The notes beneath the pieces are model-generated. The model was not told the origin of the DNA. It did no database searches and was given only the letters and a program-made list of their open reading frames with translations. A stretch of DNA of 63,983 nucleotides, filler included, from Lenisia limosa (lineage: Eukaryota > Protista > Breviatea), in NCBI GenBank assembly GCA_001655205.1. It is 14 parts of 14 records of this genome, joined end to end, with 100 filler letters (N's around TTAATTAATTAA, not from the genome) between each part and the next. Parts side by side here need not be neighbours in the genome. Positions count along the whole stretch, not along the records: positions 1 to 3,406 come from LPNZ01010136.1; positions 3,507 to 4,542 come from LPNZ01001808.1; positions 4,643 to 17,293 come from LPNZ01001041.1; positions 17,394 to 20,921 come from LPNZ01003518.1; positions 21,022 to 24,368 come from LPNZ01002152.1; positions 24,469 to 28,782 come from LPNZ01006635.1; positions 28,883 to 34,911 come from LPNZ01008097.1; positions 35,012 to 36,764 come from LPNZ01004677.1; 6 more parts are not named here. One strand, given 5' to 3'. This document shows, one piece after another, positions 1-63,983 of this stretch (its first letter is position 1; each line of letters starts with the position of its first letter). The translations under genes were made by a program, and so were the position numbers.

Positions 1-241
1 TCTAATAATCTTTTATTATCATTAGATTGTATGCAACACTGCAGATGTCAAGGAGACGGTACTGAAAAAAGTACACTGCGACACTTCACAAGGCGCAATC
101 CTGTCACACCTCAGTTACGCTATGCGATTCCATTCTTCCTTCCTTTCTTTTTTGTAAATCTGTAGGGATTTCTCGTTGGGAGTCCGTGCTCGTAGTTTGT
201 GTTTTATTTTGTATTTGCTATATTGACTGTTTTTTTTTGTT

Positions 242-3200
242 TTATTTGGCAACACACTGGCTCTTGCTATTTTTGGAAAATACTTGGGTGTCAAAACCCC
301 TATTGGGGGGGGGGGGGNNNNNNNNNNNNNNNNNNNNNNNNNNNNNNNNNNNNNNNNNNNNNNNNNNNNNNNNNNNNNNNNNNNNNNNNNNNNNNNNNNN
401 NNNNNNNNNNNNNNNNNNNNNNNNNNNNNNNNNNNNNNNNNNNNNNNNNNNNNNNNNNNNNNNNNNNNNNNNNNNNNNNNNNNNNNNNNNNNNNNNNNNN
501 NNNNNNNNNNNNNNNNNNNNNNNNNNNNNNNNNNNNNNNNNNNNNNNNNNNNNNNNNNNNNNNNNNNNNNNNNNNCTTTTCGTGGGGAAGAGTGAGAACG
601 GTGCCATCTGTTTTGATGCGGTAGTGCTCGGACTCAAGAAGGACGTCCTGAGGTCGTGGTGATGATTATGAGGTCAACACTTATCACAATCTCTATACAG
701 TCCCATATAAATCCCAATGAAATCCTACGTCGGAAACCTTCTTGAATTCAACAACGTTGGGGATGGTTTGGATCTCAGGAATGCTCACTGGGGGAGAGGG
801 GAGGGGGGGGGATNNNNNNNNNNNNNNNNNNNNNNNNNNNNNNNNNNNNNNNNNNNNNNNNNNNNNNNNNNNNNNNNNNNNNNNNNNNNNNNNNNNNNNN
901 NNNNNNNNNNNNNTGCAGTGTACCATATCCTATCACTCCAGCGTAGTAATAATGGAAAGGTTCAAGTCTGTCAAGACTTATCCCATCACTGTATATAACA
1001 GAAAAACCCAATATTGATCATAAAAGAAACCGTGAACACCCCCGTACCCATACTATCGATGTTTAAATATCGATATTTATCGAGGATTTATCAGGAATTC
1101 GGTCTTTTAAGGGGGACTGTAAAGAAGCCCTAATTGTAACACCCTCAAACACTCTTCTCATAATCCGCCCACTAGAAACACTCTTCTCGTAAGCCTTGTC
1201 AACCTCGTCCATTGAAATGACGTAATCCATGCCTCCTGCTGACTCCTTCAAGAACTCTTCACGTAGCTTCTCAGCCGCTGCTACTTCGGCTATGGGGGGA
1301 GGGGGTGAAACGAAGGAAATTTCGATGAAGAATATCGGCGTAAAGGTACTAATCACAAAAATAGACAATAGTAGGGTTTATACGATAATACTCACCCCAC
1401 CCCCACTTATACAAATACAATGAGAAATAAAAAATAAGTTTGTATCTGGCNNNNNNNNNNNNNNNNNNNNNNNNNNNNNNNNNNNNNNNNNNNNNNNNNN
1501 NNNNNNNNNCGCCTTACAACTCTGTGCACACAGCTTTCTACTTATACCGACGGACCACACTCCGCCTACCAGGGATGACGGATGCCCCGCTCGCGACAAA
1601 GAGTTTGGCGTAGTACGAGTCCGGACCGCAGGGAATCATGGCGTCCTTCATCACAGTCATGCCTGGGGGGGTTGGTTGGAAATTTAATGAAACAAAAAAA
1701 GAGCCCAAAATCGAGCAACGAAACAAAATAAATATGATAACCCCCCCACCGTCCGCCTGCTTGACCTTGAAGATGGCCTTCTTCATGATGAGGGCGTTGG
1801 CGGCTCCTGTTGGTGAGTGTAGTGATATACAATCGGCAGTAGTGCGGGGACTATTAAGAATAACAAGGCTAACAAGGGAGAGGAAAACAAAACAAATCTC
1901 AAAGAAGTATGGGAATCATACTAATGAAACTGAACAATGAACAAAACAAATTCCAATATCAGACTAAATAAAGCAGTCGTCTCATCCCCATTATACACCC
2001 CCATGGATTTTTAGGTTATCATATAATATATATATCACGTATCATATCATATATCGGACGACCACCCATAAAACAGTGTTTGTTTACCCCCCTCCCCGCA
2101 CCATTGGCTTGGAACTGGAGATGCTCGGACAGTCCGCACTGCGACAGGGTTAGTTGTGGAAATGTTGAAATAATTGAAAATATATTCGGGTTACAAACTG
2201 GGGAAATTTATTAAATGACGGTGGAAGTTATCTTAAATTAACTACACCACACCACTAGGCAAATTGAAAAAATAACTATAAACACAAAGAAACAAAACAC
2301 CAATGGAAAAATGTCTTTAAACTATTTAATAACAAATACAATATATGACTCCCTTACGGCGTGATAGAGCAGGCATTTGCCTCTGTAGAGCTTTGTGATC
2401 ATTTCGGGGGAGGCGTCAAGGATGGTGAGCTAGAGGGGTTAGTGGGGGTAGAGAATAAGGGGGTTTGGTGAGCAGTGATACGAATAGAGATGGGTAGGGC
2501 TTTCCTACGGTTCCAAAAGATACTGAATTTCTCGATAAACCTTCTCGCGAGACCCGTAAGGGCGGTCGTCCAATAATATATATAGTATATGATATATGAA
2601 AGCAATGAGAAGTAATAAATAAAGTTGTATCTGGCCGANNNNNNNNNNNNNNNNNNNNNNNNNNNNNNNNNNNNNNNNNNNNNNNNNNNNNNNNNNNNNN
2701 NNNNNNNNNNNNNNNNNNNNNACATGATGACGGCCCACAACACACCATATCAATGGATGAAATCGGGCCAGTCACAAGATGTTCAACTGCGGTTTTGCCG
2801 TTACCGTCGAGAACGTCGAAGGTGGCTCCTGCGGGGTGTAAGAAGGAAGATTAACAGGTTAGTTGAGGGGGGGAGTAAAACCAAGGAACTTTCGAAGAAA
2901 GATATTGGCGTGAATCCTAACAAAAAAAAACAAAAACCTCTCTCTCAACCAGAAACACTCCTTTGGCCCCTCCGACCTGATTTGATAGCGGCGTTGATGA
3001 GCTTCACGCTTCCTAAAGGGGTTAAAGGGGTTAATTACACTTCCCAAAGGGGGGAAATAGGTAAATCACCAAAGCTGTCAAATGCAGTTATTGTAGTATG
3101 GTAAATTGTTTTGTATCCCTATGTATTTATTAGGTTCCCTAGATTTCTAATGTAGATTATTTCTCTTGTTCAAAAAAAGAAGAAATTGTGACAACGATTG

Positions 3201-4540
3201 GATGTGGGTCGTCCCTACGATCCGAAAAAGACCAGTACAATATCGATATTTATTTACCAATTTTGATCGAGAAATTCAGTCTTTTTGGGACAGTACCTAA
3301 TTATATTTGCACCGTCCTCCTGTTTTCCCAATAAAGAACGAACCGGATTTGCAGGCGTAATGCAGGGGGGTGCTGCCGGACGCGTCAGTGGACTTGAAGT
3401 CGATGANNNNNNNNNNNNNNNNNNNNNNNNNNNNNNNNNNNNNNNNNNNNTTAATTAATTAANNNNNNNNNNNNNNNNNNNNNNNNNNNNNNNNNNNNNN
3501 NNNNNNAACCGTCCTCTCCATGTACTGTGATGAGAAGTGCCATGGCCCAGAGGCCTGTGCTCATGTTCACACTCTGGTATATAAGTAAGGGCCACGTCGG
3601 CAACAGAACGTTTGGATTGACAACAAGCTTATTTAGTACAATGGTTGAATTTCTTAAACATTCCAAGCAAGATAACAAACCTTCGTGAGGGGCCTCAGGA
3701 ATTTCTCTGTCAAAACAGCCTTGAAAAGTGCTTGCTCTGTAGCCAATAATAAAAAAGAGCAACCGCTGATCATTGAGATATAACCCGCATCCTCACCATC
3801 ATAGGTTGACCTCAACCCCACAATTGATACCCCCTCCCCCAACCAGGCGCGCAGTGATAGAGTGAGAGAATGAGGTGGAGTGCTCTATTAACAGTTTCGG
3901 AATGTTGCAGGAGAGAGAACAACTAAGAGGCGTGACAATGGGGTCGGTATGTTCTCCATGTGAGAACTTATTCACCAAAAAAAAACCCCGTAAGTGTTCA
4001 GATAACACAATGTGATACAGCAGTATATATTATAATATGTAGAAATGAGAAACATTACGCTTCACTTCGGTTGGAAAGAAGATGGAATTTCTCAAAAAAT
4101 CCTCGAAAACTATCGATGTTTTACCGGACTTTTTCGAACTGAAGTGAAGCCCTAGTAAAGACTTACCGTATTGACAAACGCAACCACGGAACTGAGTTTG
4201 GCTCCCGTATCTATACAGGGTGAAAAGACGTGAATAGAAAGAGCTCCGCGTCACACAACAATATCGTGAATTTGGTATTCTTTGTTGCATTTTAAAATGA
4301 CAAACTACTATTATCCTATATCTCTTATAAGGGTGATGGTGTGGAAGACTTCAGTAGATAACACCCTGTTGTATTTCCCCTCTCCACAAATGATGCACTC
4401 AAAAGATTATCGCGATTGGGCTTTATTTATAATCAAGAACGTCTACTCCGCTTACCAGTGAGCTCCACGATGTGCGCAATGGAGTCCATCATATCGTTGA
4501 GAGCGGCAAAACGCAGGGGGGAGTGGACGGCTGAATCATT
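242..4540 (-). CDS. Multi-exon ankyrin-repeat protein (5' part and some exons lost in gaps)
   Basis: Hand-spliced minus-strand exons give SPLRFAALNDMMDSIAHIVELT, IDFKSTDASGSTPLHYACKS|GSVKLINAAIKS|GATFDVLDGNGKTAVEHL and GKCLLYHA|CGLSEHLQFQAN|GAANALIMKKAIFKVKQAD|GMTVMKDAMIPCGPDSYYAKLFVASGA. These are ankyrin-like G-x-T-P-L-H-x-A / LL..GA motifs with phase-consistent GT/AG junctions. C-terminal exons (…GFHWDLYGT|DVLLESEHYRIKTDG…) not recognised; end coordinate approximate. Confidence 0.75.
3451..3462. other. Artificial assembly spacer TTAATTAATTAA inside N runs
   Basis: Identical all-frame-stop 12-mer centred in N blocks at 3451, 4587, 17338, 20966, 24413, 28827, 34957, 36809, 39028, 46880, 57492, 60210 and 61760. 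Confidence 0.97.
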
Positions 4541-4789
4541 AGNNNNNNNNNNNNNNNNNNNNNNNNNNNNNNNNNNNNNNNNNNNNTTAATTAATTAANN
4601 NNNNNNNNNNNNNNNNNNNNNNNNNNNNNNNNNNNNNNNNNNAATATTATACATTATATCGTTATGCATACATGGTATATGATATAGTATAATACATATA
4701 GTATATGTGTATGTATACTATGTATCTTTAATCACATGTAGTATACATATACCGGTATACAGTATATGTATACACATAGACCACGATAA

Positions 4790-7700
4790 GTCCTGTCATG
4801 ATTGACTATATCTGTGCTTATTGTGGTCACTTTAGTCCCCCCAATAGAAGTTCCTCCCTGTTCAGTGACCGGGATGTCTTGACTAATTGTCCTTCTTAAA
4901 TTACATAGCTAATTGGTCAAGACTTATCCCGGTCACTGTCTATTACCCCAACATACTGTATATTCCATTTTAACACTGTCTACAGCGGCTTTATAATTTG
5001 CAGTAATACCGTTGATGAAAGTGATTAACTCGGGATCACTGCCACTTTCACTCAAAATCTCTAAGTACTTGTCCATGACTTCCTACAAACCATTAATAAG
5101 GTAGTTGAGATTAAATATAGAAGGCTTCCATAAAGTCCGAAAAAGACCAGTAAAATATTGATAGTTATCTAGGATTTATCAAGAAATTCTCTTTTGGGAC
5201 CAAAGGATAAGCTTACGTTAATGGTCAACTTCAATTCAATTCTATAAGTTGGGTCACCAACCACTGGTTATATACTATCCAAACTACTTTGACACTTAAC
5301 AAAACGGCATGATCACAGCATCCAAATTACATCATGTGATATTCTCGTGCTATGGGGGAGTAAAATTGGACAATTTATGAAACAAAAAAAGCCCAAATCA
5401 ACTTCTGTTGGCTGACAACACCCGAATCAAAAACGACTATTCCAACCCTAGTAAACAAGGGTTATAAATAAAGAGGTTTATTTCCCCCAAGAAGTAAACA
5501 CACTTGAGTAATATTTCAGCTAACCCACCATGCTCACATTAATATCCAAATCAAGTATGATCACAGTTTTGATTAAGTAATCCAATATCTCTTATAAGAG
5601 TGATGGTGGATGGAAGTGTCTAACTGCTAATTATATATCTAGATACCCACCATAAATGATACTCCATTTCCAACAATTTAATACCACAACGGCGCATCGA
5701 CCCTTTTTCCCATATAATTCATGGGATTCCCATGTAATAGTAATTCCAACTTGTTCACAAGAAACCTAAGTCAATACGCTGTAGTGATATTTATATTTTA
5801 TTGTCCAAAAATAATATTCTCACAGATAGTGTTTTACTGAAGTTCGAAAATTGACAATTTCTCGACAAATCCTAGATATAATTGGGTATTATTTGTCTTG
5901 AAGAACTGAAGCCCTAATCAAAACTAAATAACAGGGCCCTTTTGTTCTTTGGCGCTAACAGGTGTGGGTGCGGAGGCATGGTAATTTGTTATGGTATCCC
6001 TATGTAGTATATAATAGTTGTTTCCCTAGATTTCTAATGTAATTTCTCTTGTTCAAAAAAACGCTCAAAAATATGATATCTTTTCTCACCGGGTGTTCAC
6101 AAGTACGAGTAAATATGAGGGGTCTGAGAAGAGCTGCTGGATTCTCGCGATTGAAGAAATCCACAATGAACTGAACTATGAAAAAACGAAAAAGTATATA
6201 GAATTGTTTTGTAGTTTCGTATTGTATTCAAGTGGTGATAGTTAGGCTTCATTTCGTTTAGAAAAAAGACTGAATCTCTCGATACATCATCGAAAACTAT
6301 AGATAATTTCCCGAACGGAAGTAAAGCTTCAGTGACAATTGCATATCACGTGATAACTGTCATTTTTCCGCGCATTACTCATTCACAATTTTGTCAAAAA
6401 TGTATGTATGTGGAGGGAGACAAATGCAACAGTATATGATATAAAAGATAATATTGTGGGAGTGTACCTAAACTTAATAATGCATGTCGGATTATATCTT
6501 ATTTTAATAAAGAATGTGTAGGGAGGGCAAACCTTGAATTCGTCGAAAACCGCGTAAGTTGGTAGAACCACCAGTTCAAGATCTAGAAGGCCGTTTACGT
6601 AGAAATACTCCTCTGAATAGTTGAATATTTTGGTCCCCTGATTTGACAGAAATCTTGACTTATTTTACGTCCATTTATGAAAAGAATACAAAACAATCCT
6701 TTTTTAATGATCCCTTACCACAAATTGAGGAAGGAAGAATGGCTGGGATGGTTTGAGAAATATTTGTCGCCACAACATAGCTTTCAAGCTGTAAAGTCAA
6801 AAAAGGACACAATCACGATACAAATGACAAGATGACCAAATCACAAAATGAATTTTCCATCTGTTATGTCTGAAAATGACAGTCACAAAGTCTCAAAATG
6901 ACAAAATCTCAAATGACGACAACGTAGCTTTTCAACTGTACAATGAACAAATACACTGACACAATATGACAAAATGACAGAATGAAAATAAAGACAAGAT
7001 GACAGAATGAAAAAATGACAGAATGAAAAAAAAATAAGACCACATAATAACAAAATCACACATTACACAGAATGATGTGCAAGAGAAAATATGCGTTGTG
7101 TGTAAACGTTACATGAATAAGAGTATTGAGATCCCAAGATTGAAAAGGAACGTGTGCATATTTCACGAAATACCTCATAATAGCTTGCAAACCAAAAATA
7201 TGACAACATAAACCCGCTACGAAAGACAAAAAAATAGCTTGAGATCAAAAATGTAATATCATATTATCCCTCCCACGAATGATTGCAAGAGAATGTCTTC
7301 AACACCGATAAAGCAGTAAATGTTATTTTCATCCACAAATTGCTGGGAGCATATTAGTGCTGCGAGGAAGCATCAATAACAGGGCTGTGGAAGAATTTAA
7401 TTGTGAGGTTTCACGTCCGATTGTGTCAATCCCACAAAAAACTGAATTTCTTGATAAATCCTCTAAAACTATATATCATATAATATATATATATATATTA
7501 CTGGTCTTTTCGAGCCTATTTGAAGCCCTAATAAGTTGGTATAATATCTGAGAGTATCTAATAACTAGAGCTTCCCTAGGATCCGAAAAGACCGATTAAA
7601 TATCGATATTTATCGAGAATTTATCGAGAAATTCAGTCTTTTTTGGGATCGTAGGGAAGGCCTTCTAATAACAGTTCAGATTTCTTTAATTCTCAAAAAA

Positions 7701-10700
7701 TATCACTAAGTATTATTTTTCGAAAAATAAAAGTTCAAAAATGACAAAAGCTCTTCTAAATGCAACCTAGTAAAACAGGATTAAATAAAAACACAAAATA
7801 TATCAGATTACTGCGTTATTGAATACACAAAAAGACCAATTTTTTTAGCTATTGGACAATAGCTGCTAACATCACAAGTGACTTTGAAAATTCAGTGCCA
7901 TTCCGGGGAGACCATATTATCAAACCCACCTCAAGCATTAATGGCGTAACAAGCTCAGATATGATCGTGGAGCCACTTTCAACCTAATTACGTCAAGGTC
8001 TTTATACAATGCCCGGAATAAGTCTTTCTTGACCGATTTGCAATATCATACATATGATATACAGTGCCTGGAATAAGTCTTGACATAGATATGATTTCCC
8101 AAGAAAAATCGGTCGACTTGTCCTGGTCACTGTATGTATACAAAGTAGACTAGGATAAGAAGAGGAAAAGAGCCCATTTCGACGTACCGTAATTTATTGA
8201 GTCATGGCGATTAAATTGAAAGTATTAATACAATATTAATAAAATATTAGGTAATTCTTTAATACTTAAGTTTCAAGTATTAGAAAAAGGGTGAAGTATT
8301 TAAATCTGTGTTTTGCATAATATTTCTTAATAAAACAAATATTTAAAAATTCATTGGCCCATTCTTTAAAACTTCATAACATACCCTGGTTGCTGCCTCC
8401 CTAGTGGCCTTTTGAGAGTTTCGATGACGATTATTTCTCACGTGACTGTGGTCAATTCCATGAGGATTTGTTATTAGCTTCTGGAAAGGTAAACTCCTGG
8501 TGGATAATGGGGTGGGAGTTCGGCTTCATGTCAGTTAAAAACAGACAATTTTTCGATAAATCCACGAAAATTATCGGTACTGGCCTTTTTTGAACCGAAG
8601 TCCTAGTAGGGTGTACGTTTGGGGGGATTGTGGGCGGTAAAGGATAGCAGAAAGTAGAAAGTGAGGAGATGACATGGATTTACTTCACACTTACATTTGA
8701 TTTCATAGGTAATATTATGTTTCGTGAATACCGTTTATAATTGGATGCGAGTGAAAGATTGAAAGTCAAGGAGTAAAAAGTACTAAACTAGATATTTTAC
8801 CTGTAGTATCTGAAATACACTTCCCACAAACTTGAATGTTATACGAAGCCTGCCCAATGTACAGGCCAAATGGGCCGTCGTCCACCAGGAAGAAAATGTT
8901 GTTGCTGAAGACACCCTCCACTCCTCCGAGCTTGTTTTGCTGCAGAGGGAGTAAATAGGGACAATAGACGGGAATGGAGCAAAATTGGAAACTTTTTGGG
9001 GGTAAAGCCCAAATCAACTATGTTGCTGTCAAAACACTTTTGATAGGGAGTAAAATCGGAAACTTGTTGGGCCTGTCTAAAAATGGTGTGGCTCTTAAAA
9101 AAAATGCCTGCAAAAAAACCTTTCATTTTTTTATTTTGTTCAGAAAAATACCAATTTTACCACTTTTTAATATTTATCTACAGACGCTGCTGCCCCCTTT
9201 TTAGATGAGCCACTTTTTTGTGGGAAAGCCCAAGGTCCGATCTGATGGGGGTAAAAATGGACATTTTTGAAAACAACCCGGTTCGTATTTGGGAAACACT
9301 AAACATTGTTTTGCTTTAGGGTAGTAATTGAATATCATATCACTTTTTGGGTCATTTTAACACGTGTAAACTGTCAATTTCCACTCAATGATATGATACA
9401 TTATATCATTTGATATCATTTCGACACGGAAGTCGGTCAGACCCGATGTACATGTATATGGGTCAACATTAATAAGAAGGAAGCTATCTCTAGGTTTAGA
9501 CTCAAACAGATGCTCAAACAGCACCTCCATTTTGAGATCAAATGCCTCACTATGGCGCATCGACTTAGGATTCCATATGGGAATCCTATAAATTTCTTCA
9601 AATTTCTACATAATTCCATTGAATTCCCATGTAAAATATGGGAATTCCAACGTTTTCCCAAGAACCCCAAGTAGATGCGCCGTAGTGCTCTCGTTCCCAC
9701 CTCCAAGAACCCAAAAAAGGTGCCGACGTTGAATTCGGCCTCTTTTTGACCGAAACTGGAGGTAGCCATCTGAGGGCGTTAGAATTGTTAATTATCAAAT
9801 ATTTAGGAAATTGTAAAAAGTTGAATATTGAATTGTTATGTTTTTGGGAACAGTTAGAATCAAATTTTAGAGGACTTGTTAGGAACCCAAACAAGGTCTA
9901 AATAGCGAAGGAATTTCAAATTATCGTTAAAATAAAACATAATTTAATAATCGCCATAAAATTTTCAAAAAAAAATACATATGATTATCGAATTGCCTTT
10001 AAAAACAAAAACCAACTCAAATCTTCCCTCAAACATGAGCAAAAATATGGTGGTCGAAGTGATTGAACTCCTTGAGAAGAATTCCACAGTTTTGAACCGG
10101 AAGGGCGAAGATGGTTGTTTTGACCCCATCCTTGATCAGATTCTAAAAGTGTCAGGAAAATTGTTATTAGATTCTAAAAGTAATAATATTGTTGTTTTGG
10201 CGACCTCTTCTTCAATCACATTCTAAAACAAGTTCTTTTCAACACATCTTGAAATTTTAAAAGTGTTCTGTGACATGTCAAGGTAACTGATAAATAGAAT
10301 TATGAGGAAAAGATATGGCTTCGTTTCGGGTATAGAAAATGACTGAATTCAATATGAATTCATGAAAGCTATGGATATCAACAAATTTACCAGAACACAC
10401 CTACATTTATAGTAAAGTGCACACCCAAGTCTTCACTTGGGTTCGAAAAATACCGGTAAAATATCGATAATTGTCGACGATTTATCGAGAAATTCAGTCT
10501 TTACAAACCGAAGTGAAGGCTTAAGCACACCACCCCACATTAACAGAACCGAGGTCCACGAAAGGACCCTTGATTTCGATTTCCTCCGTAGGGGGGGCAT
10601 CAACGGCTGTTTGTTGGAGAATATTCACCTGACGAATTCCCTATTTGGTAAGTTCATGTCCCTACTTGGTAAATTCATGTCCTTATTTGGTAGCTTTTTG

Positions 10701-13700
10701 CAAACTCAAATTTAAAAGTTATACTTGGTAATCAGATGAATGAATTGCCTATTTGGTATGTTCATTTGTCATATGTGGTAAGTCATACAATTGTATAATA
10801 AATGCATGCTATCATATGTAGTGAGAGGTAAGTTTAACAAATTGACAGCAATGCATGCTGACAGTATAATTACTTGTTACTTACATGGTTACAGGTACAG
10901 GTGCAAGACCTTGACAACCGACCGCATGGCAGAGCAAATGGCCCAAATCTAGGACCTTTGTCACAGAAATATAAGATTTCATGCAATTAATTGGAAAAAT
11001 AATTTCATAATTGTTATTCAGATATCTGTAATGTTATGAATAATTTCCTCAAGTCCAACAAGAAATCATTGCGAGGTATAAGGGGAACTCAAGTCTAGAT
11101 AAATATTAGTACTCCAACAGTGTATATGGGTTCTAGTCCCACCTAGCATACACCTGTTAAAATATCATGTCATATAGTATGAAGTCTTGGATTCAGTAGG
11201 CCTCCGTGCAATTACGTGAGGCTCCACTTTGGTTCAAAAAAGAGCGAATTTCTCGATATATCCTCGAAAACTATCAATATTTTACCGAACCGAAGTGAAG
11301 CCTTTCCCCCCTCCACCTCATTGCGCCAAGAATAAAGAAGCCCTCGCGGTAAATAGCGGCTTTCATAGTTAAGGGAGTGATAGCCTCCTTTTCCGGAACT
11401 TTCATCATTGACCACATGATAAATCGACCTGTTGCATAGCCTTCCACACTATTGGGTCAAATGTCAAAACTATAAGGGTAAACAACAAATAGCCTTCCGC
11501 ACTAATACGGTTAATAAACGGCTGCAAGTGATATAATCAGAAAACTCATATAAGAAAATTATCTATTTGAAGAAATAAACAGCTTAATTATACGCAAAAA
11601 CGCCAACAGCATTGCCAAAAACAATTACAAAAACAAGACATCTGTACGTTTACATCGACACAAATATTCCGAAACACCCAACTGGCAAAAAATAATTGGA
11701 TAAAAAATACCCCAATCACATGAAACTGTCAAGTCGAACATCAACATCGACAACACCCTTCGTGGACTCAATGCCAGCTTCTAGTTCGTGCCAGAGGGAG
11801 GGGTAGCGCATGTACACGGGTATGGTTACTGTCTGGTTCTACAATTGTTGGTGGAGATTATGGACATTGTAATCACTTTTAATGACAAATAGCTGAATCA
11901 TACTATTATTATTGTTAATTCTTCCATTGCTTTTGTTTAGGCTTGTATGTATTATTATTACATGCATTATATTCAGAAGATTGATCCCCCACCTTTAACT
12001 GGTCAATAACTGGGAGAAACATATATGGGATGATGATTCTGTTGATTACTTCCGCCTCAAGCTCTTGGAAGCAGTCGAGATTAGTCCAAGTTGTGGCATA
12101 AAACAAGGGCAGCTGTTATGTTAGATGTGATGTGAATAATTTCGATTGATACTACAGATTATAGATATTATATAAAGAGAAAAATACAAGGTTGTATTTG
12201 GTGGCAGTTCACACCATCACACCAATAAGAGATATTGAATTATTGACTATTAATTCATCATTATATATCATATCGATATGATATAACAATATTTATGATT
12301 ATGATTAAAGTCGTGGTAGAGACAGATATCATTTTATAGGTATAAAATGATATCTGTCTCTACCACATTTTGGATCAGTAGGGAAGAAATAACCTTCTTA
12401 CCCCCTACCTTGTTCATTCTCTCGGCAAGTTGTTTGATGAATTTCGCCTCGAGTGAACACGTCGAAGCAACAAAAATGGCGTCTAAATCATCCGCTTGTG
12501 TCCTGGGTATATCAGAAGTAGGCCTTCCCTTAGGTCAAGAAAATAGACAAAATATCTTGACACGATAAATCCTCGATAAATATCGATATTTAGACGATCT
12601 TTGGAAAGTAGCGAATCCCTAATTTGAAGAAATATATTTTCTACTTGTCTTGCGGTGTAAATTGAATTAATTAGAAAATATATCAAGAAATGCAAATGAT
12701 ACTATTTTGATATAAAAAGAAATTTAGTATGAAATAATACATTAGTAGGGCTTCACTTCGGTCAAAAAAGACTAAATTTTTCGACAAATACACGAAAGCT
12801 ATCGATATTATACCTGTCTTTCCCGAACCAAAGTGAAAATATTGAAATTTGAAATTGTGTGATTGTGAGCAAGAAGTATCAATATCAATGCTAATTGGTC
12901 TAAGATGCTGTACGGAGCATTGACTTGGGATTCTAATGAAACAAGTTGGTGTTACCATTATTAACATGGTAATCCCGTGTAATTTGTGGATCTGAAAAAA
13001 ATTAAGATCACCAAATTATACAAGATGATGCTTAGTCGATGCTCAATATTACATTGTGTAATTGACCCTTTGCTCACAAAAGGTCTGTAACAAAGGGTGT
13101 TGTGTCTTTTAGGTTTCTTGGGTACTTGGCTAAAACGTAATGTTGATAAGTATTTGTCATATCATATTCAATTGAAGAGGCCACCCATAACCTCAAGGGA
13201 GCCCAAGTTACACTATTGAAATATATATAAATGATATAATAGCGTTATGATATGATATAGTATATCATATCGATATATTGTAGCGATATAACTTATTATA
13301 AATGAAATATCATATACACAGAATAAATTAGCCGAATCTGTCAAATCCCCCACTTTCAGCTTTGATAACACGCCCTTCTCTCTCGAGAATATCAATGAGC
13401 CCTACACGGACGTCTTCGCCTAAAAAGCGTAACTTGCTGGGAATGAATTGCTTAATTGTCTTTTATTAATTGTGAATCTATTGTTCTTGATATTATTGTG
13501 GATTAATATATTATATATGATATATTATATGTATATCGATATAATATATGATGATATGATATGATATATAGTATATATTACAATATTATCCCAATACAAT
13601 TGTAAATTTATCGATAATTATGCGGACTTATCGAGGATATGAATAACTCTAACACGCACATATTCACCAATAAAGCGTTAATGGAGATATTTGTCGGAGA

Positions 13701-16527
13701 TTTCGATATTTCCTAAATTAAGTGTAATATTGAAAATATTGATGTTTCTGAATACAATAGTGATGTTTGTGAATTTAAAAACTAAAACCTATCATATACT
13801 ACCCCCTTCAATGAACAATACCGCCACCCTTAATTACCATAAGCATCGTCCTGATAGATAAGGCCAATTTTGAATGAAGATCGTTTAGCAATCGTGAATT
13901 GGACCATTGCTTCGAGTTCATCATGGTAAGACAGACGCAGATTGAAAATGTTGTCAGGGAAAGGGGACGTGGATCTAAATGTCAAACAGATAAATCAAGT
14001 TGCAAAAACCACACCAAAACATGCGAACTTAGATAATTGAATTCAAGAAGGATATTTCCAGATTTCCCAGATTGTATTTCATGTATTTCCCTTCTTTATT
14101 TTTAGCATTTGTACTTGTATTGCATTTGTGAAGAACTCTCTTGTTTAGTGTACCTTTTGAATCTCCATTGTATTTCCTGATCCAATTTCAAACAAATAAT
14201 ACTTTTAATAAATTTATATTGCACCCAAAATCCTCAAAACAACATCCCCCAAGGCTTCACTGCAATACAACAATAGATCCAAAAGATCGGTAAACTATTG
14301 AAAAATATGGAAGATTTGTCAAGCAATAGTTATTTTCAGAATCAATGAATCTCTATTCTGACTCTCAAAAACAAACGTTCTAATTTCGACTAAGACAAAA
14401 ATGATATATTATCCCCACCTGAATGCTTGTCCTCCGGTTCCCGGATTGAAGATCAAAAAGTCCAGGTTTTTCTAAATTAAGAAAGATGAACACAAATTAT
14501 TACACTTCGGCGTATCGGCAAGGGATATTGTATTTGGCAATCGCATTAAATTTACGTATCTATTTCTTTAGATTTCCACAACCCACTCAGTGCTACTGTG
14601 GAAGATCATATATTTGTTTGTAAAGTGTGAACTGTCAAGATTTTTCTGAACCATGCCACTAAGATAACCAAACAACTAGAACTCCGTGCAATTAATTATG
14701 TGAAGGAAATTAATTGACAAAATGAAAATATGTCTCACTTCAATTTTTCAATTAATTTTGCAATTTGCATTTTAGTACTCTGAATATCGTTGCGATTGGA
14801 TTATACACCAGTATATGTATGTACCTGTATGTGAGAAGCCCCATACCCATAAAAGCTCCCTACCCCCTTACATCTTTCAGAATTTTGACAATTTCCTTGT
14901 TCGCTGCGGTACCCAGTGTACTGGTAAACGATAGGATATCTTCCTGAAAATTGTAACATTACTGCATATTGATCATTTCCTTTTTGGTCTTTGGTACCCC
15001 CGTGAAACATTTTGGGATTTCCAATATTTACAAGGAAATCTCATGAAAGTTTATGGAAACCTTATGACAATTTATGAAAATTCGAAGATATTTATGGAAT
15101 ACCCAAACACTACAAGGGAATTTCAAGTTGAAACGGAGACATGTGTTGCTTTGAAATCACGAAAATTGTGCTGCGAATCTAATATTAATTTTACAATATA
15201 GTTGGTAGTGAATTCGCGAACCTTGATCATCTTGAGGGTCAGCTGCCTCGTGATTACTGCATCATAGTTGTCATTGGCCAACCAAAGAGCTATGGACTTA
15301 TTGCGAATTCCACCCTAAAATGTTAGGAAAATACGAATGCAATATGGCCACATTGTGACTTATTAAGAATTCCACCATAAAATAGTGGCAATTATAAACA
15401 ATGTGGACCAAACATGGATAAAACCGGAGGAAAATCAAAATATGAATTGATGCTTCACTCCATCCCACCTTGAGATTCTGCTCTTCAAAAGCAATTTTCA
15501 ACCCTGTAATAAGGCCAATAGCTTGTCCAGAAGTCTGCCCTAGATATTGGGGGGGAGGGGGGAGTAAAATTGGAACATTTATGAAAAAAGCCCAAAATCA
15601 ACTCTGTTGGCTGATAACACACGAGGGTTGAAAACAACAAAGTCTACTCATAAAAAGGAAAACAAATAAAAGGGGTTATCGAGCATTGTGGGAATGATGA
15701 CCAAATTACCTTTTTCACCCCTCCCACCNNNNNNNNNNNNNNNNNNNNNNNNNNNNNNNNNNNNNNNNNNNNNNNNNNNNNNNNNNNNNNNNNNNNNNNN
15801 NNNNNNNNNNNNNNNNNNNNNNNNNNNNNNNNNNNNNNNNNNNNNNNNNNNNNNNNNNNNNNNNNNNNNNNNNNNNNNNNNNNNNNNNNNNNNNNNNNNN
15901 NNNNNNNNNNNNNNNNNNNNNNNNGGGAGAAGCAAGCACCCATGTTCCTCCTGAATTGGGTACTGTGGGCTTTGGAGGTAAATCAAGAGGAAATGGAAAA
16001 TTAGAAAAACAAATACGCAAAAACAATATGAAACATCTAATATTATGAAAATCAAAAACGATGAAAAAAGATAAAACTGATGAAGCAAATAAAAATCCAA
16101 AATTTGGTAACATATCAATAGTTTTCGAGGGTTTATCGAGAAATTCAGTCTTTTTTCGAACCAAAGTGAAGACCTAACAGTAAGAGATTATTCAGTGACT
16201 TGTATCACGAGAAATTATAGAACATAGTTGCCAGCGTGTCGGGACTAGGAGGAATATATACATTTATATCATCATAAACTATGTAAAACAACAGTGAACT
16301 AAGGCCAGAACTACAACAATCACGTTATTTGCCATCATATATTGACATCATAGAGAAGAATAATTATCGGCCCCTCGGTTAGGGATCCTAAAATCGGCAA
16401 CAAAACAGCGTACCTCGGGAGGGAATGGGGGAAGTACGCCGATATCCTGTGATAAAGCCGACAGAAAACAACTCAGGAGAAGAAGAGTTGCCACAGCTTG
16501 AATAAGAGAATAGGTTAGCAAGGGCAT
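4790..16527 (-). CDS. Signal-peptide protein with type-1 periplasmic-binding (Venus flytrap, LivJ-like) domains, probably two; receptor-like
   Basis: ATG at 16527 gives MPLLTYSLIQAVATLLLLSCFLSALSQ (signal peptide). Later exons: GQTSGQAIGLITGLKIAFEEQNLK, LWLANDNYDAVITRQLTLKMIK, EDILSFTSTLGTAANKEIVKIL, FLIFNPGTGGQAFR|STSPFPDNIFNLRLSYHDELEAMVQFTIAKRSSFKIGLIYQDDAYG, and a second-round motif ALICSQQFVDENNIYCFIG at ~7290-7365. 3' end uncertain. Confidence 0.7.
5978..6060 (-). mobile_element. Repeat family C (…TTTTGAACAAGAGAAAT…TAGAAATCTAGGGAA…TACATAGGGATAC…)
   Basis: Homologous copies at ~3098-3178, 5978-6060, 38795-38875 and 62455-62530, all reading TACATAG|G on the minus strand. Confidence 0.65.
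6820..7035. repeat. Degenerate AAATGACA-rich repeat in an intron
   Basis: More than 10 occurrences of (A)ATGACA/ATGACAG. Confidence 0.65.
7568..7662. mobile_element. Hairpin MITE family M1, subtype b
   Basis: TIR GGCTTCCCTACGGTCCGAAAAAGAC…GTCTTTTTCGGACCGTAGGGAAGCC with the same ATATCGAT…TTTATCGAGAAATTCAGTC core. Copies at ~1065, 2497, 3205, 5122, 12525, 20772, 28116, 38915 and 50175. Confidence 0.8.
8062..8132. mobile_element. Tc1/mariner-like MITE family M2
   Basis: TA|CAGTG(A)CCGGGATAAGTCTTGAC…GTCAAGACTTATCCCGGTCACTG|TA. Copies at 916-991, 4863-4938, 38055-38130, 51378-51440 and 58446-58520. Confidence 0.8.
9069..9213. mobile_element. MITE family M4 (two copies)
   Basis: 9069-9213 and ~62037-62174 share GTCTAAAAATGG..GTGGCTCTT…GACGCTGCT.CCCCCTTTTTAGATGAGCC, with imperfect terminal inverted repeats. 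Confidence 0.65.
9548..9687. mobile_element. Non-autonomous CACTA/CMC-like MITE
   Basis: Termini CACTATGGCGCATCGACTT…AAGTAGATGCGCCGTAGTG (inverted), flanked by CT on both sides (2-bp TSD). Degenerate copy at 5685-5786. Confidence 0.7.
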
Positions 16528-16823
16528 CTAGGGTGATAACAGCATTATATCAACTAGGTAAGATCTACTATTCTAAGAATATACACTAACTGCTGTGTTT
16601 TGTTGAAAATCGAGACTGAGTCAGTTCTATAGCCATTCATCTCCTCATATTCCAAATATGGTAAGTTAATGAAATATTTAAGACTGGACAACATTCTTTG
16701 TCTCTTTGCGAGGGAGGGATCGAATCACAAGATAATTAAATTTTTAATTATATCGAATTTTCTAGAAGATTTTGTAAAAAAACTACTTTCGGAAATGAAC
16801 TAGAATTACAAACTTTTGTCTGT

Positions 16824-16895
16824 GAATCCTTGGCGCAATGGTAACGCGTTCGACTCCAGATCGAAAGATTGGGGGTTCGATTCCCTCAGGGTTCA
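16824..16895 (+). tRNA. trnW-CCA: tRNA-Trp (anticodon CCA)
   Basis: Acceptor stem GAATCCT/AGGGTTC, D arm TGGCGCAATGGTAACGCG, anticodon arm TTCGA-CTCCAGA-TCGAA, T loop GGTTCGATTCC; followed by a long T run (Pol III terminator). Confidence 0.95.
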
Positions 16896-16897
16896 CA

Positions 16898-16915
16898 TTT
16901 TTTTTTTTTCTGTTT
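16898..16915 (+). terminator. Oligo-dT Pol III terminator of tRNA-Trp
   Basis: T run of more than 10 nt starting 2 nt after the tRNA 3' end. Confidence 0.7.
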
Positions 16916-17393
16916 TTTCTTTTGTTTTTTCTGTTTTTTCTTTTCTGTTTTTCCTTTTTTCTTTTCTTGTTTTCTTTTGTTTTTCTGTTTTTTCTCTTGT
17001 TGTTTTTTAGATATCATGGTCGGTGTATATAATAAAATTCATTTTGGTCAAGACTTCTCTTATCATGGTCGCTATAGATTTATTGTATTTATGCAAAAGT
17101 AGTTGAATTTCACGTGTGCAGGATCCCCATAGATTATGTTTACGTTGGCATTGAACCTAATTTATGTAAGATAATAAGACGAAATTTTTCGATAAGTCCT
17201 TGAAAACTATCAATTTATTTCTGGTAGTTTTCAAACTGAAGTGAAGTCGTATTTGTATGTCAAGACTTACTCCTCCAGAAATACCATTAATGANNNNNNN
17301 NNNNNNNNNNNNNNNNNNNNNNNNNNNNNNNNNNNNNTTAATTAATTAANNNNNNNNNNNNNNNNNNNNNNNNNNNNNNNNNNNNNNNNNNNN

Positions 17394-17705
17394 ACCCACA
17401 CCCACTTATAAAAGTCAGCACGAGGAACTTCCAATCAGAGCCCTCGCCCTTTGTGAAAAGCTTGTCTAAGGTGATCCAAAGTGCCGTTATCAGGTTCGCG
17501 GTGATGTACACCTACATTCGTTAGTATATTGCATTAACACTATTTCTGAGAAATATGATAAATGATAGTTGCAATCGTAAGTTCGTACAATAAGCTCGCC
17601 TGAACCAACCGATTGAAAGCCAAAAAAGAAGGATGACAAGATGAAGTCAACCATCAACGCGGCGAAGGAGAGGAACACATGTGAGAAGATGAACACAGAA
17701 GACAT
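17394..17705 (-). CDS. Hydrophobic exons of an unknown membrane protein (partial)
   Basis: MSSVFIFSHVFLSFAALMVDFILSSFFFGFQS|GT and AG|VYITANLITALWITLDKLFTKGEGSDWKFLVLTFI|GT; no family recognised. Confidence 0.35.
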
Positions 17706-17940
17706 TATCAGATCTGAATGCGCTCAACTCGGCTGGCTTTGTTTTTTTATTACATACGACACACTGGTTGGCGGTGGTTATTGTCGGAGAGAGAGGGCTG
17801 GAACTGGCTGGAAAGAACGGAGGAGAAAATTCAGTCTATTTGAAATTCCGCAGTTCCGAAAACTTATACTTTTTGGTTTTGGTTTTGGAATTTTGGGTCA
17901 TAAAATTAATAAATTAAGAAAAGAAAAGAAGAATAGCGTA

Positions 17941-18643
17941 GTTGGTCCAACTTGTAGCGGATATTCCTGCAATGACTTTAAAGCTATGGTTCACTGTAAG
18001 CGCCTTCTGTGTCTTCTATGTGGTTTTTTCACTTTCTAATGATTCATTTCTTTGATTTTTCGAGGAAAATCTCTTTCCCCCTCCGTTTCACTGCGATCAG
18101 GTCGCTGGGGCAACCTTCTCATCGCTATATCTGCTGTCCACACACACCCGGCGAGATAACGAGAGGAAAGAAGCCGAGGCGAGGCAGCTGTCGCTATTTG
18201 AGAAGCGTGTCAGTGAGATGAACGTATGTGGAAATGGCTGTATACTTCTTCCCTTTCCCTCCTCATTTCGTACTCTCTCTCTCTCTCTCTCTCNNNNNNN
18301 NNNNNNNNNNNNNNNNNNNNNNNNNNNNNNNNNNNNNNNNNNNNNNNNNNNNNNNNNNNNNNNNNNNNNNNNNNNNNNNNNNNNNNNNNNNNNNNNNTGG
18401 TGTGGACGATTTCTCTTTTACATCTCGAACTCATTTGTGCTTTTATACACCCTTTCTGATTAAAATTATCAAAAATCTTCTTTCATAGCCCTCGTGTGTT
18501 TTCATTTTGTGAGTTATTTTTGAGCCTTCTGTTTTTTGATCTGATTGTGATGATGAGAATATTAATTCCATTTTTCAATAACAAGCCTTGTCCTTGTTGT
18601 GACTTTTTAGGGGAAACTGGAGGTTATTGACAGGCTATCAAAT
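17941..18643 (+). CDS. Unknown protein exons (partial)
   Basis: Phase-0 chain LVQLVADIPAMTLKLWFT|VAGATFSSLYLLSTHTRRDNERKEAEARQLSLFEKRVSEMN … GKLEVIDRLSNE with good GT/AG sites. Confidence 0.4.
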
Positions 18644-18967
18644 GAGGTGTGTTTGGGGTGTTTTTTTACTAGGTTTATTTCTCATCTCTACTATCTGATA
18701 TACTATATGAGATATACTATACATAGTATTATGATATTTGATTTGCAAGTATAGCAGATGATATGGTTTCAATTTCTGATTTATAAATCGATATATGATA
18801 TATCATAGGAAATGTCAATAACATTGTACTCACAGCGCCATGAATCAACCGGGCCCTTGCGAGCTTATCTATTATCCTTGTGTGTTTCTCAAATATTTAA
18901 CAAACAGTGTTAACACAGGGTTTTGCTTTATTTCATGTTTTCCACTTTTACTCACCCNNNNNNNNNN

Positions 18968-20734
18968 ACAGAACTCTTGTTGAAGATCTCTTTGCTGATC
19001 AGCATGTACAGGTTTGTTGTGGTTATTAAGGCTTCACTTTGGGTATTTTTTGGTTCATAAATTTCCCTTTTTTACCACCTCCCCCCAGGTTCTCGTCTCC
19101 ACCTCCACCCTGGCCTGGGGTGTCAATCTCCCCGCTCACGCCGTGGTCATCAAGGGCACCATGATCTACAACGCGGAAAAGGGTTGTTGGACCGAACTCA
19201 GCCACTTGGACGTCATGCAGATGATGGGAAGAGCGGGTCGTCCTCAGTTCGACAGTTTCGGTGAAGGCACAATCATTACGTGAGGGGGGGGGGTGATGGC
19301 ATAATTTTTTTTTATTATTACGTGAAGGCAGGATTATTTTTTACCCTTTTGTGTTTCCAAAGGCTTAGCCAATAGAGTCAATTCCGTGTATTTTTGTTTT
19401 GTTTCATAAATTTCCCCTTTTTACCCCTCTAGTTCGCACTCGGAGCTTCAGTACTACTTGTCCTTGATGAACCAGCAGCTTCCTATCGAATCACAATTTG
19501 CCAAGGTTGGATGATCTTCTTCTTCTTCCTCCTATCTTGGATTTGTTTTTACACCACCACCCTGTTTTTTTCAACCTTTGTGTTTTTTGTTTTTTCAACC
19601 CTTGCGTACACTGTTTTTTTCTACCCGTGTGTATTTCTCAAATGCAAAACAAACAGTGTTGATTTGGGCTTTTCTTTTTTCATAATTTTTCTCCGTTTTC
19701 CTCCCGTCCCCCTCTCTCGTAGAGATTTCACAATACCACTCCCCTGACACCTACTCTCCGTCAAAAATCTCAATATCCTTCGTTTTACTCCCCAGTCTCT
19801 TGTGGAGAATCTCAACGCAGAAATTGTTCTGGGCACTGTTGCCGATCTCGAGGAGGCAGCTACGTGGCTCATGTACACCTATCTTTACGTCAGAATGCTC
19901 ACAGCTCCCGAGGTCGGTTGCATTTACAGGAAATAAGCAAGGAAGAATATGATATGAACTAAATTATAGCAATAATAATCCTGGGGAGTGTGAAACGAAA
20001 AATCGAGTGTGATTAGTATCTTTTACGTTTGGACGGTTGGTTTTTAGGAGAGATTTAGGTGATGATTTTTTCTTCCCTTTCCCCCTCTCCCCTCCGTGTT
20101 TGTCAGCCAACAGCTTTAATTCTATGCTTTTTTTGTTTCAAAATTTTTCCAATTTCACCCCCCTTAGCTCTACAACGTGACCGAGGAAGAACTGGAAATT
20201 GACGAGCACCTGAGCCGCCGCCGCCGTGACCTGTGCCATACTGCCGCACTCAAACTCGAAAAGGCCGGAATGATCAAGTACGACAAGTCCAACGGTCAGT
20301 TCAAGAGCACCGATCTCGGCCGTGTGGCTGCCCACTACTACGTGTCGTCTTCCTCGATCACTACGTACAGTGAAATCCTCAAGGTGGGTACTTGGTTATG
20401 GGCGGCTTGTTGTTTCAGAAATTTGCCATCTTTACCTCACTCGTCTGCATTCCTTATTTGTTTTTTGTTTATTCCCATTTTGATGGAATGCGGGGCTGCA
20501 GACTCGGCTGTCCTGGGCTTTGTTTGTTTTGTTGTTATTAACCCTTGTGTGTTGNNNNNNNNNNNNNNNNNNNNNNNNNNNNNNNNNNNNNNNNNNNNNN
20601 NNNNNNNNNNNNNNNNNNNNNNNNNNNNNNNNNNNNNNNNNNNNNNNNNNNCCAATTTTACCCCCCAGCCTTCTATGACCGAAATCGACCTCTTCCGTCT
20701 CTTCGCTCTTTCCGGTGAATTCAAATACATCCAG
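18968..20734 (+). CDS. SNRNP200: U5 snRNP 200 kDa helicase Brr2, internal fragment (6 exons)
   Basis: [14 protein letters not shown]|[24 protein letters not shown]…[21 protein letters not shown]|[24 protein letters not shown]|…NLNAEIVLG…YTYLYVRML|…[10 protein letters not shown]|[19 protein letters not shown]. The VEDLFAD and [18 protein letters not shown] motifs favour Brr2 over ASCC3. Confidence 0.93.
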
Positions 20735-21021
20735 GTGGGGGTGGAGGGTATGTAATTTGAGTAATATATAGGCGGCCTTCCCTACGGTCCGAAAAAGACC
20801 GTTTAAATATCGATATTTATCGTGGATTTATCGAGATATTCGGTCTTTTTGGGATCGTATAAAACCCCAAGTAATATATGATATGTTCGAGGGATAGCAT
20901 CTGTCGAATTTTGATTTTGGGNNNNNNNNNNNNNNNNNNNNNNNNNNNNNNNNNNNNNNNNNNNNTTAATTAATTAANNNNNNNNNNNNNNNNNNNNNNN
21001 NNNNNNNNNNNNNNNNNNNNN

Positions 21022-23881
21022 CGGTCAGAGCACTTCCACTGAAGTTCTTGCGCGGCTTATCTTGACTCTGGTCTACCCCTTAGAATTGTATGCTGATGGC
21101 GCGTCTCTCTTTTGAGCGAATTGGTATTGTATTATTTTTCACTTGTTTATCTTCAGTGTTCCTCTATTGTCATTATCACGCTTCAATACTCTGCCTCTAT
21201 CGTTTCATACCCCTCCTAGCACTCCACCTCTATCGTTTCATACCCCTCCTAGCACTCCACCTCTATCGTTTCATACCCCTCCTAGCACTTCACCTTGTTT
21301 CATACATCAACATTATATACACTGCGGGTTTGATCTGTGTTCATTTGGCCGCAAGAGGGAAAGGGCTTCTTCAGTCTCCGCCCCGCCCCGGACAAACCCT
21401 TCACCCGCAACAAGGGTCCCTATCCAGATAAAAAAGAGGTCTATTTAGGGATCAATTATTTACACATCGGTTACACAGAAAATCAAATCTGTATGGAAAA
21501 GTGTTTTTCTTTGAATTAGATTTTCATTTACAACCTAGATTGAGTGTTTAAAGGTGGTCTCGGACATTACCCAGTTATGGGGCTACTTCTACGTTCCTGA
21601 AAGGGTCAGAAAGGTACCAGGGTGGTTGCATCTTGAGGGACTTGATTACACGCTATAAAACTATTGCACATAAACAAAGACCCTTGTTAAAAAGTAACTA
21701 GAACAAACAGTTAATATTAGTAGCAATAGCATATCATGCCCAGAGTTATAAGATAACTGACTGTTTAGAACTATCGGACTCAACTGGCCAGATGGGTTGA
21801 GATCAAGAAATGGTCAGTTAAGTCTTTTTTCATCTTGGGATCATCATAGCTTCTTATTGTCCAGCCCCTACTCCTACCTCAATATTTCCGATAAACAGTG
21901 GCGCGAAATGCAAGGCCCTTGAACATGTGGTTGAAGGTGGAGATGAAGAAAAACGAATTTGAGGTAATTAAACATGTGTGCAGCTTGCTAACCCGTCAAA
22001 TTTTGAATTTGAATCACTGACGCCTGTAGAAAGACCGTGAAAACCACGTAGTAGTTAAGGACCACCAACTGATGCAGTATGAAGCTGACAAAGCATACGA
22101 AGTCGCCTACCAGGAGTCCACTGTGGTGGGGAACGGTGCATATCTTTTGCACTTGGGAGTACCCCCCATATAATCCTGGTTTCCCAAAAGCAAACTAATT
22201 ACAAATATATTTGCTTCGTGTAGTCCTTCTTTTGTTAGACTCCACCAATCTCTTTTCTTCACATCAACAGTGAACACGCTATCATTTATTATCTGCGTAC
22301 AGGTTGAAGATGCAGCAGCGGCAGAAGAGTTCTACAAAACAGGCCAAAATGGTCTTCTCAGACGACTTCACTGTGGGATATTGGGATATTGGGATATTGC
22401 ATGGTCACAATAGAACAGCGCCAAAGTCTCACGGCCCCTTAGGACTTAGTTGGTGAAGACTTCAGCAGGCAACCCCTCGTGGCCAACACTTCCATGCAGA
22501 CTATCAGTAAGTAGATAAGGCTCGAGGAATGATTGCTTGGTCTTTTGCTTTTCATACAGGGCTGTGTGAGCCAATTTTGTGACAGTTTTAGAAACGAGAA
22601 TGAACTGGTTGACTTTACCTTTCACTTGCTTCCGAACAGACTTCACCTTGCCTTGGTAACAGGAGGTATGCCTGCGACCAGTCTTTTTGCTATTTCTACT
22701 TATGCATCTTCTCTCAATATTACCTTTCAACCCTCGTGTGTTGCTAGCAACAGAGTTGATTTTTATGACTTTTTTTTTTTTTCATAAAATTTTCAATTTG
22801 ACTCCCCTCCCCTGGGCTAGCTTTGCTTTGCTATTTTTAACCCCGTGTGTGTCTTGAATGTGTAACAGCAGAGTTTTTCTGGGGGGTGGGTTGTTTCATG
22901 AATTTCCCCTTTTTACCCCTCAGGGTACCACGCCATCATGCCCATGGGGCACCCGCTCTGAGCGCCTTAGCTTGCGCATTTGTGGGGGTTTTGCCAGGGT
23001 AGCGCTCATTAAGATTGAGCTATGCCTTTTACTTCTAAGGTTGTCAAGTTACCTTCGAAAAGTGTCCATGAAGGAGATAACCATCCAGCCTTATTTAGGT
23101 TCGTTTCTCCTTTGAACACTCAACTCTTTTCTCACATATTAGGATATCTTCCCAGTTTCACGCTGCACGACTTCTATGACGGTGTGGAATAAATGATATT
23201 TAATGAACAATGCGGTTAATCACTTAGATTCCCTGGAGGATTTGATTCAATAGAAACATCTGGAATGGGGGATACTCAAAGTTTGTGGGGGGTAAGCTTC
23301 TTTATTCTTTCACCCCAATAGGTGCGATTATGGTGACATATTCCTGCCTGCCGGCGCTGAAGTAAGCAGTTTTTTTGGCTTGTATGCACGAATCAGACCT
23401 CAAAAACTGAAGGAAAGTCCACCTTTTTAACAGCCCCAGGCAGTTTTTGGTATGCCTATTGTACTCTTTGCTGCAAATTTCGGCTTCAACATTCGGACTT
23501 ATGACTTGAATAGAAAGTGGGAGGGTGGTACTGATTGCATAAAGGATTGAAACTCTCATCTAGTTGTGACAGTTTTACAATTTCAGTTTGCGCAGTAACA
23601 CATCTCGTGGTCTGTCAGAAGTACTGGTTGTTGAACTATCAATTGACTATTCAGCCGTAGGGAGGAGGTGGTGAAGTATCATATCCTATCATATAGGGCA
23701 TTTATGCATATGGAATATGTTATAGTATTATATATGATATATTTTTTCTGTGAATGGACAACTCAGCCATCAGATTTCGATGCCTCCCCCACCCTCAATG
23801 GCCACTGCGCTGTCCACTTTTGGTTGGTCATGCACCGACATTGTGAAGCAAATCCTCGCCTACAATCTAGACAAGTCGTGA
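21022..23881 (+). CDS. Multi-exon uncharacterised protein (5' end in gap)
   Basis: About 14 short exons with GT/AG, e.g. GKGFFSLRPAPDKPF, VVSDITQLWGYFYVPERVRK|NYRTQLARWVEIKKW, FPGGFDSIETSGMGDTQRCDYGDIFLPAGAE|AVFGMPIVLFAANFGFNIRTYDLNRKW, …DIVKQILAYNLDKS*. Some phases unresolved. Confidence 0.55.
21194..21293. repeat. 33-bp tandem repeat x3
   Basis: CCTCTATCGTTTCATACCCCTCCTAGCACTCCA repeated three times, intronic. Confidence 0.9.
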
Positions 23882-24215
23882 AGTTGATGGAGATGGAGAT
23901 GTAATTTAAGATGTTTATGTTGTATAGTATGAGTGTATTTGATGTAACAATGTCAATTCCAAAAGCCCCTCATATGCCCGACACAGAAATGGGGTGTTCA
24001 GTCAGTAGTCACTTGACATCAAATATGGATTCAACGCTGGGGAGCACGCAGACAGGGTTGAAGGGCAAATGATTGGGTGAATTAATATTATATTACTATA
24101 ATCCATATCCCAATATCAACCCAAGTATGAGCATGATGGTGTGAATGGCTTCGACTTGTTTTATTTCTCATTTCTATAAGTATACTACTTTATATATTCA
24201 ACAACAACACAAAAT

Positions 24216-24297
24216 TCATTGGTGCATGCATGAACTGTGTGGCGGGGGTTGACTTTCATTGGTGCATGCATGAACTGTGTGGTGGGGGTTGACTTTT
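24216..24297. repeat. 40-bp direct repeat x2
   Basis: TTCATTGGTGCATGCATGAACTGTGTGG(C/T)GGGGGTTGACT twice. Confidence 0.9.
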
Positions 24298-24585
24298 TTT
24301 TTGCCTATTCAGTCACATAGTCAAATGGCACAATAGTGTCTGTGGGTTTTTACGTTCTCCACGACCCCNNNNNNNNNNNNNNNNNNNNNNNNNNNNNNNN
24401 NNNNNNNNNNNNTTAATTAATTAANNNNNNNNNNNNNNNNNNNNNNNNNNNNNNNNNNNNNNNNNNNNCTCAGACGAGCGTGGCTAGTATAGCTCTTGGC
24501 ATCTGCATTCGCATTTGGGGGGACGGCCAAGGCAGTCTGGGCTTAGAATGTTGGTGAAATCATGACCCTTTTTCTGACGATTCAG

Positions 24586-24911
24586 TTGCGCCTACCCTCC
24601 CGGGCACCATGCTCCTTGAACTCGCATCGTCACCCAACATCGAAATCGCGACTTGGGCCCAGGTACGCGCTGTGGTGCCTTAGGCTTGGAATACACAGTA
24701 TCCTCTTTTACCAACCCTTTAGCGTCGATCAAATTGTACGACGAACACTCTCCAGCCTTTTGCCGTGAGTGGGAATGAGACCTGGCTTGTTTCATACTCC
24801 GAGGCCCATTTCTGTCAAATAATGTGCTCTCGGAGTTGTGCTAATCATACAGTATCAGTACCAACCGTCCCTCAGTTCGCGAAGGTCTTCATCGACTGAC
24901 CAGCAGGGCGA
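24586..24911 (+). CDS. Unknown protein, three short exons (fragment)
   Basis: Strong donors CAG|GTACGC, CC|GTGAGT and GAG|GTGGGG with pyrimidine-rich acceptors; reading frame ambiguous. Confidence 0.3.
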
Positions 24912-25501
24912 GGTGGGGGGGTGGGTGAATTTTTTGTATGCTGGGGAGCCACGCAGAAAGCTGTGAGCATAGAGGTAAGGCAAATGATTGGGTATACTAT
25001 GATACAACCTTGTTTTTTTTTTAATCTCATTGCTATTACATAGTAGTATAATAGTATATATCATGCATAGTAATATACATACTATATCATAATACATATT
25101 ATAATTGACAGAACGGATTTTATGTGACTATTTAGTCTTCCTCGAGAGGGCCTGGTACTGTGCGCTCCAACCCTTCTCTTGACCCCACTTAATCCATATT
25201 TCATTAGTTCATTTCTGTAAGCTGGGATACTTTCAATTTTCTATTCTTGCCCCCCCCCCTCANNNNNNNNNNNNNNNNNNNNNNNNNNNNNNNNNNNNNN
25301 NNNNNNNNNNNNNNNNNNNNNNNNNNNNNNNNNNNNNNNNNNNNNNNNNNNNNNNNNNNNNNNNNNNNNNNNNNNNNNNNNNNNNNNNNNNNNNATGTAT
25401 TTGTCTTTCTTGACCATCAAAAACGGGGTAACAGGAAACTATACATATTAATTCCATACAACATAATATAAAATATAAAATACAGCAAAAATACAAAGAC
25501 A

Positions 25502-28500
25502 TTAGAACGCGAAGGTATTGACCGGAACAACCTGTATGATTAGTCTTGAAGATGAACAAAAAATTGTAATATGTGGCTCGGGGTGACTATACTCAAAAAC
25601 GATTAATCAACGAGTAAGCAGAGAATAGAAGACACGACAAATGGGCTCTAACAAACCTTGAAATGAGTCCAAGTAGCTAGGGTTTGCTTGACTTGAAGCT
25701 TCATTTCTCTCCTCTCTCCTGTTGGGTCAAAAGCAAGTAATAAGCAGTCTTATAATTTCAAATCAGAATTCCGAATATGTTCCTTGCTACTAGCACGTAT
25801 TTTGCTAGATTAGTGTGTGTGAATCCAATAACATCAATATGATATGGATATTTGATCCGATCCTCTACGCACCGGGCGCACACGCCACATGCAAGCGGCA
25901 GCAACCGTATGTCACAGGGCCAATCTCGGGATTATGCAAGCCTGGGAGGGGGGGGGGGGGTAAGNNNNNNNNNNNNNNNNNNNNNNNNNNNNNNNNNNNN
26001 NNNNNNNNNNNNNNNNNNNNNNNNNNNNNNNNNNNNNNNNNNNNNNNNNNNNNNNNTGTTCCAATTCTCATTCTATTATTCGAGTGTTAAGTAAATCTCC
26101 ATAACCCTCATACTAACAATACCCGAAACAGTTCTGGGGGCGTCAGCAGAGTTACCAAATGTAACCGTGAATGTTTGGAATCCCTATGAAGTAAGCAATG
26201 TGATTGTAGCGTTATCATATTAGAAACAGTACACCTGACAGCTCCTCCCCACCAACTGGAATTTCTATTCCTTCCATGATGTAGGGTCCAGCTAAACTCT
26301 GATTAGCCATGTAAATACGTCACAATGGAACAGGAGTCGGTGACTTCCCCCCAAAAACAGAATTCTCGATTCTTATCACAAGTTGTGGTCCTTTGAAAAC
26401 TGCCCCCCCCCTACTGTGCTCAACTTCCAAAGACGCACCATGAAGCTCCATTTCTGCCCTAAAAAGGTCACAATCGTGCTCTCCTTTGTCATAAGTATCC
26501 AACAATACCCACTTGGAAGGGTCAGCACCGCCTTGACGAGCAGCAAAAACTGCCTCAGACGTGGTCGGCAATGTATGCGTACTTGAACTGCAGGGTCAAT
26601 CTTTTGCGCAAAATATTGACAGGTTCAGAAAATTTTGCTGATAAGGCCCAAGGTATTGGAGCAAACCAGGCAATTTCGCCGAACGACTGTCTGAGACTTT
26701 CAGCTGCGTGGGGAGAAGTACTGGAATCAAGTTAGACAAGGCTGCTCCAATTGGGGCTCACTTCGGTTCGAAAAAAGACTGAATGGCTCGATAAATCTTC
26801 GAAAACTATCGATATTTTCCCAAGTTTTTTTGAACCGAAGTAAAGCCCTAGCTCCAATACACCATGGGACTCAGCGTACCTGAAGGGCGAAAACGGGATG
26901 ACAGGACCCGGTGCCTGGGTAGTGACTAACGAGGGGCGCGGCGGCGTAGTTGTTTCCAGCGCCGACAATGCCAATGGGGCTACTTCGTTAGAAAAACGTT
27001 GGAATTTGCTGTGATTTCACTAAAGCCACCCCATACCGGTCTGCTGTGTGGCTGCTTCCTCTGTGGTTGGCTCGGGCTCGGGCTTGGGAACAAAACCGCG
27101 TCCGTAGCACTTCAGACAAACGGTGCAGTCAGACGGGATAGACGCAGTGCCCGGGGCTTCGGACGATTTGTCAGGCACGGAAGAAACAGCAGGTTCCTGT
27201 TCGGCCTTAGGCGTCTGGGTTGTGACGTGACTTCTTGGTGTGGGGCTTTGGTAGGCTTGGGAAGATGGCTCGGAGGTAAACTTTTGCGGAGAGAGAGGTC
27301 TGCTGTCGGAAACAGTTTCTGGAGAGTCTTGACGAACTGGTTTGTGATTTGAAATACAGAACCAAGATTTTGGCCCAGAGTAGTCCAGATAGGTCCCCAT
27401 GTAACACCCACAAATTGGGGATGTCGGTCTTTTGCGTGCCGGCGGCGTCGGCGGAAGCGGGCGGGCGGAGTGTGTCGCCGGCACTTTCACGGGGGACTGG
27501 GGGTACTTAGCATCATAGCAGTTGTTTGATCGACCAGCCAAAGTAGGCTTACCTGAGGACGAGGGGAGGGGGAACGAGATCGTTCTGTCGGCTAAATGGT
27601 CAGTTATTACACAGATATGATATTATACTATAATATCGATATGCGCGATATTAGGTTCATTATATGCTCTTTATCTATCTAGTGAATGAATGTGGCAGTT
27701 CCTCACCTGATGATGTGACGACGAAAAGGGGGGGCTGATAAAGCACGGTCTCAGCTGCTCGTGTTCACTCTCAACGGGCTCGAGCTGCCTTGAACACTCA
27801 GGAGTTTCAGCAATCTCCAGCTGCGGGTCAAATGAATGATATCGATAATTGAAAGCATGTAAACAGTCGACACGTTACCCACTTCTTCAGAGGACTTTGT
27901 GGAGTGCACGGTATCGGCAGGGGTGGTGAACGGCGATGCATCAGGAGATGCTGGGGTGACAGGGCTACTTGGAAGGTGAGCCGAGGCCGGGGTAGGGGGG
28001 AGGGGCTTTGGCGATGGAGATCTTTAAAAAGTGAGAAACTGTATGCACTTCAAAACGCGACTGGTACGAAAAGTACGTATCATATATGATGTATCATATG
28101 ATATGATATTGTTAGACCAAATCTCTAGATAAATCCTCGATAAAATCGATATTTAAACGGTCTTTTTCGGACCGTAGGGAAGCCCTAGATATAGTAATAT
28201 TCATACATGTCACCCCCTCCCCCACCTCCGCCCTCTTTCAGTCGAATGTTGAACAGGTGAGCGGCTTCGATATTGCGCAGCGTAGCCTTCGGGTCTGCAG
28301 AGATGAAAGACGGATGGAAATGAGAAATTGTAAAGATAATTCGGTACTTATTTGCAAGATTAGAAGCCCGAAAGAATCTCAAGATGACCATAAAATAGAT
28401 ACAATGACAAACTTGGAATCGTTGAGAGGGGCCGAGTGCACAGAGACTTCTTCCTCTTCAGTCTTTTCTTCAGTTTTCTCTTCCTTCTTCTCTTCCTGTT

Positions 28501-28700
28501 TCACCTCCGTCTTTTCTTCGTCCACTTTGGCCTCATACATGGAAACAACTTTTTCCTCGGTCTTAACAGTATCAACCTTCTTTGCGGGAACCTGGGGGAG
28601 GGGTCTTGACCGCCGAGCAGCTGAAATATGGGCTATGACTGGGGTGGCGAAGATGGCTGGAGAAGACATCCGTCGGCTTCTTTTGTGCATATAGGCTGGG
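25502..28700 (-). CDS. Uncharacterised protein: low-complexity E/K- and S/P/T-rich N-terminal part plus globular C-terminal part (5' end in gap)
   Basis: Exons include EEKTEVKQEEKKEEK…, a long S/P/T-rich exon at ~27030-27510, PIGIVGAGNNYAAAPLVSHYPGTGSCHPVFALQ, LPTTSEAVFAARQGGADPSKWVLLDTYDKG and GERREMKLQVKQTLATWTHFK|VVPVNTFAF*. Confidence 0.6.
26753..26848. mobile_element. Hairpin MITE family M1 (~90 bp), subtype a; representative copy
   Basis: TIR GGGCTTCACTTCGGTTCGAAAAA…TTTTTCGAACCGAAGTGAAGCCC, usually followed by TA. Similar copies at ~4059, 5835, 6245, 7430, 8530, 10431, 11220, 12747, 16120, 17170, 38232, 58080, 58327 and 61195. Confidence 0.85.
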
Positions 28701-28883
28701 GTGGTTCCTGGGGGGTGATGGCGTGTATGTCAGCTACATATAGTACACTATATAGTAATACATACCAGCTAACACAAAAAAANNNNNNNNNNNNNNNNNN
28801 NNNNNNNNNNNNNNNNNNNNNNNNNNTTAATTAATTAANNNNNNNNNNNNNNNNNNNNNNNNNNNNNNNNNNNNNNNNNNNNC

Positions 28884-31800
28884 TGTTGAGCGCGAGCGCC
28901 GACGCGACTGGGACGACCACTACGCCAATGTTGGTGCATTTTGCTTATGGATATCATTTTTATTATTTTACACATAAGTCACCCCCAGGAAGAATATTGG
29001 CGGAAATGTTATAATCCGAAGAGGGGTAGAAATTAACATGAAACACTTCTATCCTTCCTCACACCCTCACTTACCACCTCAGGACCACGGGCTTCGTTCG
29101 AACTTCCGTAAGATGCTTGATGTGGCAGTGAACACCTTCCTGTTCATTCTGACGCTACAACACTCTTACTTACTCATGACTACTCTGTTGTTGTTTAATG
29201 TTTGGGGTGTTTCAAGGTTCTTTGTTGGGTTGGTCTTTGGTTGTTATTACTATTACATCCATGTAGATCCTGATGTTGATAGGAAGGATGTTGATAGGAG
29301 GGATGATCTTGATAGGATGCTTATTTGCTGATTTTTATTCATAGTGATTGTGAAATTGTGAAAAGTGGTGTTGGGAGGGTGGTAAAGATTGCAACAACTA
29401 ACTGCGCGCAGTGTCTGGAGGAAGCTGATGGGTCGCATACACTAGTTGATGACCCTGCAATTGAGTGCTATACTGAGGTGAGAGTCGTGTGTTATCAGCC
29501 AACAGAGGTGATTTAGGCTTTTTGTTTCATAAATTTTCCAATTTTACTCCCCCCCCCCCCAGGATTGGAACACATTTGCTCCAGTCGCCATAGCCGCCGC
29601 CGTGATCTACGGAGTCGGCATCCCAGTGATCACGTTGGGCGTTCTCGTAAAGGGCCGTGGTCAGCTGTCTTCTCCCCAGTTTAGGTGAGCGGAGCGTGCT
29701 AATTTCCTGCTGTTTTATTGGGGGAGGGGGGAGTAAAATACCTTAAACAAAAGAGAGAAACAAAACCTGATAGCACAAAGTATATTTTGAGGGGAAGGGG
29801 GTCGTGTTGTTCTTCGCTACCCCCATGTTTTCCTTGTTTTTCTTGACATTCCAGGGCGAGGTACGGCGCTTTATACCACCGCTATCGTCCAAACGTCTTC
29901 TTCTGGGAACTCATTATTATGGTGGGGGGATATGGTGAGATGTGTACATTATCAATTTCATCTATCAAGAATATCGAGAATATATCAAACCATCTTGTTG
30001 AACCGAACCTGATGCTCTTCCTCACCTACTTAGCTGCGTAAGTGTCTTGTGGTCCTGTCCTTTGCCGGCTGGTCCACAGTGCATGTTCTATACCAGCTGG
30101 CGGCCGGGCTCTTCACTGTCCTCTTCGCACTCGAAGTGGGGAGGGGGGCTAGGAATAGATACATCAAAGAGGTTCTGTTAATACTTGGGGTCGTATGACT
30201 GTTATCAAGTATCATATCGAGATCGAGATTTCAAGTGCTAGCTGAGAATGCCTGCAATTAATACTAGGGTTACGACAACACGAAATATCAACAATAAGAC
30301 ATCTTTACCTGATGCTTGGTACAGAACAAGTTCGTTGTGTTCGTAGATGTGGACATGCTGCCTTTATCGTATATCAGAGAGTCGTAGCATAGAGGGTGAC
30401 ATGCCTTGTAGATAAGTTTTGACAATATTTGTGAGATGAAATCTATAAAGGAGACTCTCCCAAAGGACATGAAATATGACATTAGTTTAGTAATCTGTGA
30501 AACCCTTCCAAGTTAAGAAATGGAAACTAAGTTTCTTATCACTCAATCTAATCGTATGTCAACCCGCACCGTCCTCCTTAGCAGAAATCCGGCTTTGTTT
30601 GTTTTGTTGTTATCAACCTTCGCGTTTTGTNNNNNNNNNNNNNNNNNNNNNNNNNNNNNNNNNNNNNNNNNNNNNNNNNNNNNNNNNNNNNNNNNNNNNN
30701 NNNNNNNNNNNNNNNNNNNNNNNNNNNNNNNNNNNNTTTGGAGTACCTTTCGCTGGTGTCGTGCTTTATCATTCTGCTCAGTGCCACCGCCTTCCTCAAC
30801 GGACTTCCCTCAGAACAAGCCGAATAGTGGGTGCTTTGGGACCAAGCTGATTAGTGGGTGTTTTGGGACCAAGCTGAATAGTGGATGCTTCAGCAGGAAA
30901 ATACAGGAAATTAAAATCTAGGAATTACAAAGGGCATTCAAAAAAATAATTACCTTTGCATCCAATGGCAGATCACTTTTGGGAATCAATTCCGTTTTTG
31001 TTCCTGTAAACTATATCACTCCAGACAATATTTATGTCTTGTGACTCTTATATTCTCGGGACGAACCTCCGCCTCTTCAAATCTCACCCCCAGCCTCCTC
31101 TCCATTTTCGTCCTGGCCGCAATCGTGATCACTGTTCTGGTGTTCATGTTTGCCTTCCTCAGACACATTGCGATGTTCACTAAACTCAAGGTGGGCAATG
31201 GTTTATACAGTGAAGCAGTAAATGATAATCCCAAACCCCTCCAGAAAATTCTGCGTTTGTGTTTGCCATCAGGATTTTGTCTAGCTTTAACGTTAGTTGC
31301 TTTTTTGTTTGTTTTTTTTGTTTTTGTTTTTGTTTTTTGTTTGTTTATTGTGTTTATTTTTTTGTTTTGTTTTTTGTTCGTTTGTTTGGAGTTTCAGATT
31401 ATTCGGTTCGTGATCAGTACCTTTACGCCAATATTCTTCATTTCTTCGTTTCACCCCCCAGCTGCTGACGAGTGAAGCGTGGGCCAGTGGAGCGCCTTTT
31501 GAGGTCCTTGCCGCCGCAGACTTCGGGTCACCCTATTTGACTGCCCAGGTGGGGGTAAATTGAATGTTTAATGACATCGATTTTTATAGTGGGGGCCAGT
31601 TGGAGGACTTTTCGGATTTACCCCCCCAGGAGGCAGCCAGGCTCCGGCAATTAGACATGTCAGCCGGAGGACGGCTTACACGCCTCTTGCATGCGGGTGG
31701 GAACTGTGTTATATAATTAATATTATATGATATATTATGAGCTCATTTATTTTTTCTTCCGTTTTATAATTATATTATTTGTGTTATTCTTTTTTTTGTT

Positions 31801-32890
31801 GTTTTTGTGTGGGTGTGGGCGTGTGTGTTTCTTTTTTTTNNNNNNNNNNNNNNNNNNNNNNNNNNNNNNNNNNNNNNNNNNNNNNNNNNNNNNNNNNNNN
31901 NNNNNNNNNNNNNNNNNNNNNNNNNNNNNNNNNNNNNNNNNNNNNNNNNNNNNNNNNNNNTCAGAAGGAATCCTCATCCATTGCTCTGTCAAAAACGGTG
32001 CGTTGTTTATGGGGGAGGTGCCTCCGCTTTTGACAAGGAGTCATCGGCGGCATAATATCGTTTCATTTGTGATATTCCTAAGCTCTGGACGGGAATAATG
32101 TGTCTGGTGCTCATCACGTGGTAATACAAAATGTGCTTGTGTGTGTCAGAGTCTTATCATAGAGAATTGTCCCGTTTTGCCGTAAAGCCTTTAACTTACG
32201 TAGGGGACCTCTGGTGGGCAAACGACAGTGAAGCGTCACGAGAAATCTCCAATACATTGCCTGGGATTTACAACCGAACTTGTGCCGACTACGCGTAAGG
32301 CGTAATTAGCATCCCCTCCTTTACTATCCATTTTCATGAAATTGAAAGCTGTTAGTGACACACATTCATGAATGTGATATATTTGTGCATGCCTTGCCGG
32401 GGTTTCTTCTTCTAAACTGAAGCCCTCCTTTGTCTGCTTTCTCTTCATATAAATCTATTTACTTATAAATGCAACCCCGTTTCTTAATCATATCACCCCC
32501 CCCCCNNNNNNNNNNNNNNNNNNNNNNNNNNNNNNNCTTCTTCAGGAAGCCGAACAAGGTCCTGGATTGGATGTTTGCCGTACAGAAGAGCTTGTTGAAG
32601 GTGAGTGTCCTAAGTAGTGTTGGTCCTTTTTTTACTCCAGATTTGTGGTTGTATTGTTTTTCAGCATCCATGTGTCCGCTTTTCTCCATGTTTATCTTTT
32701 TGTTTATCTTTTTATTTCTACAGTTTCCTATTTGTGCAATTATTGATTCTCTTATTCCTCATTTTTTCTCTTGTTTTTCTTTGAAACATGAACGGCTTCA
32801 ATTTTTCAAAATACTGAAGGGCAGATATCTTCACCGCTTTCCTTGTACGTATTATACATGGAACTTAGATAACAAAACAAAAACAAGACG
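28884..32890 (+). CDS. Multi-pass (about 7 TM) membrane protein of the protist TRP-like/adhesion-receptor type with a cyclase-homology-like tail
   Basis: Exons LVDDPAIECYTE|DWNTFAPVAIAAAVIYGVGIP…|ARYGALYHRYRPNVFFWELIIM|LRKCLVVLSF…, further hydrophobic exons, then GILIHCSVKN|GDLWWANDSEASREI… and FFRKPNKVLDWMFAVQKSLLK. 3' end approximate. Confidence 0.7.
31385..31461 (+). mobile_element. Intron 3'-end repeat family B
   Basis: …GATTATTCGGTTCGTGATCAGTACCTTTACGCCAATATTCTTCAT…TTCGTTTCACCCCCCAG|. Homologous copies at 1290-1370 (-), 60040-60123 (+) and 2870-2915 (-). Confidence 0.7.
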
Positions 32891-34181
32891 ATAGGCAGGT
32901 AAACCACAGGAGTGGTGAGGAGACCGATGGGAAAGCCGAGGACCACGGCAACGCAGGCGGTCTGCGACAGAGGCGTCGAGTTTACTTGCGTTTCTATGAC
33001 GCGCTCGCAGAGTCTATTAAGATCAAGTGCAGTGAGGGTGGAACGGTTTTGGCTACGGAAGCTCTTTTGGAAGGTGTGGATGTCGTCGTGTATGGTGGAA
33101 CACTTGTCAAACTTGGGGGTCCTGGCGGTGTATCCGAGCATGTATCCGATGACGTTGTCGTATATGTCGGCAAGAAGCTGGACGTCGGAATTGGCCCGCG
33201 TTCGCTTGGCGATAGCATGGACGGTCTGGTTTATCATCCACTGGGCTGCGGTGCGACGAGGGCCGTGGCAGTGATGGCTGACCCGGTCCGTGCCAGCGAA
33301 GCCGTCTTGGTCTTGTGGGGGAATGCTGTCGCCAAACCGGCACACCCGGACACTTCACTTCAAAACGAATTTGACAGCAAGATTCATACAATCAATAAAA
33401 TCTAGGAAACAAATCGATACAAGGATAATGTTTGACCTTTTTAGCCATGCAAAATAATTCATCCCGCCAACTGTCACAGAGGTCGGAGATGAAGGCGAAG
33501 GACTTGTTTTGGTAGCCTGCTGCCAAAACGACAGCGGCCTCCAGGCGGAAGATGGAGTGCATCTTTTTGGTACGAGCGAATGAGCTAATTTATAAGGATT
33601 GTATTTCACGAAAATAAAAGTACCCCCCTCAAACAAGAAAACCCAAAAAGAAGGTCTATCGCGTTTTTAGAGGAGGCGCCGTCATTCCCCTTGTACTCCC
33701 TCTTTCAACGTGCACAAACACATTCTCCAGCGGAGCAAACTGGGCGGTCAACCTGGACGAGGCCTGGGGCACCTTCGTCCATGTCTCTGTTGCCCTTCAA
33801 CAGGTGCAGGGGCAGTTGGAGCAGGACTGTATGTGTATGTGAAGGGTACATAATTATTTTGTTATCAAGCCTTAACAGACATGTGACAGGTGTGTCAAGT
33901 ATTGAACCTTCAGACCTTGATGCTGATGGGGGCATCGAAACAGTCAGCCTTGGCCTGGGCCACACGGAGGAAGAATCCAAGGTGGCTGCTGGGGGCGATG
34001 TCTTGGGCTGCTTCCTCGAGCCTCCTGGCGAGGACTCAGCTTCCTCAAAGAGGGGCACCAGGCTCTGGAGGGCGAGGGTAGCGGCCTCCTCGGGGCTTGC
34101 AGGGGAACTGTTGGTGTGGGTTGGTATTTGGAATAATGGGGGGAGGGGGGGAACATACATCGTTGGAAGCGTCGGGGCCAC
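32806..34181 (-). CDS. Uncharacterised protein with P/S-rich N-terminus and C-terminal hydrophobic segment
   Basis: Long minus-strand exon (QWMINQTVHAIAKRTRANSDVQLLADIYDNV…LGFPIGLLTTPVVYLPIVLFLF) with C-ending codon bias; upstream exon SFARTKKMHSIFRLEAAVVLAAGYQNKSFAF; Met at 34181. Confidence 0.6.
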
Positions 34182-34532
34182 GTTGCGGAGCGTCTAACTA
34201 CTTTAATTAGCTAACATATTTTATTAAATACGGAAGAAATCAATGAAATTAGCCATGAACAAGCTCACAATAATAACAAAGTTGTCGTCTCGCTGAGCCA
34301 ACAGCATGACAGCAACCATGCGGCGTCGTTGACAGATGACAGTTTCTTTTTCTTCTCCTTGGCGACAAGGTTAATTAACCTTTTGGAAGCATTGATAATA
34401 ATAAACAAACAACAATTGTGATAAAATCCTTTTTCAGACTATTTATTGTGTTTGTTTTCTCAACCCCCACTCGGTTCCAGATTTATCTTTTTTTTTCCCT
34501 CACAAATAGTATTCTCTCCTCCATCACCTTCC

Positions 34533-34888
34533 AGGTGAACTGGTCCGCTGCGGTTGACGGCCTACCCGGGTGCGAGGTCGAATATCAGCCGAACGACCCT
34601 TCAGCCCTCCTCTGGCGAGGGCCGAGAATTTCGGTTTGGGGGAGTATGGCCAATTACTTGGGCCCAGCAACATATTGAGAAAGGCCAAATGGGTAAAGAT
34701 ACTGCTAACACTCTAATCAGTTTTTAGGCCTCCCTGTTGTTTCTCATTTCAAAATAGAATAACTGGCAATAAGGTATTCCACTAACCCACCCAGATGGCG
34801 TGTGTATTTGGCTACTTTACTGGCTTGCCTAAGGACACCGCTCTGGTCTCAGCGGGATTGGAGAGAGTCAGCAACGACTGCTTTATGG
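34533..34888 (+). CDS. Unknown protein fragment (2 exons)
   Basis: AG|VNWSAAVDGLPGCEVEYQPNDPSALLWRG and AG|MACVFGYFTGLPKDTALVSAGLERVSNDCFM|GTAAGG. Confidence 0.4.
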
Positions 34889-35010
34889 GGTAAGGGGCGG
34901 GGGGGGGGGGGNNNNNNNNNNNNNNNNNNNNNNNNNNNNNNNNNNNNNNNNNNNNTTAATTAATTAANNNNNNNNNNNNNNNNNNNNNNNNNNNNNNNNN
35001 NNNNNNNNNN

Positions 35011-38000
35011 NATCCACAAAGACGAAATAGTGGAGCGTTGGACAACATAGATCTTAGTGGCGATGACGTGCAGTGCAAAGATCGGCATTGTGATAAGAGA
35101 CGTCACGTCGCATATCACACCCATCAGGAATGAGGCGCCAAATATGCCTGGGGGGGAGTAAAATAAAATTTACGAAATAACAAAGTCCAAAATCAACTCT
35201 GTTGGCTGACAACACACGAGGTTGATAACAAAACAAACAAAACCCAGGCCAGTCACTTCTGCAGCACTGCATCCCATCACTCATGGGTATGAAAAAAATT
35301 TATCCTCTTCCCAATTGTATTTTCGTCAATATTAACATCCAAAGACTTCCTCCAACCATTGGCGGCGATGATGGAGAAGATAGTTGGCAAATAGGGCTCA
35401 AGTCGGAGAATAAAAGAGTACCTGGCGGGGGGTTAATGGAGNNNNNNNNNNNNNNNNNNNNNNNNNNNNNNNNNNNNNNNNNNNNNNNNNNNNNNNNNNN
35501 NNNNNNNNNNNNNNNNNNNNNNNNNNNNNNNNNNNNNNNACCTCCCTCCCCTCAATTAATAAAGATAATAATACCCCTTCCCAACCATGAGTTAGCGAGA
35601 AGAATAATGCCGTTTCCGAGCCAGACGTTGAGCAAGCTATTGAGTTTGAAGCCTGCCGGCCATCCCATCAGCCACTCGGTGTTCACCTGAGAAGTAAAAG
35701 AGGAAAATTTATGAAAAACAAAAAAAAAAGACCAAAATTAACTCTGCGGGAACAACAACAGTAACAACAAAAACTGACAAAAAGCCCACAATGATGAGTT
35801 TGTGGAAAGACACGTAAATGCTGAGAAAGGAGTCGGAAAGGCCCTGTGTGGAGTAGAGGATCAGCATCATCAGCGTCACGCCAAAGATCAGATCTAAGAT
35901 CGCAGCAATCACGGCATTTCGACGACTGTGGTGTCAGTGAGTGGTTTTTTACGGCCCCGTACAATTAATTTTTGAAACAATCAATTGAATTTGAAATTAA
36001 AGTGTCTGAAATTGAGTTTACGCACCTCAAATATTGCAATTAGTATTTTTTCAATTAATTGCACGAAGCCCAAGTTATATTTTTATTCCCCTTGGACTGC
36101 CGGATAGATATTCAGGGCCATATCTGAAATGACCCAGAAACCAGGTACCCTCACACTGGATAAGTTTGAGGAGAGTGGAGTGGCTTGGTAGAACGTACGT
36201 GTTTGCGCACTAAAACAGGTAAAAATGTATACCCCACCCATTGGTCGGGTTAAACAACCTCAGAGTCTCTGGTCATACACTACATAAAAAACAACAGTAA
36301 AAGAGAAATCAGCAAAAAAAAAAAATCAAAAAACAATAATTAGAAGAATATCTGAAGCGTGATTGTCACAGGGTATAATAGAGAAAGTGAAGAACAGAGT
36401 AAACATAGAGGAGATCTCAAGAGTATTGGTAATAGGTATTGAATGAAGAGCTTTGTATCACCAGCACTATAATTAAAACGCGCATTTTTACTTTGTTATC
36501 GGGTTTTTGTCCACTTTTAGAGTTGGTTGCTGGTGTTTGTACAAGTACCTTAAAGCCAATAATCTTCATCGAAATTTCCCTCATTTTACACCAAGCTTAT
36601 TATACTGTTAGTTACTAGATGTGATGATGAAACAAGCCCGAAACCGCATCAGAGCTATTGTTCAATTTGATGAAAGCAATAATATAGGAGAATCAAATAA
36701 CCTTCAGACATAGTACAGAAGAAAAAAGTATTAGTTCACCTCCCCCCCCCCCTCCAATCCATCCNNNNNNNNNNNNNNNNNNNNNNNNNNNNNNNNNNNN
36801 NNNNNNNNTTAATTAATTAANNNNNNNNNNNNNNNNNNNNNNNNNNNNNNNNNNNNNNNNNNNNCTGACAACACATGAGGGTTGATAACAACCTAATTAA
36901 AACCCCCCTCAAAACAAAATTAGTAGAAATATCAACCCAGCCACCATGTATCGCCCCACATAAATAGCAACACAATAACCCCCATCAAAACAACCGCCAC
37001 AAACCCTCATTGGTGATGAGAATGGCCTCGCGTGCACGCTCAATGAAGGATGTGGCGTAAATCGAGCGCAGGTCAAGATATGTCAGGATTTGGTCTGGGG
37101 GGGGGGGGAGGNNNNNNNNNNNNNNNNNNNNNNNNNNNNNNNNNNNNNNNNNNNNNNNNNNNNNNNNNNNNNNNNNNNNNNNNNNNNNNNNNNNNNNNNN
37201 NNNNNNNNNNNNNNNNNNNNNNNNNNNNNNNNNNNNNNNNNNNNNNNNNNNNNNNNNNNNNNNNNNNNNNNNNNNNNNNNNNNNNNNNNNNNNNNNNNNN
37301 NNNNNNNNNNNNNNNNNNNNNNNNNNNNNNNNNNNNNNNNNNTTTGTATGAGAGAAAAAAAAAACAACAAACGCTAAACATTTACGAAACCTGAGCACCA
37401 AAAGTGCCAAACGTTTTCAAAAAGCTTATCAAGGAATAAGTCATTTTAGGTCTCAGTAAACCCGCAAACCCGAGTTGGTTGGAGCAACAGGGCTGAGGAG
37501 GAGGGGTGTGGCTTTGTCGGACTCCTAAAAAGCGTTATACATATCTATGTGAAATTGGAAAATTGTATGAAATAAAAAAAGCCCAAATCAACTCGTAAAT
37601 GATGAAACAAATGTATGTAGTATGTATGTATGTGTGTAGAAAATTCGTTGAATTATTTTGTAAAAAAATGGACAATTGAAATGTGTGTCGTTGGAGGTAA
37701 AATCGGAAAATTGTTAAACAAAAAAAGCCCAAAATTAACTCTGTTGGCTGAAACACAGACACACACACACACAAACAAACACAGTACAGTAATTTAACAC
37801 AAAATACAGTAGATAATCCCCATACACACAAATACAGTATATCATCCACGCCACCCCCCACAGTCGCAGTGGATGGCAGAACGCTCCAGCCTTCGGACTG
37901 GACGGCCATGGTGAAGTTGTCTGATGACGTCACTGCCGGCATCGCCGTCTCGAAGAAGTCTGTTGCCCATCCCAGGCCGGCCTGGTTAGGGGTGGGGTGA

Positions 38001-38810
38001 TGAAAGAGGTGGGGGATTGAAATATCTACGTGTTATTGATATGCATATCATATACACTGACTAGAATAAGTCTTGGCTGATTGCTCCCTGATTTCTTAAG
38101 TAAATAGGTCAAGACTTATCCAGCTCACTATGTACATATCGATATGTTTACATTGAACATGACGATAGAGTTGAATTGATTACACTAAATTACCCACCAA
38201 AAAAATAAGTTAGTGGCTGACGCTTTGATTATTCACTTCGGTTCGAAAAACTCCGGTAAAATATCGGTAGTTTTCGAGGATTTATCGAGAAATTCAGTCT
38301 TATTTGAACCGAAGTGAAGAACTAAGTATAACCTCACACCAGAAACAGCTCCGGTATGGCATAGTTCTTAAGGGACATATTGATGACGTTGATGATGTCG
38401 CATCCGACCGGCCGTTGCGCCGTTTTAATGGACCAAAGATGGCTGGTGTGCTGGGGGGTGGGGGTAAAATTGGAAAATTTATGAAACAAAAAAAAATAAC
38501 TCTGTTGGCTGACAACACACAAGGGTTGATAACAAACAAAGCCCAGGCCAGTCGCTTTTGAGTACCGCATCCCATAGTTGGGGGAGGGGGTGATGAAAAT
38601 ATGAAATTTTGTACCCGCACTACCCCCACCCCACTTCTGATTTGATTGCGTTGGTCGCGAGGGTGGCGGCAATAGCGACGGCAGCCAATCTTGGTCTGAC
38701 GTGCGCGTGGCGTGACAGGTTGCAACAAACATGGAGGATCCGCGGAGCGAAGAGGAGGGACTGTTGAATGCTGATTGGTCATCAAAATAGATGATGGTAG
38801 GTTGGTGTCC
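35011..38810 (-). CDS. PIGQ: GPI-GlcNAc transferase subunit Q (Gpi1/PIG-Q), both ends truncated by gaps
   Basis: Hallmark EWLMGWPAGFKLNSLLNVWLG, followed by YSFILRLEPYLPTIFSIIAAN|GIFGASFLMGVICDVTSLITMPIFALHVIATKIYVVQRSTISSLW. Assignment of the upstream exons (37000-38810) to the same gene is inferred across a spacer. Confidence 0.85.
38451..38585 (-). mobile_element. Intron 3'-end repeat family A (introner-like), most complete copy
   Basis: Consensus ATGGGATGCGG…GACTGGCCTGGGCTTTGTTTG…TCAACCCTCGTGTGTTGTCAGCCAACAGAGTTGATTTGGGCTTTTTTTGTTTCATAAATTTTCCAATTTTAC(C)nAG. Other copies at ~1663, 5352, 8943, 15545, 18870, 19011, 19340, 19640, 20080, 20470, 22728, 22813, 29478, 30585, 35147, 35692, 37700, 57548, 59740 and 61595. 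Confidence 0.75.
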
Positions 38811-39083
38811 CTATGTATTTATTTGTTTCCCTTGGCTTTAAATGTTTGTTATATAATTCTTGCTATCAAAAAAAATTATACAAGTGTAAAAACACGTATA
38901 TATGTACATATATAGAGGATTTATCGAGAAAATCACTCTTTCTTCGGACCGAAGGGAAGCCCAAATCATACATGTACATGTAGNNNNNNNNNNNNNNNNN
39001 NNNNNNNNNNNNNNNNNNNNNNNNNNNTTAATTAATTAANNNNNNNNNNNNNNNNNNNNNNNNNNNNNNNNNNNNNNNNNNNN

Positions 39084-39947
39084 GCTTCCCAACCCTTTCG
39101 ATGACCCACCTCTCTCTGCACTGCTTCCCAACCCTTCCGATGAGGTAGTACGAAATAGTTGTCCAGCGCTTGGGCCCAAAGAGAACCACCAAGGAGTTCA
39201 GAAGAGCATCTTCCTGGTATCGTAAGTGTGCTTTATATGCTCTACTGACTGAAAAAACTGGACCCCCCCTCCCACTTCTTCTCCCCAGGGTCCCTTCACA
39301 TTCTCGTCGGTAGCAATTTTTTCATACCTACATAGATCAAAAAAAAAAAAAAAACTATGAATTTAATGCTTGAAGAAAGAAGTCGGTAAGCTGGCACAAC
39401 TACGCAACGCATTAATGCAAAAATGACTAAACTATCAACCATAATGCATACCTGAGTTTACAAAGCAGTGCAGGTCGATCTCTGCAATGTTCACTAATTT
39501 CTTCCCAATTGTCTCCATACTTTGAGTACAAGTTAATCAGCTTCTTATCCTGCAAATGTAAGCTTTTCGAGCCGTAATAGGTCGAAATACGGCTCAACAA
39601 ATGATGATACACTATGCCATATGAAATCTGACACTGATGCGCAATCTATTTCTTCCTCCTTCCCAACCTCGTCATCAGTCCAAATACGCATTTCAGCATG
39701 GCTTAGTTGCCTAAATAATATGAGCAAAGAACACGAGATAGCACACGGCACAACTCCAAAATGATAGGCCACCAGCCCACGCTTTGCCAGCAATCACGGA
39801 TGACACCACGCCTGTAGGCTGGACGTAGAAGTTCTGCTGGGCATCAGCAAGCTCCTCATCAGAGGCGACGCCATCCTCGGGGTCACTGTGGTGCGCAGAT
39901 TGAGCTGCGCTTCGCCGTCTCCGAGAACGAGGCGTCCCTGCGGCCAT
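39084..39947 (-). CDS. Myb-repeat transcription factor (at least two repeats; 3' end in gap)
   Basis: MRIWTDDE|DKKLINLYSKYGDNWEEISEHCRDRPALLCKLR|YEKIATDENVKGPWGEE|EDALLNSLVVLFGPKRWTTISYYLIGRVGKQCRER(W). Confidence 0.9.
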
Positions 39948-40807
39948 TTTGGCAATTTAAGATGGAACTATAGCGAGAAATTGGTCTTTAGTTGGGGCTA
40001 GGTTTCCACATGAATTTCGTGAAAAAAAGCGGTCTTTTCAAAACACGGGGAAGAGGCTTTATCCTGCGGTAACCATTATTTAAACATTCATCAGTTCCTA
40101 AAGAGAGGGCACTAGTTCAAAATAAAGCACTGTTTTAGGACAAACTTAGACTGACCAAATTGCAGTTGCTATTCCACTATTTAATTGTGATAAATCAAGT
40201 TAATTTTATTAGTATACGTACGCTATAGTCAAGAAGTCAAGTCCAAGCTGAGTACAAGTTTCAGTTCGTTCTTCCAGTTTTGGGTTTTCCCACAAAGATA
40301 TATACACCCCATGTTCCTTACAGTGTCGGTGGCCGCGCTGCCGTTTTCACCGGGAGAGGAATCTTTTTCACATTATAATTTTCAAGTAAGTAATTGTAAT
40401 TAATCAATAATTAAGCAATTCATGGCTGTATTCTGACGCAGTTCTAATGTGAAATATAACAGACAGATGATAGATGACAGAGTAACTTGAAGGTGTTGTT
40501 TTCGAATTACGATTTTGAAATGTTGTGCGCTGTCTATAGGGGTAAAAATTTATTCCCTTGTGATTTCCCAAGATGATGTATGTGCAACTCTTTGGATTTA
40601 GGAGAAAACAACTCCAAAATCATCACGTCGAATCCAAAGTTAATCAAGTTTGGGGTTTCAAGTAAACTCACGAAATATTATTCTGCATTTCATATTTTCC
40701 GCAAATTTTTTTTTTCATAAATCTTAGCTTCCACTACAATATTATAAGTGCAGTTAATTTTTATTTACAAATCAAAGGGTTATAACGAAGATGCCTTTGT
40801 GAGCTTG

Positions 40808-42225
40808 TCAATGCCTAAATAATTCAGATTTTGAACAACTTACTCTCTCATCGATGCAATTTCAGACTTTTGTTGAGCAAGTTCAGAGTTGTTTTGAGCA
40901 AGTTTAGCTTGCAGTTGCGCCATTTGTTTTTTCATTTCCTCATGCATCAGGTCACTTAATATTTTTTGATCTCCATGGAGCTACATAATTACAAGAGAAC
41001 GTTTCGAACATCAGAACTACACTACCCTTCTCAATTTGTACAACAACAACAACACACACACACACACACACCTGGTAGTTGCATAGTGGCTGTTTGAAAC
41101 AAGAGTCGGCTTTGATGCTACCCGCTTTGGTCACACATGATTCGCCATAATTGAAAACCGTTTGAAAGAGTAAGATCGCCAAAGCAATGTCAAATGCTGA
41201 CGTAGTCGAGCTGTGACAATAAGAAACATATTCAAAGTTGGGGAGAGGGAAATGATTTAAATATTAAATATTGTAAAACAAAAATACTGCGATGACGCAT
41301 TGTAAACAGAAAACATTCAGGCAACACACCATTGACACACCATCTGGCGGTGTATTTAATTAACCAAATATGAAGTAGCATAGACGCCAAATCATTCAGT
41401 GATCTGGTGTGAAATGCAGTGCTGAATAATCTCTATGGATTCACTTTAATTCGAATAAAGACTTGAAAATCATCGAAATATTTCGATACTTTTCAGGTAT
41501 TATTTGGCCCAAAGTGCAAAGTGAACCATATATATAGTATATATATATATATATATATTCAAAGTTGTCGTCCTTCATACAGGATCTTGTTCACTGAGGG
41601 TCATGGCGTCATCGGATCCCAACATACCCTGTGTAAAGCCTTGAAAGCGGATTTGACCGATTGTTTAGGCTGGTATCAAGAATGAGGGAATTTTGAAGTA
41701 AAGTAGTTTATTTATTTGTATAGAATCATGTATCATATATGTATATCATCTGTATATATAGAAGGAAATACTTGACGTATTTGATTATAACTGATATCCT
41801 AGAAGTGAATTAGCATATTTTCTTGTTTATTGTCCCACATTTAAAGTGACGCGAGTAAAATCTGAGCGTTGCTCCAATACTTCGGGATCTGAAATCGGTA
41901 AAGAAATATTTACTGAAATTGGGTTGGCTTTTATGGTGGATAAACGTTTTCCCACAGAGAACTGAAGTAGGGGAATATTTGTTACAATTAATTACCTTTG
42001 TAAACATAACGAAACGGTCATATTCAAAAGTGTACTATATACTTATTATAACTAATGAATACATTCGTGGGTTTGATATACTGTTTTCACCAATATAGTT
42101 AATAGTTGGTACGTTACGAACAGATTGTTGTGATATTTATATTTGATCTTACTTGACTTTCTTTAGCGATTTGAGATCATCAGTGACGTTGTCCAAACTC
42201 AGCAGGATCGTGAACTCCGACCCGA
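40808..42225 (-). CDS. Unknown protein with C-terminal coiled coil (start not found)
   Basis: Exons VIIGSEFTILLSLDNVTDDLKSLKK, DPEVLEQRSDFTRVTLN, …ALAILLFQTVFNYGESC… and LHGDQKILSDLMHEEMKKQMAQLQAKLAQNNSELAQQKSEIASMRE. Confidence 0.5.
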
Positions 42226-42283
42226 TGATTACTTTTGATTATATTTTTTAAATAAGGATTTTTGCAACCAGAAACTATTTACG

Positions 42284-45200
42284 ATGCGAATTAGACAACT
42301 CACGTGTATATTATTGCTGGTTATTTCAGGCTTAGCTGCGTCGTCATCTGTACAGTGAGTGGATCTTTCTCCAACATCCCCTGCATCCATTATTTTGGGC
42401 TCTACGGGTAAATATTATTATATAGTTTTGTATATATACCACTGAACCCGAAAATGATCATTCCACAGGTGCCTTGACGAACATGGCGAACCAGTTGACT
42501 GGTTTGTGACTCTTAAGATCCCGCCATGCTCGACATGCCCTGGGCAAGGCGCAGGATACCTCTACGCAGACGCACACAACCCTCTTTTGAAGGACTACAA
42601 CAAGCGTCTCGACACTCTTCATGGCAATGACATGGCTGGTGTTGTGGTAGGTGGGGCTCAGTGCCTTCTTGTCCCATGGAAGACCAATGTACCCGGGTGG
42701 TATGGTATTGTTGGTAAAAATGGGTTGTCACAAAAACATACGCTTCACCATGGGTAGTAGAGAGATCTCTACTCATCTCCAACTTTAGCGGACCCAACTT
42801 TATGTTCCTGCTGTCAGCTTTACTCTTCCCACACAGACATTGATATATATATATATATTCATATGGGTCTGACCACATTGGTAATAGGGTAGACTATTGA
42901 TAAGGAACAGCTTTTATGGAGCGGATTTGACCAGCTTATTTGTGGAGAGTTGGCGACTATTATCTCACAACACAGCGCACATTGAACCAGATTTATGCCG
43001 ACCCTCGAAGCGAGCACACCGCGTGGGGTATGTACAACGATCAGGACTCCGACGAGTGGCCAGTGGGTGTCTGTCTCTTTTTTCTTATTCCTAGGCATCA
43101 ATATTCAAATTAATTTGAATGATACCATCATCCTCGGAGATTGGACTATTATGATAAATCCTTCTGTTGTCATGATTCCTATTTTTGTCTTTGTCAAGCC
43201 TTATATCAATATGTTTTGGCAATATCTTTCTACAATCTTCAGCACTAATCTTCTATATTCCTCTGTGCAGTTGCCACACCATCCGGTTAGTTGAAATCCA
43301 TCGATATTCGTCTCCTTTTTTTTTGACCTTTCATTCCTTTCTTTGGAATAGTATCACCAATAGTATTACTTTTACTTTGTGTTCTCTATTGTTAAGTTTT
43401 TGTGATTGTATTAGACACAAGGCATAAATTTGAACCTACTATCCTATAATTTTTCTTTTTATATATAATTAAAAATTGTGTTCTTTAACTCTCGAATAGG
43501 TGACAATTTTCCTGGTTTTAATATTTGTAGACACAGACCAACGGACATACCAAGGGAGTGGTTGCATTTGACGACTCCACCGGCTTCTGGTTGATCCATT
43601 CGGTTCCTCGCTACCCGTCTCCTCCCTTCATGGTAACTTGGAGTGCTTTATCATCGAGAACGTCTTCCTTCATGTCCCCAAATATTGAGCTATATCTTCA
43701 ATGGGTATCTTTGAACTTAATATATGTGCAAATTTACACGAATCTTCTCGCAAAAATTGAAATAATGTGGTATTTTCCTCTGTACTGGAAAACAATTCTC
43801 AACCTTCTTATATTCACAAGCTTCAACGAATTTTCATTTTTTTTAGGGTAATATGACGCTTGCACAGAACTTTTGGTGTTAGAGGGGATCACCTATTTTT
43901 TTTTTTTCTTGATTCTGAGGTCCTTCCCGCAGTGACCATCAGTCTTTTCATGATTTCAGCCTACGGACAGTCCATGTTGTGCGTCACTGTCAAATCAAGC
44001 TATTTCGAACGTATTGCACTGCAGTTCGTTAATACGCATCCCTTCTTCTACGATTCCAATATCTCCAATACGTAGGCCAACTTCAAACTGCCTAGAGTAA
44101 TGATGCTACAAGACGTCTTTTCATAACGCCTAACTCTAATCCGGCAGGATGGCTGAGAAGCACCCCGCAATGAAGCTCCGATTCGATAATGCTCGTGACA
44201 CTAAAAGTGACGTTACAAGTGAACTCAAAGTTGTCACTCTTGCGGGACAGGAGTTCATGCAGTATGGGGGGGAGGGGGGGCATCCTTCGCCTGCTGCTTC
44301 GAGGAACTAGTTGCTGTAATGCTCGTTTATTATCATCGTTTTGCTATTATTCTCATTCTCATAGTTACGCTAAGAACCGCGGGTGGGAACATGAGATCTT
44401 CGAAGATTTACTTGCTCCTGCATTCCAATGCGATATGATTGGTGGGCTGCTTGCTAGTCATATTTTGAAGTAGTTTTACTCGTATTTCATGCAAAATCAA
44501 ATGGGTATTTTGATCTACTTCCTTCCCCATGTAATCTCCAACGCCTCTTTCGCCTTGGTTTTTATTCTTCACTCAAAATGTTCACCCTGTAACGAGATAG
44601 TTTTGCTTTCTGCAGTTTTCTGACCTGATTAGCTGAGACCTGGATCAGAAATCCGCCTCTCCCCTCCTACTGCCGCCCCAATTACCGTTACGAAGTCCAC
44701 AACATTAACAGGATATACGTGGGCAAGATGGGGCTTGTTGAGCAGGATTTCATGCGTACTCTCAAAGAATACCCGTTTACACGCTTTTCCTCATCTTTTT
44801 TTCTTGAAATATTATACTATTATACGAGTATATCATACATGATCATTGACTTTCTAGTATCCAGATGATGGTTCTGATTGGAAGGAGACCCAGGATCATT
44901 CAAAGGTGAGCGTTCCTGAGTTATTTAAATAAGTCACTTGGAATTGAATTTGCATTAGTGGAATTAGTCACATGTCATTTGAATCGAAGTATTGTGCCTG
45001 ATGAAGAATCGTTGAAACCTGACCCTCCAGTGGGGCCTTGCCGTTCCAGCGTGCAACAACCCCGTGGTGTGCATCGGAGACATCAATAGAATGAGCAGCC
45101 AATTGCATCGTGGTGGTGGCTACCTTTGCATGAAGCACCCTGAGCTTTATGCTGAGTTCCATAGACTTGTTAAAGGGGTATGTAGGGGAGATGCTGTTTG

Positions 45201-45311
45201 TATACTATAGAATTTTGTGAGATTCACAGGCTTCTGTGCTTCTTATTCTCCATTTCCGAATATCCCTCTATTACACAGCATTGCGGTCCATTTTTTAACC
45301 GAACAGCTTAA
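42284..45311 (+). CDS. DNASE2: Deoxyribonuclease II (acid, secreted/lysosomal)
   Basis: Signal MRIRQLTCILLLVISGLAASSSVQ|CLDEHGEPVDWFVTLK, YNDQ, GHTKGVVAFDDSTGFWLIHSVPRYP, YGQSMLCV, ETW…LPSYC, DHSK|W, CIGDINRMSSQLHRGGG. Confidence 0.95.
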
Positions 45312-45654
45312 TGACTGCGATGAGTAATCCTGTCAGAACAGCCAACATAGAATTTTCTTTCTAACATGCTAAATGCATTCTATCGCATCAAAGCGCTTTC
45401 TCGGAGTTGGGTGGACCTCTGGGGGGGGGGACCTTTATAATAGTGGGTGAACCTCTGTGTGAGTTTCAAGCTTCAGCTTGTACCTCCCGTTTTGCTTTTC
45501 TTCCACTATAGGAAATTGGGTGAATTGTTAAGAAGTAGGTAGATCTACTATTATAAGATAAGTGATAACACTACAAGATGATGATCCCACACAAGACGAT
45601 AATAACATTGCATAACCCAACCATTAGACATAATAGAACAAAAAAGAGAGGAGG

Positions 45655-46835
45655 TCACTGAGTGTGATTGAAGTTTCGGCCGTGCTGAGCATCATACTGC
45701 TGGAACATCCGGTGGAAATCCGACAGGTTCGGGGCGGGACGGCTTTCAGGGGGGAATGGATTCGGGAAGCCCGGGGCTCCTGGTCCTGTATATGCAGGTG
45801 GTCTGGTAGCCTGGGACCGCGGGGGGGATATGGCGGACGCTGAATGGTTACGGTTGAAAACTCAGACCGCAGGTATGTCCCAAGTAATATTACCCATACC
45901 ATGGCCATAGGATTCAAAGACGCTGTCAAGGTCGCGGTGTGGCGACAATGAGTGACGCAAGGGCGCAGTATTCGCGCTCGGCGAAATGGAGGCACCGCGG
46001 TCGGAGGGAGTTGGCGATTTAGAGACATCTCCCGAGACTGGCATGAACGCGCCCATACCACTACAGCGTTAGAAGTTGTGGGAAAGCAATGCGATAAATG
46101 GTCAGGCTCACACGGTTCTAAAGCCGAATCAACAAAAAGACAGGAGATATGTACATGCCCCCACCTGAATAGCGAGGAAGACATGAGAGAGTCTCGCGGT
46201 GTGGGCGAGGGGTCGCGCACCGCATTCTGTCTTGCAAGCTGGGCCAGGCCGTCGTACGAGGGCAGGCGGGGGAACGTGACGGGTTCATCTGGGGGGCAGG
46301 CAAACAACTCGAAGTTGCGTTGCGCCGGCATAGACTCGCCAATTGCACCGAGAGTGAACGATACTGCCCGTTCCGTGGTGTGTTCGGGAGATCGCGGGAT
46401 CTACAGGGTCAGGCTTGGTGGTGGCAAAGTCACGATAATGTGAAATTGAGAGGTTGGTATTGGATAAGGATTCGGTTGCACGCTTGCATTTGATAGTGAA
46501 TAGTTGTGCCAAAAGCAATGAAAAGCATCAATGGAGAAATAATTCAGGGTGGTAACTTACATCCTATAACCTGATAATTGGTGAGGAATACCAGAGAAAA
46601 GATGTCAACAGTGAGAGAAGAAGAAAGGCAATCTCATCAAAAGAGAAAGGCCCACGGACCTTGGCGGAGGAAGACCTGAACTTCGGCTTCTCCTGCTGCG
46701 CGTGGATGGAGTTTGAGGCGAACAGGTTGGACGCATGGGGGCTTGTTGAGGGGCGGTTGTTGGAAGACGACCTCACAAACTTCTGGTCGAACGTCTGGGT
46801 CTCATAGAAGGATGGCTGTTGGAGATTTGGCGATG
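45655..46835 (-). CDS. Ser/Pro-rich disordered protein, C-terminal part
   Basis: Phase-consistent exons ending …SGMGAFMPVSGDVSKSPTPSDRG…|ASAISPPRSQ…HRMFQQYDAQHGRNFNHTQ*. Confidence 0.6.
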
Positions 46836-47042
46836 NNNNNNNNNNNNNNNNNNNNNNNNNNNNNNNNNNNNNNNNNNNNTTAATTAATTAANNNNNNNNN
46901 NNNNNNNNNNNNNNNNNNNNNNNNNNNNNNNNNNNCTTAATGCTTGGGGGAGGAGTGTTTGCTTATTAGTTATGCCACATCTGCTTTTATGGCTGTTTTG
47001 TTTCAATGTTCTTTTGAGCATCTTCCTTTATTAATATCCCAG

Positions 47043-47225
47043 GTGCAAGCAGAGGAAGGTGAAGAAGTGGAAGGACAAGGGGAGGTTGAGGAAGAACTGG
47101 AAGAAGAGCTTGAGGAAGGGGAAGTTGAAGAAGAAGTTGAGGAAGACGTTGAAGATGGGGAGCTTGATGAGGAGGAGGAAATCGTTTTTGAAGTGACTGA
47201 TGATGAAGAGAAGGAAGAAAACTAA
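47043..47225 (+). CDS. Acidic (Glu-rich) terminal exon of a gene whose 5' part is lost at the spacer
   Basis: CCCAG|VQAEEGEEVEGQGEVEEELEEELEE…EEKEEN*. Confidence 0.6.
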   Translation: MQAEEGEEVEGQGEVEEELEEELEEGEVEEEVEEDVEDGELDEEEEIVFEVTDDEEKEEN

Positions 47226-47966
47226 TTGTCGGTACTGGTCTACTATTTATTTCTACTGTATACTCAAACCCTGACTGGCTTATATTGAATCAATTATTTC
47301 TCATTTGTAGAAGAGCCTTGATTCCTTTTTTTTTCATTTTTTGAACAAGGTCCATTACAATCTGTTTCGTCAGTTTAACTGTCCACTAAATAGTTGGGGA
47401 GGAGGGGAGGAGGTAGCTGAGTGGATCCTCGTTGCACCAGAGCTCTGCGTTGGCACGAGCAACTCTTACGAAGAAAGTAGTAAGGCGTGCTTACAGTTAG
47501 CATTGTTAGTCTTTCAAAAAGATCCACATGCAACCGCCCACCACACGCAACATAAGCCCCCTCAACTGCTCAGAGAGCACACAACGAGCTTTCTTTAGAT
47601 AATTTATGATGCTTAAAATTGTCATCACAACATCTCATCTTGATAAATCACAGTAGAGTCTTCGAATAGATCAGTCAACTAACGCTCTATGCACCCCCCC
47701 TTCTGGGTATTACTTTTTTTTACAAAGAATCAAGCAAGCTCATCAAATGAAACAACACCACACTCATAGTTTAACAAATGAAGGCAACATCAGCTCAACA
47801 AGAGGGGGCATAACATTGAAAGGCAAAGATTGATCATAGAAGTTCCACACACGATCACCCCATTATTATCGGAAAGCAGTAAGAAAAACATTAAAAATAC
47901 ATTTTGAGCACGATGACAGACCATACGCAGTGCTCCTGGTGAAGAAACAGGGGGGAGAAGGTGGTC

Positions 47967-48407
47967 TTAGGCAGACTTCTCGAGGCACTCCTGAAAACAA
48001 AGTGAGAAACGCAATTTCAAAAGTCCGACCCCTTAATCAACCCCAACTCACAAGCATGACGATTGAAGAGCCACGAATGAACTAGAAGAGGGTGAGAACA
48101 ACGAGGAAAAGGAAATCAAAGAAGTTGAAAAACTCTATTCCTGGCTAAAAAAGCAGTACTATCCTAACTTACCACAGATCCGATTTCAAAACGACCAGTC
48201 TTGCCCTCTTCAACAGTCTCCTCAACGACAAGGTTCATGAATTGGTCAAATCCACGGAGAACACCAGTAACAGCACGGTTGGCGTTCAGCTTCACTACAT
48301 AAGCGGTTAAAACTAAACAGCAAAAACATCTTCACAGGATTTCCCCACCAACCGAGAACCTTGTGGTCCATGAGGTTCTTGAGATCCGGGAGAATAACTT
48401 TACCCAT
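47967..48407 (-). CDS. SNRPG: Small nuclear ribonucleoprotein SmG (4 exons)
   Basis: MGKVILPDLKNLMDHKVL|VKLNANRAVTGVLRGFDQFMNLVVEETVEEGKTGRFEIGSV|FIRGSSIVML|ECLEKSA*. Confidence 0.95.
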
Positions 48408-49079
48408 TTTAGAATGTTTTAAAGGGAAATTGCGCTTGGTTTTTTATTGCTTTTATACTGCGCGTACACGTGGCGTACCACTTGAAGTTGACCGAGCCAG
48501 AAACAATATTCAATTTTGGCGGCTAACAAGGCAAATATAGGAGTATTTTGTCACTGAATGAATTAAAGATGATAATAATGAATAAAATGAGCACACTTGT
48601 AGTTCTTTTATTATGCATTTGTTGGCAGATCTCGGCAAACAGCCTGGGTTGTGTCCCCTTTTCCACCCTGAGTGCTCCTAAGGTTTGGTCAAACTAAACT
48701 TATTACTGGACCAGCACCCTTTGGTGGTTCTTTCCTCAACGTTGAAATGTATGCTTCCGATAGAAGTCCTCTTCTCCATACCCATTTAACTCAGCCTCAT
48801 CTTTATACTACACTAATTCACAACTTTTATTTATTATTATTTTTATTGGCAATCTTTGTTGGCTATTTACCCTGATTCTATCGATTTGTGACCCTCTTTT
48901 CTTGGATAACCAATTTTCTTCAGGGTATGGTACAGTTAAATATCATGTACATATCATATATGAATATCAAGACAAATCCTTCTCTGTTGGGCTCTGATCA
49001 TTTTATAGTCATCTCTAAAATGCCTGTACAAATTCAATGTTTATTTGGAGACAATGCTTATTTTTTTGGACACAATACC

Positions 49080-49650
49080 TGAACCCGCGTATTCTTTTGA
49101 ATCCCAAGGTTGTATTCTTGCTCTCATCAATTTAGCGATGCTAACCCCACATTGACCTTCCTTTCCGAAGGCTTGTCCAGCTTTGATCATCTCGCCTTTT
49201 GGGTCAACGCCGATAACGCTCTTGATTCTGGNNNNNNNNNNNNNNNNNNNNNNNNNNNNNNNNNNNNNNNNNNNNNNNNNNNNNNNNNNNNNNNNNNNNN
49301 NNNNNNNNNNNNNNNNNNNNNNNNNNNNNNNNNNNNNNNNNNNNNNTGATAAACATGTACATGTATGTATAATGGCTATTAATCATATTGGAACTGCCCA
49401 TTCGCTGTATACATATGATTTCTCAACACTCTATAAGAAGTTCATACAGTCTGACCTCATAAATGATGTTAAAAGCATCGTTGACGAAGCCTTCACTCAT
49501 ATTTCTGAACGGGATTACATCTCTATTGACCATCTGATCTGAAATTAAGTCTCAAATCTGGATTCATTCAACACCAACATGGAACCAATAGTGTCTTGTC
49601 TAAATCTGGTACCGATGCAGCTCCTCTGTTCGCTAAATACTATGTAGAAT
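49080..49650 (+). pseudogene. Decayed reverse transcriptase, Penelope-like retroelement type
   Basis: LAFWVNADNALDS … TAHSLYTYDFSTLYKKFIQSDLINDVKSIVDEAF (cf. PLE motif TYDFSTLYT-IPH). After a frameshift and stop: GTDAAPLFAKYYVE (cf. PMGTNCAPLLA-L-L--YE). No intact YxDD seen. Confidence 0.6.
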
Positions 49651-51104
49651 GTCATATCTACTGGTTGCATAGTGTACCTGATGTAGTATAACGTAGTCAT
49701 AAACCATATCATACATCTAGCTATATGATATCAACCATCTTGCCTTGGTCATTGTTCTTTAGGTCGTACTTCTCAAACATCAAGGAGACCACTGTCCCTG
49801 TAGATTCCAGTACTCAGTATGATGGGAGTGCTTTACATTGGAGCATTTTACTTTTTTTCAGTTGTTTTCTGAGCTGAGATTATTGGGAATCTCAATATTG
49901 TTTCTCAGTTTATACTTGGATACCCTTCTATTAATTTTGTGAAGAAATTAATTGACAAAATTGGATATTAAAGCGTCCGAATGGAGTTTACATTATACGT
50001 CCCACTTCAAATTTTGAAATTAATTATTCAATAATTGCATGGAGCTCTACTTATTACAAGCTTCCCTTTTGTACTCAATGGACATGAACGCGGAGGGACT
50101 CAATCAGTGGCCTGGCACTCCTTTGAGGTGCGCTCTCTTCCAAGTGCTTTTTTATCTCCAAATAGGGAGGGTTTCACTCCTGTTCGGGAATAGACCGTTA
50201 CAATATCGATATTTATCGAGGATTTAACGTGGAATTCAGTCTTTTTTTTCGACCGAAGGGAACCTTGAGTTCAAATGAAAGATAAAATATCCCCTTGGGG
50301 CCCGAGGCCTTTTTTCAAGATGTCACTTTTTGGTAGTGGTCATACAAAGCACAATTTTTTCCACTATAACCACGAAAACGGTATAATGTAGTTATTTACT
50401 GTGGAAATCCTTTCCAGACTGAAAAACAGGGGAAATATTTTATTTTCGTCAAATTCTGGGGATTTTTGGGCAAAAGTACAAAAATTTGAAATTTAATATT
50501 CAAAACGACAAAAATAAGTCAATTTCACCAAATATTAAATGATATAGTATGTATCACCAGATGTCTGTCAAAAAATATATTAAAATGTTGGGAAACCAAA
50601 GGAAAAATAGTTCAAAAGGCATATGCATCAGTTTCCTTTTTAAGAAACTGCAAACAAATATTTGCTTATTTAGTAAATTCAATCAATTAAACACAGTATA
50701 TTTTTTGTGAAAAGATTTGGGATATTTTCGGGGTCCTGTAACCCCATTTTTCACGTGATATTTACAGTAAATCCACTAAATAAAGTAACTAGATAATTAT
50801 TGTGTCAAAACAATGAAATTGGTCGTAGTGAATGAGTAAATGGCACTTTTACTGATAACATTATCAAAACTGGCTTGTATCTACTCAAAAAACCCATCGT
50901 CTCTGGGAGAGACGATGTGCCTGTATATATCATATATATAATGAATATAATATTTTCGGGGACTTTTCTTGAATTCTGTCTTATGAACCATAGTCATTTT
51001 TATTTTGTGAACGATAGAGTTGCACCGAAATAAATCACGTAAAAGGATGGTTGTCAAGTATTTAGGTTTCGATGATACTATATTAGCGGATAAATGAATA
51101 AACA

Positions 51105-51598
51105 CCCATATTGTTATTGATTCTGATTATGATGGTGTTATTGAATCTGATATTGTTATTGATTCTGATGTTGTTATTGATTCTGATGTTTAATTGATGA
51201 TTCTGATGTTTAATTGATTCTGATGTTGTTATTGATTCTGATTTTGTTATTGATTCTGATGTTGATATTGATGTTTAATTGATTCTGATGTTTAATTGAT
51301 TCTGATGTTTAATTTCGACGATATTGGTATATGATATTGGAGAGATGGGAAATAAGGCAAAGTTTTATCTGTACGCCGCGATAAGTCCTGGCACGTATCT
51401 TTATCTTTAATCAATCGTGTCAGGACTTATCTCGGCAACCCCAGTTTATTCCTGAGCACGTTTCATCAACAATCAAGATGAGTTTCACCCCCAAAAAAGN
51501 NNNNNNNNNGTTTAATTGATGATTCTGATGTTTAATTTATTCTGATGTTGTTATTGATTCTGATGTTTAATTGATGATTCTGATGTTTAATTGATTCT
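51105..51598. repeat. Minisatellite, 17-20 bp units (TTGATTCTGATGTTGTTA / TTGATTCTGATGTTTAA), interrupted by ~190 bp containing a MITE
   Basis: More than 15 visible units at 51105-51315 and 51510-51598, running into a gap. Confidence 0.9.
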
Positions 51599-52981
51599 NN
51601 NNNNNNNNNNNNNNNNNNNNNNNNNNNNNNNNNNNNNNNNNNNNNNNNNNNNNNNNNNNNNNNNNNNNNNNNNNNNNNNNNNNNNNNNNNNNNNNNNNNN
51701 NNNNNNNNNNNNNNNNNNNNNTACGCAAAATGCTGTGCACGGGGTTGTGTAGATTGGGTGAAAATAATTTTATTCTATGACGTCTCCTGTATATTTCTAC
51801 AGTATATGATATATAGTATTACATGTATATGTAGAACTTTATATTTGAACTTGCAACACTTACCTATTAATAACTGATATGATATAAGTGGACACATATT
51901 AACAAGTGGTATGACCATATGACTGCTTGTGAGTCGAAATGATGAACAAAGGTAACAACACGAGGGTTCATCCTGAGGGTATAAGAGTTTCATGATAAAC
52001 CCTACAGATGTGCTTTCCACAATAGTATAATAATTTTTTTCTCTACTTTCAACAAAGACAAACTTTGTTGACAAGAGAGCAATGTTAAGAAGAATGCAAA
52101 TTGAACATCACTTTTTACTTTCTTCATTTGTTTAAACTCCGTTGATATTGGGTGAATTGTGACTGTTGAGACTTATGAGGCCATTCTCTCGGATGATGAT
52201 GACTGGGGTGGTGGGAGTAGGAGATTTCAACGAGCAATATTGATAACTTGATACAGAGTAAATGTTATAATATTATGATATAGTTTTGCTCGTTTTTGTT
52301 TGTTCTAACTTGACCTTGCAGCTGGTTCAGCCAGTAGCGTCATCGCAAGCTTTTGACGGGAATCCTGATGTTGCTTCTTTAGTGTTTTTATACTTAATAG
52401 TTAGTTGATAGAATTTTGGAAAAATTGAGATGTCAGGAAGAAATTACTCAATGGAATCATCGCTCTTTTAGGGAGTATATTTGTGAATGTAAGTTCATAC
52501 GTTCCAAAATTAGTTCGCACTCAGAAAAGGCAATCTGAAGGGGTGTGTTTTTATTTCTTCAAATAATGGAACTCATTTTGCACAATGAAGTGAGGCACAT
52601 TGTAGCAGCGACTGGCAGTTTGACAATTATTAAAAGTTTCTTATGATACGCCCACATTCCTAATCTCATTCTGGTGGTTTCCCAATGTTAAAACCCCCTA
52701 GAAGACTCAAGAAACTTTAAATGCTATTGGTTCTAAATGATAGAAATTTGGAATTGATATGACATGAAGAGGGGTAAAATGATTCAGTAAAACGCATATC
52801 ATTCAAATCAGTAAAGAATTGATATATCATATGTTTGCAATACGCCGAGTAAGATAACATCCAGATTCAGTCAACCAAGACAAATACATTTATACCATTA
52901 GTTGCAGATTCAAAAAACAAAACTTCGACAGAGTGATAACAAAAAAACAATGAAATACGGACAAAATTGAAGGCTGCAGTT

Positions 52982-54486
52982 CTAGAGGAAGAGAGCGAGA
53001 AGAGCCAGGAGGGCAACGGAGGGAAGGAAGACGGCGGCGGGGGAGTCGAGGCCAGCGTCACTCACACCGATCTTGGGGTCCCAGACAATGCTGATGTGTG
53101 AAAGAGGGACAGGAGCATAAAGATAAAGTTATTGGGAGAAAAACAATAAAAAAATAGAGTGATAGGGAGGGGAGGAACACAAAGAAGTGTAACCAAGAGG
53201 GATAATATCCAACAAGGTAAACGAGAATCATGATGTAGAAAATCTTCACAGCCTCATGCAAACCTGTCAGGCTGGGAGTTGTCGTCAATGGTGAAGTAGA
53301 CCTTCTGGGCAGTCTCTCCCTCGTCCTTTGCCTGGGCATCGGCAGTGTCCTCAGAAATGGCAGAGGCAGTGACGTCGACATCCTTGGAGCCGGCACGGAC
53401 CTAAGCAATAAGCCGCTGCAACATATTGCATAAGTAATCAGATAATGAAAATATGAATTGCGCACACATCTTTGAAGGCCACGCAAACCTTCTTCTTGTA
53501 GGAGAAGAACATTCCGTTGGTCTCGATCTCGGCTTCCTCCTCGNNNNNNNNNNNNNNNNNNNNNNNNNNNNNNNNNNNNNNNNNNNNNNNNNNNNNNNNN
53601 NNNNNNNNNNNNNNNNNNNNNNNNNNNNNNNNNNNNNNNNNNNNNNNNNNNNNNNNNNNNNNNNNNNNNNNNNNNNNNNNNNNNNNNNNNNNNNNNNNNN
53701 NNNNNNNNNNNNNNNNNNNNNNNNNNNNNNNNNNNNNNNNNNNNAAGGTCAAACTTGGCTGAGTTGGGGGAGACGGTGTAATCAGTCTTCTCGACAATGG
53801 AACTGGCAAGTTCATACTTGATGGAAACAACGTTGTCCTACATAGTTAGAAGAAGCCCACAAATATCGAAAAAGGAGTGACGATAATCATGAGAAATGCC
53901 AAAACGCAAACCGAGGAGGTAGTGGAAATAGCAATGATGCCGTCAGCGTCCTCCTTGCCGACAATGAAGTCTCCGAAAGTGGCGTCCTTGAAAGAATAGC
54001 GCGAAACTACATCCATGCCATCTGGAATGTCAGAAAAGAGGAATATGGAGTATAAGAGAAAGTGTTAATGCAAACCTTCATAGGTGGGCTTCTCAGTGGT
54101 GGGGTTGAACTCAACGATCTCGAAAACGCGAAGGCGGGAAGCAATGAGAGAGTCGGAGGAGGCCTCATCAGCGGACTTCTCCATGACACGAAGACGGGAA
54201 GCTGGAAGGTAAAAAATTAAAAATGACATGACAAAATTTCCATAAATACACAAGAATCAAGCAATGTAACACATGCCCACTCACTGATGACGGGGGTATT
54301 CCTAAGTATGTAGCTAATGAAAGTCTTGCCATCCTCATCAGATTGCTTTGAGGTGATTCTCACCATGTTTTTATTGTCGGTGACCTTAAGAGCGCGTTTG
54401 AATTTGGGGTCACTCTTTTTACTCGAAGCGGCCGATACGACGAGGAAGAGAGCCAAGAGGCTGAAAAGGAGAGTTGTGAAACGCAT
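52982..54486 (-). CDS. Secreted, probably GPI-anchored surface protein
   Basis: Signal MRFTTLLFSLLALFLVVSA, about 7 exons, ending VYFTIDDNSQPD|SIVWDPKIGVSDAGLDSPAAVFLPSVALLALLALFL* (hydrophobic tail without cytosolic extension). Confidence 0.8.
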
Positions 54487-54881
54487 TGCTTTCAGAAAAT
54501 GGAAGTTGTAGTTGCTGTTTTGTTGTGTTGTATCGTAAAAATTATTCAGTACACAGGCATTTCTCCCACTTAAATTGAGGAAGGTGTCAATATTTTTCTT
54601 CAAGGAAATTACATGACAGTGTCTATCAACTCCTCACATAGCCTCCTAATAACAATGAATAATACGTTTACATGTGTATAATTATATTAATTATATTAAT
54701 ATAGTGAGATATTAAACATATTAACGAAATACTTATCCAATGTATAGAATACTCCTCAGGCTCGGTCACTCTTACCGTTTTTTGGGCTCCAGGGCTTTTC
54801 ACTTCCTTCTCTTACACTAATTGTAAAGAAAATCTATATATAAGGAAGATATAAGTATAGTAACTGCTGAGTGATTTTATA

Positions 54882-55867
54882 ATGTTAGTCAGGGAATTCA
54901 TGGTCCCTGTAAGGTGTATTAAAAGTTTAAAGCCAACTGATACGTTAAAAGATGCATGTAATATATTATTGCAGATGAATACTGGATGTGTTATGATACA
55001 GGACTCGGGAGAGGTATGTTTTGGTGATAGTAACCCCCCTCTGACTTATCTCTACCTAGATTGTTGGACTATGTAGCAAATCAGACCTTGTGCATGGGAT
55101 ATGGGGTAAAAAGCTTGCTCTCTCTACACCGCTCTCAGAAGTTATGAGTCAAAGGTAACCGAGATTACATGAGCCCTCTCCATTACTTCTTCATTGTGTA
55201 AACATGACTTGAAATATATTATATAACTCACGCCCTACTTGTTCTTTTGATGTCAGGTTTTCTTTCAAGTCTAATCTCAATCAATTTACTTTGTATTTGA
55301 GGTCCCAGGGGGCATCACCTTTGCGTTGTTAAAACCTACTGCCATCTAACCCCCAGACTGGTTACAATTAGTGATGAGACGCCACGACCCCAGGCTGCTG
55401 CTGCGTTTTTTGAGCATAAACTGCACCACCTGGTTGTTGTTAGTGGTGGGGGTGGAATGTGTTTGTGGCACAATTTTGTTGACATCATTTTTTTACATAG
55501 GTTTTTTTTGAGCCTCATTTTTCTGCAATACTATCATTTTTCTTTGTATACTCCTTTATAGGGGCAATAAATCAGCGTTTTTAATATCACTTTGAATGGT
55601 GGGAATTAACAAAAAAGAAATAACATATCGGTTGGCCTGTATTAAGATATGGTTGTTTGGGTGTAAATGAACTTCTAATTATTTTCTTCTTCATTGATAA
55701 ATCTGGCTGATGCCTTATTCACAGTCATTGTAATGCCCAATTCTTTAATTTTGTTAGCGCGAAAGGATTTTGTTGGAATCCTTTCAGCCCTTGATGTTGT
55801 CCGAGATTCAACGAACGTACAAGATATGCAATATCATTCTGGTCTTAGTCAGACCTACCAGTGGTAA
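54882..55867 (+). CDS. Small CBS-pair (Bateman domain) protein, 4 exons
   Basis: MLVREFMVPVRCIKSLKPTDTLKDACNILLQMNTGCVMIQDSGE|IVGLCSKSDLV…EVMSQR|LVTISDETP…HHLVVVS|…FVGILSALDVV…YQW*. Confidence 0.85.
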
Positions 55868-56238
55868 AGCTGACATGGTTTAATATGACCAAACATTGTT
55901 CCCCTTGCAACTACCCTATTTGGTATTGGGAAAGTAGTGCTTCTTGATTATTACTAACTTCTGATTTGTCATACTGTTTTCTTCAATTCTTTTTTACTTT
56001 TATTTATTTATTTATTTTATTATTCGTAGAGAGAGGTGTAGAAATATCTATAAACTGGGTGAGACAGAGTGCTGAGGGTGCTTGGTCTTTTTTGCTGGTG
56101 CTAAAAAGAAACAAAATTCACCGAAATAAAGCAGGAGGCAGATCTGACCTGATGAACGGACGAAACTATATTGGTACAAACATTAATCACCCCCAATGGT
56201 GCACCAAATTAAGAAACGTTCAGAAATAAGGTAGCTGT

Positions 56239-56645
56239 CTACTGGAGCTTGTGGCCAACAAGGTTGTTCTCTTGGAGAACATGGTTGAGAGAAGAATCAG
56301 CCTCACCAGCACGACGAACCTCACCGCAGAATCCAACAGTGAAATAAGAACCGGTCTTCTTGCCTTCAAAAATCAGCCAAAAATCAAACCTCCAAAAAAA
56401 CTTTGTGAGCCAAAAATAGAACAAAATGTCTCCATATCCACCTACCGCTGTCGTCAAGGTGGGCGACGTTGATCTGGACTGAAGAGCGGTCCTTAGCGTG
56501 GATGAGCTTGTTAGTGGCGGTGCTAAAAAAGCGTAAGAGCATTGTAACGCTAAAACCAGACTTCACAAAAAAGAGAAAATAATAAGTATGCTTACCACTT
56601 GCGGGGGACGTAGAGGTCAACACACTTTCCGTTAATATCGTTCAT
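56239..56645 (-). CDS. RPS21: 40S ribosomal protein S21 (eS21), 3 exons
   Basis: MNDINGKCVDLYVPRKC|TATNKLIHAKDRSSVQINVAHLDDS|GKKTGSYFTVGFCGEVRRAGEADSSLNHVLQENNLVGHKLQ*. Confidence 0.95.
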
Positions 56646-56775
56646 TTTCGAGTGGGGGTTCAAAAAGGACTCTAGCTCGAAAAAATGTCAACATAAAGGA
56701 AATGAACTGAACTGAACTGAACTAATGTATTACGATTTTAGATTGTCTTTTATTTTCGGTTTTTGTTTCCTATCT

Positions 56776-57297
56776 CAAGTTAGAAGAGTTTTCACAGGAA
56801 CTTCATAGTGTATTTATATTATAGTATTTATTATATAAAATATAGAGGAGAGCATTGTTCGTTTTGTCAGATTTGTGTTGAAGTAGGTCTTTCAGGAGAA
56901 TGGGGACCAGAGGACCGCCTCCTCCTCGGTGAGATGGACTTTAAATAGGCTAATAAATGGTTTAATTGTGTGAAACTCCAAAATAACGATTTAGGAGGAG
57001 ACCATACGAAAACTCTCAACCCCATCCGGTACGAATGGCGCTTGAAGGGCGTTAGTTGTATATTATGTTGATTATTACATCAAATTCACGAAGGAATCCC
57101 TCTTTTTTTATTCTTTTAGTACCCCTACTCTCATCAAGCTCCATCTGTGTACCCTGTCCCGCCCTATGTAAGCTATTTTTTGCTCTATTGATGCAATTTC
57201 TTTACTTTAAGTACTCATTGTAACCTAGGGACACCCCGTGCTACCACCCCACCATCAGTATATGTTTGAGGGTATTGGTGTTGGATCAAGTCTTTGA
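56776..57297 (+). CDS. Small unknown P/Y/H-rich protein (start not found)
   Basis: GLSGEWGPEDRLLL|GGDHTKTLNPIRYEWRLKG|YPYSHQAPSVYPVPPY|GHPVLPPHHQYMFEGIGVGSSL* with consistent phases. Confidence 0.5.
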
Positions 57298-57671
57298 GCA
57301 GTATTATTATGACACTTGTTACTCAGTTTTTTGTTGACTGAAATTAAAAGGATAGTATGATTCTCAAAGAAAGAAGGAAGCGGATTATTTTCTCTTATAA
57401 AGAAAAGTACTGTTCTGGTTTTGAGCAGAGAGTTGTAGGGTAAATGANNNNNNNNNNNNNNNNNNNNNNNNNNNNNNNNNNNNNNNNNNNNTTAATTAAT
57501 TAANNNNNNNNNNNNNNNNNNNNNNNNNNNNNNNNNNNNNNNNNNNNCCCCCCCCCCCCCCCTCCCCTTTGTTTGTTCTGTTGTTATCAACCTTCGTGTG
57601 TTGTCAACCAACAGAGTTGAATTTGGGCTTTTTTGTTTCATAAATTTTCCAATTTTACCCCCCTCCCCCAC

Positions 57672-59342
57672 TTGCACTCATTGAGATGCAAATCGGTCTT
57701 GTAACACGTCAACGCTGTGCCTTCATTGCAGGTGGGGGCCGTAACGTCATTGGACTCGCTGAGTTGTTATACCAGGGAAATCGAGGGAGAACATGTACGA
57801 TGGGAAAATGAGACACACCACACAAGAGACCCAAAATATCCAAAAATCCCCCACAAAGTCTCGGAAGTAGCGTTATAATTGAGAGCAACCCGGGCCGTGA
57901 CATTGGCGGATCCGAGGAGTTCTATTGTCGAAATTTGACTGAAGACAGGATTGGCTAAAAATGCGGTTAAGCAGAGTAGAGATTGAATAATAAAAAAGAG
58001 TATTTGGCAGAAGGCGACCTCACTACAAGATATAGTTTAACTCCACAATTTGAGGAGAAAATAGCAGGTCCATTATTTTTAGACCTTCATCGGTTTCAGA
58101 AAAAGACTGAATTCTCGATAAATCCTCGATAAATATCGATATTTTGTCAGTCTTTTGGACCGAAAGTGAAGCTCTAATTATTTTTCTCCTGGCAATAATT
58201 TTTTTTCATTCCCTTTTCTCAATTTTGTTACCTCCGCCCCCCTCCTAACTTGAAACATCTGTGACAACGACCGTTTCAATTGGGGTCGAATTGAGCAGGA
58301 TTGTCACCTGGATATGTTACAGTAAAAGCAGGGTTTCACTTTGGTTGGAAAAAAAGACTGCATTTCTCAAAAATTTCTCATAAATTCTTCATATTTTACC
58401 TGTATTTTTCGAACCGAAGTGAAGAGAAAACTGCCTTACAATTACTGACCGGGATAAGTCTTAGCCGATTTGCTGCGTGATTTCCCAATAAAAATCGGTC
58501 AAGACTTATTCTGGTCACTGTATAGTATATAATACTGTGTACCGGAATTTTTAATATGTTTCATAAGTTGCCCCTTGTGATCAACGGACTAACTCTGGGT
58601 ATAAATATCACTGTGTGAAAAATATGAGATACTTCTGAAGTCAGAATAGTATATATATACGATCAATATTGAAACTTATGTTTCTGCAGTAAAGGTGAGA
58701 GTGACAAGATGATGTGAGTATTGTTTGACATCAGTTCAAGTATTCCTTGTATACAGGCAAGTTGTACCTATAAAGATATTCATTTCGGTCTAGTTGCATT
58801 TCTCAATCAACACCTATGATTATCTCCTAATATACTCCCCTTACCACCACCCCCGATTTGGTTACTATATAGTCTCTCCTCTCCAAGTCTCTATTGAAAC
58901 AAGGATCATGAATTTTTCTTGAATATCCCTCCCTCCATGCGCACCTCAAAACTCTCAAAGCTCGGGACTTGAGTGGTGTTGAAGGTCCAGCTGACAGTAT
59001 AGTCATGGCCAACGCGTGAAAAGTCTACAGGGAAACCTGCGGAAAGTTGTCAATCTTGAAATGAGGTTGGGAGAGAGAAATTCAAGAGAAGGGTTGTGCT
59101 CTATATACGTAATAAACATCGTGTTATATGTGCATTTCCACTAGAAATAAGGATAAGGAACTCAATAGAGCGAGCCGAAATAAAAACTCTCGAATTCTCC
59201 TTTATTTTCTCATAAACTCCTCTAATATGCTAAAACAAGTAAGAAGCGTGTCTGTTAACCACGCCCCTCCTGACAAACCTGCTGAAAAAGAAGTAGTGAA
59301 AAGCCAAACCAGCAATAATGCAATGCATGGAAAGCGAACCAT
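57672..59342 (-). CDS. Secreted Cys-containing protein (3' end in gap)
   Basis: Signal MVRFPCIALLLVWLFTTSFSA|GFPVDFSRVGHDYTVSWTFNTTQVPSFESFE … VTILLNSTPIETVVVTDVS … ELLGSANVTARVALNYNATSET|FESNDVTAPTCNEGTALTCYKTDLHLNEC. Confidence 0.7.
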
Positions 59343-59593
59343 GATTTGCGCTGGTTAAGAGGCTCTTCAGAGAGCATAACTGGCGTAGTAATTACTAGTC
59401 GCACGCGCCGGGTTAGAGAAAGAATATGTAATTAATGCTACAAATGTTGATTTAGAACCGAAGCGAAAAACTGCGCACTGTGAAACCAGCGGCGAAACTG
59501 CGTGCGAAAAGAATCCAACATAAAATTAAACATATTAACAACAATTTTAAGTGAAACAACCTTGCGCGTTGACAGTCACAGTGATCAGGGACA

Positions 59594-60164
59594 ATGTCAA
59601 TGCTGCGTCTGCTGTGTCTCCATGGCTTCCGTCAGTCCGCGTCATCCTTCGTTGGGGGGGGGGGGGGGGNNNNNNNNNNNNNNNNNNNNNNNNNNNNNNN
59701 NNNNNNNNNNNNNNNNNNNNNNNNNNNNNNNNNNNNNCATATTTGTTGTTTTCATTTTCCAATTTTACCCCCCCAGAGAGGACGGACGAATGGTTTGCGA
59801 AAGTGTTTGAAAGGCGTTGAACTTGTCTATATGAACGCCCCTGTCAAAATCTCTGATTCACCCGAAGGTACGGGGGAAATTATGAAACAAAACAGCAAAG
59901 GTGAGGGTTGACAACAACAAAATAAATAATATTCCAATTCTACGCACCCGTTGCGCTTTTTTTTGTTTTTGTGTTTTGTTTCTTGGTTTTGTCTAGTTTT
60001 AGCGCTGGTTACTCGTGTTTGTTCTTGCTTGTTTTTTTTTTGTTTGTTTGGAGATTATTCAGTTCTGGATTAGTACCGTTACGCCAATCTTCTTCATCAA
60101 ATTTTCCTTCGTTTTACTCCCAGACAACCCACAATACGGATGGTGGCAGACAGAGCTAAGGGAC
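59594..60164 (+). CDS. FSH1/OVCA2-family serine hydrolase, N-terminal part
   Basis: MSMLRLLCLHGFRQSASSF|RGRTNGLRKCLKGVELVYMNAP…|DNPQYGWW: the LCLHG.Q and downstream AP / WW motifs of the family. Confidence 0.85.
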
Positions 60165-60289
60165 CNNNNNNNNNNNNNNNNNNNNNNNNNNNNNNNNNNN
60201 NNNNNNNNNTTAATTAATTAANNNNNNNNNNNNNNNNNNNNNNNNNNNNNNNNNNNNNNNNNNNNTTCGAAAATTACGTCCCCCCCCTC

Positions 60290-61595
60290 ACATCTTCAGA
60301 AGTGATGCTGTGTCCGGGCTTCCTCTTGCGGGAATTGTATGAGTCACTAGAGGGGTACTTCTTCTTGGACTCTGGGGGAAATGGGAGTTAAAACGATTCT
60401 GGGAGGGATTCTTTCAAAACGGCTTAATAATACGGTTTGAATCAAATGTAAGACCCCCAAACACTGATACTCTACCATCCACTCCCTCCCCACTCATATC
60501 TTCCTGAGCCTTTTTGTCCTTCTCAATTTGTTCCACCCAACTCGCAGCTCCTTCAGACTGCGGGGGGGGGGGGGGNNNNNNNNNNNNNNNNNNNNNNNNN
60601 NNNNNNNNNNNNNNNNNNNNNNNNNNNNNNNNNNNNNNNNNNNNNNNNNNNNNNNNNNNNNNNNNNNNNNTTGGTATAATCAATACAGATATTTTTTTTT
60701 AAAAAAAAAACCCAAAAATCAACTTAGGTGGATGTAAACCCCATGATCAAGGGATGAGGAGGGGAAGTAATCATGAACATGACAAGGGCTACCATCACAA
60801 CCAAATCCTCAACACTCCAAAAAAACAAACCCACATAACCGCCCAAGATACCTTCATTACACCCTTCCACCCAGGCTCTCCCGGGACCTTTGGGTCGACT
60901 ACGGGAGTTGTCGGCCTGGATGGTTATTGAGGAAGAAATAAGACAAGAGAAACAATATATGCATGTACATGGTATCAACCTGGAGGCTATAGATTGGGTT
61001 GGAATCCCGCCTGAATGTTGCTAGATAGAGGAGAAGTTGGCAGTGAGACAAAATAATAACGTCATTTGCATTGCATGTAAAATGTATGTTAAAGGTATGA
61101 TGTCCCTGTGTAATATGATATTAATTAGTATTTCTTGACTCACTTAATGTCGTTAAGCACCATAAATGTTTAAGGGGTTCCTATGAAAAAGAGATTTATT
61201 GAGGATTTATCGAGGATTGAGAAAGTCATTTTCCAACCAAGTGAAGTCCTAGGTGGAACCAATACCGCCTTACGGTTTAGCAATGGGGAGTTCCGGGATT
61301 TTCTGAATAAGAACACGGGGGGGATCAGAGTTGGCAAAGGAAAGCGCAGACTCTGTCACACTAATGGATTAATAGTTGCCACAGTTTATGTAATATTAAT
61401 TCACCCAATCGGTTGCCTAATCTTTGTGCATACAGCTTTCTGCGTGACTACCCAGTATCTCCAACATAATATACAAAATATACATTTCATTATTTACATG
61501 TGTTGGAAGGAAATCCCGAACATACTTTGCTAATGTGCTGTCAACGTCAGAGTTTGGCAGGATCTGGTTGTGCAGGAATCGCAAAATGAAGTCCT
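60290..61595 (-). CDS. Unknown protein fragment (about 6 exons)
   Basis: DFILRFLHNQILPNSDVDSTLAK, ESALSFANSDPPVFLFRKSRN, ATFRRDSNPIYSLQ|ADNSRSRPKGPGRAWVE, SEGAASWVEQIEKDKKAQEDM|…KKKYPSSDSYNSRKRK. Confidence 0.5.
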
Positions 61596-61814
61596 GGGGG
61601 GGGGGGGTAAATTGGAAAATTTATGAAACAAAAAAAAGCCCAAAATCAACTGACAACACACGAGGGTTGACAACAACAACAACAACAACAACAAAAAAAG
61701 CCCAGGCCAGTCGCTNNNNNNNNNNNNNNNNNNNNNNNNNNNNNNNNNNNNNNNNNNNNTTAATTAATTAANNNNNNNNNNNNNNNNNNNNNNNNNNNNN
61801 NNNNNNNNNNNNNN

Positions 61815-63770
61815 NGAGGTTGGTATCGTTGTCTGTTTTGTGCTAAGAGCTCTTTTGTCCAAACGCATTTTTCAAATCCGATCATCGAAGTCAATGATAT
61901 TTGTCCAAATTTGACGATGGTAGATGGTGGTTATCGAAACGTTGAATGCAACCCCAAGTTTTGTAATGTTGACGAACATTCGTATTTCACAAGCACCATG
62001 GTGCAGACTATTGATGTATTGATGTATTGATGTATTGTCTAAAAATGGGTGGCTCTTGAAAAAAACGTCTGTAGTTGCAAAAATTAACCTTTTAATATTT
62101 TTTTCCGTAAAAGTAGCGCTTTTATCACGTTTTGTTTTTTAACTGACGCTGCTACCCCCTTTTTAGATGAGCCCTATTGACTGGGCCTACCATCAACATT
62201 GAAAACGCAATCGAAGTCATCAAAGCCACTACAGAGAGTTAACGAAGAGGTAAAATAAGACGCAGTTATTAATTGCATGGAGAATTAACTTTTGATAGTT
62301 CATTATATGTAAAGCCCCCTTCCCACAAGGTCTCAAAAACAGGAGCATTGATAAATAGCACTGTGGCACCGGGGAAGAGCTGCACAGTAGTAGTAGCAAC
62401 CTCAGCTGCAATGAAGTCAGAGGGACTATAGGCTTCCTTGTCGACCAAAATGGAAGGCGGAGTATTGTTTTCCTATGTATTTATATCCCCAGATTGCATT
62501 AAATCTCATTCGTTATCCTATCAAAAAAATATAATAATAATTAAAAAACAATATAGATAAAATGCAATGTCATAATAATACATATTATCCATTTATTATA
62601 TCATCATATATTAGTAATAAGAAATAAAAAAATAAGGTTGTGTCTGGTATAGGTAATATGATACCATACTCCTCTCTGGATAATATGCGCATATATCAGT
62701 ACTGTACACTAACTACAATTTTCTATCAATACGCCCCCCACCGAAGTAAACCGAATCCGCAGTGGAGGTGCACGGAGTTTTGATCAGAGATCCGCCAATA
62801 AAAGCAGTGGAACATGCTATAATGTAAGGCCGTTGCTTGAGATCATTTTTGGATCTTGACCTAGGTTAAGCTTATGCTGATATTCTGCTTCATGTTATTT
62901 CAGCACACGTCTGTTATTTCAGCACACGTCTGTGAATGATAAATAAATATTGAGTTTGGACTCTCTTTGGAAGCACACACATGGCCCCCCCTCCAACATT
63001 GGCAAGTGGTATCGACAGTTAAGGTACAGGCTGAAGAGGCATAAGTCATTTGGTTGTCAGAATGGCAATCGGTGCATGCTGCGGGGGGAGGGGGGGTAAA
63101 TCAGTCCATGTTATTAACAATGTCAGAGAAATAGCAACGCGTATCCAGACCGCCTCCACCTAGCCAACTTTGACAGACCGCCTCCACCCANNNNNNNNNN
63201 NNNNNNNNNNNNNNNNNNNNNNNNNNNNNNNNNNNNNNNNNNNNNNNNNNNNNNNNNNNNNNNNNNNNNNNNNNNNNNNNNNNNNNNNNNNNNNNNNNNN
63301 NNNNNNNNNNNNNNNNNNNNNNNNNNNNNNNNNNNNNNNNNNNNNNNNNNNNNNNNNNNNNNNNNNNGAGGGTGCAAGGAGTGAGTTGAGTTTCCTCCCC
63401 GAGGACACAGGTGGTGCAGACTGTGAGGTGAGTCGTGAAGAAAGTGTTGTTACTTTAATAAACCGAGGGAAACTTGGGCTACCCCCTACCATAAGTGCTG
63501 AAGCTGTCGTAGCTATCTTTCACAACGTAACTGCCCGAAGGTGCCGTCAGGGCTAAATGTGTCATGGTCTATAAAGGGATATGTGGTACGTCTATTTACT
63601 GCACCAACTCATAGAAGACGATGTTCTTTCCCATGAATGAAAAGGGCAGCTTTTACCCCCCCCCCCCACCAAAGCAGCCGAAACTGTCAAGGTTGCAGTA
63701 CTCCGTTGTTGCACATTCGGAACAGCTAGTGGACGTGCCACATTTCGGCGCCTCACAAACACCTGGGAGG
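61815..63770 (-). CDS. Cys-rich extracellular protein with TNFR-like repeats (5' end outside window)
   Basis: GVCEAPKCGTSTSCSECATTEYCNLDSFGCF, VCTTCVLGEETQLTPCTL and ACTLTVDTTCQC (CT-x-T-x-DT-x-C pattern); downstream exons less clear. Confidence 0.55.
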
Positions 63771-63847
63771 TAATGTGGTGTATGCATATGTATTATGTGT
63801 TTATATATAATATATATATATATATGTGTATGTATGTGTATGTATGT

Positions 63848-63915
63848 GTGATGATGCAGGAGAGCGGGGTGTGATGATGCAGGAGAGCGGGGTGTGGTGA
63901 TGCAGGAGAGCGGGG
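63848..63915. repeat. 23-bp tandem repeat x3
   Basis: GTGATGATGCAGGAGAGCGGGGT. Confidence 0.9.
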
Positions 63916-63983
63916 TATATAACGCAGTCCTGGTAAATATTCCTTATTATGCCTCTAGATTAGACTCAATCTATTCCCCCCAA

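Follow-up and report, generated by a model that had tools for sequence, protein, structure and literature searches.

Antisense Alu copies can provide a pyrimidine tract and an AG within an existing intron; Alu elements occur in both orientations and at many sites, and have created cryptic exons. Surveys of introners demand similarity at both ends of an intron and drop secondary insertions in pre-existing introns (PMC9860276, PMC12130899, PMC11282704), and fungal introner-like elements are thought to be mobile via reverse splicing (summarised in PMC9860276). For the Micromonas element IE-A, the relevant part of PMC3879977 describes insertions on the sense strand only, partial copies in 32 conserved canonical introns, and nested or merged copies, and proposes an RNA-level route. 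A literature search that was not lineage-specific found no system like the overwriting proposed below.

The window is the whole 63,983-nt stretch of DNA that we analysed from Lenisia limosa, a single-celled eukaryote rich in introns, comprising 14 scaffolds with linkers between them; together with further contigs, the sampled sequence for tests of the repeat, denoted family A, totals ~77 kb. A profile HMM was built from 14 seed copies (12 from the window and two from G001 contigs), and the profile, with an alignment of copies, gives a full length of ~143 nt. At E<0.01 the HMM finds 23 matches in the window (12 of them seeds) against none in each of 10 block shuffles, so that the repeat family claimed by a sequence-only reading is real; a relaxed cut-off of E<0.05 gives 27 matches. 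Read depth leads to an estimate of ~4,000 copies, the one genome-wide figure in this study, all other counts coming from sampled sequence, and family A is likely to exist in thousands of copies. Some whole genes carry none, and viral contigs returned no match.

Copies show 57% to 95% identity to the consensus, with subfamilies and free truncation. Their 3′ ends are fixed and their 5′ ends variable: matches end at consensus positions 130–141 and begin anywhere from 2 to 105. Five copies begin at positions 2–4, on a GT, and the consensus terminates in AG; judged from a 5′ boundary defined by six copies, it would have the shape of one whole intron. In its terminal branch motif, C tract and AG, the repeat matches the acceptor signal that the host uses generally. 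Family A was rejected as a structured RNA, since Rfam gave nothing at E<=1 for 35100–35330 and the repeat has no stable fold (z=-0.46); the same Rfam search found no derivation of the head from tRNA, 5S or 7SL RNA, and the sole Rfam match in the window is an unrelated tRNA.

The fixed end coincides with acceptors far more often than do the ends of a control MITE. Among 31 testable copies, 17 end at a YAG followed by exon-like sequence, against 3/43 control MITE ends (Fisher p=8e-6), none of 28 opposite ends of A copies and 11% of random sites; a first, looser test gave 20/31 and 11/44 for copies and controls, respectively. On manual reading, nine of the 14 failing copies lie slightly upstream, behind another 3′ module or ~50 nt or less from an acceptor, two are terminal yet below a threshold, and three (5353–5443, 57567–57669 and L088:1317) have no clear acceptor. 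Within the window 12 of 21 testable copies pass the mechanical test, two of them in putative genes, and the copies at 15540 and 20668 were added by reading frame; an AG-exact end, previously claimed for ~20 introns, is thus upheld for ~14. Adjacent copies on one scaffold have the same strand in 16 of 18 pairs, which confirms that orientation follows the gene strand, and together with the acceptor test this supports the suggested extreme targeting to 3′ splice sites. It is likely that A supplies the branch and acceptor signals of many introns, from a tail position on the sense strand.

On the minus strand, a short old copy at 1663–1712 (E=5e-5) forms the acceptor end of intron 1663–1749, across which the frame is open. 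A young copy at 5351–5443 is directly followed by TAG and a putative downstream exon, and two stacked degenerate modules at 8972–9069 lie ~37 nt upstream of an acceptor (both HMM and reading). The young, 5′-truncated copy at 15540–15647 has 22 nt from branch motif to AG (HMM and reading frame), and a fragment at 36865–36904 is cut at a scaffold end (HMM). Two copies at 37549–37757 share one intron, neither being at the frame-keeping acceptor (~37523; HMM and frame). Young copies found by HMM lie at 38451–38575, near-full-length, at the end of intron 38451–38634 and adjoining an older C tract, and at 61594–61715, ending at an acceptor with the 5′ end cut at a scaffold end. The one copy antisense to its gene (59872–59928, minus strand; weak, in two parts with E=0.02 and 3.6) lies directly behind a donor, at the G run of intron 59868–60123.

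On the plus strand, HMM matches mark a copy of an old subfamily at 18849–18958, with a gap at its 3′ end, the 5′ part of a copy at 30583–30630, whose 3′ end falls in a gap ahead of an exon, a young, 5′-truncated copy at 57567–57669, flanked on both sides by C runs, and a copy at 59743–59776 whose 3′ end is the acceptor of intron 59651–59776. The 85-nt intron 29478–29562, across which the frame is continuous, comprises a 7-nt donor and consensus positions 66–143; the description of it as nearly all repeat is confirmed, with 78 of 85 nt matching the consensus. Old and new copies are often stacked in one intron. In a putative gene, two tandem copies span 22726–22923 (HMM and alignment), the younger upstream (22726, 83% identity to the consensus) and the older at the AG (22811, 68%); such differences in age indicate separate events. 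In one copy from the G001 contigs, one of six, two adenines separate the starting GT from an older branch motif; processed intron circles, as described in part of PMC10996645, resemble this junction.

Two of the host genes proposed from sequence, Brr2 and PIG-Q, are confirmed by Pfam matches (Sec63, Helicase_C, SNRNP200_wHTH; Gpi1), while a VFT receptor, an ankyrin gene, a TM protein and FSH1 gained no support in a Pfam scan of single-exon ORFs that covered 300 of 461 candidates. In PIG-Q (minus strand), a young full-length copy at 35148–35279 (E=3e-36) makes up the last 132 nt of intron 35148–35356, with the Gpi1 match resuming at the exon, and intron 35687–35789 is almost wholly an old copy (alignment and Gpi1 match). 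Five plus-strand Brr2 introns carry A. At reference position 153.0, intron 19012–19088 is A-like over all 77 nt, and an RNA piece starts at 19086. Intron 19280–19432 (216.2) has an old copy at its 3′ end and can be loosely aligned with A end to end, the 5′ match being G-rich and weak. Intron 19506–19795 (241.0) holds A at 19609–19711 followed by a copy of a second family, C, at 19738–19795, which provides the acceptor that is used. Intron 19913–20167 (280.0) ends with A at 20095–20167, and intron 20384–20668 (352.0) contains an old copy (20393–20441) and a young full-length one (20482–20668, over a gap); summed depth reaches 122,636 at 20511. RNA contigs join the exons across 19280–19432, 19506–19795 and 19913–20167, showing that A is removed by splicing.

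Comparison of these positions with those of distant eukaryotes, a check the sequence-only reading had proposed, with shared positions counting as refutation, gave a divided answer: two of five are shared and three unmatched, Brr2 being the one gene compared, against a limited and intron-poor sample. Of the loci that cover position 153.0, 6 of 78 share it, an ASCC3-like paralogue among them, and 280.0 is shared by one locus (L012, 1/77 covering loci) and by 6 of 120 listed exon-ORFs of one clade. Positions 216.2, 241.0 and 352.0 have no counterpart in 80 loci or 240 listed exon-ORFs; exon-ORF boundaries do not support 352.0 among 120 listed of 483 matches, mostly fungal-like, or 241.0 among 120 listed of 276. 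A further Brr2 donor in the window, at 374.0, is shared with 2/71 loci. Overall, three of five phase-0 positions match eight known ones (p~3e-4 if positions are uniform, 0.03 at a 15% prior); the A-bearing introns of phase 0, taken by themselves, give two of four (p=0.006 to 0.11, by prior).

The starts of five young full-length copies lie 75, 59, 98, 269 and 206 nt inside their own introns, similarity to A reaches the 3′ intron boundary only and not both ends as introner surveys demand, and A-bearing introns have donors that vary among themselves and do not match the start of the consensus. A paper on a donor consensus describes a different motif. Where copies can be judged, these one-ended similarities, internal young copies and the two shared Brr2 positions leave the earlier term 'intron-generating element' unsupported. 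It is likely that A does not make introns but inserts into pre-existing ones, of which some are very old; some intron gain by A is possible, given the three unmatched Brr2 positions.

We propose, at roughly even chances, that A spreads through being copied into existing introns, at their C tract and AG, likely from founder-intron RNA. The steps are inferred rather than observed. Most host introns end in a C/G run, and a nick or break there would free an end able to pair with the same run in a template; synthesis would then proceed upstream along the template, halting anywhere as far as its 5′ GT. Rejoining would either retain the old 3′ end, giving stacked modules, or remove it, and deletion might sometimes extend nearly to the donor, leaving 77–103-nt introns almost wholly made of A. 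The intron would remain spliceable because the inserted piece carries its own branch motif, C tract and AG; each copy would in turn serve as a further template and as an improved target. We take as support that the single antisense copy adjoins the G run of a donor and that family C is placed as A is. A C-rich tract directly upstream of 3/14 young copies also favours the proposal, although just these three show it and the p value (0.0002) is based on them and on overlapping, hand-picked control windows. RNA and DNA templates would give near-identical products; the Pfam scan of 300/461 window ORFs found no reverse transcriptase, nuclease or transposase. In a bolder form, with excised intron RNA as template at the C/G run of other acceptors, a few founder introns would overwrite thousands of unrelated ones at the branch point and acceptor, among them introns older than the Brr2/ASCC3 split, and leave gene structure unchanged; this is tentative and on balance doubtful.

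A conventional non-autonomous element, SINE-like or a DNA transposon end, could instead be placed by the nuclease of an autonomous partner that prefers C/G runs and would meet splice sites incidentally. Target-primed reverse transcription characteristically leaves a constant 3′ end, a variable 5′ end and a tail of simple sequence, and A matches this; the copies at 57567 and 38575 are bordered on both sides by C runs, the antisense copy sits at a G run, and the genome is MITE-rich. Yet A lacks not only an Rfam match and a stable fold but also a poly-A tail, and neither target duplications nor terminal inverted repeats were consistent on inspection of six full-length copies. Moreover, the window has 16 G runs of at least six after a GT against 23 C runs before an AG, but just one antisense donor copy. 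A preference for C/G runs also fits poorly with two unrelated families acting alike: C, like A, occupies the 3′ end of introns, as at 31386–31461 (plus strand) in intron 31191–31461, with other copies at 1290–1372 and 2866–2948 (minus) and 36520–36596 and 60041–60123 (plus) besides that in Brr2. We regard this explanation as unlikely. Merging A and C into one family was rejected, since 85/1000 shuffles score as high, as were Helitron and TIR readings of A, for want of consistent ends; two other families in the window, B and D, are palindromic.

It is improbable that a true introner made the A-bearing introns, with later 5′ decay and some secondary insertions in older introns. The GT-to-AG consensus, five short, largely A-like introns, the loose end-to-end alignment of 19280–19432 and the unmatched Brr2 positions would suit it, as would the introner remnants that part of the Micromonas report (PMC3879977) places within canonical introns. 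However, for five young full-length copies the donor is visible and none starts there, the donors are dissimilar, the 5′ match of 19280–19432 is poor, and the wholly A-like 19012–19088 occupies a position common even to the ASCC3-like paralogue. Random insertion followed by selection, with sense copies persisting only near acceptors because they otherwise capture splicing, is very improbable. In its favour, a copy followed by an unused AG (19609–19711) and mid-intron copies such as that at 37757 are tolerated; against it, such a filter would spare antisense and intergenic copies, yet 16 of 18 neighbouring pairs agree in strand and a single copy is antisense. That A is a conserved functional element, a splicing enhancer or intron-encoded RNA kept by selection rather than copying, is scarcely credible, for its 3′ end does match the host branch and acceptor signal, but the spread of identities, subfamilies and free truncation, the missing Rfam match and structure, and its absence from whole genes all count against this.

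Returning to copying into existing introns, family A uncouples repeated intron sequence from intron gain, two things usually equated. An intron can be old in position yet entirely young in sequence, which can make calls of intron gain from sequence misleading; and since survey filters exclude one-ended repeats, family A would be removed by them. A is also a possible route to homogenisation of splice signals within a lineage, which part of an Entamoeba preprint (10.1101/2022.06.08.495308) poses as an open question. If excised intron RNA is indeed the template, this would be concerted splice-signal evolution by an intron-RNA parasite, filtered out of introner surveys by design; a single genome would offer thousands of dated junctions on which RNA-templated movement of introns could be tested directly.

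Like introners (PMC9860276, PMC12130899, PMC11282704), A is shared between introns of unrelated genes, carries a splice site and has a high copy number; unlike them, it matches the 3′ boundary only, shows no TSD or TIR, and lies at some positions common to distant eukaryotes. The IE-A remnants described in part of PMC3879977 are a minority and have lost both splice sites, whereas partial copies of A are the rule, keep their 3′ signals and provide the acceptor in use. Fungal introner-like elements resemble A in the absence of TSD and TIR, a bias to genes and a probable RNA intermediate (summarised in PMC9860276), but are whole introns at new positions, whereas the 5′ end of A is variable and internal. 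Finally, A is like antisense Alu in that an intron already present receives 3′ splice signals from a repeat, and unlike Alu in being nearly restricted to a single strand and the true acceptor.

Family A, a repeat whose 143-nt consensus starts GTGATGGG and ends TTTTAC, then a C tract, then AG, gave 23 window matches at E<0.01 (12 being seeds) with an HMM built from 14 copies, and none in 10 block shuffles of the window. Its 3′ end is fixed, its 5′ start lies anywhere from consensus position 2 to 105, and copies are 57% to 95% identical to the consensus, with an older subfamily present. At position 20511, within one copy, the summed contig depth is 122,636 versus 30.9 for unique DNA, a ratio of ~4,000 which, summed depth not being copy number, supports 'thousands' of copies and nothing finer; in the RNA run no more than three contigs cover the same position. 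Family A matches nothing in Rfam and does not fold stably; its copies are not consistently flanked by a target duplication, nor are their ends consistently inverted repeats.

The sequence-only reading had family A ending exactly at the acceptor AG of about 20 introns in unrelated genes, and this largely holds. Our acceptor test, a YAG ≤16 nt from a branch-like motif followed by ≥45% GC over the next 40 nt, was applied to gap-free copies at E<0.05 whose 3′ end is complete; gapped copies and those without a 3′ end had been set aside in advance. Of 31 testable copies 17 passed (for window copies alone, 12 of 21), against 3 of 43 ends of the palindromic family B, which served as control, none of 28 opposite ends and 11% of sites taken at random; this supports targeting to 3′ splice sites. 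On reading, the 14 remaining copies comprise nine sub-terminal, two terminal but under threshold and three without clear placement. The repeat lies on the strand of its gene, and of 18 pairs of neighbouring copies 16 have the same orientation; one antisense copy lies just after the donor at 59868. Copies cluster by scaffold (p=0.0007 when each intron is counted once; p=0.03 for family B). Manual reading of ~30 introns in two genes identified by Pfam, DNase II (42300-45200) and RPS21 (56230-56650), in an Sm-like gene named by eye (47950-48410) and in two unnamed genes showed them to be free of family A, as are those at a Pfam Myb domain (39085-39321).

The Brr2 and PIG-Q identities are borne out by Pfam, and both Gpi1 matches start again at the exon just after a family A copy. 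A single RNA contig splices together 19086-19279, 19433-19503, 19794-19910 and 20166-20381, four pieces of Brr2; therefore three A-bearing introns are removed, the RNA check having covered Brr2. In several introns two modules of unlike age are paired (20393 with 20482, 22726 with 22811, 37757 with 37594, and pairs in contig L088), and a C-rich tract lies directly upstream of 3 of 14 young copies. In the intron at 19506-19795 an A module is followed by one of family C, a second repeat of intron 3′ ends (1290-1372, 2866-2948, 19738-19795, 31386-31461, 36520-36596, 60041-60123; L089:3035-3075). Family C has no significant similarity to A, yet at least four introns of the window carry it at their 3′ end just as others carry A. 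Its copies in L089 and at 31386 agree at 40 of 41 bases, and therefore this family is young too. Family B, a ~100-bp palindromic MITE, has 23 window copies (4055-4156, 7560-7669, 10430-10524, 20768-20859, 38232-38333 and 18 more) and a summed depth of 136,756 at 20823, exceeding that of unique DNA ~4,400-fold. Another palindromic family resembling MITEs, family D (~90 bp), occurs at 4863-4935, 8048-8143, 38041-38134 and 58444-58532, and also in L088 and L089.

Host introns often have a donor of GT plus a G run and an acceptor of a C run plus AG (for example 19280, 20734, 31549, 59651), and these runs are sites of assembly gaps. By hand count, GTA donors are rare in A-bearing introns and frequent in A-free genes. 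The ends of the 81-nt intron 31549-31629 form an inverted repeat of ~10 bp, a G run and TAAAT after the donor with the complement before the AG. An RNA contig of depth 162 over 17902-18649 connects 17902-17995 with 18101-18223 and with an exon at 18611, then exits the scaffold; it marks another gene, distinct from Brr2 and lying upstream of it, and the 10-N gap 18958-18967 likely hides further sequence. A tRNA gene (Rfam RF00005) lies at 16824-16895.

The 14 scaffolds, with N-padded linkers between them, have 38% GC and represent a eukaryote rich in introns. The Brr2 stretch is present in two public runs of one study, X1 and X2 (poly-A RNA); X1 covers the introns ~30-fold, but is not independent of the assembly because it may be its source. 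When prokaryote genomes were scanned by pattern, the repeat also came up in G001, a Colwellia bin, in two of its contigs; with a third, these make up C39 (L088), C67 (L101) and C69 (L089), 16.7 kb in total, which carry families A, B and C. These look like contaminating DNA from the same or a close eukaryote; they contain introns as well as the repeats, and are thus eukaryotic sequence filed under a bacterial bin. In a galactokinase-like gene of L089, named by eye, two successive introns each end in a family A copy.

That family A generates introns, one of two options put forward by the sequence-only reading, fails the published introner test. Introner surveys (PMC12130899 and PMC9860276) demand likeness at both intron ends and drop secondary insertions; in five young full-length copies the first base is 75, 59, 98, 269 and 206 nt into the intron, and a sixth follows another copy close to where its contig begins. 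From 618 confirmed loci of Brr2 or ASCC3-like type the 80 best were taken, and their intron positions were mapped with a purpose-written spliced aligner. Among these 80, position 153.0 (position and phase on reference Brr2) is common to 6 of 78 covering loci, including L041, the exon of which is a close match to human Brr2, and the ASCC3-like L066, and 280.0 to 1 of 77 (L012); the sharing speaks against intron gain at these two positions. Many exon-ORFs likewise start at 153.0, and in one clade, read by eye, 6 of 120 listed end at 280.0. The window's last Brr2 donor, 374.0, is common to 2 of 71 loci, the 3′ end of its intron lying beyond the scaffold. For 216.2, 241.0 and 352.0 no counterpart was found (0/80, 0/78 and 0/71 of the best 80 of 618), which is weak evidence of novelty because the loci are mostly intronless and the scan is biased toward loci without introns within the query exon. 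Coincidence of 3 of 5 phase-0 positions with 8 known ones has p ~3e-4 if uniform and 0.03 at a generous 15% prior; the four A-bearing phase-0 positions alone give p 0.006 to 0.11.

The 77-nt intron at 153.0 matches the consensus from first base to last (score 73.5, versus 41.5 for the best of 200 shuffles). Where the position is old but all of the sequence derives from the repeat, the simplest account is that the intron was overwritten; alternatively, it was lost and another was gained in parallel at that CAG|GT site. Family A probably occupies the 3′ ends of existing introns secondarily. How it would do so is more finely balanced: we credit and doubt in equal measure a templated insertion that uses as priming site the C tract and AG, which most introns have in common, with variable run-off during copying and then rejoining. 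The template would be whole intron RNA, favoured because copies share a start at a GT, although DNA may have served instead. No enzyme for insertion was found among the 300 of 461 candidate window ORFs scanned with Pfam.

The published test places family A outside the introners; it is part of an unusual splice-site-targeted repeat system of at least two families. Literature queries, many of which came back empty, chiefly strict multi-phrase ones, brought up no account of any repeat restricted to the 3′ ends of introns, which is weak evidence of novelty. Huff et al. 2016 and Alu exonisation are further points of comparison. The literature compared also included PMC11282704, 10.1101/2020.10.14.339549, PMC10996645, 10.1101/2022.06.08.495308 and 10.1101/2025.11.20.689478. 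Nested elements of Micromonas (PMC3879977 supplementary figures) may bear on novelty, and the closest known case is that of Micromonas IE remnants, which lie within canonical introns and have lost their own splice sites.
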